Of a stretch of 64,000 bases of DNA, positions 1 through 64,000 are shown piece after piece. Both the position numbers and the translations under genes were made by a program. The stretch covers positions 3,831-67,830 of the forward strand of contig QZIT01000001.1 in the NCBI GenBank assembly GCA_003599145.1. Direction: 5' to 3'. The notes beneath the pieces are model-generated. The model was not told where the DNA came from. It ran no database searches and worked only from the letters and a program-made list of their open reading frames with translations. Position 1 is the first letter of the stretch, and the number at the start of each line of letters is the position of its first letter. This stretch comes from Candidatus Woesearchaeota archaeon (lineage in GTDB: Archaea; Nanobdellota; Nanobdellia; Woesearchaeales; UBA9642).

Positions 1-1096
1 TTCTCAATGCCGCGATGAGCAGATCAATATACGTAATGTCAGACGCCTTTCCTCCGCTTTCTCTCGTCAATAAGTGCTGCCACACTTCATGCGGCATCTT
101 TACCTCAGGCGTGTTTTCTACGGTATAGACTTTTGCCTCTGGCTTGATAAATGCAGAGATTGCATTCAATGTTGTTGTTTTTCCAGACGCTGTTTCACCG
201 CAAACAAACAGATTCATGCCATTTTCCAAGCAAAGCCATAAGTACGCTGCAAGCTCTGCGCTCATGGTTTTCCAATTGACAACCTGCGTTATACTCGTAG
301 GGACCTCAGAGAACTTTCTCAACGTAAAACTTGAACCTTCTAAGCTGACATCTCTGCCATAAATAAAGTTTGCCCTAGAGCCGTCAGGCATGATAGCATC
401 AATAATGCTCTTTGCGTCGCTGGCAGGCCTTTCCACGCGCTCTGTGGTCTCAACAATATAGGAGTTTAAATCTGCATCATCCTTAAAAACAATACTAGAA
501 AAAATCATGTCAAAAACTTTATGGACTGCCTTGATTTGCCCAACGCCCGTGCAGTGAATATCTTCCAGATAGGGGTCCTTAAACAAGGGATCAAGCCTTC
601 CATACCCCAATCTATTTCTGATAAGATAGTATCTGAACAACTCATCTTGATCTTTTGTTAGGGCGATTTTGGCATTGAATTTATTGAACATTCCTGCTTG
701 CTGGCTGCCAACGGTGGTAACCATCTCGTACAGCTTCATCATGACATCACCTATCTGGCTTACTTTATCAGGAACAGGCATGGTATGGGCGACGTCAACA
801 AGCTTGTCAACAATCTTATTAAAAATAAGCTGCTCTTCAGGAGTCATTTCAGGCTGGATGACATTGTATTCAGTATGGCTTCCTTTTTTTCGGTAAATAT
901 GGATGAAAATAGGGTCGCCAACAGGATAAATTAAGTTTGGAAATTTCACTGTTTTTTTCATGGAGGATTCCAGCTGAACGTAAAACTCCGGCTCTCCGAT
1001 TTCCTCTGTGATTTTTTTCACATATGCTGCAACGTGGGGATATTTTTGTATTGCCTCTTGCAGTGTTGTTGTCTTGGTAATTTTGTCTTTTTTCAT
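1..1096 (-). CDS. flaI: Archaellum motor ATPase FlaI/ArlI (3' end runs off the window)
   Basis: Not in the ORF track because it is open-ended. Manual translation from ATG 1096 gives MKKDKITK...PNLIYPVGDPIFIHI (FlaI N-terminal signature) and Walker A VCGETASGKTT near 170-205. Lies downstream of flaH. Confidence 0.93.
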   Translation of the reverse strand, partial: MKKDKITKTTTLQEAIQKYPHVAAYVKKITEEIGEPEFYVQLESSMKKTVKFPNLIYPVGDPIFIHIYRKKGSHTEYNVIQPEMTPEEQLIFNKIVDKLVDVAHTMPVPDKVSQIGDVMMKLYEMVTTVGSQQAGMFNKFNAKIALTKDQDELFRYYLIRNRLGYGRLDPLFKDPYLEDIHCTGVGQIKAVHKVFDMIFSSIVFKDDADLNSYIVETTERVERPASDAKSIIDAIMPDGSRANFIYGRDVSLEGSSFTLRKFSEVPTSITQVVNWKTMSAELAAYLWLCLENGMNLFVCGETASGKTTTLNAISAFIKPEAKVYTVENTPEVKMPHEVWQHLLTRESGGKASDITYIDLLIAALR

Positions 1097-1123
1097 GTTT
1101 TGTCTTTTTTTATAAAGGGGGTT

Positions 1124-1143
1124 GCGGATGCAGAAGCATCCGC
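1124..1143. other. Intergenic GC-rich hairpin between flaH and flaI
   Basis: GCGGATGC-AGAA-GCATCCGC, a perfect 8-bp stem. Confidence 0.6.
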
Positions 1144-1153
1144 GGCATAGATT

Positions 1154-1852
1154 TTATGATGTAGAGGCTATTTCCAGTGCAAGCCCCAGACCTGCCAATA
1201 CTTTGTAGGGAATAGGCGTTGACAAATCTCCTGCTGCTCCTGTAAACCTCTCAATGTGAATCAGCTTAATCCAAGAGCCGTATTGCTCTCGCGCTTCCAA
1301 TCTGAAATAAATATCTGCAACGGTTTTCAGCAAATCGAAAAAATACGGAGACACCTGTTTTGGATTTACGCAAAAGATGATGATTTTATTGAGTGCTGTC
1401 AATTCCTTAAGAAATTTCAAAATGTCGAACGCGTTGTTCTGGGTTATTTCATTTTCAATCAGCATCGACGACAAAGTATCAAAGACGATCAGGTCGTGTT
1501 CAAAGAGCTGCCTGGTCATCAAGATTTTATTCAAGAAATTTTTTTCAAAGGCGACATTTCCGAACGTAGGATAAATAGACAAAAAAAGCAACTCCTGATT
1601 CAAGAGCTTCTCCTTAACTCCATAATTAAATGACCTCATCTGGTTAAGAAAGCTTCCCGTATTAAGTTCTGTGCTTAAATACGTTGCCGTAGCTCCATGC
1701 TGCATAACCCCATACATCAAGCGCTGGGCAAGGACGCTCTTTCCCAATCCGTTTTCTCCCTCGATAACGATAACTGAATTTTTAGGGATACCTCCTCCAA
1801 ATCGCTCGTTCAGTTCATCGCCTTTCAGCGCTATGGAAAATACATCTGGCAT
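1154..1852 (-). CDS. flaH: Archaellum RecA/KaiC-like ATP-binding protein FlaH/ArlH
   Basis: DELNERFGGGIP, Walker A GENGLGKS, LIVFDTLS. The start MPDVF follows a GAGGTGG Shine-Dalgarno. Adjacent to flaI. Confidence 0.92.
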   Translation of the reverse strand: MPDVFSIALKGDELNERFGGGIPKNSVIVIEGENGLGKSVLAQRLMYGVMQHGATATYLSTELNTGSFLNQMRSFNYGVKEKLLNQELLFLSIYPTFGNVAFEKNFLNKILMTRQLFEHDLIVFDTLSSMLIENEITQNNAFDILKFLKELTALNKIIIFCVNPKQVSPYFFDLLKTVADIYFRLEAREQYGSWIKLIHIERFTGAAGDLSTPIPYKVLAGLGLALEIASTS

Positions 1853-1948
1853 GGTCCACCTCTTTTTTATACTCAATGCATATGCCCAAGGCATAGGCGC
1901 TATGGATAAGCTCTACTATGATACTGCTATGTGTTCTTATGCAACAGC

Positions 1949-2410
1949 CTAGGTTACTTCGAAAAGAGCACTATCTCCTGTACCGTGCTCTGTTCTCACC
2001 TCAACGGTGTAGTTTCCCGAGGAGAGCGGGTAGGTAATATTCAGTTCAGTCTGCTCATCAGAATCCCACAGCAAAGGGTTTTTAATGTCGGGTGCCTTCA
2101 CTGCAATAGACCTGTTTGCAGTATTTCTAGGAATGCGGTCATTCATAACGTACACGTCAACAAGATCGGTCTTCAGCGTTTGTTTTCCTGTATTTTCAAC
2201 GACGACTGTTAGCCTGTTCAACCCCCCGCTATAGGTAACATTCTGTATGACAATTTGAGACTGCAATTGATTCACCAGCATTTGCTGGTGGCTGCTTATT
2301 GCATTTCTGTTTTCAATGGTCATCTCCCTTGAAATTAAAAAAACACCTACGAGTACCGTAAGCAAAAACATAAACAAAACCATGAACGATATCATCGTGC
2401 TGAATGCCAT
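1949..2410 (-). CDS. Archaellum stator protein, FlaF/FlaG family (probably FlaF)
   Basis: N-terminal TM, VVENTG...VDVYV motif, position upstream of flaH. Confidence 0.75.
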   Translation of the reverse strand: MAFSTMISFMVLFMFLLTVLVGVFLISREMTIENRNAISSHQQMLVNQLQSQIVIQNVTYSGGLNRLTVVVENTGKQTLKTDLVDVYVMNDRIPRNTANRSIAVKAPDIKNPLLWDSDEQTELNITYPLSSGNYTVEVRTEHGTGDSALFEVT

Positions 2411-2443
2411 AGGGTATCACATCTTAGGGCATCTCTATGCCAT

Positions 2444-2911
2444 CTATATGGAAAACTCCAGCGTGTCTTTCACGCCATACTGTGTTGTTACGGAAACTTC
2501 ATGAATCACATTTGATGCAAGGGTAAAATTAAAAACGGTTATCAATGCAACTTCCTTAGTGTCCCATGTCTCGTTGTTCAACACTTCCGTATCGGGAATA
2601 ACCGCGATGGTTCTATTGGTTTCATTGCGGGGAATGCGCACATCGTCAAGGTATATATCTACTTTAGCGACGTCGAGCCTTTGGGCTCCCGAATTTTTCA
2701 CATAGGCATAGGTAGTGTTGGTGAGATTATCGAAATCGACAACTTCAATAGTGATATCTGTTTTTAGCTGTTCGGAGAGCCTCGTCTGCTCAAGGGTAAC
2801 TGCAGAAGTGGTTTTGTCGTAGTAATCTTTCAAAGAGAGCACAACTCCAGTCGTAATACTAAGCGCTGCTATCAGCAGAATCAACATTGAGGCGACGTTG
2901 GCGAATCCCAT
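2444..2911 (-). CDS. Archaellum stator protein, FlaF/FlaG family (probably FlaG)
   Basis: N-terminal TM, LSEQLKTDITI...YVKNSG...VDIYLDD. Paralogous to the neighbouring gene (shared RIPRN..NR.IAV). Confidence 0.75.
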   Translation of the reverse strand: MGFANVASMLILLIAALSITTGVVLSLKDYYDKTTSAVTLEQTRLSEQLKTDITIEVVDFDNLTNTTYAYVKNSGAQRLDVAKVDIYLDDVRIPRNETNRTIAVIPDTEVLNNETWDTKEVALITVFNFTLASNVIHEVSVTTQYGVKDTLEFSI

Positions 2912-2953
2912 TTTGCAAAGATTTATATACCGGCACTGCTTAGCATCACAGTT

Positions 2954-2970
2954 ATTCGGAATTACCGAAT
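2954..2970. promoter_or_regulatory. Inverted repeat in the divergent promoter region
   Basis: ATTCGG-AATTA-CCGAAT between TATA-like boxes at about 2922-2929 and 2994-3001. Confidence 0.4.
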
Positions 2971-3011
2971 TACTATATTACTATAGCAATTCCTTTATAA
3001 ACCTTTCGATT

Positions 3012-3644
3012 ATGACACGAAGAGCGCGCAAAGGCGTCCTCACTACTCAAGCGATCTTGCTGGTCGCTATGGGCTGTATTATCGCAGCAGTAGTGGTCTC
3101 TCTCATCTATACTCAGACGACAGGATATGCCAGAAGAACCTCTGCATTGAACAAGGCGGCAATCAACACTGCAGGGGGCATATCACTCAAAGTACTCGAA
3201 GTTGCCGTTGAGAGAGAATATACTGGAGAAGCAGACACTGCAGAGTATGTTTACACCACTATGAAACTCGCTCCTGATTCGGCGTTTATCAGCCTTTTAC
3301 GTTTCCACATTGCACTCCAAGGAGAATCTATAGATGCTGTCTATAATTTTTCAGCCGCCATTGACTGTACGGTAAAGGATCCGTCAAGCAACCTTTCTGT
3401 CTATTATGATAGAAACAGAGGCATGTTTGGAGCGCATTTTTTGCTTCCTTCGCCAAATAAAGCACAGCCCTACACGATAGCAAAAAGCGATATCGTAACG
3501 CTTTGCTTCAGAACGCCCAGGGTGCTGGTTCATGATGAGCCTTTCACCTTGGAATTCATTCCTGAGGGAGGAACTACCTACAGCATAGAACAACTCATGC
3601 CTCAAACGCTGGCGCAAAGAACCACAATCTATAAAAGGGACTAA
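3012..3644 (+). CDS. Divergent archaellin-like protein with class III signal peptide
   Basis: MTRRARKG|VLTTQAILLVAMGCIIAAVV. MKLAPDSAFISL resembles the archaellin 'vkL.pGs.pIdL' motif. The C-terminal LEFIPEGG matches LQFLPKEG/LQLIPKVG of the other archaellins. Confidence 0.7.
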   Translation: MTRRARKGVLTTQAILLVAMGCIIAAVVVSLIYTQTTGYARRTSALNKAAINTAGGISLKVLEVAVEREYTGEADTAEYVYTTMKLAPDSAFISLLRFHIALQGESIDAVYNFSAAIDCTVKDPSSNLSVYYDRNRGMFGAHFLLPSPNKAQPYTIAKSDIVTLCFRTPRVLVHDEPFTLEFIPEGGTTYSIEQLMPQTLAQRTTIYKRD

Positions 3645-3659
3645 ACCAAAAGGAGAACC

Positions 3660-4436
3660 ATGGAAATCAACAAAAGCATCAAGGCTAATGCCATAGCCAA
3701 CATCGTCATCAGAAAAAACATGGACGTATTTAAGATAAGCATCCCCGATGACTGCAGGCTAGAAGTCTATAACCATGTAGGCTATGCAAAAATTGTCGCA
3801 GGAGAGATCTATGATGGCATCAACATTTTGCGAAAGGCAAGGGAATTAGGAGCAGAAGATTTTATCGATAAAGTCATAAAAATTGCTTTCGAAAAAATAA
3901 GGGAGAAAAGAATTCTCGACGGTTCAAAAATCATAACGGTCATGGAAGCTCTCGGCTACCAAACAGATTATGAAAAATTTATCAGTGTTGATGATTTAAT
4001 CGACATTGCAAGAATGATTCTGAAAGACAGCAGGCTTGAAGAAGGATTTGCCCTCCTCAACTTAGTGCACAAAATGGGCAATAGAACCTACGTCCCGGTC
4101 ATCACAGAAATAGGCTATGAAAAAATTTCAACAGGGGATGTCGATGTAGGCATCACTATTTTAAGAAAAATAAAAGAGCTTGTAGGAGAAGATGCACTGC
4201 ACTATCTCGGAGATTATATTTTCAATAGGTTAAAGGCAGGAGAGATTGATTTTGGCCTTGAGCTTCTGGAAAGAATCATCCCTCTTGTTGGAAAGAAATA
4301 CTTCAACCATGCACTTGAAATAGGCTATCAGAAAATTGCAAAAGGGGATGTAGAAAACGGCATGCGCATCATCGAAGGCATAAAAGCATTGGGCGGAGAT
4401 GTTGATGAATCCATCCTCAGCATGATGAAAGAATGA
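3660..4436 (+). CDS. Helical-repeat (TPR-like) protein
   Basis: About six ~35-aa repeats of the form IGYEKIxxGDVxxGxxILxxIKxLG. Confidence 0.65.
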   Translation: MEINKSIKANAIANIVIRKNMDVFKISIPDDCRLEVYNHVGYAKIVAGEIYDGINILRKARELGAEDFIDKVIKIAFEKIREKRILDGSKIITVMEALGYQTDYEKFISVDDLIDIARMILKDSRLEEGFALLNLVHKMGNRTYVPVITEIGYEKISTGDVDVGITILRKIKELVGEDALHYLGDYIFNRLKAGEIDFGLELLERIIPLVGKKYFNHALEIGYQKIAKGDVENGMRIIEGIKALGGDVDESILSMMKE

Positions 4437-5011
4437 AATACTGTGTTTACTACGAAGAAAAAACCTACCGCATTCTTGATTACCTACCCAAAGGTATGGA
4501 TCCTGCAATGATTAACCAGATTAATGAATTTTGGAATCAGGACATTTGCCGAAAAATGCTCATCACCATTTCTGAAATGGAAGTTACCAGCATACCCCAA
4601 TTAAAAAAAATCATAGGACACTCCATGTCCACACTTCATGACAACATTGAAAAATTATCGCAGGCAGGGCTTTTAGAAACAGAGCTAACCTATGTAGGCA
4701 ACAAAAAAAGAAACCTCATCCCCACCATACTCTTCATTACCAAAAATCCAAAATTTAAAATCCAATTTAAGAAATTCTTTCAGGGACTCTGGATTGACTC
4801 AAAAAAAACACAGCAGGTTATTGATTTCTTACAAAAACATCACGGGCATTATTATTCTATAGAGGAGATTTCTGCAAAAACAAGAATCCCTGTTGATGAG
4901 ATAGAAATGCTGCTAGGCAATTGGGATAGCTTGACCACAAGAACCTTAAGCAACGTTATGAAAGAGCGGCCTTTTGAGAAAAAAGTCATGTATAAAGGAA
5001 AGAAAGCATAA
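4433..5011 (+). CDS. Winged-helix transcriptional regulator (ArsR-like N-domain, second HTH-like segment)
   Basis: SIPQLKKIIGHSMSTLHDNIEKLSQAGLL and YSIEEISAKTRIPVDEI. Overlaps the upstream stop codon. Confidence 0.7.
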   Translation: MKYCVYYEEKTYRILDYLPKGMDPAMINQINEFWNQDICRKMLITISEMEVTSIPQLKKIIGHSMSTLHDNIEKLSQAGLLETELTYVGNKKRNLIPTILFITKNPKFKIQFKKFFQGLWIDSKKTQQVIDFLQKHHGHYYSIEEISAKTRIPVDEIEMLLGNWDSLTTRTLSNVMKERPFEKKVMYKGKKA

Positions 5012-5017
5012 GGCTGC

Positions 5018-6397
5018 TCAAGCCAATAAAGACAGCAACTGCTCTTTTGACGTACATTCTCGCATCAGCGCTGCAAGGAGCGGTTTATGAAATACTCCTG
5101 CAATCCAATTTGCAAAATGATGATCGTCATGGCGCGCATGGTGTGCGTAAACTCCTTCATCTGATGATTTCAGCACATCGATAAATTCTCCGATATTTCT
5201 TGCTGATTTGCCGTTGCTAAACCAAAAGTAAGCCGCCGGATCGCTGAGTGTTATCTGATACAGCTCATGCTTTTCTTTTTCCAGCGCAGACTCTTTTTGA
5301 GCAAAAGGATCAGAATGCTCAAATTCAGTAATCTTTTTGTCAGGATTGTGTTTCTTCATGAACTTTTCCAGCAGATCTCTTAAATCCATTCGCTGCAATT
5401 TTGGAGGTGTCTTATCCAGCTGCTGGGCATTGGGGTCATTCCATATTTCCCTAAAAGATATAGTCTCGGTAACTTCTTTGCTGTCAGATCCCTTTGGAGG
5501 CACTTCCAGAACATCTTCGACTTCAATTTTTTCCCTAATGATATCTTTATTCATAGTTTCACCTGTATCGCCATGCTTTGCATCCTGAGCATACTCTGCT
5601 GTTTGGCCATAAGTATCCGTTTTCTTTTGCACGTCATCAGGAGTCTGGTCTATTTTAACTCCTTTGGTTAGTCTGGATGCCTGTTCCAAAAACTGGCTTT
5701 GTCTTACCACATCCTGTTTAGGTATGGCAACTGTTTCTGATTCATTCTTAATAACATCGCTGATAATAATAGGTTCTTTTTCTATTTTCTCTGTTCTGAT
5801 TTCTGGCTGAACGAACGATGTTCTTGCCTGCTGAGGCGCTTGAAAAGAAGTTTTTTGTGAAGAAACTATCTGTGGCGCAAGCACTGCCTCTACTTCTTTT
5901 TCAATATCTGCTTCTTTTGGCATAGGAGGAACAACATTCTCTATTTCTGTAATTTTGCCTTTTTCAGGCTGTTTAATAAAAGGATTAAACTGGTTAGTTA
6001 AAAGCTCATACAAGGCAACATCAAATTTTTCGGTTTTTGCAACAACATCCTGAATTTGCAGTTTTGAATCGTCCATGAATTTTTTGAAATCCGCAAAATG
6101 CGTTGTCAGCTGAGTCATTTTTGCATCAATCTGCTTCAGCTTCTCTGTTTCGTTTGCTACATCCTTGAACTCTTCTTTCACCTTGCTGATAATAACGGGC
6201 AGAAGTGCTTCTATGTTCATTTGAGGAGCTTGTGTCTCTTGAGGTGTTTGCTGCACAGGCTGAACGTTCTGAACTTGCGACTGAGCAACTGCTTGCTGCG
6301 CTGGAGCAGCAGGCTGAGGAACCGGCTGAGAGGCAACAGGAGAAGGGATTTCAGGAGGGGCTCCTTTTTTCTTTAGCATATCAAGTAACATCTTCAA
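5018..6397 (-). CDS. FlaC-like archaellum accessory protein with long low-complexity linker and C-terminal DUF5752-like domain
   Basis: Coiled coil followed by LYELLTNQFNPF (FlaC motif). C-terminus YFWFSNG...EFIDVL...HH...HFANWI...LA. Start codon uncertain (6397, 6391 or 6379). Confidence 0.75.
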   Translation of the reverse strand: MKMLLDMLKKKGAPPEIPSPVASQPVPQPAAPAQQAVAQSQVQNVQPVQQTPQETQAPQMNIEALLPVIISKVKEEFKDVANETEKLKQIDAKMTQLTTHFADFKKFMDDSKLQIQDVVAKTEKFDVALYELLTNQFNPFIKQPEKGKITEIENVVPPMPKEADIEKEVEAVLAPQIVSSQKTSFQAPQQARTSFVQPEIRTEKIEKEPIIISDVIKNESETVAIPKQDVVRQSQFLEQASRLTKGVKIDQTPDDVQKKTDTYGQTAEYAQDAKHGDTGETMNKDIIREKIEVEDVLEVPPKGSDSKEVTETISFREIWNDPNAQQLDKTPPKLQRMDLRDLLEKFMKKHNPDKKITEFEHSDPFAQKESALEKEKHELYQITLSDPAAYFWFSNGKSARNIGEFIDVLKSSDEGVYAHHARHDDHHFANWIAGVFHKPLLAALMRECTSKEQLLSLLA

Positions 6398-6478
6398 CCT
6401 CTTTTTTACAGATACATCTACTGCAATCTATCTGTTATGTTAGTTTTTATTTTTACCTATATAAACTTTTCTAAAGAA

Positions 6479-7072
6479 TCAGTATATTTGAACGGCATAG
6501 GTTTTGATGCTGGGCACTCGTACATTAATAATACTGATTTCCCCTACTTTAGGGATTAACTGCAGCTCAAAGTTGTCATTGGATTCCAGCTTGTGTGACT
6601 CATTCAATTTATAGCGAATGTAGATAAGCTCTTCTTCTTCAACCTGAGGGTTGGTGTTTCCAAACAACGGTTCGAAGCAGTATGATGTCTCTGCAGTTAC
6701 ATTATCAAACGAACAGGTTTCATTAGAAGAGGAATTATACTCCAATTCTGCTGTAAATACGTTACTGCCCTCGACAAAAGTTATAAACATTTCCTGCAAA
6801 TCAACAGGAGACGATCCTGCCTTTAAGCGCCCCATTATTTCAATATTTTCAATAGTTCCTGCAGTGGTATTTGAGTATCCTGTTATCTTGACAAACTCCA
6901 TACCTGTAGTCAAACGCTCTCTTGCAACTTTCTCCACCTCAACTGCCTTAACGCCTATAACACCAGATGTTCTTACCAAAACGCCTGCAGCAATAGCGGC
7001 AGTCAGAATGGTTGCTATAAAAATAAGAAGCACGCCTACACCCATAATTGCTTTCTTATGAAACAGTCTCAC
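6479..7072 (-). CDS. flaB: Archaellin (FlaB/ArlB)
   Basis: Class III signal MRLFHKKA|IMGVGVLLIFIATILTAAIAAGVLV and RLKAGSSPVDL. Confidence 0.9.
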   Translation of the reverse strand: MRLFHKKAIMGVGVLLIFIATILTAAIAAGVLVRTSGVIGVKAVEVEKVARERLTTGMEFVKITGYSNTTAGTIENIEIMGRLKAGSSPVDLQEMFITFVEGSNVFTAELEYNSSSNETCSFDNVTAETSYCFEPLFGNTNPQVEEEELIYIRYKLNESHKLESNDNFELQLIPKVGEISIINVRVPSIKTYAVQIY

Positions 7073-7198
7073 TTTGCTTTATAAGAATGGGCAATATTTA
7101 AACTTTTTGTTTTTAAAATGGGGCATGATAAAGAAAGAAGCAGTAAAAGACAGCGATGAAAAGCGAAAAAGAATCAAAAAAGAGAAAAAAAACGCACT

Positions 7199-7420
7199 TT
7201 ACTTCTGCAGCCTGTCATAAATCCTTATGAGAACAAACGTCTGCGCAAAAATGGCCAGGATAAGCATCAACAATATTTCAACAACGGCAACCGTCGGATT
7301 CGCATTTCCTGAAGACAGCACTGCAACTAAAATGTAAATTGCCGCTATGCCTATCAATATCATAAACGCCACAATAATTTTCTCCAATATGTGAGAAGGA
7401 ACTTTTTTGTTTTCAGCCAT
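7199..7420 (-). CDS. Small two-TM membrane protein
   Basis: Two hydrophobic helices, GAGGTGA SD, sits between two archaellins. Confidence 0.7.
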   Translation of the reverse strand: MAENKKVPSHILEKIIVAFMILIGIAAIYILVAVLSSGNANPTVAVVEILLMLILAIFAQTFVLIRIYDRLQK

Positions 7421-7437
7421 ATCATCACCTCTTTATC

Positions 7438-8406
7438 TTATCCCCATAATTTTGTCTTTTCAACAACCAGCGTCGATGGGGAAATGGCGCTGATGGTCTC
7501 AATAGCACCCTCCTTAGGCAAAAATTGGAGTTCATAAATAGTCTCTATAGGAAGCTCATTGAAGGGTTTGAAATTAAAGCGAAGCTCTGCAATCTCTCCT
7601 GTTTCAAGCGTCGTATCACCATTGCCAATTTTATTGACAAAGCAAAACCTTCTCTCCTGAATAAGATTATCAAACGTGCATATGTTGCTTGAAGGAAAAT
7701 TATGAATAGTTGCGGTTAGGTTGTCCAAAGAGTCATTCGTTACTACGGTTCCTGAAATGGTAACAAACGCAAAGGTGACACCATTCACCTGCACAGGCTC
7801 ATTTTCAAGGTCTATGACATTTCCTGAAGTCAAATTCAAGGAACTGATATAGGCAACTACTCCTGCTTGGTCATCTTCATCGTCAGCATCAGGATTATTT
7901 GATGCATAGGAAAGATTAATCTCTAGCCTTTGATCTGCGTTACTATAACGTATCTGTTCTTCTGTAGTTGATGAAGCTTCTAAAATATTATCTTCAACAT
8001 CGCCGATATCTTGCCATGACGTGTTCACTAAGCTGATGTTGATATCATCAAAGCCGTCAGTCATGGTCGTATGCTGCAAAGATGCAGACATTGCTAAGTC
8101 TTGCGTGGTAAAGAGCAGTTTCAAGTTTTTGAGCTGAATAGGCAAGGATCCTGGCTTCAAGCGCACTAAAACAGAAAGGTCATTCATTTGCTCTGCCGAG
8201 ATATTTGCTGTTGCAGAAACACTGACTACTTCAACTCCTGAAACAAGCCTTTCTCTTGACTGTTCGCTTACGGTAACGGCTCTTTGCTGAAATAATCCAG
8301 ACTGTCTGATAATAATGCCAGCTGCCACAGCAGCAACTACAATAAGCGCAATTAAGATAATGAGCGTTTCCAGAGAAATCAGTGCCTTTTTCTTGAGATG
8401 TTCCAT
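7438..8406 (-). CDS. flaB: Archaellin (FlaB/ArlB) with large acidic insertion
   Basis: MEHLKKKA|LISLETLIILIALIVVAAVAAGII and RLKPGSLPIQL. Start moved to the Met preceding the signal peptide. Confidence 0.88.
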   Translation of the reverse strand: MEHLKKKALISLETLIILIALIVVAAVAAGIIIRQSGLFQQRAVTVSEQSRERLVSGVEVVSVSATANISAEQMNDLSVLVRLKPGSLPIQLKNLKLLFTTQDLAMSASLQHTTMTDGFDDINISLVNTSWQDIGDVEDNILEASSTTEEQIRYSNADQRLEINLSYASNNPDADDEDDQAGVVAYISSLNLTSGNVIDLENEPVQVNGVTFAFVTISGTVVTNDSLDNLTATIHNFPSSNICTFDNLIQERRFCFVNKIGNGDTTLETGEIAELRFNFKPFNELPIETIYELQFLPKEGAIETISAISPSTLVVEKTKLWG

Positions 8407-8560
8407 TAACCTTCCCTTGTCTATCAAAGGTATACGATTTCCTGCATTTATATAGTTTTTTATTCTAGAGATATAAAAAATAAACAGCCCATAAGGAACT
8501 GCATAGGTAAAAAAAGGTAAAAATAGTAACATTTATAAAAAAAGGAGTAAAAGAAAAAGC

Positions 8561-9268
8561 ATGCAAGATGCTGAAAAGTACAGTGAAGACAGAGAAAATA
8601 TCTATCAGAAATGCTTCATTTCCTTTGATTTTACTTCTGACAATGCCTACTCCTTTTTTATCAACAATCTTTCTAAAAAAACAAAAGGGCTTTGCATTAC
8701 CAGAAATCACCCTGATGAAATAGCTGCACATCACGGAAATGACTTTGAAATCCACTGGATGAGCCAAAAAAACAAGGGAAAAGGAAATTTGATGGAAGAA
8801 CTTGAGCGAAAAATAAAAAAATTCATAGGAGACAATGAAAACAGCGTTATTTTGCTGGAAAGAATCGATTATCTTATGAATCTTTACGGCTTTGAACAGT
8901 TTCTCAAGTTTATTTACGGCATGCACGAAGAGGTTCTCGATAAAAACGCCGTATTGCTAGTCCACTCTCATCCGCTTATCCTTACAGAGCACCAAAAGCA
9001 ATTGCTCGGCTTAGAGCTCAAAGAGTTGCCACAGCCGGAATACATGGAAAAAATAAAGGTGGCTGTTGATTTGTATGATATTTTAGGATTTCTCAAGACT
9101 CAGGATGCCAAGGTTAGCTTTAAGACCATAGGCAAGAAATTTTCTATAACCAAGGCAACCGCCAGAAAGAGAATTTACGAATTAAGCAACAGGGGATTGG
9201 TTAACGTAAAAAAAGACGGCAGGTCAAAAATAGTTGAGCTAACGAGAAAAGGGTTTGCGGTATTGTAA
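8561..9268 (+). CDS. DUF835 (inactive KaiC-like) domain fused to C-terminal wHTH
   Basis: GLCITR.HP, HWMS, VILLERIDYLM..YGFE..LKF are DUF835 features. The C-terminal FKTIGKKFSITKATARKRIYELSNRGLV is an HTH. Confidence 0.8.
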   Translation: MQDAEKYSEDRENIYQKCFISFDFTSDNAYSFFINNLSKKTKGLCITRNHPDEIAAHHGNDFEIHWMSQKNKGKGNLMEELERKIKKFIGDNENSVILLERIDYLMNLYGFEQFLKFIYGMHEEVLDKNAVLLVHSHPLILTEHQKQLLGLELKELPQPEYMEKIKVAVDLYDILGFLKTQDAKVSFKTIGKKFSITKATARKRIYELSNRGLVNVKKDGRSKIVELTRKGFAVL

Positions 9269-9286
9269 TTTTTCGCTACTTTTAAA

Positions 9287-9304
9287 TATCGGAATATTCC
9301 TATG
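9287..9304. promoter_or_regulatory. Putative operator overlapping the TATA box of the Bat-type HTH gene
   Basis: TATCGGAATATTCCTATG overlapping the end of TTTAAATA (9281-9288). Near-copy of the 9982 palindrome. Confidence 0.6.
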
Positions 9305-9311
9305 TTTAATT

Positions 9312-9980
9312 ATGTGGACTTTAAAGATAAAAGTAAGGGAAAAGTGGAATATTTATAATGAACGTACTGCAAAATTCCAGGTCAGGCTGTATTTTTATTC
9401 TCAAAATAACTATGAGGAAAAAGGAAAATTATATTTTGTAGCATCAGGAATGATTCAAGGAGAAGAAAAACAAAAAAAACAATTTTTTCTAGATTTAAAA
9501 AAAGATAAGAGAATCGTAAACGCAGAATTGCACAACGATTTTTTCATAACAGCGTATGCAGAATGTAAAACTAACGCACGATCTGAAGCAGCCAAAATCG
9601 CCTACAATCCCAGACTCATATTTATCAAGCCAGTCGTTATCGACGAAGACGGCTGGGAAGAATGGGAAATTGCATCAACAAAAAGAGAAGATTTAGAAGC
9701 ATTTATCGCATACGCAAAAAAACTAGAGAATATAGACAGTGAACTTTTTTATTTAAAAAACAAAAAAATAGGAAGTTTATTTATTCAATCCATGAGCCCT
9801 CAGCTCACAGAAAAACAGAAAAAAACGTTAGCTTTGGCTGTTGAAAACGGGTATTACGGCTATCCCCGAAAGATTAAACTCAAACAACTTGCAAAACAAA
9901 TGCGCGTTTCTGTATCAACCTATCAATTTCATTTAGCAAAAGCTGAAGCTAAACTCATACCCTTCTTCACTAAGAGATAA
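9312..9980 (+). CDS. Bacterio-opsin-activator-type (HTH_10) transcriptional regulator
   Basis: LTEKQKKTLALAVENGYYGYPRKIKLKQLAKQMRVSVSTYQFHLAKAEAKL. Confidence 0.88.
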   Translation: MWTLKIKVREKWNIYNERTAKFQVRLYFYSQNNYEEKGKLYFVASGMIQGEEKQKKQFFLDLKKDKRIVNAELHNDFFITAYAECKTNARSEAAKIAYNPRLIFIKPVVIDEDGWEEWEIASTKREDLEAFIAYAKKLENIDSELFYLKNKKIGSLFIQSMSPQLTEKQKKTLALAVENGYYGYPRKIKLKQLAKQMRVSVSTYQFHLAKAEAKLIPFFTKR

Positions 9981-9981
9981 C

Positions 9982-9999
9982 TATCGGAATAATCCGATA
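9982..9999. promoter_or_regulatory. Palindromic operator upstream of the polyprenyl synthase promoter
   Basis: TATCGGA-ATAA-TCCGATA, a perfect 7-bp inverted repeat 8 nt upstream of TTATAA (10008-10013). Confidence 0.65.
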
Positions 10000-10034
10000 A
10001 AAAATAGTTATAAGCAAAAGAGTATTCTGAACAT

Positions 10035-11054
10035 ATGGCTCAAATGTTACTAGAACAACCTATGAAAGAAGCAAGAAGTATAGGCCATCACATAGGTGCA
10101 TATTCTGATCTTGAAACAAAGTTGCATGAACTGAGAGAACAAATCGGAAGAGAAATGCATAAAATGGTAAAACAATATGAACCTGATGCGAAGTTACAAG
10201 AACTGATTCTCAACAGTATACCAGTAGAAGGTTCGTATCATAGGGGAGCTTTAATCAGTATCGTATCAGAATCGCGAGGGAATGAACGAAACATTTCTCT
10301 TTCTGCAACAGGAGAATTGTTCTATTGGGCAACGGCGTGGCTAGATGACATTTCAGATGGCAATACATTTCGACAAAACACAGATACGATGAGGAAAACT
10401 TCAAATGATACTGTTGCCATGTACCTATCTAACGCAGTATATGGTTTTGTTATGGAAGCAATTGTAGAGCAGCACGGCACAGAGCCAGCAAAGCTTTCCC
10501 GGATTTTCAAATACTTTGCGCATAATTTTCATGTTATTAATAGAGGTCAAGCAAAAGACATTCTTATGGCGCAGAGGACTTTAGAATCAGTAACAATTGA
10601 AGAATATGTTGCACTGATTGAAGAAACTACAGGCATAGATGTCGCTACTAATTTAGCGATAGGAGGCATTGCAGCAGGATTAGCTGATGAAACAATAGAT
10701 AAACTTTACCAATTTGGTTTAAGGCTTGGAACCTTAGCCCAAATCAGAGATGATGTTTTAGATTATTGTGACGTAAAAGATGACAAAGGAAAATATATTA
10801 TAGGAAAACTACCGTTCAGAGATTTAGAAACGAACAAGAAACGATTGCCAATACTTATAACAAAAGATCCTACGTTGAGAAAAATCCCGGATAGTGTTTA
10901 TGAAAAAATTGAATGTGAGTATATCCTGCCACGAAGACAAGAAGCAGAAAAGTATCTTTATGAAGCAACCATACACGAAGAATCTGAAGAGTTACTAATA
11001 AAAATACTTCAATATTGGAGCGATATAAGAATATTTCAAAAACTTCAAAGATAA
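10035..11054 (+). CDS. Trans-isoprenyl diphosphate synthase family protein (divergent)
   Basis: FARM LDDISD, GQAKDI, SARM QIRDDVLD. Confidence 0.82.
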   Translation: MAQMLLEQPMKEARSIGHHIGAYSDLETKLHELREQIGREMHKMVKQYEPDAKLQELILNSIPVEGSYHRGALISIVSESRGNERNISLSATGELFYWATAWLDDISDGNTFRQNTDTMRKTSNDTVAMYLSNAVYGFVMEAIVEQHGTEPAKLSRIFKYFAHNFHVINRGQAKDILMAQRTLESVTIEEYVALIEETTGIDVATNLAIGGIAAGLADETIDKLYQFGLRLGTLAQIRDDVLDYCDVKDDKGKYIIGKLPFRDLETNKKRLPILITKDPTLRKIPDSVYEKIECEYILPRRQEAEKYLYEATIHEESEELLIKILQYWSDIRIFQKLQR

Positions 11055-11082
11055 TTCTTCAAGTTGAACTATGTAAAAAAAA

Positions 11083-11297
11083 CGAGCCTGCGGGGATTTT
11101 CATGAGATTTGCTTTGGTAAGGGGACTAAAATGCGAAGCATTTTACGTCGCCTGCTTTTTACCAGATTTCCACAAAACCGAAGGTTTTGGGACACCAAAA
11201 ATCTCCGATTTTTGTGTGTTTAGCAAAAATCTGCGTTTGAACCCCGGACCTAGAGCTTAGGAGGCTCTCGCGCTGTTCCAGGCTGCGCTACAGGCTC
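11083..11297 (-). tRNA. tRNA-Arg(CCU) with 139-nt intron at position 59/60 (exons 11297-11236 and 11096-11083)
   Basis: The joined exons fold into a complete 76-nt cloverleaf: GAGCCTG/CAGGCTC acceptor stem, AGAGC-CTCCTAA-GCTCT anticodon arm, CGGGG-TTCAAAT-CCCCG T arm. Confidence 0.9.
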
Positions 11298-11350
11298 ATC
11301 ACTTGCAAAAACAAACAAATCTTTTTAAATGTTTAGATGGTTGCAGATAT

Positions 11351-12322
11351 ATGTACCTGCTCAAACAACAACCTGAAGATTTCATCGTAAAAGAAAAAAG
11401 CAACATTTTGCTTTCTACAACAGGTAAATATGCAATATACGCCCTTCAGAAGAAAAACTATACCACAGAAAAAGCAATTCACCTTCTTTGCAAATACAAC
11501 CATCTGCAGAGAAAACAAATAGGCTACGCAGGCAACAAAGACAAGCAAGCGGTAACAACGCAGCACATTTCTGTTTTTCAGGGAAAAAAAGAGTACACCT
11601 TGCCAAAAGATATCACGCTTACCTTTCTCGGCTACGCTCAACAGCCTATTTCTCTGGGAGATTTAGAAGGCAATGAGTTCACACTCATCATCAGAAATGC
11701 TGATAAAAAAAGCATTGCTAAACTTCAAGCACGTATGAAAAACATAACAAATATTCCTAATTATTTTGACGAACAGCGCTTTGCAAAAAATAATGTAGCC
11801 ATAGGAACGTGCATCATCAAAGGAGACATGAAAGATGCAGTCAATCTCATTCTACAGCAAAAGGGAGACTATGAAACTCTTATGAAACAGTATTTGGAAA
11901 AATATCCCCATAATTATGTGCAGGCATTGCGCAAAATACCTTTAAAGATTCTTACCATGTATATTCATGCAGTGCAATCAGCAATCTTCAACAGCACACT
12001 AAGGGAGTACATAAAAAAAAACAACAAAAACATAAAAATTCCATTAACTGGCTTTGGAACTGATTTGGATAAAGGAAAGATTTCCACATTCATAAAAAAA
12101 GAGCTAAAAAAGATGAAGATAACACAGAACGATTTCATTATCAGGACCATCCCCGAACTCTCTTCAGAAGGCTCTTTCAGAGATGCCTTCATGGATGCCA
12201 AGCAGTTCAGATACAGCATTGAAAATGACGAGCTTCACAATGGAAAAGAGAAAATCAAGTTGAGCTTTTTTCTGCAGAAAGGAAGTTACGCAACCATTGT
12301 TGCTAAATTTTTGCTTTCTTGA
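11351..12322 (+). CDS. truD: tRNA pseudouridine(13) synthase TruD
   Basis: KQQPEDFIV, GYAGNKDK.AVT.Q, NYFDEQRF, LQKGSYAT. Confidence 0.93.
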   Translation: MYLLKQQPEDFIVKEKSNILLSTTGKYAIYALQKKNYTTEKAIHLLCKYNHLQRKQIGYAGNKDKQAVTTQHISVFQGKKEYTLPKDITLTFLGYAQQPISLGDLEGNEFTLIIRNADKKSIAKLQARMKNITNIPNYFDEQRFAKNNVAIGTCIIKGDMKDAVNLILQQKGDYETLMKQYLEKYPHNYVQALRKIPLKILTMYIHAVQSAIFNSTLREYIKKNNKNIKIPLTGFGTDLDKGKISTFIKKELKKMKITQNDFIIRTIPELSSEGSFRDAFMDAKQFRYSIENDELHNGKEKIKLSFFLQKGSYATIVAKFLLS

Positions 12323-12947
12323 GTTTTGCCTGTATCTCTCGAAAAACTTTTTCAATAGGCTGTTCACCGTTAATTTTCAAAAGGACGCCTTTTTTTCTGT
12401 AAAAATCCTTCAAAGGCTCTGTTGCCGTATGATAAATCTGCAGGCGTTTCGCAACAGCAGCTGGCTTGTCATCATCTCGCACTATCAAACTGCCTTTGCA
12501 CTGATCGCAAATGCCTGCTTTTTTTGGTTTAATGGAAATAGTATTATATCCTGCACCGCATTTACTGCAGACTCTTCGCGAGGAAATTCTTTTCATGGCT
12601 TCTTTGTCAGAAATATGAATTTCGAGAACCAAATCAATTGTTGCTATGGTATCGAGAAAAATCGCCTGTTCTTCTGTTCTGGGAAAGCCATCTAAAATAA
12701 AATTTTGAAAATTTATTTTTTTCAATGCCTGCTGGATAGCTGCAAAATTAATGTCTTTAGGAACTAAAATTCCTTTATCGAGATACGGCTTAAGCTTTTT
12801 TCCAAGCGCAGTGCCTTTTTTAATTTCTTCCCTGAAAAGCTCTCCTGGAGAAATATGGGTAAGATGATATTCCTGAACAAGCTTTTCAGCCTGCGTTCCT
12901 TTTCCAGAACCCTGCACTCCAAAAATAATAACATTCATAGCCATCAT
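12303..12947 (-). CDS. adk: Adenylate kinase (bacterial-type, zinc lid)
   Basis: GVQGSGKGTQA, ILDGFPRT, CSKC...CDQC lid, RDDD. Confidence 0.93.
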   Translation of the reverse strand: MMAMNVIIFGVQGSGKGTQAEKLVQEYHLTHISPGELFREEIKKGTALGKKLKPYLDKGILVPKDINFAAIQQALKKINFQNFILDGFPRTEEQAIFLDTIATIDLVLEIHISDKEAMKRISSRRVCSKCGAGYNTISIKPKKAGICDQCKGSLIVRDDDKPAAVAKRLQIYHTATEPLKDFYRKKGVLLKINGEQPIEKVFREIQAKLKKAKI

Positions 12948-13396
12948 CCAAAGTACTGCACGTCGTCTTTTTTTCTTGTATTATTGGTGTGCCATGCGTT
13001 GCTCATAGCATCGAGCATACTCTTAAGCTCCTGTTTGAGCGATTGCCATTCCCTATAAAAAAGAACCAAATACTCCCATTGTTCATCCTCAGACATCTCT
13101 AGAGACACTGCCATGGCCCTTCGTTTCAAAAACATGAGTTTCTTATAAACAGTAAAAATAGCATCTTTTTCTTCCTGAGTGAAGCATTCTGTTTCCTGAA
13201 GCGTTGCAAGATTAGTGTCTGGATGGAGAATGCCATCGATAAGCTTGCAAAAGATGTCGATACGCTCTATGCTCTTTTTTATCAATGCACTCGATGGATG
13301 CGCATCATCCTCGTATTTGCCATCAATCGCTTTTTCCAGTTCTTCCAAAGGAGGCAACGCATGCTTCTTTTGGGCTGTCTGATAGTTCATCATCAA
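12944..13396 (-). CDS. Hypothetical helical protein
   Basis: 150-aa ORF whose stop overlaps the adk start. Confidence 0.65.
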   Translation of the reverse strand: MMMNYQTAQKKHALPPLEELEKAIDGKYEDDAHPSSALIKKSIERIDIFCKLIDGILHPDTNLATLQETECFTQEEKDAIFTVYKKLMFLKRRAMAVSLEMSEDEQWEYLVLFYREWQSLKQELKSMLDAMSNAWHTNNTRKKDDVQYFG

Positions 13397-13508
13397 GCTA
13401 AAACAGCAAGTCTTTTTAAAGTTTGCTTTTCCTGCAACGCTCAGGTATACATCTATAGAAGTATAAAAACGTACAAAGATTTAAATATAAGTATTGCTTG
13501 AAATCATC

Positions 13509-13649
13509 GTGAACAAAAAAGTAACGCTCAGCATTGATGAAAAAACCTATGAGGAGTTTCAGAAATACTGCGAAAGAAACGCCATTCTGCTGTCAAAAAA
13601 AATAGAGCTGTACATGAAAGAGCTGTTGAAGCATGAACGAAGAAAATAA
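13509..13649 (+). CDS. Ribbon-helix-helix DNA-binding protein (46 aa, below the ORF-track cutoff)
   Basis: GTG start after a TATA box. MNKKVTLSIDEKTYEEFQKYCERNAILLSKKIELYMKELL has an alternating beta strand followed by two helices. Confidence 0.75.
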   Translation: MNKKVTLSIDEKTYEEFQKYCERNAILLSKKIELYMKELLKHERRK

Positions 13650-13944
13650 CGAAAAAATATCATTGGAAGCATCAGTAGAAGAAGAGCACAGGCATTACAA
13701 GAAAAAGCCAGAGAATTTCAAGGAAATAGCGCTTTCCTACTCGTTTCTTTTAATAGTGATAGCGTTTTTAGTTTTCAGTGTTCGCCTGAAAGAGCTAGGA
13801 TCATCGCTCTTGGCAAGAACAAACATTGTCGGTCATGCAGCATCTGGGAATGTGCTTCAAAACAGCTTTCCGCTAGCACTACTTGTAGTTCTTGGTTTGC
13901 TGATTATAGGCATACTGTATCTGCGCAGACAATTCAGAAAGTAG
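13633..13944 (+). CDS. Small two-TM membrane protein
   Basis: Two hydrophobic segments. Overlaps the end of the RHH gene. Confidence 0.65.
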   Translation: MNEENNEKISLEASVEEEHRHYKKKPENFKEIALSYSFLLIVIAFLVFSVRLKELGSSLLARTNIVGHAASGNVLQNSFPLALLVVLGLLIIGILYLRRQFRK

Positions 13945-13953
13945 CACCTAAAA

Positions 13954-14121
13954 ATACAAATGTCATACAAATCATGTCATTTTCTTAACAAAACGATATA
14001 TTTATAAAGCGCTGTTTTCATTGATAAAAGAAGAGATGCTGGTAACTCCCGTATAAAAGGGCTAAAAACAAGCAAAAAAAGAAAATACAACATACAAATA
14101 ACTTACTTAACGCATACAAAT
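13954..14121 (+). repeat. Direct repeats ATACAAAT (four copies plus ATACAAC)
   Basis: Copies at 13954, 13965, 14092 and 14114, partial copy at 14085, around the promoter of the RHH pair. Confidence 0.5.
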
Positions 14122-14122
14122 A

Positions 14123-14290
14123 ATGAACAAAAAAAACATACGTAAAAATACCGTAGCCGTAGCAGTCGTCAATGTGCGAATGCCCTACGGCGTTGTTCGC
14201 ATTCTTGACAAGCTCGTAGAACAGGGAATCTATAAATCTCGAAGCGAAGCCGTCAGGGAATTTGCAAGGCAATATGTCAACGAACAGTAG
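14123..14290 (+). CDS. Ribbon-helix-helix (CopG/ParD-like) protein (55 aa, below the ORF-track cutoff)
   Basis: VVNVRMPYGVVRILDKLVEQGIYKSRSEAVREFARQYV is a classic RHH pattern. Confidence 0.82.
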   Translation: MNKKNIRKNTVAVAVVNVRMPYGVVRILDKLVEQGIYKSRSEAVREFARQYVNEQ

Positions 14291-14558
14291 AAAGGAAGTC
14301 ATGGTAAGCATCAGAATGCCCTCTTCGCTAGTTGCACAGCTCAAAGAGCTTGCAGTAAAGAAGCATTTTCTTGACATGGGAGAGCAATTGCGATCGCTCG
14401 TAAGAGAAAAATGCATGCAGCATCTCGACCCCTATTCTGGGGAAATGAAGAAATTCAGAGAAGAACTCAAACAGGAATTACTGCATAAAACGTCTGAAAA
14501 AAATGTTCTCATAAAAGACTTGAAAAGAATTGTGGAGGAGCTCAGCAATGAAAAATAA
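14274..14558 (+). CDS. Ribbon-helix-helix protein with C-terminal coiled coil
   Basis: MVSIRMPSSLVAQLKELAVKKHFLDMGEQLRSLVRE. Alternative start at 14301. Confidence 0.75.
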   Translation: MSTNSRKEVMVSIRMPSSLVAQLKELAVKKHFLDMGEQLRSLVREKCMQHLDPYSGEMKKFREELKQELLHKTSEKNVLIKDLKRIVEELSNEK

Positions 14559-17547
14559 ATGGCTACTGCTAGTGTTGATGATCATTTCTATGAGTGCACC
14601 TGTTCACGCGCTAACACTGATATCTCCAGACGACAATTTCATAACAGGAAATGCTTCACTACAGCTTACGTTTCAACATCAATTCAACAGCACAAACTTT
14701 TCCTGCGACGTATTGATAGACAATCAATCTCAAGGAATGCCCTATAACCTCAGCGAGCAAATTTTTGCATTTGACACTGTTTTCACAGAAGGATTGCACA
14801 CGTGGAGCATTGCTTGCATTAACGATAATATAACCATAGAGAGTGAAACAAGAAGCATAACGCTCGATACCTCTTCCCCTAACATCAGCATCCTTTCTCC
14901 GCTAGCAACAACGTATGGCACAAACAACATCACCTTTCACCTCAACGTTACCGATGTATTTCCCGCAGTTGACTGCCAGATGCATCTCGCATCTTCATCG
15001 TATAACACTGATGAAAATATGCAATTACAAACCAACACGCTCTATAGCAGCACCAAAACACTGCCCAATGGCCAGTATGCCCTTACCTTGCTCTGCACAG
15101 ACCAGCTAGGAAACAGCAATCAACAAGGCGTTAATTTTACGGTGAACAAAATAGAGCCGCTTTTTGATGTTGTGTTTGAAAAAAACGTGTATACTATGGG
15201 AGAAGCCATTGCCTTTGACATACGTGCAAACAATGGAAGCAATGTATTCTTAACCATTACTGCACCAAATGGAAACAGCTATGTTTGGAACTACAACGGG
15301 CAAAATTATCCAAAACATGAAGTTTTGCCCTATAGCAAGCGCTACGGCTCATACAATGTTATCGGAAACATGCAATATCTTAATTATTCTTTATCAGTAA
15401 ACAAAAACATCAACGTGCAAAGCAACATGGATGTGGAGATTAAGGGAAAAACAACCATCAACCTTTCAGAAAAGTTAACGCTGGAGGGCATTCCTTCAGG
15501 AGGTTTTGGAACGCTCAATCTTTCCTGGAAGTTAAGCAATGGTTCAACGGTGAAGAGCCACATCTTGGAAAGAACCTATGCAACATCAGGAAAATACACA
15601 GAAACATTTATCGTTGTTGACCAGGAAGGCAATGAACTCAAGAAGGATGTTGAAGTAAGTGTCAAACAAGCCTATAGACTCTATGTCTATGTTATTGATG
15701 GAAGTTCAAAGCTTCCCATCAAAGACGCCTTGTTGGAAATTGATGACGATGAATATTTAACAAACAGCGACGGCCTCGTTTCGCTAGATTTGCTTGAAGA
15801 TTCCTACGATATGACCATAAGCAAAGAAGACTACAAACCATACAGCGATTCATTTTCATTTCATGAAAACAGAACCTTGAATATTTCGCTCAACCTTGTT
15901 GATAAAACACCTCCCTCGATAACGTTAATGACCACTCCTGATGAGATACTTACAGAACCAAAAGCACTTACTTTTTCGGCAAATGACGTTGGATTGATGC
16001 AGTGCTCGCTTTACTTGAAACGACCAGAAGAGAGCTGGTCTGTATTGACGCAGACTTTACCAAACATTCAAGCCAATAAAGTCTACCAATTCAATGTTGA
16101 GAACATTACCGCAGGAAGCTACCAATGGAAAGTAGAATGCAAAGACAGCAACAACAATGGAGCGTTCAGCGAAGAACGCTCATTTTCAGTCAACAGTGAA
16201 GAGCTACTGAACACCATTCAAGAAAATGAAGACGCCATAGCTGGATTTACTGCAGCGCTTGAAACATTCAACACCCTCGATAAAGATGAACGCGAAGCAT
16301 TTGAAACCCTAAACATAAAAGAGCACATTGAAGAAACGCAAAAGCAAATGGAGCGCATAAAGAGAGACATGAATAATCTTATCTTCAGAAACGACCTTAC
16401 CAATGAGGAAAAGGAGCAGGAAAGGAAGATACTTCTTGAAAAAATGCAGGAAATCCAGCAAAATACACCTATAAGCATAACCGTAAAGGACAGCAAAACA
16501 TTTGTCAAATACCCCACTGTTGAAGAAGTTGAACGACTGCTTTTGGCTGTTTTAGGAAATGACGCCAATAAAAAGCTGCTCAAGAAAAATCAAGCATTGC
16601 AACAAAGCCTTTCCACAGCAACAAAGGCAAAAATTGTAGAAATTAGCTACCCTTCAAAAACAGAAACAGTAACGCTCATAGAGAAGCAAATCGCTTTAGA
16701 AAGCACAGAGTCAGGATTCTTAGCAGAGTATATTCCGCTAGCCATTGCCCAAGCAAAGGAGATAACCATACTTAATGAAGATTATCAAATTTTAGGAGAC
16801 TCTCTAATTAGATTCAGCACAGGCAACGTTATAGCATACACTATTCCAAAAGCAATCAACCTCGAGCTCGCGCAGGAAACTACAACTATTTTTGTTACCA
16901 AAGAGCAAACAGGCTCTACTCCAACAGGGTTTTCCATTAAAACAGTTTCCAACTCTCCCTATAGTTTAGGCATTCTTATTGCGATAGGCGTTCTCTTAGG
17001 AGGCTTTGTTGCAGTAAAAAGACTGAAAAGAAAGGATGAACAGCCTTTGTCAAAAAAGCCAGGTGTGCAAGAAGCTGAACAATCACAGAATACCACCCAA
17101 CAAGGCACTGTGCAATCATTATGGACAACCGTGAGCAAGGTATTGCCTCAGAAAACAGAAAACCCTCAATTTTTGCAATTGATTACTCTTATGTACCAAC
17201 ACATAGGCACAGGGGACTACCAGCAGGCGCTTTCATTGTATCAGTTAATGAAAACAGAATATGCCAAGCTTCCGCATAAGCAACAGCACAAGCATTACGG
17301 AGAACTGGTACATATTTGCACCTCTATCGATGTTCTCTATGCCAGAAAACTTGCAGATGATGTTACGGTACATCTTGCAAATTTCAAGCGAAAAGAAGCG
17401 CTAGAATCCTTCAACGTCTTTGCAGGAATTTTTCAAAGGCTGTCTGAAACAGGAAAGAATGAGCTCTATGAGAAATATGCGTATCTTTCATCGCAAATTG
17501 AAACCATCAGAACATCCATCATGATGGAATTGCAGTCAAAAGCATAA
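14548..17547 (+). CDS. Large membrane-anchored surface protein (Ig-like/PKD/PEGA-like domains, coiled coil, TM, cytoplasmic helical domain)
   Basis: Signal peptide MKNKWLLLVLMII, repeated W.(I/V).C.D Ig-type motifs, many NxS/T sequons, TM LGILIAIGVLLGGFVAV followed by a basic stretch. Confidence 0.8.
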   Translation: MKNKWLLLVLMIISMSAPVHALTLISPDDNFITGNASLQLTFQHQFNSTNFSCDVLIDNQSQGMPYNLSEQIFAFDTVFTEGLHTWSIACINDNITIESETRSITLDTSSPNISILSPLATTYGTNNITFHLNVTDVFPAVDCQMHLASSSYNTDENMQLQTNTLYSSTKTLPNGQYALTLLCTDQLGNSNQQGVNFTVNKIEPLFDVVFEKNVYTMGEAIAFDIRANNGSNVFLTITAPNGNSYVWNYNGQNYPKHEVLPYSKRYGSYNVIGNMQYLNYSLSVNKNINVQSNMDVEIKGKTTINLSEKLTLEGIPSGGFGTLNLSWKLSNGSTVKSHILERTYATSGKYTETFIVVDQEGNELKKDVEVSVKQAYRLYVYVIDGSSKLPIKDALLEIDDDEYLTNSDGLVSLDLLEDSYDMTISKEDYKPYSDSFSFHENRTLNISLNLVDKTPPSITLMTTPDEILTEPKALTFSANDVGLMQCSLYLKRPEESWSVLTQTLPNIQANKVYQFNVENITAGSYQWKVECKDSNNNGAFSEERSFSVNSEELLNTIQENEDAIAGFTAALETFNTLDKDEREAFETLNIKEHIEETQKQMERIKRDMNNLIFRNDLTNEEKEQERKILLEKMQEIQQNTPISITVKDSKTFVKYPTVEEVERLLLAVLGNDANKKLLKKNQALQQSLSTATKAKIVEISYPSKTETVTLIEKQIALESTESGFLAEYIPLAIAQAKEITILNEDYQILGDSLIRFSTGNVIAYTIPKAINLELAQETTTIFVTKEQTGSTPTGFSIKTVSNSPYSLGILIAIGVLLGGFVAVKRLKRKDEQPLSKKPGVQEAEQSQNTTQQGTVQSLWTTVSKVLPQKTENPQFLQLITLMYQHIGTGDYQQALSLYQLMKTEYAKLPHKQQHKHYGELVHICTSIDVLYARKLADDVTVHLANFKRKEALESFNVFAGIFQRLSETGKNELYEKYAYLSSQIETIRTSIMMELQSKA

Positions 17548-17574
17548 ATCAAACGAGTGAACAGATTATAAACT

Positions 17575-20500
17575 ATGAAAAAAACTCAAAAAACAAGAGT
17601 ACATAGCGTTTTGGATAGTGTTACTGCTCTTCAAAAAAAAAGGAAGCATGTTTACTTTTTTCTTATTGCACTTTCAATCATCTTTTCTGTCGTAGGAATT
17701 TTGCTCATAAAAAACTATCTTGGCTATGCATCATTTGCAGGAGAAGGAGGCAATGTTTATGAGCTGGATATCTATTTTGAACAGGATGCAACGTATTGGG
17801 CAGGCCTTTACGGCGTTGCACTGCGCTTTGACGGATGGAATGTTCCCTGGTCAAAAGTAGTGTACGGCAACAGCATAGACTTGGGTGTTTTTTTGTTTGA
17901 CTGTATGCAAGTCAACTTAGACCATGAGCTTTACGCTTCGCTGGTTAATGCGTCAGAAATTGACTGGTCAACCATACAGGGAGCAAGCCCTGAAGATATC
18001 AATGCCTTTCTTAACCTAAGCGATACTGACGTATATTCTGCACTGAACATGTTTACCAGCGAAATCAATGTCTCCATAGGAAATACGTCATTAATCATCA
18101 ATGCAACATTCACGAATGTCTATAATCAGACCAATGCGACTGTTTATGATGTTGGATTGCTCAAAGACGGCAATGGAACGCTTGTTTTTGTATCTCATAT
18201 AACAGACAACGCGACGTTTTGTTATTATGGGGGTATCTGCAATTATCAAATGCTCTTGCCTATCAGAAACGGAACCAATGAAACCTATCATTTTTTTACA
18301 GACCCGTATGACCAATGCCTTCCGGGAGAAATACCTGTTCCCTTAGAATATACGTTTGTCAACGGAACTGTATCGAACACCGACGGAATGAATATGAGCG
18401 GGGTCTTGGTTGTTATAGGAAATTATGCAACCTACACCGACAGCACAGGATTCTACAATTTTACGCTTCCTATAGGGGATTACCATGTTTTTGCAGTTGC
18501 AGATGGATATAAAACATACCACAACGTTCTCAACCTTACCACTCCTAACGTTACCACAGTGCACAATATACTGTTAAGTATCCAGCTAACGGGAAAAAAC
18601 GACAACCCAGGAAAAAAATCAGAGGACACTCCCAAGGAAAAGCCACAACAGCCTCAAATAGAACAGCCCTCGGTCATCAGAGAGATAGGATTTATCATCT
18701 CTATTGCTGAAATCAACCGAAAAATAAAGCAGGGCAACTTTATTCAGGAATTCATTTCCTTTGTCAGCGTTGTAGAGTATCCCTTAGACCTCTATTTCAC
18801 CATCAGCGGCCCTGTAGCTGAAATAATACAGCTTGATGAAAAGCACTTCACCATCGAAAAGGCACTGAAAAAAACACTCACCATGACCATATTCGGCAAA
18901 GGAGAGCCTAGAGTGCTGACTGGATTTTTGAATATTACAGGAACGTTTCAGCATGAAATTCCCATCACTATTGAAATTATCGATAAAGACATGCTGCCGG
19001 TAGAGGCCTTGCTTATTGACGTTCAGCCATTGAAGAATAAAGTTCTTGAACAGGAGCAGTTCAGGTTCAAAACTAATTTGAAAAACCTATTAATCGATGA
19101 GCAGTACCCCGTAACGATTCATTATTCAATCCAGAATTTAAATGGCTCAACAACCTATTGGACTGCAGAGGAAAATATATACTTACTTACCTCTGCATCT
19201 ATCATCAAATCAGTTAAATTACCAAAAGAAATGAAGCCAGGAGAATACGTACTGAGAGTTACTGCTTATTACCTCGATTTATCAACAAGCGACAGTGCAG
19301 TGTTTATTGTAGAAAGGCCGTTCTATCAGTATAAAATATTTGGCATACCTTTATGGATATACGGATTATTTTTAGTTGTACTCATCGGACTTTGGATACT
19401 TTGGAAAAATTTGAAGAAAGCAATGGATCATGGGAAGAAATACAGAATGGTTCTTGATTACAGCGAAATACCGAAAGACGGCCCTAGAGGATTATACGTA
19501 GGGAACATTGCAGAAACAAAGCGAAAAACGTACTTTGACATGGATAATCTGAAAACCCACACCATCATTGCAGGCTCCACAGGCTCTGGAAAGTCATTTA
19601 CCGCACAGGTTATTGCTGAAGAAGCGCTTGACAAGAATGTTGCCGTCATCATCTTTGATCCGACAGCACAGTGGACAGGCATGCTTCGCAAATGCCAGGA
19701 TAGATCCATCATCAAAACCTATGGCCAATTTGATATGCAGCAGAAAGACATCAAGGCATTCAGCGGCAGCCTTAAAATGGTGACCAATGCCTATGAAGAA
19801 ATCAACATTGCAAAATATACCAAGCCAGGAGAAATTCAGATATTTGTCATGAACAATCTTGAGCCTGAAGACATCGAAATTTTTGTGAGCAATACCGTAA
19901 GGGAAATTTTCAAGGAAAAGCTTACGGAAAGCAAAGAGCTAAAATTGCTTTTGGTTTATGACGAAGTGCACCGGCTGCTGCCTAAATTTGGAGGAACAGG
20001 CATAGGATTTTTGCAGATAGAACGGGCTATTCGAGAGTTTAGAAAGTGGGGTGTCGGGTTGTTGCTTATTTCTCACGTGCTAAACGATTTTGTTGAGCAG
20101 ATACAGGCAAATATCAACACCCAAGTCCAGATGAAAACAAGAGATGAAAGCGATCTTGAAAGAATAAGGATGAAATATGGCCAGAACATTTTCAGGTCAA
20201 TGGTAAAAACAAAAGTAGGAACAGGACTGGTTGAAAATTCAGATTACAACAAAGGAGAGCCTTACTTTGTCGATTTTAGGCCTATCAAACACTCTTTAAC
20301 CAGATTATCAGAAGAGGAAATAAAGAAATACCATAATTACCAGTTAAAGGTTGACCAAATAAGCTATGAAATCGAGCAGCTTGAGGAGCTGAAGCACGAC
20401 GTATTTAACCTTAATTTGACTTTGAAATTGCTTACTAAAAAATTAAAAGAAGGAAATTTCTATGTCGTGGACATTTATCTCGATGAAATTTCTGCAGAAT

Positions 20501-20946
20501 TGGAAAAAGCGTGGCAGTCTTTGAGAAAGAAGCCAAAGAAACTGGAAATAAAGCTGATAGATAAAAAGGAAATTGAGAATGAAATAAAAAAAGCAAGGGC
20601 GGAAAGGGAAACGGCAACGGCTAAACTGGAAAAAAGCAAGCAGCCAAAAATAGAAGATGCGTTTGCAAAAGAAGTCTCTTTGGATAAGGCGCTCAATATG
20701 GACAACGGTGCAACGATTCTGAGCCTGCAGGAATTGCTTGATGTCTTAAAAGGCATAACTCCGTTGGTTTTCAAAAAGCATGTCAATGAAGAGAAGAACG
20801 ACCTTGCAAACTGGGTGAAAAGAAACCTGCAAAACGAAGAGCTTGCAAAAAAACTAGAACCTTGCAAAGCATCAGCTGACATGATTAAAGTTCTAGAGGA
20901 CTATAAAGCAACGGTTTCCTATTTTAAGGATGAGAAGAAAAAATGA
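17575..20946 (+). CDS. Membrane-spanning HerA/FtsK/VirB4-superfamily (DUF87-like) ATPase with large extracellular region and C-terminal DUF5752-like domain
   Basis: N-terminal TM, sequon-rich beta domains, second TM, HTIIAGSTGSGKS, IIFDPT, LLVYDEVHR, REFRKWGVGL, coiled coil, then HVNEEKNDLANWV. Confidence 0.85.
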   Translation: MKKTQKTRVHSVLDSVTALQKKRKHVYFFLIALSIIFSVVGILLIKNYLGYASFAGEGGNVYELDIYFEQDATYWAGLYGVALRFDGWNVPWSKVVYGNSIDLGVFLFDCMQVNLDHELYASLVNASEIDWSTIQGASPEDINAFLNLSDTDVYSALNMFTSEINVSIGNTSLIINATFTNVYNQTNATVYDVGLLKDGNGTLVFVSHITDNATFCYYGGICNYQMLLPIRNGTNETYHFFTDPYDQCLPGEIPVPLEYTFVNGTVSNTDGMNMSGVLVVIGNYATYTDSTGFYNFTLPIGDYHVFAVADGYKTYHNVLNLTTPNVTTVHNILLSIQLTGKNDNPGKKSEDTPKEKPQQPQIEQPSVIREIGFIISIAEINRKIKQGNFIQEFISFVSVVEYPLDLYFTISGPVAEIIQLDEKHFTIEKALKKTLTMTIFGKGEPRVLTGFLNITGTFQHEIPITIEIIDKDMLPVEALLIDVQPLKNKVLEQEQFRFKTNLKNLLIDEQYPVTIHYSIQNLNGSTTYWTAEENIYLLTSASIIKSVKLPKEMKPGEYVLRVTAYYLDLSTSDSAVFIVERPFYQYKIFGIPLWIYGLFLVVLIGLWILWKNLKKAMDHGKKYRMVLDYSEIPKDGPRGLYVGNIAETKRKTYFDMDNLKTHTIIAGSTGSGKSFTAQVIAEEALDKNVAVIIFDPTAQWTGMLRKCQDRSIIKTYGQFDMQQKDIKAFSGSLKMVTNAYEEINIAKYTKPGEIQIFVMNNLEPEDIEIFVSNTVREIFKEKLTESKELKLLLVYDEVHRLLPKFGGTGIGFLQIERAIREFRKWGVGLLLISHVLNDFVEQIQANINTQVQMKTRDESDLERIRMKYGQNIFRSMVKTKVGTGLVENSDYNKGEPYFVDFRPIKHSLTRLSEEEIKKYHNYQLKVDQISYEIEQLEELKHDVFNLNLTLKLLTKKLKEGNFYVVDIYLDEISAELEKAWQSLRKKPKKLEIKLIDKKEIENEIKKARAERETATAKLEKSKQPKIEDAFAKEVSLDKALNMDNGATILSLQELLDVLKGITPLVFKKHVNEEKNDLANWVKRNLQNEELAKKLEPCKASADMIKVLEDYKATVSYFKDEKKK

Positions 20947-21299
20947 AGAAGCAGAAAAAAAGCAGTGGAAAAAGCAAGGAAAAAATCTCTAAAGCAAAAA
21001 GGAAAAAAGAAAAAAATATAAGCGAAAAACAAATACAAGATTGTCAGGAACAATTCATAACTTTAAAAGAAAAAACGACGCTGTTAAGAAAATCAGGAAA
21101 AAATACCTTTACTGCAGATATGCTCTTGAAAGCATTAAAAGCTAAAGTAAGGCTCCTCAAAGCGTATGACACAGAAAAAGAGTTTGCAGAAGTCAAAAAG
21201 CTTTTAAACAAAGCAGCATCTGAAGTCATGGCTATAGAAAAAGAAAAAAATACAGATATTGCAAAAGAGGTGAGGGCTGTACGCAATGAGCCTTTTTAA
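20943..21299 (+). CDS. Lysine-rich helical hypothetical protein
   Basis: 118-aa ORF overlapping both neighbours. Confidence 0.65.
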   Translation: MKKQKKSSGKSKEKISKAKRKKEKNISEKQIQDCQEQFITLKEKTTLLRKSGKNTFTADMLLKALKAKVRLLKAYDTEKEFAEVKKLLNKAASEVMAIEKEKNTDIAKEVRAVRNEPF

Positions 21300-22614
21300 G
21301 AAAAAAGAGGAAGAGGAAAAAGAGGACGAGCCTTTGCAGATTGATGTAAAGGGCGATGCCAATGTTCAGGTGGCAAAACTCTCTGCAAAAGTCGAATCAC
21401 TCTTAGATATCCGAAAAGCATATTCTGAAAAGTTCCAGATGCTCAGCGAGCAGTTTGGAGAATTGCGAGGCATGCTGCTCGACACTTCAAAGCAAGTGCA
21501 GCAGATTGAAATGAAATCAACCAAAGCCATCAGCATGGTTGAAGAAGTAGAGCCTGATAAATTAATGAGCCAAGTGAGAAAACAGGAAGAAAAAAACGAG
21601 CAGTTAAAAGCAAATCTGGAAAGCAACGAATCAGTCATGCATGACATCATGGAGGAGATTAAAAAAATCAGAAACCAGATGTCCTTTTATCGAGGAGTCG
21701 AACAGGTAACCAAATTAAATGACGAAATCAAGAAAGACCTTATCGACATTAAAAAGATACAGACCAATGTCGAGCGCCATTCTGACAAAGTAGAATCAAT
21801 CTTTATTGAACTGCAGAAAAAATACGCAGAGCTTGATGCCTATGCGTCTGTTTTGGATGATGTCAAGAAAACCATGAAGGAAGTGCTCACCAATTTTGAC
21901 AAGCTTTCCCTGCAGATGAAGGAAAAAATTGAAAAAAAAGAGCTCGTGGAGATTTCCAATAAGCTTGACCGTGCGCTTTTGTTGAGCAAGCAGGAAAGAA
22001 TAAAGCAGATTCTTGACCAGCTTGAGATATACCGAAAAGAGTCAAATGCCAGTGCAGAGGGATTGAAATTTTTGAAAGATAAGCTTGACGGAATCGAAAG
22101 CATCTTTAAAACCATGGGCATACAGCAGATGGCCCTACAGGTTAAAAATCTTGATAAGAAAGTAGACTTGATCAATGTCGATGTTACTGCAAACAAGGAA
22201 ATACTTTCAAAGTTAAGCAGGCTGGAGAGTCAATATGAAACCGTAACTAAGGTGCTCAAGCAAAATCAGGAATTACAAAAACAGGTACAGGAAGTTTTGG
22301 GCAAAAAGACACTCTTTAAAACAAAGGAAAAACAGGCAACGGATATTCTTGCGTCTGTGAAGGAAACCTCTGACAAAATCAACAAGGACCTTGCAGAGTT
22401 CAAGTCTTTCAAAAAATCATCTGAAGCAGAAACGACTGCTTTGCGCAATCAAGTAGCCATACTTTCAAAGAAACTCAATGTTGCAGAAGCAAAGAAAGGA
22501 GCCCATCAGCTTATTGATTTAAGAGCCAATCTAGGAGATTTACAGCAATCGTTCAGAAAGAACTCTGGAACGAGAAAGAGTGCTGCACAGCGTTCGAAAA
22601 AGAAAAGGCGGTAA
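21286..22614 (+). CDS. Long coiled-coil protein
   Basis: Heptad-rich over about 400 aa, GAGGTGA SD, N-terminal EKFQMLSEQFGELR motif. Confidence 0.75.
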   Translation: MSLFKKKEEEEKEDEPLQIDVKGDANVQVAKLSAKVESLLDIRKAYSEKFQMLSEQFGELRGMLLDTSKQVQQIEMKSTKAISMVEEVEPDKLMSQVRKQEEKNEQLKANLESNESVMHDIMEEIKKIRNQMSFYRGVEQVTKLNDEIKKDLIDIKKIQTNVERHSDKVESIFIELQKKYAELDAYASVLDDVKKTMKEVLTNFDKLSLQMKEKIEKKELVEISNKLDRALLLSKQERIKQILDQLEIYRKESNASAEGLKFLKDKLDGIESIFKTMGIQQMALQVKNLDKKVDLINVDVTANKEILSKLSRLESQYETVTKVLKQNQELQKQVQEVLGKKTLFKTKEKQATDILASVKETSDKINKDLAEFKSFKKSSEAETTALRNQVAILSKKLNVAEAKKGAHQLIDLRANLGDLQQSFRKNSGTRKSAAQRSKKKRR

Positions 22615-22631
22615 GTGCAGATAACCGCCCA

Positions 22632-24419
22632 TTAGGACTTCCAATAATTCTTCTTCAATAGCGTAAAATCTTCATCAATAAAAAATACCGTTCTTTGTTG
22701 AGTGTATTCAAGCGATGCTTGCATCATCGCACAACTTCGAACATCATAGTACGGAGTATTATATATTTTTTCCTCGCATAGTTTCTCAGCGGACACGGTG
22801 AATGCCATCAACAAAATTATTGAGAAAATAAAAAGGAATTCAAGAAAGAATATTGTTTTTTCATTTGATTTTACCATGGCTATGAATCCAGCAGTGCTAA
22901 AAACCAAGCAAATAACCAAAAGGAAAGGTGTGCTGAAGAAAAATAAAGTGATGAAACCGCAGGCAAAAAGAATAAGCCCACAAATTATTTTTCCCTTCTT
23001 CAATCCAAATAAGGTGAACAGCGTATGAATATTGTTTTGTTTATCTCCTTCAAAATCCTTTGCGTCTTTCATCATTGAACCGAAGGTAAAAAAGATCAGC
23101 GCAAATGCAAGAATATTTATCGGAAACAATATCATGGCAAATTCCTGAAACAAAATTGAGAATCCCGCCATTAAAACAGCAGCATGAGCTAATCCAATGA
23201 GAATGTTGGGGATAAGGAAATACCTTCTTAACCTGAATGGCGGAGCTGAATATATTACTCCATAAACTAGCATAAAGAAAAATATGAATACGGTGATGAC
23301 GTACCCTGCCAGCAGACTAAAAAATAGGGCAATAATAAAGCAGGCAAGGGTAAGCAGTTTGTTTTCTTTTCCTGTTATGAATGCACTTGCCAATGGCCTA
23401 TGAGCATTGCTCACCTTGTCAATATCTCTATCATAATAATCATTTAAGCATACCGCGAAAAGCCAAGCAAAAAAGAGAGCTATCAGCAGGAAGAGCAATG
23501 AAAAGATATTCTGCATGGAAAAACTGCGCGCCATGCTCACGGCGATCAAGAAGCCAATGATACCTAAAAAACTGAAATGAATATGTCTTATAACGCTTAT
23601 GTTCTTATAAAACGCGATACTGATTTTCTTTAAGGAAAAGCGTTCAAGTTCTTTTTTTTCCTTCCTCAATTTTTCTTTTTTTAATAAGAATATCCACAAC
23701 AACACCAACAAAGAAACTAACAAGCCATGGATAATGATCATTGAGCCATCAAAAGGCAACATGATGCCTAACCTTCTTAAGAGAGGAATAAAGCGGGGAG
23801 TAATAAAATAGAAAAAAATAGTTGAGTAAACAATAAGAGGCGCTATAGCGGCTTTCCAAATAGATTTTGTTTTTACAAATACATAAAGTATGCTAAACAT
23901 ACAGGCAAGGAGAATTTCAATTTTAATGCCTATGGTTGCTGGCCCTTGCAAACTAAATAAATTCATAAAAGAGAAATACTGAAAATGAAACTGACCAGAA
24001 ATATAAGCCATAGAGATTCCTTTTCCTGCAGATATAATAAAATCTATAATAGGAGGCAACAGGGTTATTGCCCAAAGAAAGGTAACTGCTTTGGCAACCT
24101 TTAAGAGCCGTTCTTTTGAAAGCAGAGCTATGAAAATGCACAACGTTAGAAAAATAGGTATCCAAAATAGAAAATACTCTATCCGCTGGAATGGAGGATA
24201 GACAGGAAGTAACGGCTGCATGAAATTTTCCAAATAGTCTCGCAAAAGCATTATGGAAAACAACGAAACCACCCATAAGAACAGAGATGCTTTTATTTTT
24301 TCGATAGCGGCTATCCTCTCAGCGCACCACAACATCACTTTCTTTGTTTGCTTGAACAGCAAGGTAACAAGCAAAGGTATGCCTAAAATAAGACTAAAAA
24401 ACAAAAATTCGCTGGCCAT
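22632..24419 (-). CDS. UbiA-family prenyltransferase with extra N-terminal multi-TM domain
   Basis: LNDYYDRDID...HRPL, YSAPPFRLR, KDAKDFEGD. Confidence 0.85.
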   Translation of the reverse strand: MASEFLFFSLILGIPLLVTLLFKQTKKVMLWCAERIAAIEKIKASLFLWVVSLFSIMLLRDYLENFMQPLLPVYPPFQRIEYFLFWIPIFLTLCIFIALLSKERLLKVAKAVTFLWAITLLPPIIDFIISAGKGISMAYISGQFHFQYFSFMNLFSLQGPATIGIKIEILLACMFSILYVFVKTKSIWKAAIAPLIVYSTIFFYFITPRFIPLLRRLGIMLPFDGSMIIIHGLLVSLLVLLWIFLLKKEKLRKEKKELERFSLKKISIAFYKNISVIRHIHFSFLGIIGFLIAVSMARSFSMQNIFSLLFLLIALFFAWLFAVCLNDYYDRDIDKVSNAHRPLASAFITGKENKLLTLACFIIALFFSLLAGYVITVFIFFFMLVYGVIYSAPPFRLRRYFLIPNILIGLAHAAVLMAGFSILFQEFAMILFPINILAFALIFFTFGSMMKDAKDFEGDKQNNIHTLFTLFGLKKGKIICGLILFACGFITLFFFSTPFLLVICLVFSTAGFIAMVKSNEKTIFFLEFLFIFSIILLMAFTVSAEKLCEEKIYNTPYYDVRSCAMMQASLEYTQQRTVFFIDEDFTLLKKNYWKS

Positions 24420-24604
24420 AAACGTATAAGTGCGAAAAAGTATATATACTTTTCTCTTAAAAACAGTATAACCTTAAAAAAGTATAATATTATATTATAA
24501 ATAATATAATTCTAAACTACAGATTTAAGTTCTCAAAAACAGAAACCTTTATAAATCCATTACCCATATAAAGATATAACATTATATTAAAAAAGATATA
24601 ACAA

Positions 24605-25102
24605 ATGATCATTAACGCCATTGATAAAGAGATACTGGCATTCTTAAGTAAACACACGGTTATAGGCTGTTCTATTAACCAGATTGCCCTTGCATTGCAT
24701 AAAGCATATCCCCATATCAACGCAAAGGTTAACGTTTTACTGCAAGAACGCATCTTGAAAAAAAACATTATTGGCAAGTCGCACGTTTGTTTTTTGAATT
24801 TGCGCAACCCCATAACCAGATATGCCTTAGCCATTATTGAAACAGAAAAGGCGCGCGTTTTTCTTAGCAAGCATAGCGAGATTAAAAAAACAATCAAGCA
24901 GGTAATAAAAGAGCATACGCTGCAAACAATTTTTGCATTGCCTGAGAGTGTTTACATGGTTACTGATGAAACTTTTTTTCATAAAAAGATAAAAAACGTA
25001 AGCAAATCTGAATTAGTCCAAATAACTATGAAACATAAAGATATAACCGTACTCTATAAACCTGAAAATTATTATAGTATTTTGAAAAAAACACAAACAT
25101 GA
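24605..25102 (+). CDS. wHTH protein (possibly HTH plus degenerate nucleotidyltransferase)
   Basis: SINQIALALHKAYPHINAKVNVLLQERIL...IGKSHVC. Its stop overlaps the start of the giant gene. Confidence 0.65.
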   Translation: MIINAIDKEILAFLSKHTVIGCSINQIALALHKAYPHINAKVNVLLQERILKKNIIGKSHVCFLNLRNPITRYALAIIETEKARVFLSKHSEIKKTIKQVIKEHTLQTIFALPESVYMVTDETFFHKKIKNVSKSELVQITMKHKDITVLYKPENYYSILKKTQT

Positions 25103-28100
25103 ACGCATTAAAAAGGGTATTACTCGGGTTTTGGTTAATCTTATTAGTTCTTCCACTAACTTCAGGGCTGACGCTTAACACGCACAACCTTATTTTAGGA
25201 GAAACACTGGAAATTAACATAACAGACCAAACAAATAACAGAATAACCATCTCTAACGGCGAAGATATCTATGTCTATCAAGGATCTCCTGAAATTATAA
25301 AATTCGTTCCTAAAAAAACAGGAGATTATAAAATTGCAATGAGTGATGCTCTTACGAACGCCGCAATCGAACAGGAAGAATTCACGGTTTCCTCTGCACC
25401 ATTGCAACCTGAAGTTATACTTTTTGACAAGCCAGCATATACTTCAGGAGATAAAGTCATTATTTCCTTCAACTCAGATCAAGAAGAATTAAAAGTCACC
25501 ATCAGCTCATCAACTGATTTTTACCAGTTTTTAGGAACGGTTCATGAGTCTATAGAATTTGTTCCGAATAAAGCAGACGTCTACACAGTAAATGCATACG
25601 CACAAGATCAAGTAATAGGCACAGCGACGTTTTACGTTGCTACCAAGACAAAACATACAACTGAAACAATTATCGATTACTCTGCGCTCAGTGATAAAGA
25701 CTTAGAAAGACAGCTCAGGGATTTTTTTCCTGCGGTGACCTTTAAAGGGGTTTTGAAAAATGAACAGGGTGCTTTTCCCACATTCGATTTAACCATTGCA
25801 TCAGATGATGCAAAAGCGCAGGCAACATTAAAAGGGGTTAAAGATATTAATCAATTAACGCAGATAGATATCATTAAAGAAGCAAATGCTGATAAGTCGC
25901 AATACAACATTGTTGGAGACATAGTCGCTGTGAACGCTATAGCTTTAGAGTCTGCAACAATACAGCTTTCAAAAGAAGGAGCCGTTACAGGAGTCTTAGA
26001 GTGCGATGATTTTATTTTCGGAACTAATAAATGCAAGAATTGGCAGGTTAGCTCAACGCCGTTTATTGATTACGGAACTTATGTTATTTTTACCGTGCAC
26101 CATTTTAGTGCATACACTATATGGTATAACTTCACAACAAACTTGACAAACCGTGCCTATAAAGGCGCAGACATCACTAACCCGCCTCATGCAAATCCTT
26201 CATCATGGTTCAATGCCAGCACTGCATTAACCAGTGCAGAGTATACAGCAATAAATATAAGCGACGACAACAGAGCCAATGTTTCCTACTTCACTAACGG
26301 AACAGGATGGAACATCCACATGTTTGAGTTCAAGATAAATCAAAGTGCTTCTTTAATCAATTCCATCATGCTTTATTGGGAAGGATATGGCAGCAAAAAC
26401 AATGAAACAGACGCAAACAACAACATTTCCATGTTTCTGTACAACTTTTCACAAAACAATTGGACTGCAAATTTAAATACATCCTGTCTGGCAGGAGCGT
26501 GCAATAGTACCACAAGCGAAAAAAACATTTCATATAACCTTACGACAAGCATCTCTGATTTCATAAACAGTTCAGGATATTTAAGATTTATCATAACAGA
26601 GTATGATAACGTTACTGCTGCAAGCGAAGGGGGAGCAGTATGCGGTAACGGCGTCGTTGAAGGCACTGAAGAATGTGATTACACGTCAACTGATTGTGCA
26701 TCTCCTTCTGCTCAGAAGTGCTCCACTGGAGCTACATGTCCAGACCCTCCTGCTTGTTCTGGAAGAGGGTTATATTTACAATGCCAAACTGATTGCACGT
26801 ACTACTGCGGTAGCTGCATAGCTATATGCCCATTTATCTATTCTTGGGATGGCTCTCAGTATTTCTATGATAACGTTATTTTGCAACAGATAGAAACAAA
26901 AGAAAAGGAAACCTTGCAAATAAAACCGTTTAATTTTCCGTTACTGGTCAACGATTCTTACATAGTGCAGATTAGAGAGTATAAGCCTGAAACAAGCTAT
27001 TTTGACACGTTTTATGTAATTATCAACGACAGCTATGAAAATGAAACCACAACTACAGAAATAAAGCCAGCTTCTGAAACATACAATATCGCTGCGCTTT
27101 TGTACGAAGACGGAGAGTATCTAAAAATAGAATACGGAGAAATCGTCCCTATTGTTTTTAGACCCATTCCTCCTTTAAAGCAAGGTTACAAAAGAGAAGT
27201 ATTTTTTGCCGCAAAAGGATACTATGAATTTTATAATGATTTGGATAAGCAATATTATGACCTCCGCAACGGCATTTGCTACCTGCCTTCGCAAAAGGAA
27301 AAAATACAGGTGGTAAGCACAACCTGCGGTCCTCCTCCAGAAGAAGTAAGAACGGAAATAACAGTCCATAATACGCTCTATACTGACCAGGCAAAAGTTT
27401 TTGTTGCGTATAATAATTCTCCTCCAACACACTCAACTCCCGTTATAACGCCAACAGACCCCCTAACAGAAGAAAACTTTACCTGTTATAACCAATCAAC
27501 AAGTGATATTGATGGAAATACCGTAAGCAATATTTATGCATGGACAGTCAATGGTGCACCGCTAATGCTTCTTTACTTGCCACTTGACAGCAACGTTACC
27601 AATACCACAACAGGAGCAGTTAAAGACTACTCAACCTTAAATAATAACGGAACATTAGGACCAAATACAGAAACTCCACTATGGAACAGTTCAGGAATCA
27701 TAAGAGGGGATTACTATTTTGACGGAGGAGACTACATTAACATAAGTGATCAATCGTATTTCAGCCCGAATGAAACAAGAAACATGACCATTTCTGCTTG
27801 GATTAATATTCCTTCAGGTGCTTCAGCAAGCACAAGTGGAGGATGTGGTGGCACTGGAAGATACTTCCTTACCAAAGCAGGAGCTTCAAACTGGGAATGG
27901 GGATTTGAAAATGACAACAATAATCTTCTATGCTTTTGCCTATGGAGAGCAAGTGATGGCGCAACCTATGGATGTGGTTCATCTTCAAGAACCATGAATG
28001 ATGCCACTTGGCACATGTACACGGCAACTATAAACTACGGGTCCTATATGACTCTTTACGTTGACGGAGTAAACACGACAACAGTGTCATCATTCACAAA

Positions 28101-31100
28101 CTCGATGAGCAATGGCAACTTCCCCATTCAAATAGGAAAGAGAGGCGATGGAAATTACTTTATCGGTTCTGTTGATGATATCAGAATATACAATAGAAGC
28201 CTTACACCAAATCAAGTAAAACAGATGTACAATGAAACTGCACTTGGAAAAACAGACAACAGTACCATAACTGACTTAGAAACAATTACAGGAGAAAATT
28301 GGACTTGTTTCGTAACACCAAACGATGGATATGAAGACGGCTTAACAAAAAATACATCTGTTGTTATCACGGCAACCAACACTGCTCCATCCGTGAGCAC
28401 TCCCTATATACTTCCTATAACTCCAACTGCTTCAACAACAACACTCAACTGTTCAGTTATCCCTACAGATGCTGAACAAACAAGCTTGACTTTAAACTTT
28501 TCATGGTACAACGGAACAACAGTGTACAATTCAACACAGTACACCGTAGCAAACAATTCAAATTTTACCATGAATGTTTCTGTAGTTTTAAGAGCCCTGG
28601 AAGTTTGGAACTGCACTGTTTTTGCAAATGATGGAACAGATTCAGGAAATAGTAATAGCACCACCGTAACCGTTGTCAACGCAGAACCAACGCAAGATAC
28701 TCCAACAATTCTGCCTGCAAGCCCTGACGCACTTACGAACTTTACCTGCTATAATCAATCGACAACAGACGCAGATGGACATACGGTAACCAACATCTAT
28801 AATTGGCTTGTAAACAATGTTTCCATTACCGTATTGCATCTTCCTTTTGATACTAATGTAACGTCAACAGCAACGGGTGCAGTAAAGGACTATTCAGGAT
28901 ATAACAATAATGCAACGCTAGAAGGCGGAACAGAAACTCCAACGTACACCACCAACGGAAAAATTGGAGGCGCATATAACTTCAGTAGCGACCATATTAA
29001 CGTAACAGACCATGCAAGCATAGATACCACAACGGCATTTACTGTAGAGCTTTGGGCGTATCCTTCAACAACTGCAGCCGGAAGCTATGACATCATAGGA
29101 AAATATGCATGGGTAGCAGGCCAAGGGCTCTATCAAGTAAGGCAAAGTGGAACAAGCTTAGTTGTTTATGTAATTAACGGCGCCAGCACGAATACTGTAA
29201 CTGCAACAAGCTTTTTTACTGCAAACACTTGGCATCATATAGCAATATCCTTTAACAGTTCAAATGTGACTATTTACAAGAATGGAACCTGGGCAGCAAA
29301 TACAGACCCCACATTAGCGTTTTTACAAACAAATACACCTTTAATCATAGGAGCAAGAGCAGATACTGCAAGCGCAAATTATTTTTCTGGTGTATTGGAC
29401 AACATAAGAATATATAATAGAAGCCTTACTGGAAACCAAATAGCCGCATTGTATGCCGCAACGTCTGCAGGAAAAACAGACAACAGTACGATAACTGACT
29501 TAGAAACAAACAGCAGTGAAAACTGGACCTGCTTGGTAACGCCAAACGATGGAGCTGTTGATGGAATCATGAAAAACACCAGCGTACTTCTGCAAGAAGC
29601 TGCTGCTGACGAATGCGCTCCAAGTGGAGCATGGAATGTTACTTCTCTTATCAGCTGTTCTGACACAACAATTAGTGTAACCAGCATCAACATATCAACA
29701 GCAGGATACTTGAATCTCACCAGAGTCAATTTAACAACAGGAATAACCGAAGTTTTTGGAAACTTTACATCAAGAGACAGCCCCACAACCATATGGCAAA
29801 ATGGCAACCTCACCATTTATGGAATATATGGCTTAGATAACACAACACTGCGCATGAATGGAACAACTGACGGCATGTATGGCATCGTAGTCAATGACAG
29901 TGCATCCATGACTATCAACAACAGTGCGAATATTACTCGAGGTTCAACGAGCACGTTTAATTATTTCTTCAAAGTTAATACGGGCAGTACGTTTGTCATG
30001 AAAAATTCTATTTTAGAATATGCAGGTTGGTCTTCCACCATAAATCAAAGAGGATTAGAGATAAATACCACAGTTACGCAATTTCATAACAACACGATTT
30101 TAAATAATTTTTATGGGGCGGCTTTTTATGCGAATAATAGCATGATACGAGATAACAATATCACGAGAAACGTTATTGGGATGTACTTGGACTATTCCCA
30201 TAACAATTCTATAGTAAGCAATAATCTTTCAGGAAACAGCAATAGTGGAGCGACTCTTTATCTTGCCTATGGTCTTTTTTTAAACAGTGCAAACGCGAAT
30301 ACCATTACAAACAATGACCTATCAAATATCAGAACAAGTGTAGGCGCATTGCCAAGTCCTGCATATGGAATTTATATGATTAACAGCGAGAACAATACTG
30401 TTTCACAGGGAACATTCAACAACATTACTGGTCTTCAAGATGCTTCCAGCGATGTAGCTTCCTATGCAATATATCTTGCAACTTCAAATAACAATAACTT
30501 TTCAGCAAACAAAATATGGCAGGGCCATATCGGATACTATCTCGATGGATCAAACAGCACCGTAATTGACGGAACTTCAATAGCTAACACAACCTTTGAA
30601 GCTATTTATTTAAGGAATACTAAGAACAGCATAATAAGAAATATAGTGATGGAAAATGCATCTTACGCAGGAGATAGTACAACCACTCCTGGCGCTGCAG
30701 GAGTTTACCTCCAAGGCAGCTCTTCAAACAACATAACAAACATAACCATCAGAAAAAACATTTTGGGAATGCGGTTTGGAAGTTACGGAACTAGCTATTC
30801 AAATACAAACAGAGTGATGAATTCAACAATTTTTAACAACACCAAGGGGATTTATGCAGAATTTGGAAATGCAAATTATTTTATTGACTCTGTGGTTAAC
30901 TTTTCAGCTCAAGATGATATCTACTTTAAAAATGGAACATCTACAGCTCCCGCAAACATCACCTTTATCAATGTAACACACAGAAAGGGAAATATAACAT
31001 TCAACACAACAAACTGCCAGAATGCCGCAACACCATTCTGCCAGTTAAACGTGTACTGGTATTTGAATGTTCAAGTCAATGAAAGCGCAACAGGAATCAA

Positions 31101-34100
31101 TCAAGCATTGGACCAGGCAACGGTAACGGCAACCAATGTCAGCGGGATACAAACCTTCAGCACATTGACTAATTCTACAGGATGGATAACGCGGCAAAAT
31201 GTTTCAGAATATTGGCAGAATGCAACGTTAGCCAGCTATCAGACTAATTATACGATTAACGCAACAAAAACGTTTTACAAGAAAAACAGCACTGCATTGA
31301 ATATCACTTCTTCAACCATCATGTACTTAAGCTTGCAAAGAGATACGCCTTATATAACGCAACTGAACATAACTCCGACAAGAGCATACAACAACGACAC
31401 CTTAAATTGCAGTGTTACCGCTGTTCATGACACGCTAACAAACTTGAACATCTCCATCACTTGGTATAATCTTTCAGGAGGTAGCTATGTTTATTATAAT
31501 AATACAAATATCAGTACAACCAACAATACGCAAGTAAGCTGGTTGCTGGATAGCAGCGTAACCTGGAAAGGAGAAACGTGGAACTGCACGGTAATTGCAA
31601 ATGATGGAACGTGGAATTCTACAAGGAACTCAACAACACAGTATATCTATAATCTTGAGCCGCAACATACAACACCAATCATTCTTCCTGCAAGCGTCAA
31701 TAATGACACCAACTTTACTTGCATAAATCAGTCAACCATCGATCTTGACAGTTCAAGTGTGGTAAACATCTACAATTGGCTGGTTAACGGAACACCCATT
31801 ATGGTGTTAAACATGCCTTTTGAAACAAACACTTCAAGTTCTGCAAGCGGAGCAATAAAAGATTATTCTGGTTACGACAATAATGGAACATTATCCAGCA
31901 GTACTGGACCAACATGGATAGCAGGAAAAATTGGAGGAGCATATGACTTTGATGGAGCTGATGATTCTATGAGCATTCCTAACTCCATATCATTAAACTC
32001 TACAAAAAACATCACCATAGCGTTCTGGATAAAGCCAAAAACATTCACAGAGCCAAACCCATATATTCTCTATAAAGGCGCAAGCGACCTGAACGCAGTT
32101 GAGTATCTTGTAAGATTTTCCAGCTCAAAAATGGTTTTCATATTTTATAATCAGAGTGGATTTTCAACCGTCCAAGTAGCGTCTACAAGCACCTTGGCAA
32201 CAAACACCTTTTATTTTGTAGCAGCGACGTACAATGGCTCAAATTTGAGCATCTATATTAATGGAACACTGCAAAACAGCACTCTGAGTAATGTCACGAT
32301 AAGGACAAACGCAAACACGATAGACGTAGGATATATATCAACAGTCTGCGCAGATACTTGTTACGCAAACATGACTCTCGACGAGCTTAAAATATTCAAC
32401 AGAAGTTTAACCGCCAATCAAATATGGCAAATGTACTTAGAGGGAAACAACAGCATAGGAAATAGTACGATAACTGATTTAGAAACAAATACGGGTGATA
32501 ACTGGACGTGTGAGGTAATTCCCAATGACCAGGAAGATGATGGCACAACAAAAGACGTTTCTGTGATTATTGCTGCATCAAACATAGCCCCATCTGTATC
32601 TGCGATAACCATCAATTCAACTGATGGAACAAATGTGACAACACAAGACCTTCATTGCAATGCAACCATAACAGACCCTGAAGGCACAGCGTTGAATGTG
32701 TCTGTACAATGGTATAAAAATGGCGTTGTAAATTATTCTCAAGATTACAATAACAGTTATAGCAATGGAACTATGTTTAACGCAACCCTTGGTTCAGGAA
32801 ACACCACCAAAGGAGATATTTGGTTTTGCAGTTTTAGGGCATCTGATGGAAGCCTTACCAGCGATTGGATAAACTCTTCTAATCTAACGATACTCAACAG
32901 CAATCCTATCATGATAACCAGTAGAATAAATCCTTCTCCGACAGCGCTTGACAGCGATACGCTTTCAGGATACTGCAATGCAACTGATGCAGACAATGAC
33001 AGCGTTGTTTATTACTGGCAGTGGTGGAAAAACAGCGTGCTTGATTCAAGCGGGAATGGAAACTTTTCAACATCGCTTTGTTATCAGGAAACAGCAACCA
33101 CCAGTACTGCCTGCGGAGGGTTATCTACTGGAACCTATCTATGCTCAGGCGATTGGGATGGCACTCAAACTTGTGCGTTAGTCTATGATGGAAGTTGGGC
33201 AACATACGGAACAGCAACGTCAAACGATCCTGGTGCAACACTCTACATTAATTACACAAAGCCAACAAATGCTATTTCAACAAGTTTATGGGAGATAAAA
33301 GACAATAGCGCGCAAACAAATCTTAGCATGAGTGCTAGCTGCTGGAGTCAGAGCATACTGCAGCTATCTGCAGGCGTTGGAAGCAGCATTCACCAAGAAT
33401 GGAGCTGCTATACAGGCTCTGGATGGACTGCGATTCGTGCACTCAGTGGAGCAGGAACCTATAGGGCCTATGAAGAAGCCATGTGGTGGAACATATCATT
33501 TTATCATGCACAAGGAATAGAAGCATTGGTATCCAATGTTTCCGACAGTTTAACAAGTGCAGGAGATTCATGGATTTTTTCATGCTTGGCAGATGATGCA
33601 ACAGCAAATAGTTCATGGATGAACAGCACGGCAACAACCATTAATGAGAGCACAACCTACGACTTTGAAGTCAACAGCACCAATATCACGTTCAGCACCA
33701 ATAATCCTGTAGAAAATGAAGTTATGACGCTTTTCGCAACCGTCTATAATCTGGGAAATACGAATGCAACCAATGTCACGATTCAATTTTTTGATGGCGA
33801 TCAGGAAAACGGAACTCAAGTAAACGGCAATATTACCAGAAACATTTCAGCTGGGAGCTATGTTACCGTAAATGTTTCCTGGACAGTAACTCAAGGAACG
33901 CATAATTTCTATGCGCTTGCAGACCCTCCTTATGGAACTGGCAGTTTTTCTGAAACAGCTGAAACCAACAACATTGCCAACAAAACACTCACCGTATCAA
34001 TCTGGCAAGTCTATTATGGCCTTATGAACACCACTGTATTTCTAGCAACTTCACAAAATATATCGCTGCAGAAATGGTGGGCTGCAAATGTTACTGGAAA

Positions 34101-34575
34101 CATTTACGTTTCAGATACAGACACAACCAACGGAGTTTCATTCACTACCCTACAGGCTATTTACAGAAACACATCAAACATGACCAACGCCAACACCCAG
34201 AACGACTTTGAAAATATTGACGCTAATTTGGAAACAACTAACTATAGCGATAGCGTCAACGCAACCTTCACGGTAAGCGGAGCTCCTGCAGCAACAAAAA
34301 CTATCAACAGCTATAACAAAAACATTGCAAATATCTCTGTTGTTAACAGCACAAATACCTCTTCATTTATCACAGGCATCTTATGGGATACTTCTGACTC
34401 AAGCAATGACTATTATGACACTGGCGAGAAGGAAGATCTCATATTTATCACTGAAATAAACATGTCCAAACAAGGGCAGTACGGAACCTATGATTACGAA
34501 ATCAAAATACCTGCAAATTTAAGGTCATATAAAGGCAGTGATGCAAGCGTAGTGTTTTATTACGAGATAAACTGA
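25099..34575 (+). CDS. Giant (3158 aa) secreted modular adhesin-like protein: Cys-rich repeat, three LamG, beta-helix (NosD/PbH1), disulfide Ig repeats, CARDB, conserved C-terminal domain
   Basis: Signal peptide; VHHFSAY; CGNGVVEGTEECD; LamG motifs (TISAWI, WHM/WHH, DDIRIYNRSLT); Asn-rich beta-helix; CARDB (ATVYNLG...ETNNIA); very dense NxS/T sequons; no C-terminal TM. Confidence 0.88.
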   Translation: MNALKRVLLGFWLILLVLPLTSGLTLNTHNLILGETLEINITDQTNNRITISNGEDIYVYQGSPEIIKFVPKKTGDYKIAMSDALTNAAIEQEEFTVSSAPLQPEVILFDKPAYTSGDKVIISFNSDQEELKVTISSSTDFYQFLGTVHESIEFVPNKADVYTVNAYAQDQVIGTATFYVATKTKHTTETIIDYSALSDKDLERQLRDFFPAVTFKGVLKNEQGAFPTFDLTIASDDAKAQATLKGVKDINQLTQIDIIKEANADKSQYNIVGDIVAVNAIALESATIQLSKEGAVTGVLECDDFIFGTNKCKNWQVSSTPFIDYGTYVIFTVHHFSAYTIWYNFTTNLTNRAYKGADITNPPHANPSSWFNASTALTSAEYTAINISDDNRANVSYFTNGTGWNIHMFEFKINQSASLINSIMLYWEGYGSKNNETDANNNISMFLYNFSQNNWTANLNTSCLAGACNSTTSEKNISYNLTTSISDFINSSGYLRFIITEYDNVTAASEGGAVCGNGVVEGTEECDYTSTDCASPSAQKCSTGATCPDPPACSGRGLYLQCQTDCTYYCGSCIAICPFIYSWDGSQYFYDNVILQQIETKEKETLQIKPFNFPLLVNDSYIVQIREYKPETSYFDTFYVIINDSYENETTTTEIKPASETYNIAALLYEDGEYLKIEYGEIVPIVFRPIPPLKQGYKREVFFAAKGYYEFYNDLDKQYYDLRNGICYLPSQKEKIQVVSTTCGPPPEEVRTEITVHNTLYTDQAKVFVAYNNSPPTHSTPVITPTDPLTEENFTCYNQSTSDIDGNTVSNIYAWTVNGAPLMLLYLPLDSNVTNTTTGAVKDYSTLNNNGTLGPNTETPLWNSSGIIRGDYYFDGGDYINISDQSYFSPNETRNMTISAWINIPSGASASTSGGCGGTGRYFLTKAGASNWEWGFENDNNNLLCFCLWRASDGATYGCGSSSRTMNDATWHMYTATINYGSYMTLYVDGVNTTTVSSFTNSMSNGNFPIQIGKRGDGNYFIGSVDDIRIYNRSLTPNQVKQMYNETALGKTDNSTITDLETITGENWTCFVTPNDGYEDGLTKNTSVVITATNTAPSVSTPYILPITPTASTTTLNCSVIPTDAEQTSLTLNFSWYNGTTVYNSTQYTVANNSNFTMNVSVVLRALEVWNCTVFANDGTDSGNSNSTTVTVVNAEPTQDTPTILPASPDALTNFTCYNQSTTDADGHTVTNIYNWLVNNVSITVLHLPFDTNVTSTATGAVKDYSGYNNNATLEGGTETPTYTTNGKIGGAYNFSSDHINVTDHASIDTTTAFTVELWAYPSTTAAGSYDIIGKYAWVAGQGLYQVRQSGTSLVVYVINGASTNTVTATSFFTANTWHHIAISFNSSNVTIYKNGTWAANTDPTLAFLQTNTPLIIGARADTASANYFSGVLDNIRIYNRSLTGNQIAALYAATSAGKTDNSTITDLETNSSENWTCLVTPNDGAVDGIMKNTSVLLQEAAADECAPSGAWNVTSLISCSDTTISVTSINISTAGYLNLTRVNLTTGITEVFGNFTSRDSPTTIWQNGNLTIYGIYGLDNTTLRMNGTTDGMYGIVVNDSASMTINNSANITRGSTSTFNYFFKVNTGSTFVMKNSILEYAGWSSTINQRGLEINTTVTQFHNNTILNNFYGAAFYANNSMIRDNNITRNVIGMYLDYSHNNSIVSNNLSGNSNSGATLYLAYGLFLNSANANTITNNDLSNIRTSVGALPSPAYGIYMINSENNTVSQGTFNNITGLQDASSDVASYAIYLATSNNNNFSANKIWQGHIGYYLDGSNSTVIDGTSIANTTFEAIYLRNTKNSIIRNIVMENASYAGDSTTTPGAAGVYLQGSSSNNITNITIRKNILGMRFGSYGTSYSNTNRVMNSTIFNNTKGIYAEFGNANYFIDSVVNFSAQDDIYFKNGTSTAPANITFINVTHRKGNITFNTTNCQNAATPFCQLNVYWYLNVQVNESATGINQALDQATVTATNVSGIQTFSTLTNSTGWITRQNVSEYWQNATLASYQTNYTINATKTFYKKNSTALNITSSTIMYLSLQRDTPYITQLNITPTRAYNNDTLNCSVTAVHDTLTNLNISITWYNLSGGSYVYYNNTNISTTNNTQVSWLLDSSVTWKGETWNCTVIANDGTWNSTRNSTTQYIYNLEPQHTTPIILPASVNNDTNFTCINQSTIDLDSSSVVNIYNWLVNGTPIMVLNMPFETNTSSSASGAIKDYSGYDNNGTLSSSTGPTWIAGKIGGAYDFDGADDSMSIPNSISLNSTKNITIAFWIKPKTFTEPNPYILYKGASDLNAVEYLVRFSSSKMVFIFYNQSGFSTVQVASTSTLATNTFYFVAATYNGSNLSIYINGTLQNSTLSNVTIRTNANTIDVGYISTVCADTCYANMTLDELKIFNRSLTANQIWQMYLEGNNSIGNSTITDLETNTGDNWTCEVIPNDQEDDGTTKDVSVIIAASNIAPSVSAITINSTDGTNVTTQDLHCNATITDPEGTALNVSVQWYKNGVVNYSQDYNNSYSNGTMFNATLGSGNTTKGDIWFCSFRASDGSLTSDWINSSNLTILNSNPIMITSRINPSPTALDSDTLSGYCNATDADNDSVVYYWQWWKNSVLDSSGNGNFSTSLCYQETATTSTACGGLSTGTYLCSGDWDGTQTCALVYDGSWATYGTATSNDPGATLYINYTKPTNAISTSLWEIKDNSAQTNLSMSASCWSQSILQLSAGVGSSIHQEWSCYTGSGWTAIRALSGAGTYRAYEEAMWWNISFYHAQGIEALVSNVSDSLTSAGDSWIFSCLADDATANSSWMNSTATTINESTTYDFEVNSTNITFSTNNPVENEVMTLFATVYNLGNTNATNVTIQFFDGDQENGTQVNGNITRNISAGSYVTVNVSWTVTQGTHNFYALADPPYGTGSFSETAETNNIANKTLTVSIWQVYYGLMNTTVFLATSQNISLQKWWAANVTGNIYVSDTDTTNGVSFTTLQAIYRNTSNMTNANTQNDFENIDANLETTNYSDSVNATFTVSGAPAATKTINSYNKNIANISVVNSTNTSSFITGILWDTSDSSNDYYDTGEKEDLIFITEINMSKQGQYGTYDYEIKIPANLRSYKGSDASVVFYYEIN

Positions 34576-34639
34576 TGCAGAAGAAAGCAAAAAAATAAGA
34601 AGATTTAAAAAAAGTAAACACGGCAAAAAGAGGTAAAAC

Positions 34640-35593
34640 ATGAATCCCTTGGCATTAGGATTTTTCATCTCTGCAATTTTTCTTATCTATATAGGAAGCA
34701 GAATTTTAAAATCGTGGGAAAAAAATTACAGGGAAGCCTTGTTTTACTGGGGTTTCGGGCTGATGGTCTGGGGAGCTGCTATGGCCATGCAGAGCCTGCT
34801 CACTGCAGAAATCATTCCCTCTACCAAAACACTCCTGTTTATCAGATTTCATCTTGAAGGAATAGCCTTTGTGTTCTTTTTGCTGTATGGAACTTTAATG
34901 CTTATTTTAAAGAAAAAACAAGCAACCGCCATTACGTTAACGTACTACCTGTTTTTTTTCGTTTCGAGCATTTTTCTCGTTGGAACCCTTAAGAATATTA
35001 CTGCTGTTTCTGTATGGCACAACGTTCTTTTCATAACACCTCCTTCCTTGCTTTTTGGATTTTACTACTTTTATTATTATAAACTGCTCAAAACAACAAA
35101 GATTTTCTCATTATACAACCTTTGGATTTTCTTTGCAGTGTTAGCCTATATGTATACCTTCACTTTCGCATTTGGATTGTTAGAAAGCAAGTTATTTTCA
35201 GTCTGGAGCATTTTGTACAATGCAGTCGTCCTAGGCATTTGCTTTTCTTATTTGAGCCTAACTAGCCAAGCAAACATCGCTTGGAATCAGATAACCAAGC
35301 CTTTAGACCATATTGTAGATCATGGCGTGCTTGAGCTCTTTGAGAAATACTTTCAGGAGAAGGGAAAAGATATTATTCAGGAGCTCCTCGCACAGACAGG
35401 CATTGCTGAACTCAAAACAGCATCAAAGCAGCAGAGAACTGATTTCATAGAGAAAGCATTGCAAAACTATTTTTCAGATGTCATTTCTGTGCAAAAACAA
35501 GACATCATCAGAACACAACTCATAGGCTTATTGGGCATGAGTGTAGAGGATTCCTACTGGAAGTCCTATAATTATAGTGCTGTAAGAATGTGA
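34640..35593 (+). CDS. Polytopic (~7 TM) membrane protein with soluble C-terminal domain
   Basis: About seven hydrophobic segments followed by a ~100-aa helical tail. GAGGT SD. Confidence 0.7.
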   Translation: MNPLALGFFISAIFLIYIGSRILKSWEKNYREALFYWGFGLMVWGAAMAMQSLLTAEIIPSTKTLLFIRFHLEGIAFVFFLLYGTLMLILKKKQATAITLTYYLFFFVSSIFLVGTLKNITAVSVWHNVLFITPPSLLFGFYYFYYYKLLKTTKIFSLYNLWIFFAVLAYMYTFTFAFGLLESKLFSVWSILYNAVVLGICFSYLSLTSQANIAWNQITKPLDHIVDHGVLELFEKYFQEKGKDIIQELLAQTGIAELKTASKQQRTDFIEKALQNYFSDVISVQKQDIIRTQLIGLLGMSVEDSYWKSYNYSAVRM

Positions 35594-35650
35594 TGCTGCT
35601 AAAAAAACCACGGCAAAACATTTAAAAATACTATCCGTTTCTAAAAAGCC

Positions 35651-36691
35651 ATGGGAAAAAGCTGGCTGATTTGGGCCTCTATCATTATAGGGCTCGTTTT
35701 TTTTGGATATATCCTTGGAAAATTTCCACTCAGTGATCTTATTGAACCGTTTGAGAACGCATCGCTCCTCTCGATTCTTTTCTTTATTTTAGTGTCTTTT
35801 CTCATTACGCTTAACAACACGCTCAAATGGCATTTAGTCAATAAAGCAATGGGCATCAAAATAGGCTTTTGGGAATTGTACAAATATCGCCTGGCAGGCT
35901 ACTCGGTAAGCTATGTAACTCCAGGGCCAAGAGTTGGCGGTGAACCGACTATGGCCGCGCTCATGAAAAAAAAGGGCGTTGAATACGTACAATCCATTTC
36001 TGCAATGGTCATTGACAAATCTATTGAAGTTTCCACATCAGGATTGCTTTTCATCATAGGCGTTCTTGTTGTACTTATAGGATTTGCCTTGCCCCAAAAT
36101 ATACGCGTTTTCATGATTGTAGCGGCTGTTGTTTTTGGCATCATCATAGGATTTTTTTATTACCGCATGCTTAACGGCAATAATTTTTTTCTCAAAATTA
36201 TCAGAGTTTTGCGATTAGATACCTTCAAGTTTGTCAAGAAATATGAACAAAAGCTGATTTTGTTTGAGAGCTTGATTTTAAGGTTCTACAATAAAGAAAG
36301 AACTGCCTATTTTATCATTCTTTTTTTTACCATATTAGGATGGGTATTAATGTATTTTGAGTACAGTGCTGCGCTGGCCATTCTTGGAGAACATGCGTCC
36401 ATCATAGGAATCTTTCTCATGGTTTCCTTTGTAGGCGCTGCCCTGATACTGCCTATTCCCATGGCCATCGGCTCTTTAGAAGCAGGACAGATTACTGCGT
36501 TTTCTATTGTTGGACTAAAGTCAAGCTTAGGCGTAACGCTTGCATTTTTAATCAGAGCGAGAGATTTCCTGCTCATTTTTGCAGGATTCCTGCTTTTAGT
36601 TTATTACGGATTCGATGTGAAAAAACAGCTACAGAAGGTGTTTAGAAAGAGCGTCACCATCAAAAAAAATGTCAAAGTTCCTCTACGTTAG
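35651..36691 (+). CDS. Lysylphosphatidylglycerol synthase TM / flippase-like (UPF0104) protein
   Basis: LKW, AGYSVSYVTPGPRVGGEP, PIPMAIGSLEAG. Confidence 0.85.
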   Translation: MGKSWLIWASIIIGLVFFGYILGKFPLSDLIEPFENASLLSILFFILVSFLITLNNTLKWHLVNKAMGIKIGFWELYKYRLAGYSVSYVTPGPRVGGEPTMAALMKKKGVEYVQSISAMVIDKSIEVSTSGLLFIIGVLVVLIGFALPQNIRVFMIVAAVVFGIIIGFFYYRMLNGNNFFLKIIRVLRLDTFKFVKKYEQKLILFESLILRFYNKERTAYFIILFFTILGWVLMYFEYSAALAILGEHASIIGIFLMVSFVGAALILPIPMAIGSLEAGQITAFSIVGLKSSLGVTLAFLIRARDFLLIFAGFLLLVYYGFDVKKQLQKVFRKSVTIKKNVKVPLR

Positions 36692-37781
36692 CGAAGGTTT
36701 CCGTTTTTTCAGGAGACGGATGCGTGTTACAGCCAGAGGACTTAAAAAATATCCTGGAAACGCAGAAGCCATCTGCAAAAGCATTGTCAAAAACTGTTTT
36801 AACGGTCGATATTTTCAAGTAAGCAATCATAATTACCAAAATTTTTACTGCAGGGATTTTGGATGGTGCTGCAAAGCGCTATTAGAGCTTGGATACCGAA
36901 AAGAAGTTGAGAAGACACTCGATTATGCGTTATCTGTTTTTGAAAGGCATGGAGCCATCTCTGTTGCAATAACCAAAAAGGGGAAGCCATTCAATTTTCC
37001 CAACGTCTATTCCATCGACAGCGTAAGCTATTTTTTCTATGCGCTGCGTTTATTGAATAATAAAAAAATAATAAAAAAATATTTGCCTTTTTTAAAGAGC
37101 GAAGTAAAAAAATTCTGCTCTGCTATTGATCGCAAAACGGGCTTGGTAAAGCCACTGCATTTTTCAGCCATGAGAGATCACGCAATAAGAAAGAGCAGCT
37201 GCTATGACAACGTCATGGTCATGCTCATGCAGCAAAGCCTAAAAACATTGCAGATAAAAAGCGCACTGCAGAACTATGATTTCAAAAAAATAATAAAAGA
37301 GCAGTTTTGGAATGGAAGCTATTTTTACGACGACCTGACCAAAACAAAAGAAGTCAGCGCAGATGCAAATATCCTTCCATTTTATTTTGGCCTCTTTGCA
37401 AAACCAATGCTTAAAAAAGTTGTTGCGACCTTGCAAAAAAATAATCTTGACAAGCCATTCCCCTTAAAATATTCGAACACGAAAAAAGGCGGCAGGTTTA
37501 TTTTCTATGAGCTTTTTGTTAAAAACTGGGAGCGCGACAGCATTTGGTCGCAACTGGGCATGATATATATAAACATATTGCAGAGCGTTGACAGAAAAAA
37601 AGCATCACTTCAACTTGAGCAGTACAAAAAAATTATTGAAGAACATAAAACATTTCTAGAATTATTCTCTGCAAACGGACAGCCGTACAAAAGCCCGTTT
37701 TATTACAGCGACGAAGGCATGATATGGGCATGCATGTATCTAGCGCTTCAATCGAGCAAGCAGAAGATAGCTAAACGCTAA
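36669..37781 (+). CDS. Six-hairpin glycoside hydrolase-like protein
   Basis: FYCRDFGW, FWNGSYFYD, ADANILP, WER.SIW, FLELF. Confidence 0.65.
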   Translation: MSKFLYVSEGFRFFRRRMRVTARGLKKYPGNAEAICKSIVKNCFNGRYFQVSNHNYQNFYCRDFGWCCKALLELGYRKEVEKTLDYALSVFERHGAISVAITKKGKPFNFPNVYSIDSVSYFFYALRLLNNKKIIKKYLPFLKSEVKKFCSAIDRKTGLVKPLHFSAMRDHAIRKSSCYDNVMVMLMQQSLKTLQIKSALQNYDFKKIIKEQFWNGSYFYDDLTKTKEVSADANILPFYFGLFAKPMLKKVVATLQKNNLDKPFPLKYSNTKKGGRFIFYELFVKNWERDSIWSQLGMIYINILQSVDRKKASLQLEQYKKIIEEHKTFLELFSANGQPYKSPFYYSDEGMIWACMYLALQSSKQKIAKR

Positions 37782-38324
37782 TACCACAAGCACATTCCAG
37801 AACATAGACAAATGCAAAAAGTACAGCAACGCAAAAAGCGGCGCGCTGAGCCATAGTGGCAAACCTCTCGATTCTTTGGTGGCAAGCTCTTTTCCCCATT
37901 TCAGCGCAGCGGCAAGCATAAAAACGACAAGAGGGAACAAAAACCAGCTGTTTTGAAAAGCCTTAAACAACAATAACGCTGGAGCTACAGCGAAAGCAAC
38001 AATGCTGGCCAAAGCTCTCAACGCGCTTCCAAAAAAGGATTCCTGATGGAATATACTGAGTATTTTGCCATCAAGAAAATCGCAGACAAATGCAAACAAC
38101 AGAAATGCAAGCGCATAGTTAAAAATCTTTTCTGCACTGAAGAGCACGCTTAAAAACCCTGTGCCAAGGGTAAGAAAGGTTATAAAATCAGTGAGGGATA
38201 TTATTTTTTGAGGAGTGGAGCTGTGTTTCTTGATATTGTGCGCTATCCTGCTTTCTTGGCTATTTTTCATTCTAGTGGTTATGCTCGCTGTTTCATTTTT
38301 CCGTTTATTTTCTTGTTTGGCCAT
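37740..38324 (-). CDS. CDP-alcohol phosphatidyltransferase (PssA-like) with degenerate active site
   Basis: DFITFL, DFLDG...SFFG..L...IVAFAVAPA. Directly downstream of psd. Confidence 0.7.
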   Translation of the reverse strand: MAKQENKRKNETASITTRMKNSQESRIAHNIKKHSSTPQKIISLTDFITFLTLGTGFLSVLFSAEKIFNYALAFLLFAFVCDFLDGKILSIFHQESFFGSALRALASIVAFAVAPALLLFKAFQNSWFLFPLVVFMLAAALKWGKELATKESRGLPLWLSAPLFALLYFLHLSMFWNVLVVLAFSYLLLARLKR

Positions 38325-38342
38325 GCGAATATCTCTTTGACG

Positions 38343-38975
38343 TCAGTTAGGTTGCGCATCGGAAGCAATAGTTGCAATAACTGTTTTTCCTGCTTTGACC
38401 ACACTTCCTTTTTTTACTTTCAAAACAGTGTTCTTGGGCAAAATCAACACTGCCTGAGAGCCAAAGGCGATTCTGCCGAGAATATCTCCTCTGCCTATAC
38501 GCTGATCTTTTTTTACGAACGTTTTTATTCTTCTAAAAAACATGCCTGCAATCTGGATGACTTTTATCTTCAGAGTTCCCTGAATGATCGTTTCAACATA
38601 TTCATTGGTCAAAATGGCTTCGGGGTTCTTTGCGGAGTAAAATTCTCCCATGCGGTGTTTTAAGGAAACAACCGTGCCGTCAATGGGAGACCTATTCACA
38701 TGAACATCATGCCATCGCATGAAAATGGTGATGAGATACCCTTTTTCAGCAATATCTTCTGTATGAGCAATGACTTTGCTTATGTTTTTTTCAACCTTTA
38801 ATGCAGGAGCGTTGTCAAAGGAAATGATTTCTATGACTTTGCCGTCAGCTGGGCTCAAAATACTGCTTCCTTTGGAAATTTTTCTTTCAGGATTTCTTGA
38901 CACAAAGCGCAAGAATAAGAATAAAAGAATGCCTAAAAACAGAATGCATCCTATTGTCCATACCCACCAGCCCAT
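38343..38975 (-). CDS. psd: Phosphatidylserine/archaetidylserine decarboxylase proenzyme
   Basis: RNPER, LSPADGKV, IFM..HDVHVNRSP, NE, QIAG, FGSQ self-cleavage motif. Confidence 0.9.
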   Translation of the reverse strand: MGWWVWTIGCILFLGILLFLFLRFVSRNPERKISKGSSILSPADGKVIEIISFDNAPALKVEKNISKVIAHTEDIAEKGYLITIFMRWHDVHVNRSPIDGTVVSLKHRMGEFYSAKNPEAILTNEYVETIIQGTLKIKVIQIAGMFFRRIKTFVKKDQRIGRGDILGRIAFGSQAVLILPKNTVLKVKKGSVVKAGKTVIATIASDAQPN

Positions 38976-39018
38976 AGTGTTTATGAGAATTCTATTTTTA
39001 ATAAAGGTTTCGGTTATG

Positions 39019-40815
39019 TTATTCTTCCTTAAGCTGTTTCAGCATGTCCATGACTTTCTTTCCAGGAACTCTTCCTCGCAATACTTTCATGGCTTCTCCC
39101 ATCAGCCCAGAAACCGTTGCATCAGGATGCTCTGCGACGATTCGCCTCATGGTCTCCTTGAAATCATGCTCTGAAAAAGCATACGCTGAATAGTTGACTT
39201 TATGCCCTTGGGCGAGGGAAACGACAATATCAATGACTGCCTCCTGAGGGATCTCTTCTTTATTGACTTTGGTCAAAAGTTCAACAGCGTATTTTCTTAC
39301 ATCAACCTCGATAGTAAAACGCTTTTTGATTTCCTTAGGCATATTGAGGAAATAATACGCAAGAAAAACAGGGTCGACATTAGGATAGTTTCTCATCAAA
39401 TCGTCTAGGGCAATGCCTTTTTTTACTGCGAGTTTTGCAAGGTCTTCGCTTAATCCTGCCTTTTTATAATCATCTTTTTTTTCTTCCAGCAATTGAGGAA
39501 TCTCAATGTTTTCTGTTTCAGGAATAACCGGCTTTACGTCAGTTTCAGGGTACATTCTACTGCTTCCCGGCATAGGCCTCAAATAGGTGGAAGTGCCGTC
39601 AATATTGGCCCTTCTTACTTCAGAGGGAATTTTTTCAAAAAGCAGGTAAATTCTGTCAATAACTGCCTGCAAAGCTTTTTCTGCAATTTTTTTTTCTTCT
39701 GCAATCAAAATAAATGCATCATCTTTCTCCAGTTCAAAAAAGTCTGCAGTATGCTTTATTTCTTCTTTGGTTAGCCCGTAATTTTCAAGAGTTTCATCGC
39801 TATGGAAAAGTCCTAAAACTCCTTTTGTTTTTGCATAATCGCTCAATTCAGTTCCCAGTCGTTTATTCGGCTGTATCTCTTTTTTTAAAAATCCTTTAAA
39901 ATGCTCCAATTTAATGCCAAACACAGGCTTATCTCTCAAGATATTGACATTCGTATTCGCAAAAAGTTCTGTTGCCTCTTTTATCGCTATGGTTTTTTTA
40001 GGAAGCATCAGCGTTCTTTTTAATTCTAAAAGACTGATTTGCCTGAGCACTTCGTTCTCAACCAGCAATTGCAGTTGCTTTAAATCCTGAGCGCCTTTAA
40101 TCTCTATTCTCGCTCCGCCTTTAATAGATACATTGACATCCTGTCTTATGGTGCCCAACCCCCTTTTTACTTTGCCTGTGCTTCTTAGTAGCATTCCTAA
40201 GTATTCTGCAACTTCCCGGCACATCTGCGGGGTTGCAATATCTGCATGCGTTGCTATTTCTATAAGAGGAATTCCCAGCCTGTCCAGCCTATAAACCGTA
40301 AAATGCTTCGCATCCTTGATGATTCTTGCAGCATCCTCTTCAATGCAAATCGTAGGAATACGTATGTGCTTTCCATTGACAGCAATAATGCCATCTCTTG
40401 CGATCAATGCAGTTCTTTGAAATCCCGATGTATTGCTGCCATCTGCAACGGTTTTTCGCATGACCTGTATCTGATCAACAAACTTTGCGCTGGTCATTTT
40501 TGCAACCTGCAGGGCAATCTGCAGAGCATAATGATTAATATCGTGAGGGGGCTCTTCATCTGTTTCAACCAGGCAGGTATTTTGAAAAATACCCTCATAA
40601 ACATATTGTTTTTCCTTTTGCATCTCATGCATAGCTGCTACATCAACATCTCCTGTTTCTCCTGCAACAGCGCGAATTCTTCTCTTCATAACAAAATCAG
40701 GCTCTCCGTCATATAACTGAGAAGGGCAGCTGCAGAATAACTTTTGCGTATCCAACTGCTGATGAATTTCCAAACCGCATTTCAACCCAATTTCTTTGTA
40801 GTTTATCTCCGCCAT
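39019..40815 (-). CDS. gatE: Glu-tRNA(Gln) amidotransferase subunit E
   Basis: GLEIHQQL, MRKTVADGSNTSGFQRT, RGLGTIRQDVN, RMYPETD. Confidence 0.97.
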   Translation of the reverse strand: MAEINYKEIGLKCGLEIHQQLDTQKLFCSCPSQLYDGEPDFVMKRRIRAVAGETGDVDVAAMHEMQKEKQYVYEGIFQNTCLVETDEEPPHDINHYALQIALQVAKMTSAKFVDQIQVMRKTVADGSNTSGFQRTALIARDGIIAVNGKHIRIPTICIEEDAARIIKDAKHFTVYRLDRLGIPLIEIATHADIATPQMCREVAEYLGMLLRSTGKVKRGLGTIRQDVNVSIKGGARIEIKGAQDLKQLQLLVENEVLRQISLLELKRTLMLPKKTIAIKEATELFANTNVNILRDKPVFGIKLEHFKGFLKKEIQPNKRLGTELSDYAKTKGVLGLFHSDETLENYGLTKEEIKHTADFFELEKDDAFILIAEEKKIAEKALQAVIDRIYLLFEKIPSEVRRANIDGTSTYLRPMPGSSRMYPETDVKPVIPETENIEIPQLLEEKKDDYKKAGLSEDLAKLAVKKGIALDDLMRNYPNVDPVFLAYYFLNMPKEIKKRFTIEVDVRKYAVELLTKVNKEEIPQEAVIDIVVSLAQGHKVNYSAYAFSEHDFKETMRRIVAEHPDATVSGLMGEAMKVLRGRVPGKKVMDMLKQLKEE

Positions 40816-41033
40816 ATTTCCTTATCCTTGTGCATGATGTATTTTACCCTGTGAAATGGGATTAAGCGAACATTGTGCTCTGTTTCAACGTAAATGGCGT
40901 TGTTTTCAATGCGAATGATACTTTCAGGATCTATTTTTTCAGGAAGCTGCTCTTCGTTAATGATAATTATCTCAAAGTCTTTCTTATGTTTTTCTTCCCA
41001 GACAATGCTGCTGAGCAAAGAAGCAAGATTCAT
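40803..41033 (-). CDS. DUF504/MJ1316-like small RNA-related protein
   Basis: IPFHRVKYI....IWRR motif, located between gatD and gatE. Confidence 0.65.
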   Translation of the reverse strand: MNLASLLSSIVWEEKHKKDFEIIIINEEQLPEKIDPESIIRIENNAIYVETEHNVRLIPFHRVKYIMHKDKEIWRR

Positions 41034-41034
41034 A

Positions 41035-42306
41035 TTAATAAGAGGTATCTTGTTCTGTCCTCTCTGAGAGTTCACCCCGAAAATTTCTTGCAAGCAACGC
41101 AGGAATATCTTTTTTGAAATTGCTTAATAGCCATGCTAATTTAATGAATACCGTTTCAGGAGGCATGTCCAAACCATTTCCCAAAATTCCCATTTCCTGT
41201 TCAGTTCTTCCCAAGCTATACACATTCATATTGACCCTGCCAAAAATGCACTGCGAGGTCATCACCACAGGAATTTTTTTTGCGAGCTCTGTCAATTTTT
41301 TCTTTATTTTCACGTGCTCTTTCGTGAGCGCATCAACTTGCTCGATGGGAAAATGTCCTAATCCTGTTCCTTCAAGAATCAATCCGTCAACATCTTTAAC
41401 AATTTCATCTTCTGAAAAATGCGGATGCGACTTTATCCATCCAATTTTTATTTTGGGATCAAATAATTTTAAGGCAAAGGTTCCTGATGTTTGTTCAGGC
41501 ATGGAAATATGAGAAATGCTTTTTGTTTCATAATTTACTTTTGCAAGAAGAGGCCTGTTGACTGAAACAAAGGCGCTTCTTTTTGACGTGTGCAGTTTTC
41601 GTGCATGCAAACCGTCAATAACAACGCAGTTAGTATCATCATCATTTTCGTGCATGCAGACAGCCACGCCTGAAAATTTTGAATTGACTGCAAATGCCAC
41701 TGCAGAAATAAGGTTCATGGCTGCATCGCTGCTTCCCCGATCAGAACTTCTTTGCGCACCAACAAGAACAACAGGAACAGGTATGTTTTCCAGAACAAAA
41801 GATAATGCGGCTGCGGTATAATGCAAGGTATCTGTTCCGTGCGTGATAATAATTCCCCTGGCTCCTGCATTGATTTCTTTCTCAATTTCCTTTGCCAATA
41901 CATTATAATGGTCAAAGCGCATATTTTCAGAAAAAAGATTTGCAACCAGTCTGCTATTGAGATTTGCAAGCTCTTTCAGCTCAGGAAATAACCCCAAAAG
42001 CTCTTCAGGAGTAAATTGAGGATGCACTGCACCGGTAGTGTAATCAACTTTTGAAGCGATAGTGCCGCCTGTATGCAGGATAGTTACCTTAGGAAGTTTT
42101 TCATTCTGGGAAACTTTTTCAGGCTTTTCTTTGTGCTCTTTTTTTTGCTCAATGACTGCGATATTTTTAATGTTTCTTTTATGAATGCCTATATTGTATC
42201 CATTGCTGAGCTTGATGACGGTAAAATCCTTCTGGTTTGAAGGTAATAAAACTCCCTGTACGGTTTCATGCAGGCACTCAACTTCAACGTAGTCTTTGGG
42301 TTCCAC
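41035..42306 (-). CDS. gatD: Glu-tRNA(Gln) amidotransferase subunit D
   Basis: KLSNGYNIG, TGGTIASKVDY, HGTDT, GAQRSSDRGSSD. Confidence 0.97.
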   Translation of the reverse strand: MEPKDYVEVECLHETVQGVLLPSNQKDFTVIKLSNGYNIGIHKRNIKNIAVIEQKKEHKEKPEKVSQNEKLPKVTILHTGGTIASKVDYTTGAVHPQFTPEELLGLFPELKELANLNSRLVANLFSENMRFDHYNVLAKEIEKEINAGARGIIITHGTDTLHYTAAALSFVLENIPVPVVLVGAQRSSDRGSSDAAMNLISAVAFAVNSKFSGVAVCMHENDDDTNCVVIDGLHARKLHTSKRSAFVSVNRPLLAKVNYETKSISHISMPEQTSGTFALKLFDPKIKIGWIKSHPHFSEDEIVKDVDGLILEGTGLGHFPIEQVDALTKEHVKIKKKLTELAKKIPVVMTSQCIFGRVNMNVYSLGRTEQEMGILGNGLDMPPETVFIKLAWLLSNFKKDIPALLARNFRGELSERTEQDTSY

Positions 42307-42378
42307 ACTGGAAAAAGAGCCTACAGGTATATAAAGTTTATTGATAAACTATATAAAGAAAGCCTCCTCCTAAGAACT

Positions 42379-42897
42379 ATGGAAATCGAAGTCAAAATTC
42401 TTGAAATTGACAAAAAACAAATAGAAAAAAAGCTTGTTGCTTTGGGAGCAAGGAAAATTTTTGATGGCACGATGCATGTGTTAAGCTTTGATTTTCCTGA
42501 TTTACGCCTAAGGAAGAAAAAAGACTTTTTGCGTTTGCGTACAGAAGGGCAAAAAACAATGCTTACCTATAAGAAAAAAGTGAGCAAAAAAAGATCAAAA
42601 AAAGCCATAGAATATGAAGCAAAAGTTTCTGATTTTCAAAAGACAAAAGTATTGCTTGAGGCGTTGGGATTAAAAATAACATTCAAGATTGATAAAAAAA
42701 GAACGGAATATGAGCTTCCTAACGTGAAATTTGCCATCGACACCTATCCAGGCATTCCAACGTTTATGGAAATAGAAGCAGATAGTGAAAAAAAGGTTTT
42801 TTCCTATGCGAAAAGATTAGGATTTCCGGAAAAAGACTGCAGGGCATGGACAGGCCGTGATGTTTTTGAATATTACGGAAAAACGATAAAGAAATAA
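42379..42897 (+). CDS. CYTH-domain (class IV adenylate cyclase-like) protein
   Basis: MEIEVK, LRLR, LTYK, EYE, FMEIE. Confidence 0.9.
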   Translation: MEIEVKILEIDKKQIEKKLVALGARKIFDGTMHVLSFDFPDLRLRKKKDFLRLRTEGQKTMLTYKKKVSKKRSKKAIEYEAKVSDFQKTKVLLEALGLKITFKIDKKRTEYELPNVKFAIDTYPGIPTFMEIEADSEKKVFSYAKRLGFPEKDCRAWTGRDVFEYYGKTIKK

Positions 42898-42906
42898 GCT
42901 CAATCA

Positions 42907-45180
42907 TCAGCCCATATACACAGGCCTTTGCTCTTTCATTTCTTCTCCTCTTGCACTAGAGAAATGCTCTTTTAATTTTTCATAGGCTTCTTCAACTTCT
43001 TTGCTCACCGAAGGCCTTACTTTTTTCAATGCTTCAGTAAAATGCTTTAATTTCACATCCTTTGCCTTCATATCTTCTCTCAAGGCAAGAATAGCTGCTT
43101 CCCTGCATACTGATTCGATATCTGCGCCAACATAGCCTTGGGTTTTATCAATAAGTTTTTTTACATCAACATCTTTTGCAAGAGGCATGTTTTTGGTATG
43201 GACTTTAAAAATCTCTTCACGGGATTTTGTATCAGGCACAGGCGTTAAAATAATCCTGTCAAATCTTCCAGGTCTTAACAAGGCAGAATCAACCATATCT
43301 GGCCTGTTGGTTGCGGCTACAACCACAACATCATTCAAATCCTCTAAGCCATCTAATTCAGTGAGTAACTGATTAACAACTCGCTCTGTAACGTGATTGT
43401 CTGATGTAGATGATCTGCGAGGGGCAATAGAGTCTATTTCATCAAAGAAAATAATAGTAGGACTTGCTTGTCTGGCTTTTTGAAAGACCTTTCTTACTGC
43501 TTTTTCGCTTTCCCCAACCCACTTGCTTAACAATTCAGGGCCTTTCACAACAATAAAGTTAGATTCGCTCTCCGTAGCTATGGCTTTAGCCAATAGTGTT
43601 TTTCCCGTCCCTGGAGCTCCATAAATCAAAACGCCTTTAGGAGGCTTTACTCCTAATCTGATAAATGATTTTTTGTTTTTTAATGGCCAGTCAATGGCTT
43701 CTATCAACTCCTGCTTTACGCTGTCTAAACCGCCAACATCTGTCCATGCAACATTGGGCTTTTCAATAAGCACTTCTCTTAATGCGCTAGGCCTAACAAA
43801 TCGCAGGGCTTTTAAAAAGTCTTCTTGCCCTATTCTCAGCTTCTCCAAAAATTCTTTTGGAATAGCTTCAAGGTCATCCATTTTTAAATTAGGAAGCTCT
43901 CTTCTCAAAACAATCATGGCAGCTTCTTTTGCAAGACTTGCAACATCAGCACCGACAAAACCGTGCGTTATGTCAGCAAGCTTTTTTAAATTGACTGTTT
44001 TATCCAGAGGCATGTTTCTCGTGTGAATTTTCAAAATGTTTAATCTTCCCGGGGTTCTTGGAACGCCAATTTCAATTTCCCTGTCAAACCTGCCTGGTCT
44101 TCTCAATGCAGGATCCAAAGCATTAGGGATGTTAGATGCTGCAATAACCACAACTTTACCTCTGCTTTTCAAGCCATCCATCATGGCTAACAGTTGGGCC
44201 ACAACTCTTTTTTCAACTTCGCCATGCACTTCCTCTCTTTTGCTTGCAATAGCATCAATCTCGTCTATGAAAATAATAGAAGGCGCATTTTTCTCTGCTT
44301 CTTCAAACTTCTTTCTCAAGTTTTGTTCGCTTTCTCCATAATACTTACTGATAATTTCAGGTCCATTGATTAATATAAAGTTTGCATTGGTTTCATTTGC
44401 TACTGCTCTTGCCAACAAAGTTTTTCCAGTTCCAGGAGGACCGTGCAATAGAACTCCTTTTGGAGGATCTATGCCAAGTCTTTCAAAAATTTCAGGATGT
44501 TTTAAAGGAAGCTCAATCATTTCTCTTACCTGGCTGACTTCTTCATCCAAACCACCAATATCTTCATAGGTAACATCAGGAACTTTTTCCTCTTTTAAGG
44601 CAACAGCCTCTGGATTAAAGACAACTTCGGTAACTTCTGTAATAATAACTGGTTCTTTAGGAAGGGTATCAATAACAATAAATTTCAAATCTCCCAAACC
44701 AAAACCAATCATGCTTTCATCAATCATGTTGAAAACATCGTCAAAAAACGGACTATGGCTTAACGTATTTCTTCTGCTTCTCGTGCCTCCTAAACTCACA
44801 ACATCGCCTTTAACTACAGCCCTGCCCAATAATCCTTGCTTGAAAATAACAGGATTTGCCCTTATCACCAAGCCCTCCCGGGCAGGAGCAATAATGACTT
44901 TTTTGGCCTCTTTCACCTGTATTTTTCTAATGGCAATGACATCACCTATGGAAGCTTTGGAGTTTCTTCTCAATAAACCGTCCATCCTAATAATATTTAA
45001 TCCAATATCTCCAGGATAGGCTCTATCGGCTATTGCAATGGTCTTTCTCTGGCCTTCGATTTCTACAATATCGCCAGGACGAGCATCTATCTGGTGCATG
45101 AAGCTGGTATCTATCCTGACAATGCCCTTATTGACATCATCCTGAATAGCTTCAGCAACTTTTAACTTCACATCCTTCAT
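42907..45180 (-). CDS. cdc48: Cdc48/VCP family AAA+ ATPase
   Basis: Two AAA modules ([33 protein letters not shown]) and an N-domain. Confidence 0.97.
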
Positions 45181-45280
45181 AAAAGCGCTGAATTTACGGC
45201 AGAATAAAAAGGTTGTGGTTTTCCCAGACAAAAGATTTATAAATAAGTTCGTGCTCAATATCTCTAAAGAGGTGGGTGAT

Positions 45281-45556
45281 ATGGATAAGAAGATTCTTGA
45301 TGCGCCAGAGCAGCATTATTTTCATATAGCAGGAGGAGTTTCTGTAAAAAACATCAAAGAGCTTTTGCGCGAGCTGAAAAAAATGAAAACAGAAACCTAT
45401 CAGCACCATGTAAACGCAAACAAAAATGACTTTTCCAATTGGTTAAACGACATTTTTCAGGAAACAAAGCTTGCCAAAGAGATGTATACGGCAACCAAAA
45501 GCAAGGCAGCCATGCTTATTGCTGCAAGAATAAAACAATTGGAAAAAAAGAAATAA
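45281..45556 (+). CDS. Stand-alone DUF5752-like protein
   Basis: YFHIAGG...NIKELL..LKKM..ETYQHHVNANKNDFSNWLNDIF...LA. Strong SD. Divergent from cdc48. Confidence 0.8.
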   Translation: MDKKILDAPEQHYFHIAGGVSVKNIKELLRELKKMKTETYQHHVNANKNDFSNWLNDIFQETKLAKEMYTATKSKAAMLIAARIKQLEKKK

Positions 45557-45557
45557 A

Positions 45558-45968
45558 TTATACTTTTTCTTTTGCCCTTGGCAACTGCACAGGCGGTGGT
45601 AAATTAATCGTCTGGGAAAGCACCAATGCTTCTATCGCTCCTTTGGTCAGAATCTGATTCAGAATGAATAAGTTAATGTCTTTAGGCAGGGTTTTGTCTT
45701 TTTTCCAGTTCGCCATAATTTCCTTATTTTTTGCAGCAGTATCAATCCATAACACGTCTCCTTCCAGCTCAATAGAGCCAATGGCGGGCTCATAACTGGT
45801 TGTGTATTTAAATTTAAATGTCAACGCTGTTTGCTTATCTTTAGTTACGACAACTTTCGTATCCTCTACTTTCGTTATATTCACATTGTTGTTGATGCTT
45901 ATTTTTCCTTTGACAGGAGTCTTTTTTTCTGCTGTTATTTTTTCAAAGTTAAAACCGATTACCGTCAT
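45558..45968 (-). CDS. Conserved archaeal hypothetical protein (possibly SecB-like fold)
   Basis: MTVIGFNFEKI.AEK...IELEG...INLPPPVQLP; beta strands followed by helices. Fold assignment is inference. Confidence 0.65.
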   Translation of the reverse strand: MTVIGFNFEKITAEKKTPVKGKISINNNVNITKVEDTKVVVTKDKQTALTFKFKYTTSYEPAIGSIELEGDVLWIDTAAKNKEIMANWKKDKTLPKDINLFILNQILTKGAIEALVLSQTINLPPPVQLPRAKEKV

Positions 45969-46009
45969 TGTATCACCTAGACCAGGAAAAGAGAAAGTGT
46001 TTATAAATA

Positions 46010-46930
46010 TTAGGGTTTTATCCTTTCAAATTCTGTAAGATACCACTGCGCAACTTGCGCATTGTGGATAATCAGCACATTTTCATCATTAAATTCATCG
46101 CCGTTTCTTGTAGGATTATAAGAACCTGTAATGACGATGGCACTGTCTATAATAAAGACTTTATGGTGCATGGTGTAATTATTATTGTCCCATTCTACAG
46201 CAATGTTGCTGTTTTGCAATTTTTCAAATTCGCTGAAAGAGCTGTTTTGGGATTTTTCCATAATTCCCTGTACAGGAATTCTTTTTGATTTTTCAACAAG
46301 AAGATTTCCTATATCATCGTCGGTGAAGGAAAAAGTCATAAAATGGATAGAGCTGTTTGCTTTTTGCAACGCCTGCAAAACATGTTCTTTGCAGTTGTCT
46401 TTTGGGCAAAAGTAATTTTCTATGGTGAAATTGCTAAAGGTGATTTTCGGATGAGGTGTTTTTTTGCTCTGCTTGTTTTTGATGTTTTCAAAAGCAGCGG
46501 CATAATTTTTTGCCAGAGAAACTGAGTGAAGAACTACAACATTATTATTATTGTGCAGTTCTTCTCTTACCGTAGGATTAAAAGAGCCAGTAACTACGGT
46601 TTCATTGGTGAAGCAAAACTTGTTGTGCATAAGGCCTTTGCTGGAAACAGCAATGCCATAGTCTTTGTAGTTTTCTTCAAAGATAAGTGCAGGAATGCCC
46701 TGTTTTTTCAGATAGTCGTTCATGGGCTCATCAACATCATAGAAGACGCATTTTGCGTTTTGCGTATGCTGCATAAAGACTGCTGTACAGTTTGTTTCCG
46801 GACAGAAAAAAACTTCCAACGATCCTGTTTCTTGTTTTGGCTTTTCTTGGACAATAAGAATAATGCTTAGACACAATAAAAGAATAATGACGCTAAAAAC
46901 CATCAGTTTCAGCAAGGTTGATTTTTTCAC
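46010..46930 (-). CDS. Phospholipase D/Nuc family protein, membrane-anchored
   Basis: Two HKD-type motifs: MHNKFCF...TGSFN and MHHKVFIID...TGSYN. N-terminal TM. Confidence 0.9.
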   Translation of the reverse strand: MKKSTLLKLMVFSVIILLLCLSIILIVQEKPKQETGSLEVFFCPETNCTAVFMQHTQNAKCVFYDVDEPMNDYLKKQGIPALIFEENYKDYGIAVSSKGLMHNKFCFTNETVVTGSFNPTVREELHNNNNVVVLHSVSLAKNYAAAFENIKNKQSKKTPHPKITFSNFTIENYFCPKDNCKEHVLQALQKANSSIHFMTFSFTDDDIGNLLVEKSKRIPVQGIMEKSQNSSFSEFEKLQNSNIAVEWDNNNYTMHHKVFIIDSAIVITGSYNPTRNGDEFNDENVLIIHNAQVAQWYLTEFERIKP

Positions 46931-47013
46931 AGAAACAAATAACGCGTAGAATATTATATATTTTTTGGAAGACTTGGCGTAACAATTTCAAGAGCGTACA
47001 AAAATATTCTGCT

Positions 47014-47166
47014 TTATTCTGTGCTCACTTCACAGCTATCATCTGGCTTTCTATACTGCATATGCTGCGTGCACCAGACATGCATAGGGTATATAGGTTT
47101 GGTGCCCTGCGGGTCTCTTGAAATAGAGTACTTACAGTTCAGACAAAAAACAGATGTTTCTGCCAT
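47014..47166 (-). CDS. Small Cys-rich (zinc-ribbon-like) protein
   Basis: CLNC...WC...SC in 50 aa, TATA-like sequence upstream. Confidence 0.55.
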   Translation of the reverse strand: MAETSVFCLNCKYSISRDPQGTKPIYPMHVWCTQHMQYRKPDDSCEVSTE

Positions 47167-47206
47167 GTTGTTTATAATGCTTTTAAAAGATAAAAAGGTT
47201 TCGTTT

Positions 47207-47737
47207 TTATAATTGCTCAAAGCTTCTGTAGAGAGAAAATTTCGTTTCTGGATGCTGCTTTTGCATTTCCTCTATAATCTGATGGCATGGTTCTTTTTTT
47301 GGAGTGTAAGATAGTTTTTTGAGCTTTGCATAGACTTCTAATTCTTCGTCCAGAACGCATTTTAAGAGGTAAATATGATTCTTTTTTCTTTTCGGAAATT
47401 TTTTATGCTCTAAAAAACAGGAAAACTTTTCGGTGATTTCCCTTTCCAGATTCCAGGGAATGATTATTTTTTTAGCATTCAATTTTTTTACAGGCAACAG
47501 CGTAAGAACATCCTTGAAAATGCCCTTGAGCATAGATACACTGACGGCAAACTCTTTTGAACCATCATCTAATACATAGACTTTTTCTTTTGCCTTAAAA
47601 TAACCATACTTTCTTATCTCTTTTCGCACTCTTTTCTCTATAATATCCATAAACTGGCTTTCCTTATAGGCTATAGGCGTATAGGATAATGTTATCATGA
47701 TGCCAGAAATAGCCTTTTCTTTATATGTGTTGTTCAC
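47207..47737 (-). CDS. Degenerate TtuA/TtcA-like (PP-loop) protein
   Basis: FMDIIEKRVRKEIRKY, EELEVYAKLK and HPETKFSL resemble TtuA, but SGGKDS and the CxxC motifs are absent. Confidence 0.55.
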   Translation of the reverse strand: MNNTYKEKAISGIMITLSYTPIAYKESQFMDIIEKRVRKEIRKYGYFKAKEKVYVLDDGSKEFAVSVSMLKGIFKDVLTLLPVKKLNAKKIIIPWNLEREITEKFSCFLEHKKFPKRKKNHIYLLKCVLDEELEVYAKLKKLSYTPKKEPCHQIIEEMQKQHPETKFSLYRSFEQL

Positions 47738-47856
47738 CCTATTTTGTCACTATTCTCAAATGGTGTAGAAATCAAAAAATTTAAATAGAAGTACACCATT
47801 CTACAGTAAGAACAAAAGGGGGATTATAGCGATTCTTATCATACTCACCTCTTTTT

Positions 47857-47893
47857 CCCGGGAAGATTCCGGTATTCTTGGAATCTTCTTGGG
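47857..47893 (+). other. 14-bp RNA-type hairpin in intergenic region
   Basis: CCCGGGAAGATTCC-N9-GGAATCTTCTTGGG with two G-U pairs on the + strand. Confidence 0.55.
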
Positions 47894-47932
47894 TTTACTA
47901 ATCTTTTTAAATCCCTGCAAATTCTTTAAAGC

Positions 47933-48511
47933 ATGCGCATTGCACAGGGAGCAGAAGCAATATTGGAAAAAGAAGGCAATACGGTCATCAAGAAAAGAAT
48001 TGCAAAAAGCTATAGGCTAACGCAGATTGATGAATCCTTAAGAAAATTCAGGACCAAAAGAGAAGCGAAAATTCTTTGCAAAGTTGCAATTCCTGCGCCA
48101 AAACTGCTCAAGCAGACCTCCTTCGATATCGAAATGGAATTTATCGACGGTAAAAAACTGAGCGATGTTCTCGATAAAGACTATACACTGGCAAAGCAAA
48201 TCGGAGAGTTAACGGCAAAATTGCACAATCAGGATATCATCCACGGAGATTTAACCACCTCTAACATGCTTTTACAGGGCAAAACCATTTTTTTCATTGA
48301 TTTTGGATTGAGCTTTTTTTCATCAAAAATAGAAGACAAAGCAGTTGATATTCATTTATTTAAGCAGGCACTGGAAAGCAGGCACCATAAAGTATATGAA
48401 AAAGCCCTGAAAGAATTCTTTGCAGGCTATCAATTGGCAAACCAGCATAAAGAAATTATCACAAGATTTGAAAAAGTAGAGCAAAGAGGACGCTATAAGG
48501 AAAAGTATTAA
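47933..48511 (+). CDS. bud32: KEOPS complex kinase Bud32
   Basis: GAEA, KSYR...D..LR..RT.REA, HGDLTTSN, IDFGL, EDKAVD, RGRY. Confidence 0.95.
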   Translation: MRIAQGAEAILEKEGNTVIKKRIAKSYRLTQIDESLRKFRTKREAKILCKVAIPAPKLLKQTSFDIEMEFIDGKKLSDVLDKDYTLAKQIGELTAKLHNQDIIHGDLTTSNMLLQGKTIFFIDFGLSFFSSKIEDKAVDIHLFKQALESRHHKVYEKALKEFFAGYQLANQHKEIITRFEKVEQRGRYKEKY

Positions 48512-48546
48512 GAAAACTATTTAAAATTCGACAGCATTCTCAACGC

Positions 48547-49902
48547 ATGAACATCATTTTCATCATCCTTGCCGTTTATTTTATTCTTTTGCTTCTTGTG
48601 GTGTGGTATTTTGCAAAAAAGGAATCAGTAGAGGCATATTTTCTGAATAAAAGAAAAACCAGTTTATGGTTAATGACGTTTGCAAATGTTGCAACGGTTG
48701 TCGGTGCAGGAGCCACCGTTGCTGTTGTTTCTGAAGTCTACAATTCAGGCATTTCGTACGGCATTGCACTGCCTATTTCCTTTATTGTTGGCATGATTTC
48801 CCTCGGTATTGTTGCAAAAAAAATAAAAATCATGGGAGACAAATATAAAGCCTATAGCATTGTTGACTTTTTTCACAAACGATTTGACAAAAAGAATAAA
48901 GTGCTGGCAGGCGTTATACAACTTTTTCTCTTGATTATGTGGATAGCTTTGCAGACAACTGCTGTTGCAACTCTTGCGCATGTTCTTATCGGAGTAAACT
49001 ACACTCTGGCAATCATAGTTGCTATAGGCATAACCATACTCTATACAACCGTAGGTGGATTAAAGGCAGACATTCTTACTGATTTTATTCAGTTTTGGGT
49101 CATCTTAATCGTATTTATCATCATGGGCGTCATAGGCTATATAAAAGTTGAAAACCTGCATAACCTTATCATCCAGTTGCCGCAAGGACACCTTAATATT
49201 TTTGCGTTTGGAGGAGTTGGATGGTTTATAGGCGCCATAGTGCTCAGCGGATTTGTCTATCTTGCAAATACTGCACACTGGCAGAGAATTTTTTCTGCAA
49301 AAAATGAAAAGATAGCAAGAAATTCATTCTTTCTATCCATACCGTTTATGATTACCCTAAGCCTGCTTGTTTTGTTTTTTGGACTTTTGGCAGCAGGAAC
49401 GTTATCAGACATCAATCAAGATACTGCCTTTTTCTCCTTAATGTACACCATGCTTCCTCCATGGCTTATAGGTTTAGGATTTGCAGCCATTCTCGCAGTA
49501 GCTATGTCGTCCATAGACAGTGTTGTTATCGGAGGATCAACCATTATTTACAGAGAAATTTTTAAGAATAAGTCTGAGGGTAAAAAACAAGTCTTCTATG
49601 CAAGACTCATCACGGCAAGCTTTGGCATTCTCGGAGGGTTTGTTGCTTTTCTTATTCCCAGCATAATAACCTTATCCTTATTTGTTACCTACCTTACCTT
49701 AATCTTCGTTCCTGCAATCTTTGCTGGGCTGTATGCAAAAACCTCAGCAAACGCAAGTTTTTATTCTATTCTGATTTCGTTTATACTTTTGCTTATTCTT
49801 TTTCCAATTGTTGGAAAGAACACCTTTATCATCACCACAACCGTTGCAATAGCAATCATTCTGTTTTACGATAAGCTATTCAAAAACAGCAATCTTCCAT
49901 AA
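48547..49902 (+). CDS. Sodium:solute symporter family transporter
   Basis: About 13 TM, YTTVGGLKADILTDFIQ, WQRIFSAK, AMSSIDS. Confidence 0.92.
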   Translation: MNIIFIILAVYFILLLLVVWYFAKKESVEAYFLNKRKTSLWLMTFANVATVVGAGATVAVVSEVYNSGISYGIALPISFIVGMISLGIVAKKIKIMGDKYKAYSIVDFFHKRFDKKNKVLAGVIQLFLLIMWIALQTTAVATLAHVLIGVNYTLAIIVAIGITILYTTVGGLKADILTDFIQFWVILIVFIIMGVIGYIKVENLHNLIIQLPQGHLNIFAFGGVGWFIGAIVLSGFVYLANTAHWQRIFSAKNEKIARNSFFLSIPFMITLSLLVLFFGLLAAGTLSDINQDTAFFSLMYTMLPPWLIGLGFAAILAVAMSSIDSVVIGGSTIIYREIFKNKSEGKKQVFYARLITASFGILGGFVAFLIPSIITLSLFVTYLTLIFVPAIFAGLYAKTSANASFYSILISFILLLILFPIVGKNTFIITTTVAIAIILFYDKLFKNSNLP

Positions 49903-49933
49903 CTCTTTTAAAGCAATTGCATATTCTGTAAAC

Positions 49934-51625
49934 ATGAAAGTCTGGCTGTTGTTGATTTTTTTATGTATGCCTGTTGTTTCTGCGCAGGTAGGCCATATCA
50001 ATTTAGTTTCTGTAGGCATTGGAGAAAACGATACGGTAACTGTTGGATCAACTCCAGATTTATATCTGGAAATTAAACCAGGCAATGGAAACATCTACAT
50101 GGATTCCCTGCCCTTAACCAAAGTAGATACGCAAATCAGCACGCGATATGCCAACGCTGTTGCCTGCGACTTTCTGCAAAAAGACTGTTCAAAATATGAT
50201 TTTTTCTATACCTTCAGGCTTGATTCTAATATCGTAGGAGGGCCTTCAGGAGGGGCCGCAATCACTGTTTTAACCATTGCCATGCTCGACCATCAGTCAT
50301 TAAGAAAAGATACTATTATGACAGGAACGATTAATGCAGGAGGATTAATAGGCCCTGTTGCTGGAATCAGGGAAAAGGCAATTGCTGCAAAGCAATCAGG
50401 ATTTAAAAGAATGTTAATACCCTCTCTTTTCAACAATTCAAATATCACGTTTCCAGAGAATATAGAAGTGATTACCGTAACAAACTTAGAAGAGGCCATG
50501 TATTATTTTACAGGAAAAAATTACACGAAGCAATCGCCGGCCATCGATGTTCCTGATATTTACACGCAAAAAATGTTCAATATTTCTGAAAAATTGTGCA
50601 ACAGATACCAGCAATTAGACCAGCAGGTTGATGTAAAAAAATCCTTGAAATACCCTGCAGAAGCTGCCTATAACAGCTCCGAGCAGGCATTGCAAAATAG
50701 TTCGTATTATTCAAGGGCAAGCTTTTGCTATACCGCGAATGTACGATTAAGAGAACTGCAATTTCAAGGATATAGTCAGGAAGAGCTGGAAGAGCGATAC
50801 TATGCAGTGCATAACTTAATCAACAAATTTGACAAGTACATTGATCAAAAACCTCTCAATACGCTGTCAGATTTGGAAACCTTCATGATTGTCAAAGAAA
50901 GAATTATTGAAGCAAGGCAATATTTAGAAGAAATAGATACGAAAAATATTTCGGCATCTATACTGGCAAGCGCAACAGAAAGGTATTACAGCGGTGTTTT
51001 CTGGTCTGATTTTTATGGCGTTTCAGGAAAAACATTCGAGTTTGAAAAAGAGCAATTAAGGGAGTCATGCCTGAAAAAAATTGAAGAAGCCAGCGAGCGA
51101 GTCAATTATGCTGATTTATACTTTCCAAACTCTGCAAGTGAACGCGCAAGGGAGCTCGCATTAGCCTATCATTATTCCGATGAAGGAAATTATGACTTAT
51201 GCTTATTTAAGGCAAGCAAGGTAAAGGCAGATACGGATATGCTCTTAACTGCGTTGTTTGTTGAAGTAGACCAGACAGAGGTTCTTTTAAACGAAAAGTT
51301 ACAGCAGACTGAAAAAGTCCTTGCATTGCAGCAATCAAGAGGAAACTTCCCTATTCTAGGCTACAGCTATTACCAATACGCCCAATCATTGAAAGAGTCT
51401 GACCCTTATTCCGCGCTGATTTATCTAGAATATGCCATTGAATTAAGCAATCTTGACATGTATTTCCCTCCTGAAAAGAAGTTTTCATTGCCTATTATTG
51501 ACTATCGTTACTTTTTGGTTTTGCTTATTGGATTTTTAGGGGGTATGCTGGTCATGGTTTTGATTAAAGGAAAAAGCGAGAAATACAAACAGAAGAAATA
51601 TAAGAAAAAAAAAGCAAAACGCTAG
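49934..51625 (+). CDS. Secreted/membrane-anchored Lon-like S16 serine protease
   Basis: Signal peptide, VGGPSGG, MTGTI...IGPVAGIREK (Ser-Lys dyad), C-terminal TM. Confidence 0.88.
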   Translation: MKVWLLLIFLCMPVVSAQVGHINLVSVGIGENDTVTVGSTPDLYLEIKPGNGNIYMDSLPLTKVDTQISTRYANAVACDFLQKDCSKYDFFYTFRLDSNIVGGPSGGAAITVLTIAMLDHQSLRKDTIMTGTINAGGLIGPVAGIREKAIAAKQSGFKRMLIPSLFNNSNITFPENIEVITVTNLEEAMYYFTGKNYTKQSPAIDVPDIYTQKMFNISEKLCNRYQQLDQQVDVKKSLKYPAEAAYNSSEQALQNSSYYSRASFCYTANVRLRELQFQGYSQEELEERYYAVHNLINKFDKYIDQKPLNTLSDLETFMIVKERIIEARQYLEEIDTKNISASILASATERYYSGVFWSDFYGVSGKTFEFEKEQLRESCLKKIEEASERVNYADLYFPNSASERARELALAYHYSDEGNYDLCLFKASKVKADTDMLLTALFVEVDQTEVLLNEKLQQTEKVLALQQSRGNFPILGYSYYQYAQSLKESDPYSALIYLEYAIELSNLDMYFPPEKKFSLPIIDYRYFLVLLIGFLGGMLVMVLIKGKSEKYKQKKYKKKKAKR

Positions 51626-51668
51626 TTCTATTTCACAATATTTAAAATACAACACACATTTCTTTTCT

Positions 51669-51935
51669 ATGCTAGGCTGGAGGGTTGGTTCTCCTCTGTT
51701 ACGCTCAACGAACCTTAGGAGCGGGCCGAAGCCCAGGGGGCGGTTTTCCTCTGTAAAGGCAGCCTTGACCTCGACGTTGAGGCTCTGTCTCGCAGGATTG
51801 AAATTTTTGTGAAATGGGTCAGGCCAGGAATGGAGCAGCCCTCAGCATCATTTTCGGTGCTTGTGAGGTAGCGGAGCTGAGAAAAGGCCAAGATTACTGT
51901 TTTTGCAAAGGTCTATCCACCTCTGGGCACGCACT
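51669..51935 (+). ncRNA. ffs: Archaeal signal recognition particle (7S) RNA
   Basis: Alu-domain-like GCTAGGCTGGAGGGTTGG...CTGTTAC...GGGCCGAAGCCC; helix 8 TCAGGCCAGGAATGGAGCAG; CCCAGGGGGCGG pairs with CCACCTCTGGG; TATA upstream. Ends are approximate. Confidence 0.9.
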
Positions 51936-52036
51936 TACTTTCCATATGGAAAAGAAAACAATAACTACTTTCTAGTAACTACAAAAACGAAATATTTATA
52001 AACAGCGTATTTTTACCAACAGAAGGTGAGAAAACT

Positions 52037-52183
52037 ATGGATATAGGAGAAGACGCGTTTTTGGACGAAGACACCAAGACCCTGAACAAATTGCGAAAAG
52101 GCAAGAAAAAGATGGGCATGGATGTTCTTAACAAACCAAACGTAACGCAAAGAGAAATGGACGAATTGTTTGCTGAGGCATAA
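52037..52183 (+). CDS. Small hypothetical protein (48 aa, below the ORF-track cutoff)
   Basis: TATA box and strong GAAGGTGA SD. MDIGEDAFLDEDTKTLNKLRKGKKK...; stop lies 2 nt before the next ATG. Confidence 0.6.
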   Translation: MDIGEDAFLDEDTKTLNKLRKGKKKMGMDVLNKPNVTQREMDELFAEA

Positions 52184-52185
52184 TC

Positions 52186-52875
52186 ATGGATGATGACTAC
52201 CTCGATTTAGCCAGTGCGATTATTCCTCCTCAAAAAGAAGACTTAGAAAAACTCATTGGTGTTTTTCAGGATTCTAAAGTTCCTATTACGTTTCCAGATG
52301 TTGGAGATGAAGAATTCCTAGGGTATAATGCGTTAAAAGCATATTTTACTGAGCATGGAACGATCGAAGAATATTCTTGGAATCCCGATGAAGATAGAAC
52401 ACTTGTAGGGATTATTCTTGATTCTTATCAGCGTATGAAAGATTTTGACACTCAGATAACAAACAATTACGAACTCTTTGAAGAGCTACGCATTGCCGCT
52501 GCTGTTTTAAACGCGGCCTTGGCCTATGCAAGAGAAAAAAATAAAACAATGCCATCTCATATTTTTGAGAGTATTTCTGGCGCAAACCAAGATCTTCAAC
52601 GCTCATTGCAAGGAGAATCGTATGTGTATCCTGAACTTTTTGAAGATTTACTGCAAATACGAGATTATCGATTAATTCCTGTATGGCCTGAAGAAGGGCA
52701 AAAAACATGGATTGATTATCTTGATGACAGCATGAAAGAGCAAGTAGCTGCTTATAAAAGGCAAGATCCAACGCAACGGCTTTTAGATGTGTTTCAAAGA
52801 GCCTATGCTTGTGGAACCAATACCAATCCCGCATTGTTTCACATCTATGATGCAACGTCTGATGATAACCCTTGA
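52186..52875 (+). CDS. Acidic hypothetical protein
   Basis: 229-aa ORF in an operon-like arrangement. Confidence 0.65.
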   Translation: MDDDYLDLASAIIPPQKEDLEKLIGVFQDSKVPITFPDVGDEEFLGYNALKAYFTEHGTIEEYSWNPDEDRTLVGIILDSYQRMKDFDTQITNNYELFEELRIAAAVLNAALAYAREKNKTMPSHIFESISGANQDLQRSLQGESYVYPELFEDLLQIRDYRLIPVWPEEGQKTWIDYLDDSMKEQVAAYKRQDPTQRLLDVFQRAYACGTNTNPALFHIYDATSDDNP

Positions 52876-53422
52876 TGAAAGAACGCAGTACGGCGTCATA
52901 GTTATAGATATGCAGGAATTTTTCTTAAGAGATATTGCAGAAAGAAAAGCTTTGATAGCAAATCAAAAAGCTGTTTTGAAAGTTTGTGCAAAACAAGACA
53001 TTCCTGTTCTGATTGTTTCTTACGCTCCTTTAACTGCAGACGATTTGCCTGCAGGCACTTTGGAAAAGCTTTCTGGAGGTTATTGGAAACCCATACCTGA
53101 AATCAAAGAGGTTGTTGCAGACATTCCTCGAGCAAGCTATTTTACAAAATCAAGCAACAGTGCATTAAGCAATGCTGAAGTAAGAAAACAATTGAAAAGT
53201 TGGAACATCACCGATATCTGCACTCTTGGCGTCAATACGGCAACCTGCATCACAGAATCCGTGGAAGATGCACTTGGCATGGGCTATAGAGTTCATTCTG
53301 CAAAAACACTCATTACAGACAGAAAGTTCAGACCAGAACCAGATTATCAGGTTTTTAATCATAGAGATGCCCGCTTATATGAACATCATAGTGAACTTAT
53401 AGTGAACCTATTGCTCGTTTAA
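52862..53422 (+). CDS. Isochorismatase-family cysteine hydrolase
   Basis: VIDMQ (Asp), FTK (Lys), GVNTATCI (Cys) triad, DALGMGY. Confidence 0.88.
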   Translation: MITLDERTQYGVIVIDMQEFFLRDIAERKALIANQKAVLKVCAKQDIPVLIVSYAPLTADDLPAGTLEKLSGGYWKPIPEIKEVVADIPRASYFTKSSNSALSNAEVRKQLKSWNITDICTLGVNTATCITESVEDALGMGYRVHSAKTLITDRKFRPEPDYQVFNHRDARLYEHHSELIVNLLLV

Positions 53423-53457
53423 AAAGCTTTAAATAAGCGTAAATAAAAAGTTCTTAG

Positions 53458-54159
53458 ATGAATGAAACGTTCAACAGTACGGTTACAAATATCACAACGC
53501 AGTCAACTAATCTATTTGCGCAGTTAAAAGACATTTTCATACCAACACTCTATCAGCGCGTTAGTGACTTCATCACAGCACCGCTGCACGTTCCTAACAT
53601 GCTTTGGATTATCACTCCTTTAATTGCGTCTATATTATTAATGGAATTTTACTTTGGAAGATATTCTCAAGAAGAATTAGGATGGAATACTGCTATTGGC
53701 AACAGTCTGATTTTAATTTTTGTAGGCATTGACTTACTGAGACGAATTTATGGAGATATCAATCCCTTGACTGTCAACATTTCAGAATTAATTATTGTCA
53801 AAAAAACAATTATCGCGATGGTTGTTATTGCAGGAAGTTTTTTACTTACCTTCACCGAATTTTTTCACATGCTGCCAAAAAAATTTGCATTTCTAGTCAG
53901 CTCGCATTTGCCTATTAATTTGATAGCTTGCTTTTCTATTATTTTAGTATATGCAGATATGCCTTTAGACATCTATAGCGCATTAACCTGCCTTTTAATT
54001 TTTGCAGCATTGCTGCTTGCTTTTGGCATGCTCAAAAAAATCATTCCTAAGGCAGACAAGCCGGCAAAGATTTTCGTCAAAAAAAGGTACAATTACACCG
54101 AAAGCGGCTTTGAGGAAATTTCAGAAGATGAAAAATCCAGTAAAGAGACCGATGATTAA
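53458..54159 (+). CDS. Multi-TM membrane protein
   Basis: About five TM segments, EELGWNTAIGN motif. Confidence 0.7.
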   Translation: MNETFNSTVTNITTQSTNLFAQLKDIFIPTLYQRVSDFITAPLHVPNMLWIITPLIASILLMEFYFGRYSQEELGWNTAIGNSLILIFVGIDLLRRIYGDINPLTVNISELIIVKKTIIAMVVIAGSFLLTFTEFFHMLPKKFAFLVSSHLPINLIACFSIILVYADMPLDIYSALTCLLIFAALLLAFGMLKKIIPKADKPAKIFVKKRYNYTESGFEEISEDEKSSKETDD

Positions 54160-55095
54160 ATACCCTGCAACGCAGCCAAGCGTTACAAAAGGCATGGCAG
54201 GATAAAATTTGTCTTTCTTTGCTGCCATGAATAACAAAAATAAAGCAATGGCTGTTGTTAGCGCAATCATCAGGGAATATTGAAACGCGATGATTTTAGA
54301 AAAGCCGTGCATCATCAACGCTTCCATAATGACGCCTGCGAATATCAAAGGAAAGGCTACATCTCCTCCGCCTAAAATCGCGTTCTTTTTTTCAGTTGGC
54401 TTAGTACTTTGATTATTTTGATTATTTTCTTTATTCGCTATAACTTGAACACCAAGCTTGCTGTTTATTTTAACTTCTTTTTTAGGCCTATAGGGAATCA
54501 TCAAGCCTGCAAACAAATTGCTTTTTGTCTGAAACTCTGCCATTTTGACCATATGCTTGCTTTTCCAGACAGCATACATGTCATAAAGAGAAATGGCAAC
54601 CAGCAAAATAAACGCCCACAACACATTGAATAAAGGAACAACTAACACTGCAATTCCCGTATACATGAGCACTTCAGAAAGATTATGGATGAGAATATTG
54701 GGCTTCCATAATTTAATAATAGCGATAACCAATGCTATGCCTACTGCAACATACTTGTTTACAAAGACGCCTAGAGCAATTGTTGTTGCTATCCATACGG
54801 CAATGAAAAACCAGATTTTCCAAAGCTTAAACTGGCTGTATTTTATCAAAATAAGCACTAAAACCGTTCCTATCAAAACGCCCAACCCTAAATACAAAAA
54901 GCTTGAAAATCCCTTTGTTTCAGGCCTTGGACCTACCGCAGTATCCTGATGATTTATTTCAGTTACTGTTCGATTATCTTTTGTTATCGTTATAGGTTTA
55001 GCATCATGATTAATGAAGAACAAACCAACGACTTGCGTAAGCAGAAAGATAAATATCAAAAAAAGAGTGATGGATAAATCGTGTTTCATGCTCAT
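54121..55095 (-). CDS. Presenilin/signal-peptide-peptidase-like (A22) intramembrane aspartyl protease
   Basis: SLYDMYAVWKSKHM, LGGGD, YPAMP. Confidence 0.92.
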   Translation of the reverse strand: MSMKHDLSITLFLIFIFLLTQVVGLFFINHDAKPITITKDNRTVTEINHQDTAVGPRPETKGFSSFLYLGLGVLIGTVLVLILIKYSQFKLWKIWFFIAVWIATTIALGVFVNKYVAVGIALVIAIIKLWKPNILIHNLSEVLMYTGIAVLVVPLFNVLWAFILLVAISLYDMYAVWKSKHMVKMAEFQTKSNLFAGLMIPYRPKKEVKINSKLGVQVIANKENNQNNQSTKPTEKKNAILGGGDVAFPLIFAGVIMEALMMHGFSKIIAFQYSLMIALTTAIALFLLFMAAKKDKFYPAMPFVTLGCVAGYLIIGLFTGFFIF

Positions 55096-55167
55096 AAAGA
55101 ATGGAAAGGGTTTATAAGGGTTATTATTTTAAAAAACATTTATTAATACAAAGGTATTTTTCATGCC

Positions 55168-55596
55168 ATGAAACTCGCCCATCAGATTCATGTGAGAGTA
55201 TTTTGCTATCCTGAAGATAATGCTGAAAACATAGAAAAGGCCTTGTTATTTTTATTTCCCTTTGATTTGGAAAAAGAAAAAATAACTTTAAAAAAAACAA
55301 AGGCAGAAGGCTTTCATGACAGGCAGATTATTATTTATGAAGTTACGCTAATAAAAGACAAGCACTGCAATTTATTTCTTGAACAGCTCAATAAAAACAT
55401 TGAAGAGAAATCACGATTGCTCCCGAGAATAGACGAAAATTTTGATTTATTTATGCGATTCGATAAAGATGCGCTTTTAGAGGGAAAATACAAGCTTACA
55501 GAATCAGGAAACTGCTTTCACATCAAAATATCCCTTGCTGTTTTTCCCAGAAATAAAGAACAGGCAATTGCCCTAGTAAAAAGAATGTTTACTTAA
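55168..55596 (+). CDS. RNA-binding protein, DUF54/COG1325-like
   Basis: RVFCYPED, EGF....I, FMRFDK, HIKISLAVFP. Confidence 0.75.
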   Translation: MKLAHQIHVRVFCYPEDNAENIEKALLFLFPFDLEKEKITLKKTKAEGFHDRQIIIYEVTLIKDKHCNLFLEQLNKNIEEKSRLLPRIDENFDLFMRFDKDALLEGKYKLTESGNCFHIKISLAVFPRNKEQAIALVKRMFT

Positions 55597-56248
55597 CGGT
55601 TTCAACTTCTAACTCTGCAGTGTTTCCTGAAAGGGCGACATAACCTTCAAGGGTAGCAAATTGATTATTTTTTGCCTTTAAGGATTTATAGAGCATACTT
55701 TCTGGATCGTTGGTTATGACAAGATACCTGAAATAAGAAGTTTTTCCTCCTATATAGACTGCAAAATTTCCCTCTCCTTTATCTAAAATCATCCTCGTTC
55801 CCTGATCTCTTATATATCCCTGAACTGATTTAAATAATCCTTTATTCAGAACAACGTCTTTTTGTAACGTTTCTTCAATCATGTCTTCCTGCGCAATATG
55901 TAACGTTTGTCTGCTATAGGTTTTTTTATAAAAACCAACATCCCAGAAATGCTGGTAAAGATTTAATTGATATTCTCCACGCATATTGGTTATTGTTTGA
56001 ACAATCTCATGATAAGGACAATTTTTTTCATCGCAGTTTACCGTGTATTCTGCAACGATTTGCACGTTAGGAAGAGAAAAACCTTCATTGTCTTCAACAA
56101 TGCCAGTAACGATCACCTGATTTGAAGTATCTGGCTTCCACAAAATTTCTTCAGGTGTTTGAGTTTCAATTTCTCTTTCCTTTTCCTCTTCAAATAAAGA
56201 GCAACCTGCAACAAGGACCAGAACTATGAAAACCGCAAACCATTTCAT
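55589..56248 (-). CDS. Putative lipoprotein with carboxypeptidase-regulatory-like domain
   Basis: Lipobox-like LVAGC, VTGIVED.EG..LPNV, TNMRGEY. Confidence 0.65.
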   Translation of the reverse strand: MKWFAVFIVLVLVAGCSLFEEEKEREIETQTPEEILWKPDTSNQVIVTGIVEDNEGFSLPNVQIVAEYTVNCDEKNCPYHEIVQTITNMRGEYQLNLYQHFWDVGFYKKTYSRQTLHIAQEDMIEETLQKDVVLNKGLFKSVQGYIRDQGTRMILDKGEGNFAVYIGGKTSYFRYLVITNDPESMLYKSLKAKNNQFATLEGYVALSGNTAELEVETVK

Positions 56249-56321
56249 GCTGTTTCTGAAGAAGGAGAGTATAAATAGTTTTCGCCGTAACATTTATAAA
56301 AAGCATTGCAGTGATGGTACT

Positions 56322-57437
56322 ATGACTAAATTTACCATAACACCCTGGGAAGTCAAGGGCAATATTGACTATGATAAGGTTATCAGAGAGTTTGGTGTTT
56401 CTAAAATAGATGAAAATTTATTAAAAAAACTTGAAAAGCACACAAAAAAACTCCATCCTTTTTTGAAAAGAAATATCTTTTTTGCCCATAGAGATTTGGA
56501 GTTTGCATTGCAGGAGCATGAAAAAGGAAACCTGTTTATGTATACAGGCTGCGGTCCTTCTGGGCCTATACACATGGGCCATTACATGGTATGGTCATTT
56601 ACCAAATGGCTTCAGGAAGCGCTGGACGTTGAACTGTGGTTTCAGTTTACTGATGATGAAAAATTTTTGTTCAAAGACATGAGTTATGAAGAGATACAGA
56701 AATGGCTGTACGAAAACATGCTTGATATCATAGCTATTGGCTTTGACCCTAAAAAGACTCATTTTTTGATAGATACCAAGCATGCAAGCCTTTTGTATCC
56801 TGAAGCAGTCAAGGTTGCAAAAAAATTGACCTTTTCAACCGTAAAAGGCGCTTTTGGGTTTACGAATGAAACCAATGTGGGAAGCATTTTTTACACTGCA
56901 ATGCAGGCAGCTCCCTGTTTTTTGCCTTCTGTGATTAAGGGAAAAAAGATGGCCTGCTTAATTCCCCATGCTATTGACCAAGACCCTCATTTCAGGGTAA
57001 CAAGAGACGTTATTCCCAAACTTGGCTTTTACAAGCCTGCAAGCATCCAATGCAGGTTTTTGCCAGGATTAGGGGGCATTTCTGAAGATGGAAAGTTAAG
57101 CTCATCAACAGGACAAGCAATTTATTTAACTGACGATGAAAAAACAGTGAAGAATAAAATAAACAAGTATGCATTTTCAGGAGGGCAGACAACCATTGAA
57201 GAGCATAGAAAACACGGCGGAAATCCTGATGTTGATGTAAGCTATCAATGGCTTACGTTTTTTGAGGAAGACGATAAAAAACTGGAAAAAATCTATCATG
57301 ATTATAAATCAGGAAAATTATTAAGCGGCGAGCTCAAAATGATACTCATAGAGAAATTAAATGCCTTATTAAAAGACCATCAAAAGAAGAGGGAAAAAGC
57401 CAAAAGTATGGTTGATAAATATATTTACCATGGATGA
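56322..57437 (+). CDS. trpS: Tryptophanyl-tRNA synthetase (archaeal/eukaryal type)
   Basis: TPWEV, YTGCGPSG.IHMGH, TDDEKF, AIDQDPHFR, KLSSS, AFSGG. Confidence 0.96.
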   Translation: MTKFTITPWEVKGNIDYDKVIREFGVSKIDENLLKKLEKHTKKLHPFLKRNIFFAHRDLEFALQEHEKGNLFMYTGCGPSGPIHMGHYMVWSFTKWLQEALDVELWFQFTDDEKFLFKDMSYEEIQKWLYENMLDIIAIGFDPKKTHFLIDTKHASLLYPEAVKVAKKLTFSTVKGAFGFTNETNVGSIFYTAMQAAPCFLPSVIKGKKMACLIPHAIDQDPHFRVTRDVIPKLGFYKPASIQCRFLPGLGGISEDGKLSSSTGQAIYLTDDEKTVKNKINKYAFSGGQTTIEEHRKHGGNPDVDVSYQWLTFFEEDDKKLEKIYHDYKSGKLLSGELKMILIEKLNALLKDHQKKREKAKSMVDKYIYHG

Positions 57438-57867
57438 AAAAGTTGGTGTAGGCGTAGGAATCATTCTCCTGAAAAATAATAAAGTTCTTCTTGGCAAAAG
57501 GCATGATGATCCTGCAAAAGCAAAAAGTTTGCTTAAAGGAGCAGGAACATGGACCATGCCAGGAGGCAAATTGCGCTTTCAAGAATCTTTTGAAGACGCT
57601 GCAAAAAGAGAGGTGTTTGAAGAAACAGGGATTACCCTCAAAAAGACAAAGGTTGTCTGCATCAACAATGACAGGGTAGAATCTGCACACTTTGTTACCA
57701 TTGGATTATTAGCAGAAGAATTTGAAGGCAACCCTGAAGTTAAAGAGCCAGAACAAATAAGAGAATGGCAGTGGTTTGACCTTAAAAAATTACCCGTTCC
57801 TTTGTATTTTCCCTCTGAAAAGGTTTTGAGCAAATATCAAAAAAAAGTATTTTATGAAGAAAAATAG
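57430..57867 (+). CDS. Nudix hydrolase
   Basis: PGGKLRFQESFEDAAKREVFEETG Nudix box. Confidence 0.92.
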   Translation: MDEKVGVGVGIILLKNNKVLLGKRHDDPAKAKSLLKGAGTWTMPGGKLRFQESFEDAAKREVFEETGITLKKTKVVCINNDRVESAHFVTIGLLAEEFEGNPEVKEPEQIREWQWFDLKKLPVPLYFPSEKVLSKYQKKVFYEEK

Positions 57868-57912
57868 CAAACTATTTAAAAGCAATGTCCTAGTTAAAAA
57901 AAGGGTGAGACA

Positions 57913-58158
57913 ATGAAATATGCAACCTTAAGCAGTGGTTTTATGCTAACATCCATGTTAGGATTCTTAATCAGCGTTTTATACGTTTATAAAATGGACG
58001 AGAGCTGGGGCGTTGCCTTTTCGTTGATATTTATTCTGATGTTCATAGCAAGCATCATCAGCATGACCAAAGCGCCTGTAGCAGATGAAACTGCCTATCA
58101 GCATTTAGCAGTGCATGAAAAAGCCATGCGCAACAAAGTATTGCTTAGAAAAAAGTAA
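57913..58158 (+). CDS. Small two-TM membrane protein
   Basis: GGGTGA SD, two hydrophobic helices. Confidence 0.7.
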   Translation: MKYATLSSGFMLTSMLGFLISVLYVYKMDESWGVAFSLIFILMFIASIISMTKAPVADETAYQHLAVHEKAMRNKVLLRKK

Positions 58159-58188
58159 CTTTTTAAACTTTCTTCACTTTCCTTTAGT

Positions 58189-58482
58189 ATGGCATTCAGC
58201 AAATCATATCCAAAGACTATTGAAGGCTTTAATTACCCAAAATGGGAAGAAGTGTATTTAGATGAAGAAGAAGAACTGCTTACGGAGAAGCAAGCAAGAA
58301 ATGATAATATTGCTTTGATGAAAGAATGCATTGACGATGCAAAAAAAATAGTGCAGGATAAACAATTAAAGGACTTTCAATCAGATGTCATTCATATTGC
58401 GATTGCATTATTTGAAAAACGCTCAAGCCATGCAATTTATTACAAAGAAAATAAAACAAAAGAAAAATTTCACAAATCATGA
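58189..58482 (+). CDS. Hypothetical protein
   Basis: 97-aa ORF with TATA box upstream. Confidence 0.65.
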   Translation: MAFSKSYPKTIEGFNYPKWEEVYLDEEEELLTEKQARNDNIALMKECIDDAKKIVQDKQLKDFQSDVIHIAIALFEKRSSHAIYYKENKTKEKFHKS

Positions 58483-59802
58483 TTGCTTCTTCTGCAATGC
58501 TCTTGGCTCATCACCGCCATGCCACGTAAATCGCGGCCTTACTTTTAAAGGATACATTCGCTCATTAGTATCATCAAAAATAATCCCTGCTCCTTTCACC
58601 TTAGGCAGATGATCTAGCTGTTCAACTAATCCTTCTCGCATATAGCTTTGCATTAAAGTGCCTAAAGCATCAACGTCCATTTTAGCAGTAATTCTATGAG
58701 CAAGAACAATATCACTTTGCGTCATGACATCTGTATGGATTTTCCCCGGTTGCTGGGTTGCTAAAATTAAAGATAAACCAGGCTGCCTTCCTTCTCTTAA
58801 GATGGTAACTAAAGGGTCTGTTGCAAGCGTTTTCCCGCTTACAGGCAAAAATTCGTGTGCTTCATCAATAACCAACCAGACTAAGGGAAATTCCTGTTTC
58901 ACTTCATTATCTCCAAAGTAATTGATAGATTTGTTTATTTCCTTGCTCTCTTCATTTTTTCTTGCAATCATCCGTTCAATAAACAATTTTTCCGCTATCA
59001 AGCCAATAACCAGGTTCTTAATATTCCATGAATTTTCCATGGTTGCATAGCAGGAAACATCCAAAACAGTTACTTGTCCGGGCATGGCCAATTCCTTTAA
59101 AGATGTTCCCTCTTTATCAAACAATCCCCAGTCTTGAGCATTTAAAAACCTGTTTTTAGCCGCATGCAAGGTTACCTTCTCGCTTTCCTTGTCTTTTAAT
59201 ATTTGGGCAATAATGTCCTGTATGCCATATTCTGCTTTTTTTTCTTTTAATAATCCAATAGTCCTCTCTATCAAAACACCAACAGGGTCGTTTAGGGGAA
59301 TGTCAAAGGTCATGCACCAGTCTCTTGCATCCAATTCAGAAGGCTTAATGGAAAAAGGAAAATCTGTTGGAATTTTTTTCTTTTTATAATCGAGGTGGTA
59401 TTGCTTAGGGGTAAATATTTTAACATCAAGACCTTTTTCAGTCATGCTCCATTCATTCAATAATTTTTTTTCCCTTCTATTGGGATATTTCATGGTCCAG
59501 TAAATGCCCATAGTATCAAGTAAAATAACCGAAATGTTCTGCTTTACGTTCAAGGGCAAATCAGAAATTCCCTCTGCTATGACTCCCATAGACCAGCTTT
59601 TTCCAGAGCCTCTTTTTCCGCAGATAAAAACAACATGAGACCTATTGACATCAAGATAAATATTGTTGCTCAAGCTTGTTGTTCTTCCCATTTGAATATA
59701 GTGCTTTCCTAAAAGAATAGCTCCTTCTGAACCGTATTTTTCCTTATCCTCTTCATTTCTTCCTATGACAATATCAAACATACTGTATCCTAGCAAAGTC
59801 AT
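58477..59802 (-). CDS. Soluble HerA-like (DUF87) ATPase
   Basis: GKRGSGKS, LLDTMG, LVIDEAH, REGRQPG, LATQQP. Start may be 59781. Confidence 0.88.
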   Translation of the reverse strand: MTLLGYSMFDIVIGRNEEDKEKYGSEGAILLGKHYIQMGRTTSLSNNIYLDVNRSHVVFICGKRGSGKSWSMGVIAEGISDLPLNVKQNISVILLDTMGIYWTMKYPNRREKKLLNEWSMTEKGLDVKIFTPKQYHLDYKKKKIPTDFPFSIKPSELDARDWCMTFDIPLNDPVGVLIERTIGLLKEKKAEYGIQDIIAQILKDKESEKVTLHAAKNRFLNAQDWGLFDKEGTSLKELAMPGQVTVLDVSCYATMENSWNIKNLVIGLIAEKLFIERMIARKNEESKEINKSINYFGDNEVKQEFPLVWLVIDEAHEFLPVSGKTLATDPLVTILREGRQPGLSLILATQQPGKIHTDVMTQSDIVLAHRITAKMDVDALGTLMQSYMREGLVEQLDHLPKVKGAGIIFDDTNERMYPLKVRPRFTWHGGDEPRALQKKQS

Positions 59803-59837
59803 TATATAAATGTTTTGTTAAACTTTATAAACAAGGT

Positions 59838-60989
59838 TTGCTTAGTGCATCCATGGATGTTTTTGACCAATATAGTGCAAAAGAAGCGCATAAACTCTTA
59901 GAACAGTTTGTCAGCTTTATCAAAAAAGGCTACCATAAAGAAAAAATCAAGCAGGTTTTAGATTTAAGAATTGGCAATACTGCACTTGCAGAACTGTACA
60001 GCATGGCAAGGGCAAGAATCAATGCCAAAAACAAGCAATTGCCCCATCTTTTTTTTAACCTTGATGACTTGCGTTTTTGCACTCACCAGTTAGTTGCAGA
60101 GTACAGGGCAAAACAGGTTAAAGGAAATGTTGTTGATTTATGCTCAGGAGTAGGCATACAGGCATTAGCATTTGCGAAACAGGCAAAACACGTTTTAGCC
60201 ATTGAAGTTGATCCAAGAAAAGTAAGCTATGCAAAAAAAAATGCTGAATTATTGAACATAAAAAACATTACTTTTCTAGAGGGAAATGTTTTAGCTGCAG
60301 AAATTATTCAACAGGTAAAGGAATTTCATCCTGATGTTGTTTTTTGCGACCCTGAACGGCTTCCTGAGGAAAAAGAAAGAGCTGTTGAAAACATCCAGCC
60401 AGATTTGCACGCGCTGGTAAAAAAATATGGTTTTTGCAAAAATATCATGATAGAACTTCCTCCTCAAATAAAGAAAATTCCGTTTGAAGGAGAAAAAGAA
60501 TATATCAGCATCAGTCATGAGTTAAACCGATTGACTGTTTATTTGAATAGGGAAAATAAAAATAGCGTTGTATTATTGCCAACAGAAGAAAAGATTTCAG
60601 GACTGCCAGAAAAAAAGCAGTTTGAAAAAGCTGAAACACCCTTGCAGTATCTCTATGAAATAGACCCTGCTGTTATCAAAGCAGAACTTGACCTTTTAAA
60701 GAACGAAAAATGCATCTTTTTCTATGAACATCTCATAACTTCCAACGAGTTCATCAAAAATAACTTTTTAACAGCGTACTCGGTCATCTTTTTTTCAAAA
60801 AGCAAAAGTGAAATTATTGAAAAGCTCAAGGAATTAAACGCAGGAAGTGTTATCATCAAAGGAAAGGTTGATGAAAAAGAATACTGGACTATCAGAAATA
60901 ATTTTGAAAAGGAACTGACAGGTAATAAAACGTTTTATCTTTTCTTGCAGGAGTATTACTGCGTTGCTGAAAAATTACTTCTGCCCTGA
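59838..60989 (+). CDS. Class I SAM-dependent methyltransferase (probably RNA)
   Basis: VDLCSGVG, AIEVD, FCDPER. Start may be 59853. Confidence 0.82.
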   Translation: MLSASMDVFDQYSAKEAHKLLEQFVSFIKKGYHKEKIKQVLDLRIGNTALAELYSMARARINAKNKQLPHLFFNLDDLRFCTHQLVAEYRAKQVKGNVVDLCSGVGIQALAFAKQAKHVLAIEVDPRKVSYAKKNAELLNIKNITFLEGNVLAAEIIQQVKEFHPDVVFCDPERLPEEKERAVENIQPDLHALVKKYGFCKNIMIELPPQIKKIPFEGEKEYISISHELNRLTVYLNRENKNSVVLLPTEEKISGLPEKKQFEKAETPLQYLYEIDPAVIKAELDLLKNEKCIFFYEHLITSNEFIKNNFLTAYSVIFFSKSKSEIIEKLKELNAGSVIIKGKVDEKEYWTIRNNFEKELTGNKTFYLFLQEYYCVAEKLLLP

Positions 60990-61790
60990 ATCCAATAAAT
61001 CAAAGACTTCTTCTGGTTTTTTGCCTTCAACAACAACTCTTCGTAACGCTCTGGATAAAGCAAATGGCTTGTCGCTTTGCCAGATGTTTCTTCCAACAGC
61101 AACACCACTGCCACCGCAATCAAGCACTTCCTGAACCACTTTTAAAAATTCCTTGCCAGAAAGTTTATCACCGCCTGACAAAACAATTTTTGCCCTGCCT
61201 GCATTCTTGACAACCCATTTAAAGCCTTCCATGTCTCTATTATATTTTATTTTAATAACATCTGCGCCTAATTCCAAGCCAATTCTTGCGCTGTAAGCGA
61301 GCAAATCTGTTGCCATATCGTCTTTAATGTCATCTCCCCTAGGATACATCCATGCAATAACAGGCAACCCGTAATCATGTGCTGTTTCCACTATTTTTCC
61401 AAATTCTGAAAAAATTTCAGGTTCTTTTGGAGAGCCATCATAGACGGTATAACCAACTGCAGAAGCGCCTAATTTAATGGCTCTTTCAACACTGCATAAT
61501 TGTCTGCTGATAGGCTGAATTTTAGGCAAGCTGGTTTTCCCGTTTAATTTAATTATTAAAGGAATGTCTTTATAAAAATCCTGATAGTATTTTTCTGCAA
61601 GCCCATGACCTAAAATAACTCCAGTATACCTGCTTTCAAGCGCAATATCCAAAATATAGTTGGGATCATAGTTCTTTAAATTAAAATCCCTTGGGCCGTG
61701 CTCTAAGCCCTGGTCATATGCTAAAAACAGAAACTTGCCATTTTGCCTTATCTTATTGAGATTAATCATACGTACACCTCTTTTTTTCAT
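60975..61790 (-). CDS. Class I fructose-bisphosphate aldolase (DhnA/FbaB family)
   Basis: AYDQGLEHGP, WMYPRG, ELGADVIKIKY, SGG, AVGRNIWQ. Confidence 0.93.
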   Translation of the reverse strand: MKKRGVRMINLNKIRQNGKFLFLAYDQGLEHGPRDFNLKNYDPNYILDIALESRYTGVILGHGLAEKYYQDFYKDIPLIIKLNGKTSLPKIQPISRQLCSVERAIKLGASAVGYTVYDGSPKEPEIFSEFGKIVETAHDYGLPVIAWMYPRGDDIKDDMATDLLAYSARIGLELGADVIKIKYNRDMEGFKWVVKNAGRAKIVLSGGDKLSGKEFLKVVQEVLDCGGSGVAVGRNIWQSDKPFALSRALRRVVVEGKKPEEVFDLLDSGQK

Positions 61791-61860
61791 TTAGCAAAAA
61801 GAGGTATTTAAATGTTGCTGTTTTGATAAAATATTTAAAGAGTATCAACAAAAAGAGAGT

Positions 61861-64000
61861 GTGAAAAGCGTTGCATTGTTCATCATCATATTCTGCTTAT
61901 GCATGTTTTCAGTCTCTGCTTTAACCAAGCAAAATGTAATAGACATTCACAACAATGCAGTTTTACAAATGCTTTCTCATCCAGAAAACGCACCCTTAAC
62001 CAGTCAAGAAATAAATGATCTTGATCTGTATATTAAAGCACTTGATCCCTCAGCTGAAATTGATTTAACATGGGTAGGTCCTAACTCAGGATTAACTTTA
62101 GAAGAGATTATTGAAAAAACGACTGAAGATGATACTCAAGAAAAAAATCAACAGAAAGAAACTGCATCGCTGAATTGCAAGGCATCCGGAGGAACATGCA
62201 CGTGGCTTGCGTGTAATAATAATCAAGTACGAGTCCAAAGAAGTTGCGGCATGATGGGTTCTTTCGGAGCAAAATGTTGCATAACCAATAATCAAGAAAG
62301 AAACATCTGCACTCATGGAGAAATACGACAATGCGGTCCATCGACAGAACAAGGCATATGCACTAAAGGAATACAGCAATGCAGCAATAATGCATGGAAC
62401 AATTGTGTTGGTGCAATCTATCCAGAAGAGGAAAGCTGCAACGACCAAATAGACAACAACTGCAATGGACAAGTAGATGAAGCATGCAACGCTGAACAAT
62501 TTTCTGAAGAACTTCATGAAAACGACTGGATAAGACTGAAAGAATTTACTGCTGTCAGAGTTAACGCAGGATTTTCAAGCCCAATAGGGTTTTATGCTCA
62601 AGAAGGCCAAAAATGCCAAGTAGGAACTTTAACAATCATTGACTATCAACGATGGTGGAGAGTTACTTGCATAACCGTAGTGCCTAGAATACCTCCTGGA
62701 AGAATGTCTTATCACGGAGGATTTATGCTAGAGGGAAGCTGGATGGAAAAAACAACAGGAGGCAGTTTAAACAAACCGGCTGAACAACTGTCTATTTCAA
62801 ATTCTAATACTGTAGAGCAACTTTCTATTACGCCTTATACCATTCAAGCTAGAGATCCTGATGGCAAACGATTAAGAGCCAATATAGATTGGGGGGATAA
62901 TGGAGATACTAGCCAAGACTTTATTCAAAATTATGTATATATGAACGGTATTCTTAATGATACTGCTTGGCATTTTTATGCTGCTACAGGAACCTACACC
63001 ATAACCTTATACGTTTGGGACGATGAAGGATTGCTCAGCACAACTTCAAAAGAAATAACGGTTACTCCTTCAACAGTATATGTTCCTGATACTATCATCC
63101 GTGGAAGTTCAAGACGCTTTCAAGGACAATTACTAACAGGACCTCAGCAAGTAGAATTAAATCAAGAGAATTCTTGGAGAATAACGATACAGGAAGCAAA
63201 TTTCAAAGAGTTTATTGTTCATTGGGGAGATGGTACTTCCGATACCTACGATGCAAATAACACACCCGGGCAACCAGGATCTGCTAACGCAGTTGCAAAG
63301 CATACCTATACAACTCCTGGAATATACAACATCACGATGATTGCAGTGGAGCATACAGGAGTTCATGGTTCTCTCACTAAAGATATTGGTGTTTTAGGAC
63401 CTGCACTCAAAACACGTTTTACCGATGACGACGTTATCAGGTCAACAACAAACATCCCCATAGTGTACATTCCGTCAAGATGGGATTGGTATGAATTTTA
63501 TAGAGAAGATACTGGCACTCAGGAAAAATATGCAATAGGAAAAATTGCTAAGGGAAGATTTGGAAATGAGTATTACACTACAGGACCTTTATACTACAAT
63601 TTTGCATGGTGGTGGAAAGTTGATTTTGGATCTGGAGCAGATGGTTGGGTAAATAATGAATTCATAGATGAAGTTTGTCCTCCTTTAACTGCAGAACAGC
63701 TTTCCAGTAAAGAAAGATTTGCAGAAGGAGAATGTATCTGGATTGTACAGGGCGTAAGCAGCCTGGGTGTAGCAAGTGCTCCTACAGATATTCGTGACTA
63801 CGGCCTTAATTTTCCTCCTGCGGGAATTCAAAGAATACAATGGACAGATCCCTATAGCACAAGCAACCTCGGAATTATCACAGGTAGTTCTTTTACGCAC
63901 TTGCAGTATGTTTGGTGGCCTATTTCATGGGATGCAGGAGTAAGAGGCTGGTCAGCAGGAAACTGGCTAGCTAGTGAAAGAAGCAAACCGCAAATTGGGA
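61861..64000 (+). CDS. Secreted modular protein (defensin-like and Cys-rich motifs, two PKD domains, SH3b-like repeats); runs off the window
   Basis: Not in the ORF track because it is open-ended. GTG start MKSVALFIIIFCLCMFSVSA, EESCNDQIDNNCNGQVDE, IDWGD/VHWGDG...HTY...GIY, WWKVDFGSGADGWV. No stop seen in manual translation up to 64000. Confidence 0.85.
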   Translation, partial: MKSVALFIIIFCLCMFSVSALTKQNVIDIHNNAVLQMLSHPENAPLTSQEINDLDLYIKALDPSAEIDLTWVGPNSGLTLEEIIEKTTEDDTQEKNQQKETASLNCKASGGTCTWLACNNNQVRVQRSCGMMGSFGAKCCITNNQERNICTHGEIRQCGPSTEQGICTKGIQQCSNNAWNNCVGAIYPEEESCNDQIDNNCNGQVDEACNAEQFSEELHENDWIRLKEFTAVRVNAGFSSPIGFYAQEGQKCQVGTLTIIDYQRWWRVTCITVVPRIPPGRMSYHGGFMLEGSWMEKTTGGSLNKPAEQLSISNSNTVEQLSITPYTIQARDPDGKRLRANIDWGDNGDTSQDFIQNYVYMNGILNDTAWHFYAATGTYTITLYVWDDEGLLSTTSKEITVTPSTVYVPDTIIRGSSRRFQGQLLTGPQQVELNQENSWRITIQEANFKEFIVHWGDGTSDTYDANNTPGQPGSANAVAKHTYTTPGIYNITMIAVEHTGVHGSLTKDIGVLGPALKTRFTDDDVIRSTTNIPIVYIPSRWDWYEFYREDTGTQEKYAIGKIAKGRFGNEYYTTGPLYYNFAWWWKVDFGSGADGWVNNEFIDEVCPPLTAEQLSSKERFAEGECIWIVQGVSSLGVASAPTDIRDYGLNFPPAGIQRIQWTDPYSTSNLGIITGSSFTHLQYVWWPISWDAGVRGWSAGNWLASERSKPQIG

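Follow-up and report, generated by a model that had tools for sequence, protein, structure and literature searches.

Three segments of the DNA analysed here encode copies of one homologous DUF5752-type module of about 75 residues, placed at the C terminus of a FlaC-like protein, at the C terminus of a membrane ATPase and in a free protein, and this module is one repeat unit of DUF5752/OrfY. We suggest, with a probability of roughly 40%, that it serves for docking in general and acts in pairs, either within one chain or on two proteins. The DUF5752/OrfY family was known before from a solved structure, and the literature searched contained no paper on the function of DUF5752, PF19027 or Thermoproteus tenax OrfY. 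The present analysis adds that the unit of the family is a single module, that few domains of DPANN archaea combine so freely (its partners include motility, chemotaxis, positioning, chromosome, carbon-metabolism and secretion-type ATPase proteins), and that by default it is encoded by two genes of a glycogen operon, one product being soluble and the other tail-anchored. The stretch analysed, here called the window, is 64 kb of a contig that measures at least 157,558 bases; 62 open reading frames (ORFs) were called in it, and statements on gene content refer to these 64 kb.

The earlier note on this DNA had placed a shared motif at three sites, and all three were located. Pairwise BLASTP among the segments gave 25–34% identity across 64–73 residues (E 7e-9 to 2e-12, two-sequence search). 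Profiles built from any two copies recovered the third, at E 2e-8 for the FlaC copy, 2.6e-10 for the ATPase copy and 1.5e-15 for the free copy (next best window piece overall, 0.13–1.1), which rules out that the segments are non-homologous. Searching 1049 six-frame window pieces of at least 30 aa with the three-copy profile returned the three known copies (E 1e-46 to 7e-36) and no fourth (next best E 0.54).

The label DUF5752, also given in the earlier note, proved right in kind, although no copy reaches the 23-bit gathering cut-off: against PF19027 the free protein scored 22.7 bits (E 7.2e-5), the ATPase copy 16.0 bits (E 0.0081, profile positions 54–78), and the FlaC copy gave no match at E ≤ 1. 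The Pfam model comprises 208 positions in two repeats, with each copy equivalent to a single repeat, and the window copies match positions 54–78 or 128–186; the OrfY-like arrangement of two tandem repeats per chain is absent from the window proteins, which have one module each. Homologues of the three-copy profile amounted to 4531 cluster representatives, and a scan of the 117 top-ranked ones showed PF19027 at E ≤ 1e-4 in about 80 (hand count). An Atlas search likewise returned a DUF5752 family set common to 27 of 30 feature hits, with first-ranked scores of 0.92–0.93. The AlphaFold2 model of the free protein (pLDDT 91.1, pTM 0.80) consists of a beta-hairpin and five helices, and Foldseek matched it to the OrfY structure 4CSO with a probability of 0.99–1.00, a query TM-score of 0.58–0.61 and an rmsd of 2.1–2.3 Å over about 80 columns, despite weak E-values of 0.06–0.18; no other fold was matched (best non-4CSO probability ≤0.11). 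The two halves of 4CSO each match the module profile (E 3.7e-4 and 1.2e-4), and many relatives have tandem modules back to back, for example at 1–88 and 84–170 in P0011. Among stand-alone sequences, F14, G19, H43, N49, D50 and W54 are invariant (28/28).

Features of the window that bear on the module, with strand and basis of assignment
Feature	Position (strand)	Basis
FlaI, runs off window	2-1096 (-)	T2SSE / KaiC-type ATPase matches in FlaI-FlaH region
FlaH	1154-1894 (-)	T2SSE / KaiC-type ATPase matches in FlaI-FlaH region
153 aa ORF within archaellum motor genes	1949-2410 (-)	
FlaF/G-like	2444-2911 (-)	Arch_flagellin match
FlaC/ArlC-like archaellum accessory protein, C-terminal module	5018..6391 (-)	ORF 5018-6397; FlaC_arch PF05377, archaellin neighbours
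Module copy 1, FlaC C terminus	5021..5242 (-)	Profile homology; pLDDT >=90 in full-length model
Putative FlaC coiled-coil region	5975..6142 (-)	PF05377 match, residues 86-141
Two archaellin genes, upstream of FlaC-like gene	6479-7072, 7438-8532 (-)	Arch_flagellin E 2e-19 each
PKD/Ig-domain surface protein	14530..17547 (+)	PKD_4; conserved upstream partner of ATPase
Two-pass membrane HerA/FtsK-type ATPase with C-terminal module	17575..20946 (+)	DUF87, HerA_C, CarboxypepD_reg
Module copy 2, ATPase C terminus, cytoplasmic side	20686..20943 (+)	Profile homology; DUF5752 16.0 bits
Two coiled-coil ORFs (118 aa and 442 aa), downstream of ATPase	20943..22614 (+)	
Cdc48/VCP-type AAA+ ATPase, divergent neighbour of free module gene	42907..45258 (-)	CDC48_N and two AAA domains
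Module copy 3, free soluble single-module protein	45281..45556 (+)	DUF5752 22.7 bits, AlphaFold2 fold

The FlaC-like gene belongs to an archaellum cluster, directly downstream of two archaellin genes and with the FlaF/G-like, FlaH and FlaI genes within 5 kb. It likely starts at the ATG at 6391 (MLLDMLKKK) rather than at the TTG at 6397, an N terminus of the form MLLD(L/M)(F/L)K being common to the FlaC-type family. PF05377 matches the window protein with 23.7 bits (cut-off 27.8), and scores 32.4–32.5 bits in the relatives P0093 and P0102 and 32.4–40.6 bits when P0083, P0092 and P0142 are included. AlphaFold2 predicts one long helix at residues 60–135 (pLDDT 70–86), and about 240 residues, mostly low-confidence linker, precede the module. 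This fusion is no one-off, since all 12 FlaC-type proteins tested bear the module. In PMC7534055, ArlC/D/E are described as a peripheral switch complex docking CheF on the archaellum motor, and a second domain fused C-terminally to FlaC is usual in the family; the FlaC C terminus is thus a natural site for a docking domain. The window's FlaC copy is divergent, with His-His aligned to the nearly invariant Asn-Asp of the family, which speaks against a ligand site that is identical among the three copies.

The ATPase has an N-terminal transmembrane segment, an ectodomain of about 550 aa with a CarboxypepD_reg Ig-like domain, a second transmembrane segment, a cytoplasmic P-loop ATPase, a coiled coil and the module. 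DUF87 (PF01935) scored 49.6 bits (cut-off 23.2), HerA_C 35 bits and CarboxypepD_reg 38.2 bits, and the Walker A (GSTGSGKS) and Walker B (LLLVYDE) motifs and the hydrophobic segments are seen in the translation. None of the NCBIfam equivalogs for CedD, HerA repair helicase or TraD was reached (best, CedD with 41.7 bits, cut-off 600). Homologues with 39–44% identity occur in three related loci (L012, L030 and L067); the PKD/Ig surface protein has homologues directly upstream of the ATPase in L012 and L067, and the 442 aa ORF (21286–22614) has homologues after it in L030 and L067, a conserved position. No Pfam family matched either of the two downstream coiled-coil ORFs. Eight HerA-type representatives and three genomic loci have the module fused to this type of ATPase, so the fusion recurs.

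The free copy is a protein of 91 aa from the ATG at 45281 (other upstream starts reach as far as the GTG at 45215), and its translation contains no hydrophobic segment. Of the settings to which the earlier note had drawn attention, the FlaC and ATPase fusions recur, whereas the neighbourhood with Cdc48 is not conserved: no Cdc48 homologue lay within 10 kb of a module in any of 80 related loci (E ≤ 1e-8).

Fusion partners were counted among 126 representatives scanned of 149 listed, and comprised HerA (8), FlaC (6, one being the window's own), KaiC (5), CheW (1) and ParA/MinD (1). Genomic loci revealed further fusions to ScpA, GH57, acetate kinase, transketolase and 2-hydroxyacid dehydrogenase. 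Besides enzymes, the partners include scaffold and positioning proteins, and the module is placed at the ends of the proteins. Of 120 CheW homologues listed, 8 are fused to the module, and their nearest named CheW relatives among the matches listed belong to Nanobdellota, Nanoarchaeota and Aenigmarchaeota. This indicates that the module coexists with Che components in DPANN-like lineages.

The 80 loci were picked by one peptide pattern, [KR]NDFSNW[ILT][NRK], and their counts describe one subfamily. The commonest setting among them is a GT4–GH57–module–module operon of alpha-glucan type, with GH57 in 54/80 loci, GT4 in 53/80 and the glycogen synthase PF05693 in 26/80; GDE_C, PGM and a GalT-like protein are also present. 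A ParA/MinD gene follows the module genes in 8/80 loci, and separate helix-turn-helix (HTH) genes occur as wHTH45 in 16, HTH_24 in 8 and HTH_20 in 7. Single-module genes stand next to each other in runs of two in 43/80 loci and in runs of three in 7/80. In the pairs, a hydrophobic 19-mer was found in 0/43 first products versus 24/43 second products, and in the triples the last product contained one in 6/7; a pair has a soluble first protein and, in many cases, a tail-anchored second one. Profiles of first-gene versus second-gene modules scored 95.0 versus 93.5 bits on the free copy, 59.9 versus 69.4 on the ATPase copy and 46.1 versus 49.6 on the FlaC copy, so the window copies do not sort into complementary types by these profiles.

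These observations allow us to propose how the module may act. We suggest that it is cytoplasmic and that two modules would form the functional unit, in one chain or across two proteins. Its commonest form is the adjacent gene pair inside the GT4–GH57 operon, yielding a soluble and a tail-anchored module protein; elsewhere it hangs via flexible linkers at the ends of diverse cytoplasmic proteins. In the window, it could provide a common docking surface for the archaellum motor periphery (FlaC), the cytoplasmic tail of the HerA-type ATPase and the free soluble protein; the three could in this way be tethered together, or to module proteins that are membrane-anchored and have their genes elsewhere. 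The proposal draws on the homology and fold, the two repeats of 4CSO, the tandem modules, the adjacent module genes, the split into soluble and tail-anchored products, the terminal position, the linker in the FlaC protein, the scaffold and positioning partners, the ParA/MinD neighbours and the published role of ArlC/D/E. The pairing itself, the recruitment of proteins by it and any link between motility and the ATPase are what we infer, whereas homology, fold, the recurrence of the fusions and the gene-pair and tail-anchor pattern were observed. The polar invariant residues and the lack of complementary types by profile count against docking in pairs, as do the one-pattern choice of loci, the Pfam scores below cut-off and the weak Foldseek E-values. 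A wider version, rather doubtful at present, would make the module a universal address tag in DPANN archaea and some CPR and Chloroflexota bacteria: tail-anchored module proteins would be membrane docking sites, and pairing, perhaps metabolite-tuned at the His/Asn/Asp/Trp site, would bring together in one membrane-proximal hub the FlaC motor, CheW arrays, ParA/MinD, the chromosome (ScpA), the surface-directed HerA ATPase and the enzymes of glycogen and central-carbon metabolism.

In general terms the earlier note's wording, a ligand-binding or interaction module, describes the segments fairly. As the main rival to the docking proposal, the module could possibly be a small-molecule sensor or allosteric domain in the manner of CBS or ACT, relaying a carbon- or energy-state metabolite (sugar, sugar phosphate, nucleotide sugar or nucleotide) to glycogen and central-carbon enzymes, ATPases, CheW and the archaellum. 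The strong operon link with alpha-glucan enzymes and the direct fusions to metabolic enzymes, CheW and KaiC are consistent with this, as are the invariant polar or aromatic H43, N49, D50 and W54; with three of the six invariant positions polar, a ligand site is no worse a fit than a protein interface. CBS domains work in pairs, so pairwise action is also a trait of that kind of sensor. However, the analysis found neither a ligand or pocket nor a related ligand-binding fold, Foldseek matching 4CSO only; ScpA, FlaC and ParA/MinD partners and tail-anchored stand-alone forms are atypical for allosteric sensor domains, and the window's FlaC copy is without the Asn-Asp pair. DNA binding, which would tie the three proteins to nucleic acid, is very improbable. 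It is suggested by the deposition of 4CSO as "ORFY protein, transcription factor" and by the HerA/FtsK-type ATPase and ScpA partners, which act on DNA in other systems, but the Foldseek search gave no likeness to a helix-turn-helix or other DNA-binding fold, the GT4–GH57 operons have HTH genes of their own, many stand-alone forms have a membrane tail anchor, and the metabolic-enzyme, FlaC and CheW fusions fit poorly.

The earlier note had further proposed a swim-or-stick switch, in which one shared signal would switch between swimming (FlaC) and attachment (the putative role of the membrane ATPase) in place of Che/CheF/FlaDE. Its starting point was confirmed, as no che gene, CheF or FlaD/E domain was seen among the 62 window ORFs: CheF (DUF439) and Arch_fla_DE gave no match at E ≤ 1e-3 in 55 of the ORFs, none at E ≤ 1 in 11 otherwise unannotated ORFs, and none at E ≤ 1 in the FlaC-like protein. 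The place of the module on FlaC, where euryarchaeal FlaC-type proteins have FlaD/E domains, and the recurrence of both fusions in relatives also speak for such a switch. We nevertheless consider it quite unlikely. A module that occurs on many unrelated enzymes and scaffolds, and most commonly in an alpha-glucan operon, is not dedicated to motility; the CheW fusions suggest that it accompanies Che proteins in DPANN relatives rather than standing in for them; a signal common to all three copies sits badly with the FlaC copy, which differs at the most conserved polar pair; and the view of che genes extends over 64 kb of the genome.

These findings offer a testable handle on how the cytoplasm is organised or regulated in very small, host-dependent archaea, and they touch on what takes the place of FlaD/E at the motor periphery of the archaellum in these organisms.

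Compared with known systems, the window module has the fold and the signature ..HHV..NDF(A/S)(N/R)W..LA.. of T. tenax OrfY (PDB 4CSO), whose gene presumably adjoins treT; OrfY and the Pfam model have two modules per chain of 208–216 residues, whereas the three window modules are single, and two of these are attached to large proteins. CBS (Bateman) and ACT domains may be functional analogues, as small paired modules that stand alone or are appended to many unrelated enzymes and machines; their fold is unrelated, and the likeness rests on architecture patterns. With the euryarchaeal switch complex ArlC/ArlD/ArlE, the FlaC-like protein shares a putative N-terminal FlaC coiled coil and a gene position next to archaellins in the archaellum cluster, but it has a C-terminal DUF5752-type module in place of the FlaD/E domain, its FlaC_arch score is below the Pfam cut-off, and the window is without CheF or CheY. 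The ATPase has DUF87 and HerA_C above cut-off and the Walker motifs in common with the HerA/FtsK superfamily (DUF87; distantly CedD, TraD/TraC and VirB4-like proteins), and unlike these relatives the window type crosses the membrane twice, has a large ectodomain rich in glycosylation sequons and ends in one or two modules.

The motif described in the earlier note aligned as stated in all three proteins: the last 75-85 residues of the FlaC-like protein, the tail of the membrane ATPase at its C-terminus, and the free protein. Pairwise identity among the three copies was 25-34% over 64-73 residues, and profiles built from any two copies found the third at E-values of 2e-8 to 1.5e-15 (next best piece 0.13-1.1). 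The profile built from all three (three-copy profile) matched only these among 1049 six-frame pieces of the window of at least 30 aa, with the next best at E 0.54. Together, this leave-one-out recovery and the six-frame search demonstrate that the window holds three homologous module copies and no fourth. A word-based search for homologues of the free protein returned nothing beyond the protein itself.

That Pfam DUF5752 would be recovered in all three copies held only in part: the free protein (22.7 bits, profile positions 128-186) and the ATPase tail (16.0 bits, positions 54-78) both scored below the cut-off of 23, and the FlaC copy gave no match. Because the free and ATPase copies match different parts of the 208-position model, an internal duplication of DUF5752 was suspected, and the PDB search confirmed it. 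The only significant match in the PDB profile search was the 216-residue OrfY of Thermoproteus tenax (4CSO), which aligned twice, at about 16-87 and 132-191, with an E-value of 3.7e-4 for the three-copy profile and 1.2e-4 for a 28-sequence profile. F14, G19, H43, N49, D50 and W54 are invariant in the 28-sequence alignment. The AlphaFold2 model of the free protein, with 27 short relatives as input (pLDDT 91.1, pTM 0.80), consists of a beta-hairpin followed by five helices. Foldseek comparison of this model with the PDB singled out the chains of 4CSO (probability 0.99-1.00, TMq 0.58-0.61, rmsd 2.1-2.3 Å), at modest E-values of 0.06-0.18; all other matches had a probability of 0.11 or less. The ESM Atlas agreed: 27 of 30 feature matches had the DUF5752 family set in common, and the three first-ranked clusters contained proteins of 94-101 residues.

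Features of the window (G+C 38.5%, no N) with their coordinates
Feature	Position	Strand	Remark
FlaI	2-1096	minus	archaellum cluster, left end of the window
FlaH	1154-1894	minus	archaellum cluster
FlaF/G-like gene	2444-2911	minus	archaellum cluster
248 aa protein	within 2898-5011	plus	weak archaellin/pilin similarity (E 0.003)
258 aa protein	within 2898-5011	plus	no Pfam family
192 aa HTH protein	within 2898-5011	plus	HTH_20 / HVO_A0114-like
FlaC-like ORF	5018-6397	minus	directly downstream of the archaellins; weak FlaC_arch match
Two archaellin genes	6479-7072, 7438-8532	minus	archaellum cluster
Membrane HerA-type ATPase	17575-20946	plus	1123 residues
Cdc48-type AAA+ ATPase	42907-45258	minus	divergent neighbour of the free module gene
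Free module protein	45215/45281-45556	plus	small, soluble; divergent from the Cdc48-type gene

Run with HMMER against 1.84 billion cluster representatives, the three-copy profile yielded 4531 proteins at E<=1e-3, of which 1810 reached E<=1e-10 and 24 reached E<=1e-30; module-bearing representatives are 90 to 1970 residues long, and many of the relatives have two modules in direct succession. Partners were counted by a Pfam scan of 126 of the 149 listed matches, the window's free protein being set aside. The module accompanied HerA/DUF87 in eight, mostly with CarboxypepD_reg, FlaC_arch in six (P0018, the window's own, P0083, P0092, P0093, P0102 and P0142), a KaiC-type ATPase in five, and CheW, ParA/MinD and an Ig-like membrane protein in one each. 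One large group outside the window (P0005, P0007-P0030 and P0037; 390-540 aa), which has the highest profile scores and DUF5752 as its sole Pfam family, begins with MVKKLISGLL, contains repeated VPDELPxL motifs and ends in two modules that follow a conserved coiled coil (..KWxxQKxALEEDxKFLxEREKEI..).

The genomic context was surveyed with the pattern [KR]NDFSNW[ILT][NRK], taken from a 10-sequence alignment, in one genome per GTDB species; 134 stretches matched, 103 were confirmed and 80 loci, with 148 module-bearing ORFs, were kept. Larger module proteins at these loci included fusions to GH57 (L014), the C-terminal half of transketolase (L055), 2-hydroxyacid dehydrogenase (L072), ScpA (L023, L032), acetate kinase (L031, L042, L052, L077) and the HerA-type membrane ATPase (L012, L030, L067). 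The FlaC and membrane-ATPase fusions, on which the earlier note had centred, are recurrent, and the Pfam scan and the loci together add CheW, KaiC, ParA/MinD, ScpA and several enzymes. Most loci are labelled Woesearchaeota or Nanoarchaeota MAGs, and a few Dehalococcoidia, Saccharibacteria, Bacteroidota, Alphaproteobacteria or Methanosarcinales. The 'Alphaproteobacteria' locus L077 has the gene order of Woesearchaeota L042 (module-acetate kinase, DUF1232, TruD, adenylate kinase), and many loci labelled uncultured Methanosarcinales have the GT4-GH57-module operon as in Woesearchaeota; the organism labels of both look unreliable.

Small module genes came in runs of two at 43 of the 80 loci, in runs of three at 7 and singly at 20, with no module gene under 300 aa at the other 10. 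Their neighbours were a GH57 enzyme (54/80 loci), a GT4 glycosyltransferase (53/80), a ParA/MinD ATPase (8/80) and, more rarely, GalT-like (6/80), GDE_C (5/80) and PGM (4/80) genes, the order as a rule being GT4, GH57, module, module. A eukaryote-type glycogen synthase (PF05693) lies beside the GT4, GH57 and module genes at 26/80 loci, mostly DPANN (L001-L003, L030 and 22 others; E 7e-167 in L003). A hydrophobic stretch of 19 residues with a mean Kyte-Doolittle value of at least 1.6 was present in none of the 43 first products of the pairs, at the extreme C-terminus of 24 of the 43 second products, and on the last product in six of the seven triples. Because of this asymmetry within the pairs, the common stand-alone form is a soluble module protein together with a predicted tail-anchored one. 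Second-gene anchors (L002, L003, L004 and others; for example L003 8757-9188) show a glycine-zipper-like pattern, E/D-F-x-x-G-x-x-x-G-x-x-x-G, which suggests self-association within the membrane. The window's modules scored too closely against first-gene and second-gene profiles to be sorted into types. No Cdc48 homologue was found within 10 kb of the module at any of the 80 loci (E<=1e-8); the neighbourhood is not conserved, and a functional tie of the free module to Cdc48 was rejected for that reason.

In the FlaC-like ORF, FlaC_arch matched residues 86-141 at 23.7 bits (cut-off 27.8), and the true start is probably the ATG at 6391, since relatives begin MLLDLFK. A word-based search with this protein found eight further relatives at E 3e-46 to 3e-76; one of the eight bears the name Candidatus Woesearchaeota. 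One or two modules are present at the C-terminus of each of the 12 FlaC-type proteins tested; the fusion is therefore not a one-off but belongs to a small conserved family. A ten-member alignment has four conserved parts: MLLDLFK at the N-terminus, the FlaC helix, a motif in the middle (..VEDVLDVP..E(V/T)SETLSF.E.WNDP.A..L..TPPKL.R.DLK.LL.KF..KH) and the module. In the full-length model, residues 60-135 form a long helix (pLDDT 70-86) and residues 205-239 a small element of hairpin and helix; long stretches fall under pLDDT 50, and the module, at about 380-457, is modelled with confidence. The module thus sits at the end of a long tether, probably a flexible one. The window copy reads ..HHARHDDHHFANW.., with His-His where 9/9 relatives and the stand-alone family have Asn-Asp, and is unusually His-rich (5021-5242, minus strand: YAHHARHDDHHFANW). 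Complex prediction for the FlaC-tail module (residues 371-457) with the free module, run without controls, gave a score of 0.00 and a mark of 0.32, values that bear on binding in neither direction. Three plus-strand genes (2898-5011) split the archaellum cluster, with the FlaC-like gene on one side and FlaF/G-H-I on the other. Divergent from the archaellin genes, a DUF835 and winged-helix protein and an HTH_10 protein (8561-9980, plus strand) are candidate regulators of the cluster.

The membrane ATPase has a basic N-terminus, a first hydrophobic segment, an ectodomain of about 550 residues with abundant N-x-S/T sequons and a CarboxypepD_reg Ig-like domain, and, after a second hydrophobic segment, a HerA/DUF87 P-loop domain (49.6 bits), a coiled coil and the C-terminal tail. 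Its fusion to the module recurs in the homologues at L012, L030 and L067, as in the eight HerA/DUF87 representatives; identity is 39-44% over nearly the whole length, and the neighbours are kept (a PKD/Ig surface protein upstream and a coiled-coil protein, window 21286-22614, downstream). The protein is longer in L030 and L067, with two modules in L067, and in both it is followed by a separate protein whose module is N-terminal; in the window and L012 it stops right after the first module. L012 and L030 also have free module genes a few kb or less from the ATPase locus. All scores against NCBIfam equivalogs were far under cut-off, and no result in this analysis points to the attachment role assumed earlier. 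A 118 aa ORF (20943-21299, plus strand) overlaps the ATPase stop codon by 4 bases and weakly resembles the C-terminal half of the L067 post-ATPase module protein (BLASTP E 2e-5, tiny search), as if it were that type of protein minus its module part; jackhmmer with this ORF found no relatives among the loci and profile matches. A second, smaller HerA/DUF87 ATPase (58477-59802, minus strand; 441 aa, also Zot-like) is without the module. The 3158 aa ORF at 25099-34575 (plus strand), with three Laminin_G_3 (concanavalin-like) domains, is probably a giant surface protein, and the 165 aa ORF preceding it has homologues in L059 and L076.

As the earlier note reported, the window contains no che gene or FlaD/E domain: CheA, W, Y, R, B, C, D, F and FlaD/E were absent from the 62 called ORFs of these 64 kb, which belong to a contig no shorter than 157,558 bases (11 unannotated ORFs were scanned at E<=1). 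The idea that the module replaces Che signalling is, by contrast, weakened by a CheW-module protein, one of the top profile representatives, 8 of whose 120 listed homologues carry a C-terminal module. Among these homologues its closest named relatives, 53-59% identical over the CheW part, carry the labels Nanobdellota, Nanoarchaeota, Aenigmarchaeota or just archaeon; DPANN-type archaea thus have Che proteins, and CheW, one of these, bears the module.

We propose, with a probability of roughly 0.4, that this is a docking module acting in pairs: two modules would pair and so bring their carriers together, often at the membrane. This reading draws on the compact, terminal domain, its duplication in tandem or in adjacent genes, the predicted tail anchor of one pair member, the scaffold, positioning and enzyme carriers, and the flexible FlaC tether. 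The main rival, an allosteric metabolite sensor of the CBS or ACT kind, is somewhat less likely; the invariant His, Asn, Asp and Trp and the tight link to alpha-glucan and central-carbon enzymes speak for it. In T. tenax, orfY presumably adjoins the trehalose synthase gene treT, which would fit the sugar-enzyme context found here. Docking and sensing are compatible, and module-module pairing and module-ligand binding are both putative. A dedicated swim-or-stick switch, as first proposed from the FlaC and ATPase copies, fits poorly with a distribution over many unrelated carriers and is improbable; DNA binding, implied by the PDB name of OrfY, fits that distribution poorly too and is the most doubtful of these readings.

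The domain family and its fold are already known from Pfam and the PDB. What is new is the single module as the unit, its wide choice of carriers (FlaC, CheW, ParA/MinD, KaiC, HerA, ScpA and several enzymes) and the adjacent genes for a soluble and a tail-anchored module protein in GT4-GH57 operons. A literature search, with most subscription journals outside its scope, found no paper on DUF5752, PF19027 or OrfY with T. tenax, and the searched passages of a paper on T. tenax trehalose (PMC3634074) do not mention OrfY. The OrfY chain itself has two module repeats, whereas each window protein has a single module. Two archaellum papers (PMC7534055, PMC12488501) describe ArlC, D and E, which occur in varied fusions, as the switch complex at the periphery of the euryarchaeal motor; the three dock on it and are required for CheF binding. 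On that account the C-terminus of a FlaC-type protein is the expected input or docking site. Here, unlike in euryarchaeal FlaC-type proteins, a DUF5752-type module stands in place of FlaD/E.

Follow-up and report, generated by a model that had tools for sequence, protein, structure and literature searches.

Does the run of genes found on a Candidatus Woesearchaeota contig encode an attachment system of its own, and what would its membrane ATPase be doing there? A preliminary description of the window (the whole 64,000-nt stretch of DNA analyzed) had read this run as an undescribed surface-appendage or attachment system of DPANN archaea. Every ORF it listed was found in place, and the topologies and domains were verified; a 103-aa ORF with two hydrophobic segments (13633..13944) had been overlooked. 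Genes in the cluster overlap by 4-29 nt or are separated by gaps of at most 64 nt, with two exceptions, of 178 nt upstream of rhh2 and 185 nt upstream of the putative wHTH gene. The run is interrupted by a UbiA gene on the minus strand. All other features discussed here lie on the plus strand. The comparison set consisted of 37 related loci, one from each of 37 other genomes.

Proteins encoded by the cluster

The SPEARE-type membrane ATPase (17575..20946; 1123 aa) is encoded by a single-copy gene in the genome. The protein consists of a TM segment (residues 27-45), a beta-sandwich ectodomain of ~545 aa (46-590), a second TM segment (591-609), a HerA/VirB4-fold ATPase (~620-912), a helical/coiled-coil region (913-1021), and a DUF5752-like module (1034-1110), with 18 of its 19 sequons located between the two TM segments. 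Pfam matches were found to DUF87 (the DUF87/HerA central domain; 7.1e-13), HerA_C (8.8e-9), and CarboxypepD_reg (1.9e-9). The residues of Walker A (G667-S674) and of Walker B (D796/E797) do not vary among 112 aligned homologs, and R817, R820, R823, and Q852 of the ATPase core are invariant as well. Structural alignment bore out the assignment to the HerA/VirB4 type: the core (residues 620-912; 19432..20310) aligned to structures of HerA, VirB4, and FtsK, with VIA-align Z scores of 24.6 for HerA, 23.2 for DndH-C, 22.8 for VirB4, and ~17 for FtsK. In the AF2 model (mean pLDDT 86.7), a linker of ~20 residues connects the second TM segment to the ATPase. On the basis of sequence and model, the ATPase is predicted to be catalytically intact and sited just beneath the membrane, with its ectodomain outside the cell. 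The C-terminal module (~75 aa; 20674..20904) was detected with our own HMM (1e-30) and weakly by Pfam DUF5752 (9.8e-4), and also occurs in 6 further ORFs of the genome.

The anchor gene (14530..17547) encodes a type I membrane glycoprotein of 1005 aa, composed of a signal peptide, an Ig/PKD-type ectodomain with a coiled-coil stretch, a TM segment (811-829), and a 176-aa helical cytoplasmic tail, which is conserved in the alignment. It matches Pfam PKD_4 (7.4e-8) and several Ig-like families below threshold, and 18 of its 19 N-glycosylation sequons fall in the predicted ectodomain. The giant secreted glycoprotein (25099..34575; 3158 aa) had been described as an adhesin without a membrane anchor, which agrees with its signal peptide and with the lack of any credible second TM segment in the protein. 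Between a conserved N-terminal domain (~1-350) and a conserved C-terminal domain (2839-3158), within which a CARDB domain is found (2855-2961), lie 3 Pfam LamG domains (875-997, 1297-1449, and 2285-2442) and a right-handed beta-helix (1724-1965); the protein carries 174 sequons. Among 5 giants with differing middles, the C-terminal domain is 33-42% identical (E 1e-42 to 1e-81). The giants are thus built from conserved N- and C-terminal domains around a swappable middle.

Two smaller proteins are encoded directly downstream of the ATPase. The first, basic118 (20943..21299; 118 aa, 28% K+R), occupies an adaptor slot and gave BLASTP matches to the slot-equivalent proteins of 4 related loci (L026, L031, L035, and L045). 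Relatives' slot protein has a DUF5752-like module, whereas our HMM detected none in basic118. The second, cc442 (21286..22614), is a cytoplasmic coiled-coil protein without TM segments, whose conserved N-terminal 230 aa start with 'M..FKKK' in 16 aligned homologs, and whose model is all-helical (pLDDT 67). It matched no known family, and its own family comprises 892 representative clusters at E <= 1e-3 and 339 at <= 1e-30.

The proposed trio of ribbon-helix-helix (RHH) regulators is reduced to a conserved pair. The 55-aa product of rhh2 (14123..14290) passes the Pfam cut-off for RHH_1 (6.9e-7; 29.5 bits, cut-off 20.5), and also matches NCBIfam CdrS (5.7e-6) and NikR models, all far under their cut-offs. 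The 98-aa product of rhh3 (14262..14558), which has a helical C-terminal extension, matches RHH_1 only below threshold (0.014), but is homologous to rhh2 by our own HMM (4.8e-8); its gene shares 29 nt with rhh2 and another 29 nt with the anchor gene. The 51-aa RHH-like ORF rhh1 (13494..13649) is a doubtful member, with DUF6364 as its sole, sub-threshold match (6.2e-5; 23.8 bits versus 27.3) and no homolog in any related locus. Equally doubtful is the 103-aa ORF (TM segments at residues 32-50 and 79-97), for which homologs were absent from the related loci.

The 165-aa putative wHTH protein (24605..25102), whose gene overlaps the giant gene start by 4 nt, has homologs in the corresponding slot of 12 of the 37 loci, most of them from the same family. 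Its HTH assignment is tentative, the best Pfam match (HVO_A0114) having an E-value of 0.064. The UbiA-family prenyltransferase (22632..24419, minus strand; 595 aa with an extra N-terminal TM region; Pfam UbiA 6.8e-29) has no homolog in the 20 related loci examined, and its gene is an insertion outside the cassette. Nor were homologs of the 317-aa polytopic membrane protein tm317 (34640..35593) found in related loci, or any family match to it; on our scale it has 6 hydrophobic segments rather than the ~7 described earlier. Like rhh1 and the 103-aa ORF, these 2 proteins are not recurrent parts of the system.

Conservation of the gene order

The core order runs from the RHH pair through the type I surface protein, the TM/ectodomain/TM/HerA-VirB4-type ATPase, the small adaptor, the coiled coil, and, in some loci, the wHTH protein to the giant secreted glycoprotein. 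Among loci with at least 2 kb of upstream sequence, the anchor gene lies immediately 5' of the ATPase gene in all 33, and rhh2 and rhh3 homologs precede the ATPase gene in all 28 for which the upstream sequence reaches 3.3 kb or more. In locus L056, the anchor-ATPase adjacency is seen across an interrupted ATPase ORF. Downstream, the gene after the ATPase encodes a small DUF5752-like protein in 28 of 36 loci, and a coiled-coil gene lies 3' of the ATPase gene in 32 of 35. Of the 29 loci whose downstream sequence extends for 5 kb or more, 22 have a large ORF matched by our giantN or giantC HMM. The grouping proposed from the window alone thus recurs in the neighborhoods of ATPase homologs: the RHH pair, anchor, coiled coil, and giant co-occur with the ATPase, and do so in loci drawn from many of the order's families, at ATPase identities of 41-58%. 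The core is kept while the flanks vary, and the locus sits beside adk, a conserved chromosomal position in several genera.

The cluster is therefore real and conserved among tiny Woesearchaeota-type archaea. Of the genomes sampled from the order, only 86 of 301 carry the ATPase (67 of 223 among those of high quality), as do 76 of 401 in a phylum sample; with so limited a distribution, the system is an accessory one.

Relation to SPEARE giant proteins

The term "undescribed" proved too strong for the motor. Residues 461-977 of the ATPase align by BLASTP with the C-terminus of a 3306-aa protein of Ca. Nanosalina (37% identity over 534 columns, E 4e-107), the matched part being the C-terminal TM-ATPase-coiled-coil module. 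In two earlier papers, this module is a conserved part of the SPEARE or "giant membrane-anchored extracellular proteins" of Nanohaloarchaeota, described by Hamm and colleagues in 2019 (PMC6642349), who already noted similar sequences in Woesearchaeota, and re-annotated in 2023 (PMC10266531); the fused form is made, is mostly extracellular, and was proposed to mediate host contact. Judged by its sequence, the motor is a member of this described family. The fixed set of partner genes around the ATPase is, to our knowledge, not in print.

The ATPase module is carried by 239 proteins of 1,967-5,000 aa, named as Woesearchaeota, Pacearchaeota, Aenigmatarchaeota, Micrarchaeota, Nanohaloarchaea, and Hadarchaeales, and terminates open frames of 2,000 to ~15,800 aa in other DPANN lineages. 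Fused SPEARE-type ectodomains have the Laminin_G_3, CARDB, and Beta_helix domain types in common with the window's free giant. In the window, however, the LamG/beta-helix adhesin is encoded by a gene of its own, whereas in SPEARE giants the ectodomain is fused to the ATPase. Searching the fused proteins for the giants' conserved C-terminal domain gave no match, and docking therefore lacks Rosetta-stone support. A cc442-like ORF accompanies giant::ATPase fusions in 3 of 4 type-B and 6 of 6 type-C loci, and the pairing of ATPase and coiled coil is kept across three architectures.

Proposed function and alternatives

The explanation we favor, at a probability of roughly 45%, is that the locus encodes a short, split SPEARE-type surface system of DPANN archaea, which would bring about cell contact and perform ATP-driven work at the contact site. 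By analogy with its structural relatives, the ATPase may form a hexameric ring at the membrane, its ectodomain and the type I partner making up a cell-surface base on which the anchorless giant would dock through the conserved domains at its two ends. The variable LamG/beta-helix middle could then bind glycans of another cell, while coiled-coil and DUF5752-type proteins would scaffold the cytoplasmic face and the RHH pair would autoregulate the operon. ATP hydrolysis would power mechanical work where the cells meet; the likeliest form of this is the threading of a protein or nucleic acid polymer through the ring. That the machine assembles, anchors, or energizes an attachment structure, as the preliminary description proposed, remains an inference. 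Translational coupling through the 4-29 nt gene overlaps counts in favor. Several points count against this explanation. The cassette contains no conserved polytopic channel protein, and any conduit would have to come from the 12 TM helices of the presumed hexamer. The giant could be exported without a dedicated ATPase, given that its signal peptide is of the ordinary Sec type. The system is accessory, and ATPases of the HerA type are also at work in DNA repair and in defense against phages.

Somewhat unlikely is a narrower role in adhesin assembly or turnover, in which the ATPase would insert, extract, or tension the type I protein and the docked giant, without intercellular transport. VirB4, which is thought to act on pilin, offers a model for this, and the fold is about as near to VirB4 as to HerA; the invariable position of the type I gene directly 5' of the ATPase gene, the conserved cytoplasmic tail of its product, and the lack of a channel protein in the cassette are all in keeping with it. 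However, the fused forms join ectodomain and ATPase covalently, which means that inserting or extracting a separate subunit cannot be the general function, and a pilin-like small protein is absent from the cassette. Defense or self/non-self discrimination, with the ectodomain or adhesin detecting a virus or foreign cell and a HerA motor triggering a cytoplasmic response, would suit the giant's variable middle, as in an arms race. The closest relatives of the ATPase in sequence and fold include anti-phage HerA proteins (by sequence, PDB 8xau, 1.8e-7, and PADLOC mad8, 1e-17, and HerA, 1e-15; by fold, matches at Z 22-23). We nevertheless consider this reading improbable: the other 7 cassette and flanking proteins scanned against PADLOC contained no defense effector (cc442 gave a weak coiled-coil match to JetC, 1.2e-5), the Pfam scan gave no nuclease, SIR2, or DUF4297 partner, and the known HerA defense systems are cytoplasmic.

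We give very little credence to a true T4SS or Ced/Ted DNA-transfer system that has diverged past easy recognition. Small RHH proteins accompany conjugative coupling proteins, which speaks for such a system, as do the VirB4-like fold and weak matches to CedD (6.1e-11), TraD, TraC, and TrwB-type models. Reva et al. describe the module as VirB4/TraG-like and suggest that it acts in a T4SS (PMC10266531). Yet the CedD match reaches 41.7 bits where the cut-off is 600, the whole genome (97.5% complete) contains neither TrbL/VirB6 nor a VirB4 N-domain (PF03135), and the cassette has no recurring ORF that resembles a pilin or VirB3. The conserved position by adk in several genera also argues against transfer; the window has no tRNA gene, and the ORFs scanned gave no integrase-family match. 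The locus lacks the T4SS and Ced features that were tested for, as had been supposed, and, more widely, those of HerA-NurA and defense systems as well. It is just as hard to credit that surface-protein genes and an unrelated ATPase are simply inherited together, without functional coupling. The relatives all belong to a single order or class, so that shared ancestry by itself would keep some gene order, and related genomes are not independent. Nevertheless, the order is kept over many families at the ATPase identities given above, the flanks change around a stable core, the genes overlap, and ATPase and coiled coil stay paired in three architectures. In other lineages, moreover, adhesin-type ectodomains are fused to the same ATPase, linking both functions.

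Gene layout and conservation of the cassette

The locus lies on contig C3 (window, C3:3831-67830) of a 1.31-Mb genome in 6 contigs, estimated to be 97.5% complete. The window is archaeal and holds GatD/GatE, Cdc48, and TruD genes, and the closest homologs carry source names such as 'Candidatus Woesearchaeota archaeon' and 'Nanoarchaeota archaeon'. On the forward strand, the cluster runs from the small RHH-like ORF rhh1 (13494-13649, 51 aa) through an ORF with 2 TM segments (13633-13944, 103 aa), absent from the list in the preliminary description, to the RHH-like ORFs rhh2 (14123-14290, 55 aa) and rhh3 (14262-14558, 98 aa), a type-I membrane glycoprotein called the anchor (14530-17547, 1005 aa), the membrane ATPase (17575-20946, 1123 aa), the adaptor-slot protein basic118 (20943-21299, 118 aa), and the cytoplasmic coiled-coil protein cc442 (21286-22614, 442 aa). 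Beyond a UbiA gene on the reverse strand (22632-24419), it continues with a putative wHTH gene (24605-25102, 165 aa), the secreted glycoprotein called the giant (25099-34575, 3158 aa), and a polytopic protein (34640-35593, 317 aa). Neighboring genes overlap by 4-29 nt or are separated by at most 64 nt, except for 178 nt before rhh2 and 185 nt before the wHTH gene.

The ORFs of the preliminary description were all recovered, and its domain and topology calls for the anchor, the ATPase, and the giant were borne out by Pfam matches, TM segments, and sequons. The anchor has a signal peptide, a PKD_4 domain (7.4e-8), and a single TM segment (811-829), with 18 of its 19 N-glycosylation sequons outside. 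Of the proposed trio of RHH regulators, rhh2 passes Pfam RHH_1 (29.5 bits against a cut-off of 20.5) and rhh3, which is sub-threshold for RHH_1 (0.014), is related to rhh2 in a custom HMM (4.8e-8), whereas the sole match of rhh1 is a sub-threshold one to DUF6364. The wHTH label remains putative, its best support being at E 0.064. A mobile element was considered and rejected: GC content is even across the window (0.35-0.43), there are no tRNA genes in it, no integrase-family match was found among the ORFs scanned, and in several genera an adenylate kinase gene (adk) and a 150-aa ORF lie upstream of the locus, which is therefore chromosomal and not mobile.

Near-full-length homologs of the ATPase (41-58% identity) were found in 17 of the 18 other genomes of the same family, with weak matches only in the remaining one (G011), and in 4 of 22 genomes from other families in a first sample. 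The ATPase core was detected at E <= 1e-30 in 86 of 301 sampled genomes of the order (85 of 300 without G289, which is flagged unpublished) and in 67 of 223 high-quality genomes. At E <= 1e-40, it was present in 76 of 401 genomes of a phylum-wide sample, 11 of them from other orders of the class. This patchy distribution marks the system as accessory.

We retrieved 48 loci and scored each with family-derived HMMs; the cassette counts refer to 37 loci with a stand-alone ATPase of about 950-1600 aa. The anchor gene lies directly upstream of the ATPase gene in all 33 loci with at least 2 kb of upstream sequence, including L056, where the ATPase ORF is cut by a stop and was missed by the automatic rule. 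The rhh2-rhh3 pair is present in 28/28 loci with at least 3.3 kb upstream, and a cc442 homolog follows downstream in 32/35 (it is missing in L043, L054, and L061). The slot of basic118 is held by a small DUF5752-like protein in 28/36 loci, and a large ORF of the giant family occurs in 22/29 loci with at least 5 kb downstream. The preliminary description was right to expect a conserved neighborhood around homologs of 17575-20946, but rhh1, UbiA, and the multi-TM protein are not recurrent parts of it: these 3 genes, like the 2-TM ORF, have no counterpart in the first 20 loci. A wHTH homolog was found in 12/37 loci, ten of them from the family of the window and the others being L035 (G023) and L058.

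Some loci deviate in the ATPase gene itself. It is interrupted by one in-frame TAG in each of L056 (G185:C36) and L023 (G012:C54) and split into 2 adjacent ORFs in L044 (G018:C8), which could reflect recent inactivation or sequencing error. L064 and L065 (G181:C1 and G102:C1) are split cassettes with 2 tandem ATPase paralogs between the anchor and coiled-coil genes, one of about 800 aa with a short ectodomain and then one of about 1200 aa, which hints at mixed or stacked rings.

The giant has a signal peptide, no credible second TM segment, and 174 sequons, and contains three Laminin_G_3 domains, a right-handed beta-helix, and a CARDB domain. Five complete giants (window, L043, L051, L057, and L065) are 33-42% identical (E 1e-42 to 1e-81) over a C-terminal domain of about 320 aa, which ends in a shared motif, and an N-terminal domain of about 300 aa is likewise common to giants. 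Their middles differ: LamG, beta-helix, and CARDB domains in the window, and elsewhere runs of Ig-like repeats resembling the domains of the anchor. Judged by these sequence comparisons, the giant is a true member of the cassette. Conserved ends and a swappable middle would suit an adhesin whose docking base stays constant while its binding surface changes.

The family of cc442 is large, with 892 representative clusters at E <= 1e-3. Foldseek returned no match at E <= 0.001, a wide VIA-align search found generic coiled coils only (Z <= 9), and the Atlas neighbors are hypothetical Nanobdellota proteins. No informative extra domains were detected in the 14 longer family members scanned. An ESCRT-III/PspA identity was unsupported, as a match (5.6e-4) to PspA_IM30 was seen in only one of 16 family members.

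Seven ORFs of the genome, encoding unrelated proteins, carry a DUF5752-like module (about 70 aa, with a motif around 'HVN..KNDFanW'); they lie at window positions 5018-6397 (-) and 45215-45556 (+) and at C1:376469-377175, C1:494836-496833, and C2:265371-267230, among others. Besides the C-terminus of the ATPase, the module is attached to a FlaC-like archaellum protein, to a coiled-coil protein of 611 aa, and to an ORF of 113 aa. It is also found on a polytopic membrane protein that has a long coiled-coil ectodomain and by eye resembles an ABC-2-type permease, and on 2 small ORFs between ORFs that, again by eye, resemble glycogen/starch-metabolism enzymes. It looks like a promiscuous cytoplasmic adaptor. 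A literature search found no paper on DUF5752, nor on Woesearchaeota in combination with DUF87.

Fold and family of the ATPase

The ATPase contains 2 TM segments (residues 27-45 and 591-609), and 18 of its 19 sequons lie between them, within residues 46-590. Pfam detects a DUF87/HerA central domain (7.1e-13), HerA_C (8.8e-9), and CarboxypepD_reg (1.9e-9), and the ectodomain holds CarboxypepD_reg/Ig-like folds only. In an AF2 model built from 112 homologs (mean pLDDT 86.7), the N-terminal TM helix leads into about 5 beta-sandwich domains spanning residues 75-580, within which residues 339-370 form a disordered linker. The chain then crosses the membrane in a second TM helix (593-619) and, about 20 residues past the membrane, enters the alpha/beta ATPase domain (639-901); long helices (913-1021) and a small helical module (1051-1122) come last. 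The 112 homologs show no variation at Walker A (G667-S674), Walker B (D796/E797), R817, R820, R823, and Q852, and the ATPase core occurs in one copy only in the genome.

When the core (residues 620-912) was compared with known folds using VIA-align, it matched HerA of Sulfolobus (4d2i; Z 24.6, rmsd 2.8 over 251 residues), HerA-NurA (9x1m; Z 24.0), anti-phage HerA (8xaw; Z 23.4), DndH-C (7es4; Z 23.2), and VirB4 of T. pseudethanolicus (4ag6; Z 22.8, rmsd 2.7 over 235 residues), followed by FtsK (Z 16.6-17.2), TcpA (Z 16), and EssC/EccC (Z 14.8-16.4). The ring-ATPase P-loop fold and the conserved Walker A/B motifs and arginines bring the protein into the FtsK-HerA superfamily. Z scores of 22-25 to HerA and VirB4 place it, as modeled, in the HerA/VirB4 branch, within which HerA and VirB4 are inseparable by these tools. 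By sequence, the best PDB match was anti-phage HerA 8xau (phmmer, 1.8e-7) and the best NCBIfam match CedD (NF053655; 6.1e-11, 41.7 bits against a cut-off of 600). A weak ResIII signal (2.6e-5) was also present, and none of the curated families claims the protein.

HerA-NurA and the anti-phage HerA systems (SIR2-HerA and DUF4297-HerA) provide the best fold and sequence matches of the core, but the ATPase of the window is membrane-embedded, and the predicted spacing of about 20 residues between TM2 and the ATPase domain would leave no room for the N-terminal barrel domain of HerA. NurA, SIR2, and DUF4297 were not found as neighbors at the locus, and the NCBIfam HerA equivalog models scored 21-33 bits against cut-offs of 800-970. 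An identity as HerA-NurA was rejected on the absence of NurA from the locus and of space for the barrel. FtsK/SpoIIIE and the T7SS proteins EssC/EccC also combine N-terminal TM helices with a superfamily ring ATPase at the membrane; their structural similarity is lower, however (Z 14.8-17.2), and the window protein has one ATPase domain only. It showed no WXG-type or gamma-domain features, and Pfam FtsK_SpoIIIE reached 18.2 bits against a cut-off of 24. A prediction of a complex between ATPase residues 610-1030 and cc442 residues 1-235, made without controls, scored 0.00 against a mark of 0.32, which speaks neither for nor against binding.

Relation to the SPEARE giants

The preliminary description had presented the system as undescribed. 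Its motor family, however, has been published as SPEARE (PMC6642349, PMC10266531). In the consulted parts of Hamm et al. 2019 (PMC6642349), SPEARE proteins of Nanohaloarchaeota are up to 8,553 aa long, with versions of 655-717 aa too; they are mostly extracytoplasmic, with a TM segment near the C-terminus and at least one laminin-G domain each, and a SPEARE protein was detected by proteomics. The conserved intracellular portion was read there as a type III restriction enzyme, and similar sequences were noted in Woesearchaeota (listed in Table S3 and Fig. S17), Aenigmarchaeota, Micrarchaeota, and Altiarchaeales. The consulted part of a later paper (Front Microbiol 2023, PMC10266531) gives the intracellular part a new annotation, that of a VirB4/TraG-like ATPase with a coiled coil after it; it also reports another ATPase gene downstream and suggests a secretion 'straw'.

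Residues 461-977 of the window ATPase align with residues 2782-3305 of P0227, whose 3306 aa are named from Ca. Nanosalina sp. VS9-1 (BLASTP, 37% identity, E 4e-107), making its cytoplasmic ATPase homologous to that of the nanohaloarchaeal giants. As in SPEARE, a membrane-proximal beta-sandwich is followed by a TM segment just before the HerA/VirB4-type ATPase, with the preceding part outside according to TM2, the sequons, and the AF2 model, and then by a coiled coil (helices 913-1021, of which the part up to residue 977 falls in the alignment with the P0227 C-terminus). Also alike are the weak ResIII-helicase signal, source of the original 'restriction enzyme' label, the adhesin domains of the system (LamG, CARDB, and beta-helix), and the DPANN distribution. 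In contrast, the window ATPase protein is 1123 aa long, has 2 TM segments, and lacks LamG: the very long polypeptide with a laminin-G ectodomain belongs to the locus and not to the ATPase polypeptide, as the LamG-rich adhesin is a separate, anchorless gene. Nor does a second ATPase gene of the same family follow immediately downstream in the window, whereas tandem ATPases are present in the related loci L064-L069, L072, and L073.

A search restricted to proteins of 1,967-5,000 aa found 239 that carry the ATPase module (40-56% identity), named from Woesearchaeota, Pacearchaeota, Aenigmatarchaeota, Micrarchaeota, Nanohaloarchaea, and Hadarchaeales, many of them with Laminin_G_3, CARDB, NPCBM_assoc, or Beta_helix domains. 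The module also terminates open frames of 8,055, 8,189, 9,175, 9,416, 9,862, 11,836, 11,928, and 15,809 aa. The 15,809-aa frame contains one in-frame TGA, and a further frame of 12,283 aa contains two in-frame stops; both end in the ATPase module. The 3' parts of the 15,809-, 11,928-, 11,836-, and 12,283-aa frames were retrieved (G059:C41:61714-62805, G059:C93, G048:C4, and G506:C3). If real, frames of 11,836-15,809 aa would be among the largest archaeal proteins.

Three architectures can be distinguished. Architecture A is the split cassette, as in the window. In architecture B, the giant is fused to the ATPase, and a cc442-like gene follows in 3 of 4 loci (L040, L041, and L070, but not L071). 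In architecture C (L066-L069, L072, and L073), which is the arrangement described in the consulted part of the 2023 paper (PMC10266531), such a fusion precedes another ATPase, about 700 aa long, and a coiled-coil-like ORF is present in 6/6 loci. The coiled-coil partner is thus common to all 3 architectures, fused and split, and its family goes unmentioned in the SPEARE literature consulted (PMC6642349 and section 11 of PMC10266531). An HMM of the anchor tail gave no match to the large proteins downstream of type-C fusions.

The motor family and its tie to giant adhesins are already published; new is the short split form with its partner set. The set of an RHH pair, a type-I protein, a DUF5752-type adaptor, and a coiled-coil protein was not found described in the consulted passages of these papers or by the literature searches. 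SPEARE-type giants are the main candidates for attachment of DPANN archaea to other cells and for material exchange with them, yet their length (3,000 to 9,000 aa and more) makes them almost intractable. The window offers the same motor in a protein of 1123 aa, with the adhesin, the type-I partner, the coiled-coil partner, and 2 small regulators as separate genes of manageable size. The split locus therefore provides a list of parts that can be tested by biochemistry, structure prediction, and localization.

Candidate functions and surrounding genes

The analysis establishes the architecture and topology of the cassette, its intact catalytic residues, its fixed partner set, and the fusion of adhesin-type ectodomains to the same motor in other lineages. 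By analogy with every solved relative in the VIA-align comparison, the ATPase would form a hexameric ring at the membrane. The anchorless giant may dock on the ectodomains of the ATPase and the anchor, cc442 and the DUF5752-type proteins may form a cytoplasmic scaffold, and the RHH pair may autoregulate the cassette. ATP would then be spent on mechanical work at cell-cell contact. Because relatives of the motor thread DNA or act in secretion, we tentatively favor translocation of a polymer (probability roughly 0.45). Against this reading, the cassette encodes no channel protein, the giant carries an ordinary Sec signal, and the distribution is that of an accessory system. In addition, docking of the giant lacks a Rosetta-stone link: its conserved C-terminal domain was found in no ATPase-fused protein, and its N-terminal HMM gave partial, generic Ig-like matches only.

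Next to polymer translocation, the motor might serve the assembly or turnover of the adhesin, a second and rather doubtful choice. A more specific proposal, which we consider unlikely, is that the cassette is a DPANN-specific envelope machine, neither T4SS nor Ced, that acts as a contact-dependent conduit linking the symbiont with another cell for the passage of DNA or protein. It would consist of a HerA/VirB4-type hexamer with its own extracellular stalk, the type-I partner, the coiled-coil scaffold, and a docked, swappable giant; if so, the giant SPEARE proteins would represent this machine in fused form. A role in defense or recognition is distinctly improbable: PADLOC matched the ATPase itself (mad8 1e-17, HerA 1e-15), but no defense effector was detected among the other 7 proteins scanned, cc442 giving a weak coiled-coil match to JetC (1.2e-5), and a known defense system was rejected. 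That the genes are neighbors by mere synteny has very little probability.

There is equally scant reason to expect a cryptic T4SS or Ced system. The T4SS ATPases (VirB4 and VirD4/TrwB/TcpA) share the FtsK-HerA superfamily fold and the membrane location, but the VirB4 N-terminal domain (PF03135) was found neither in the ATPase nor in the whole genome, with a control genome positive, and VirB6/TrbL (PF04610) had no match in this 97.5%-complete genome. The only polytopic neighbor (34640-35593) is not conserved, no small hydrophobic or pilin-like ORF recurs in the cassette maps, and Pfam TrwB_AAD_bind scored 18.4 bits against a cut-off of 20.5. A large glycosylated ectodomain is not known to be a feature of T4SS ATPases. 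Ced of Crenarchaeota likewise uses an archaeal membrane-associated ATPase of the same superfamily, but the CedD match spans 58 residues around the P-loop and falls far below the cut-off; the best CedD-like gene of the genome is another gene (78.1 bits, below the cut-off of 600). Identity as a T4SS was rejected on the missing TrbL/VirB6, VirB4 N-domain, and recurrent pilin-like ORF, and as Ced by CedD alone. For the features examined (PF03135, PF04610, and CedD), the cassette does not map onto either system, in agreement with the preliminary description.

Several further genes of the window were noted. A soluble DUF87/HerA-like ATPase with a Zot-like match (58477-59802 (-), 441 aa) has no relation to the cassette ATPase core at E 1e-3. 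A PKD-domain surface protein is encoded at 61861-63999 (+), of which 713 aa are seen and which continues past the window end. An archaellum operon at 2-8532 encodes a FlaI-like T2SSE ATPase, truncated at the window edge, together with a KaiC-like FlaH, the FlaC-like protein, and three archaellin-family ORFs, so that the genome encodes a motility or type IV pilus-like apparatus apart from the cassette. Finally, the cassette is surrounded by lipid-related genes for a polyprenyl synthetase, the UbiA prenyltransferase, an LPG_synthase_TM protein, a CDP-alcohol phosphatidyltransferase, and a phosphatidylserine decarboxylase (10035-11054, 22632-24419 (-), 35651-36691, 37740-38324 (-), and 38343-38975 (-)); the UbiA prenyltransferase, at 595 aa, has an additional N-terminal TM region of about 270 aa.
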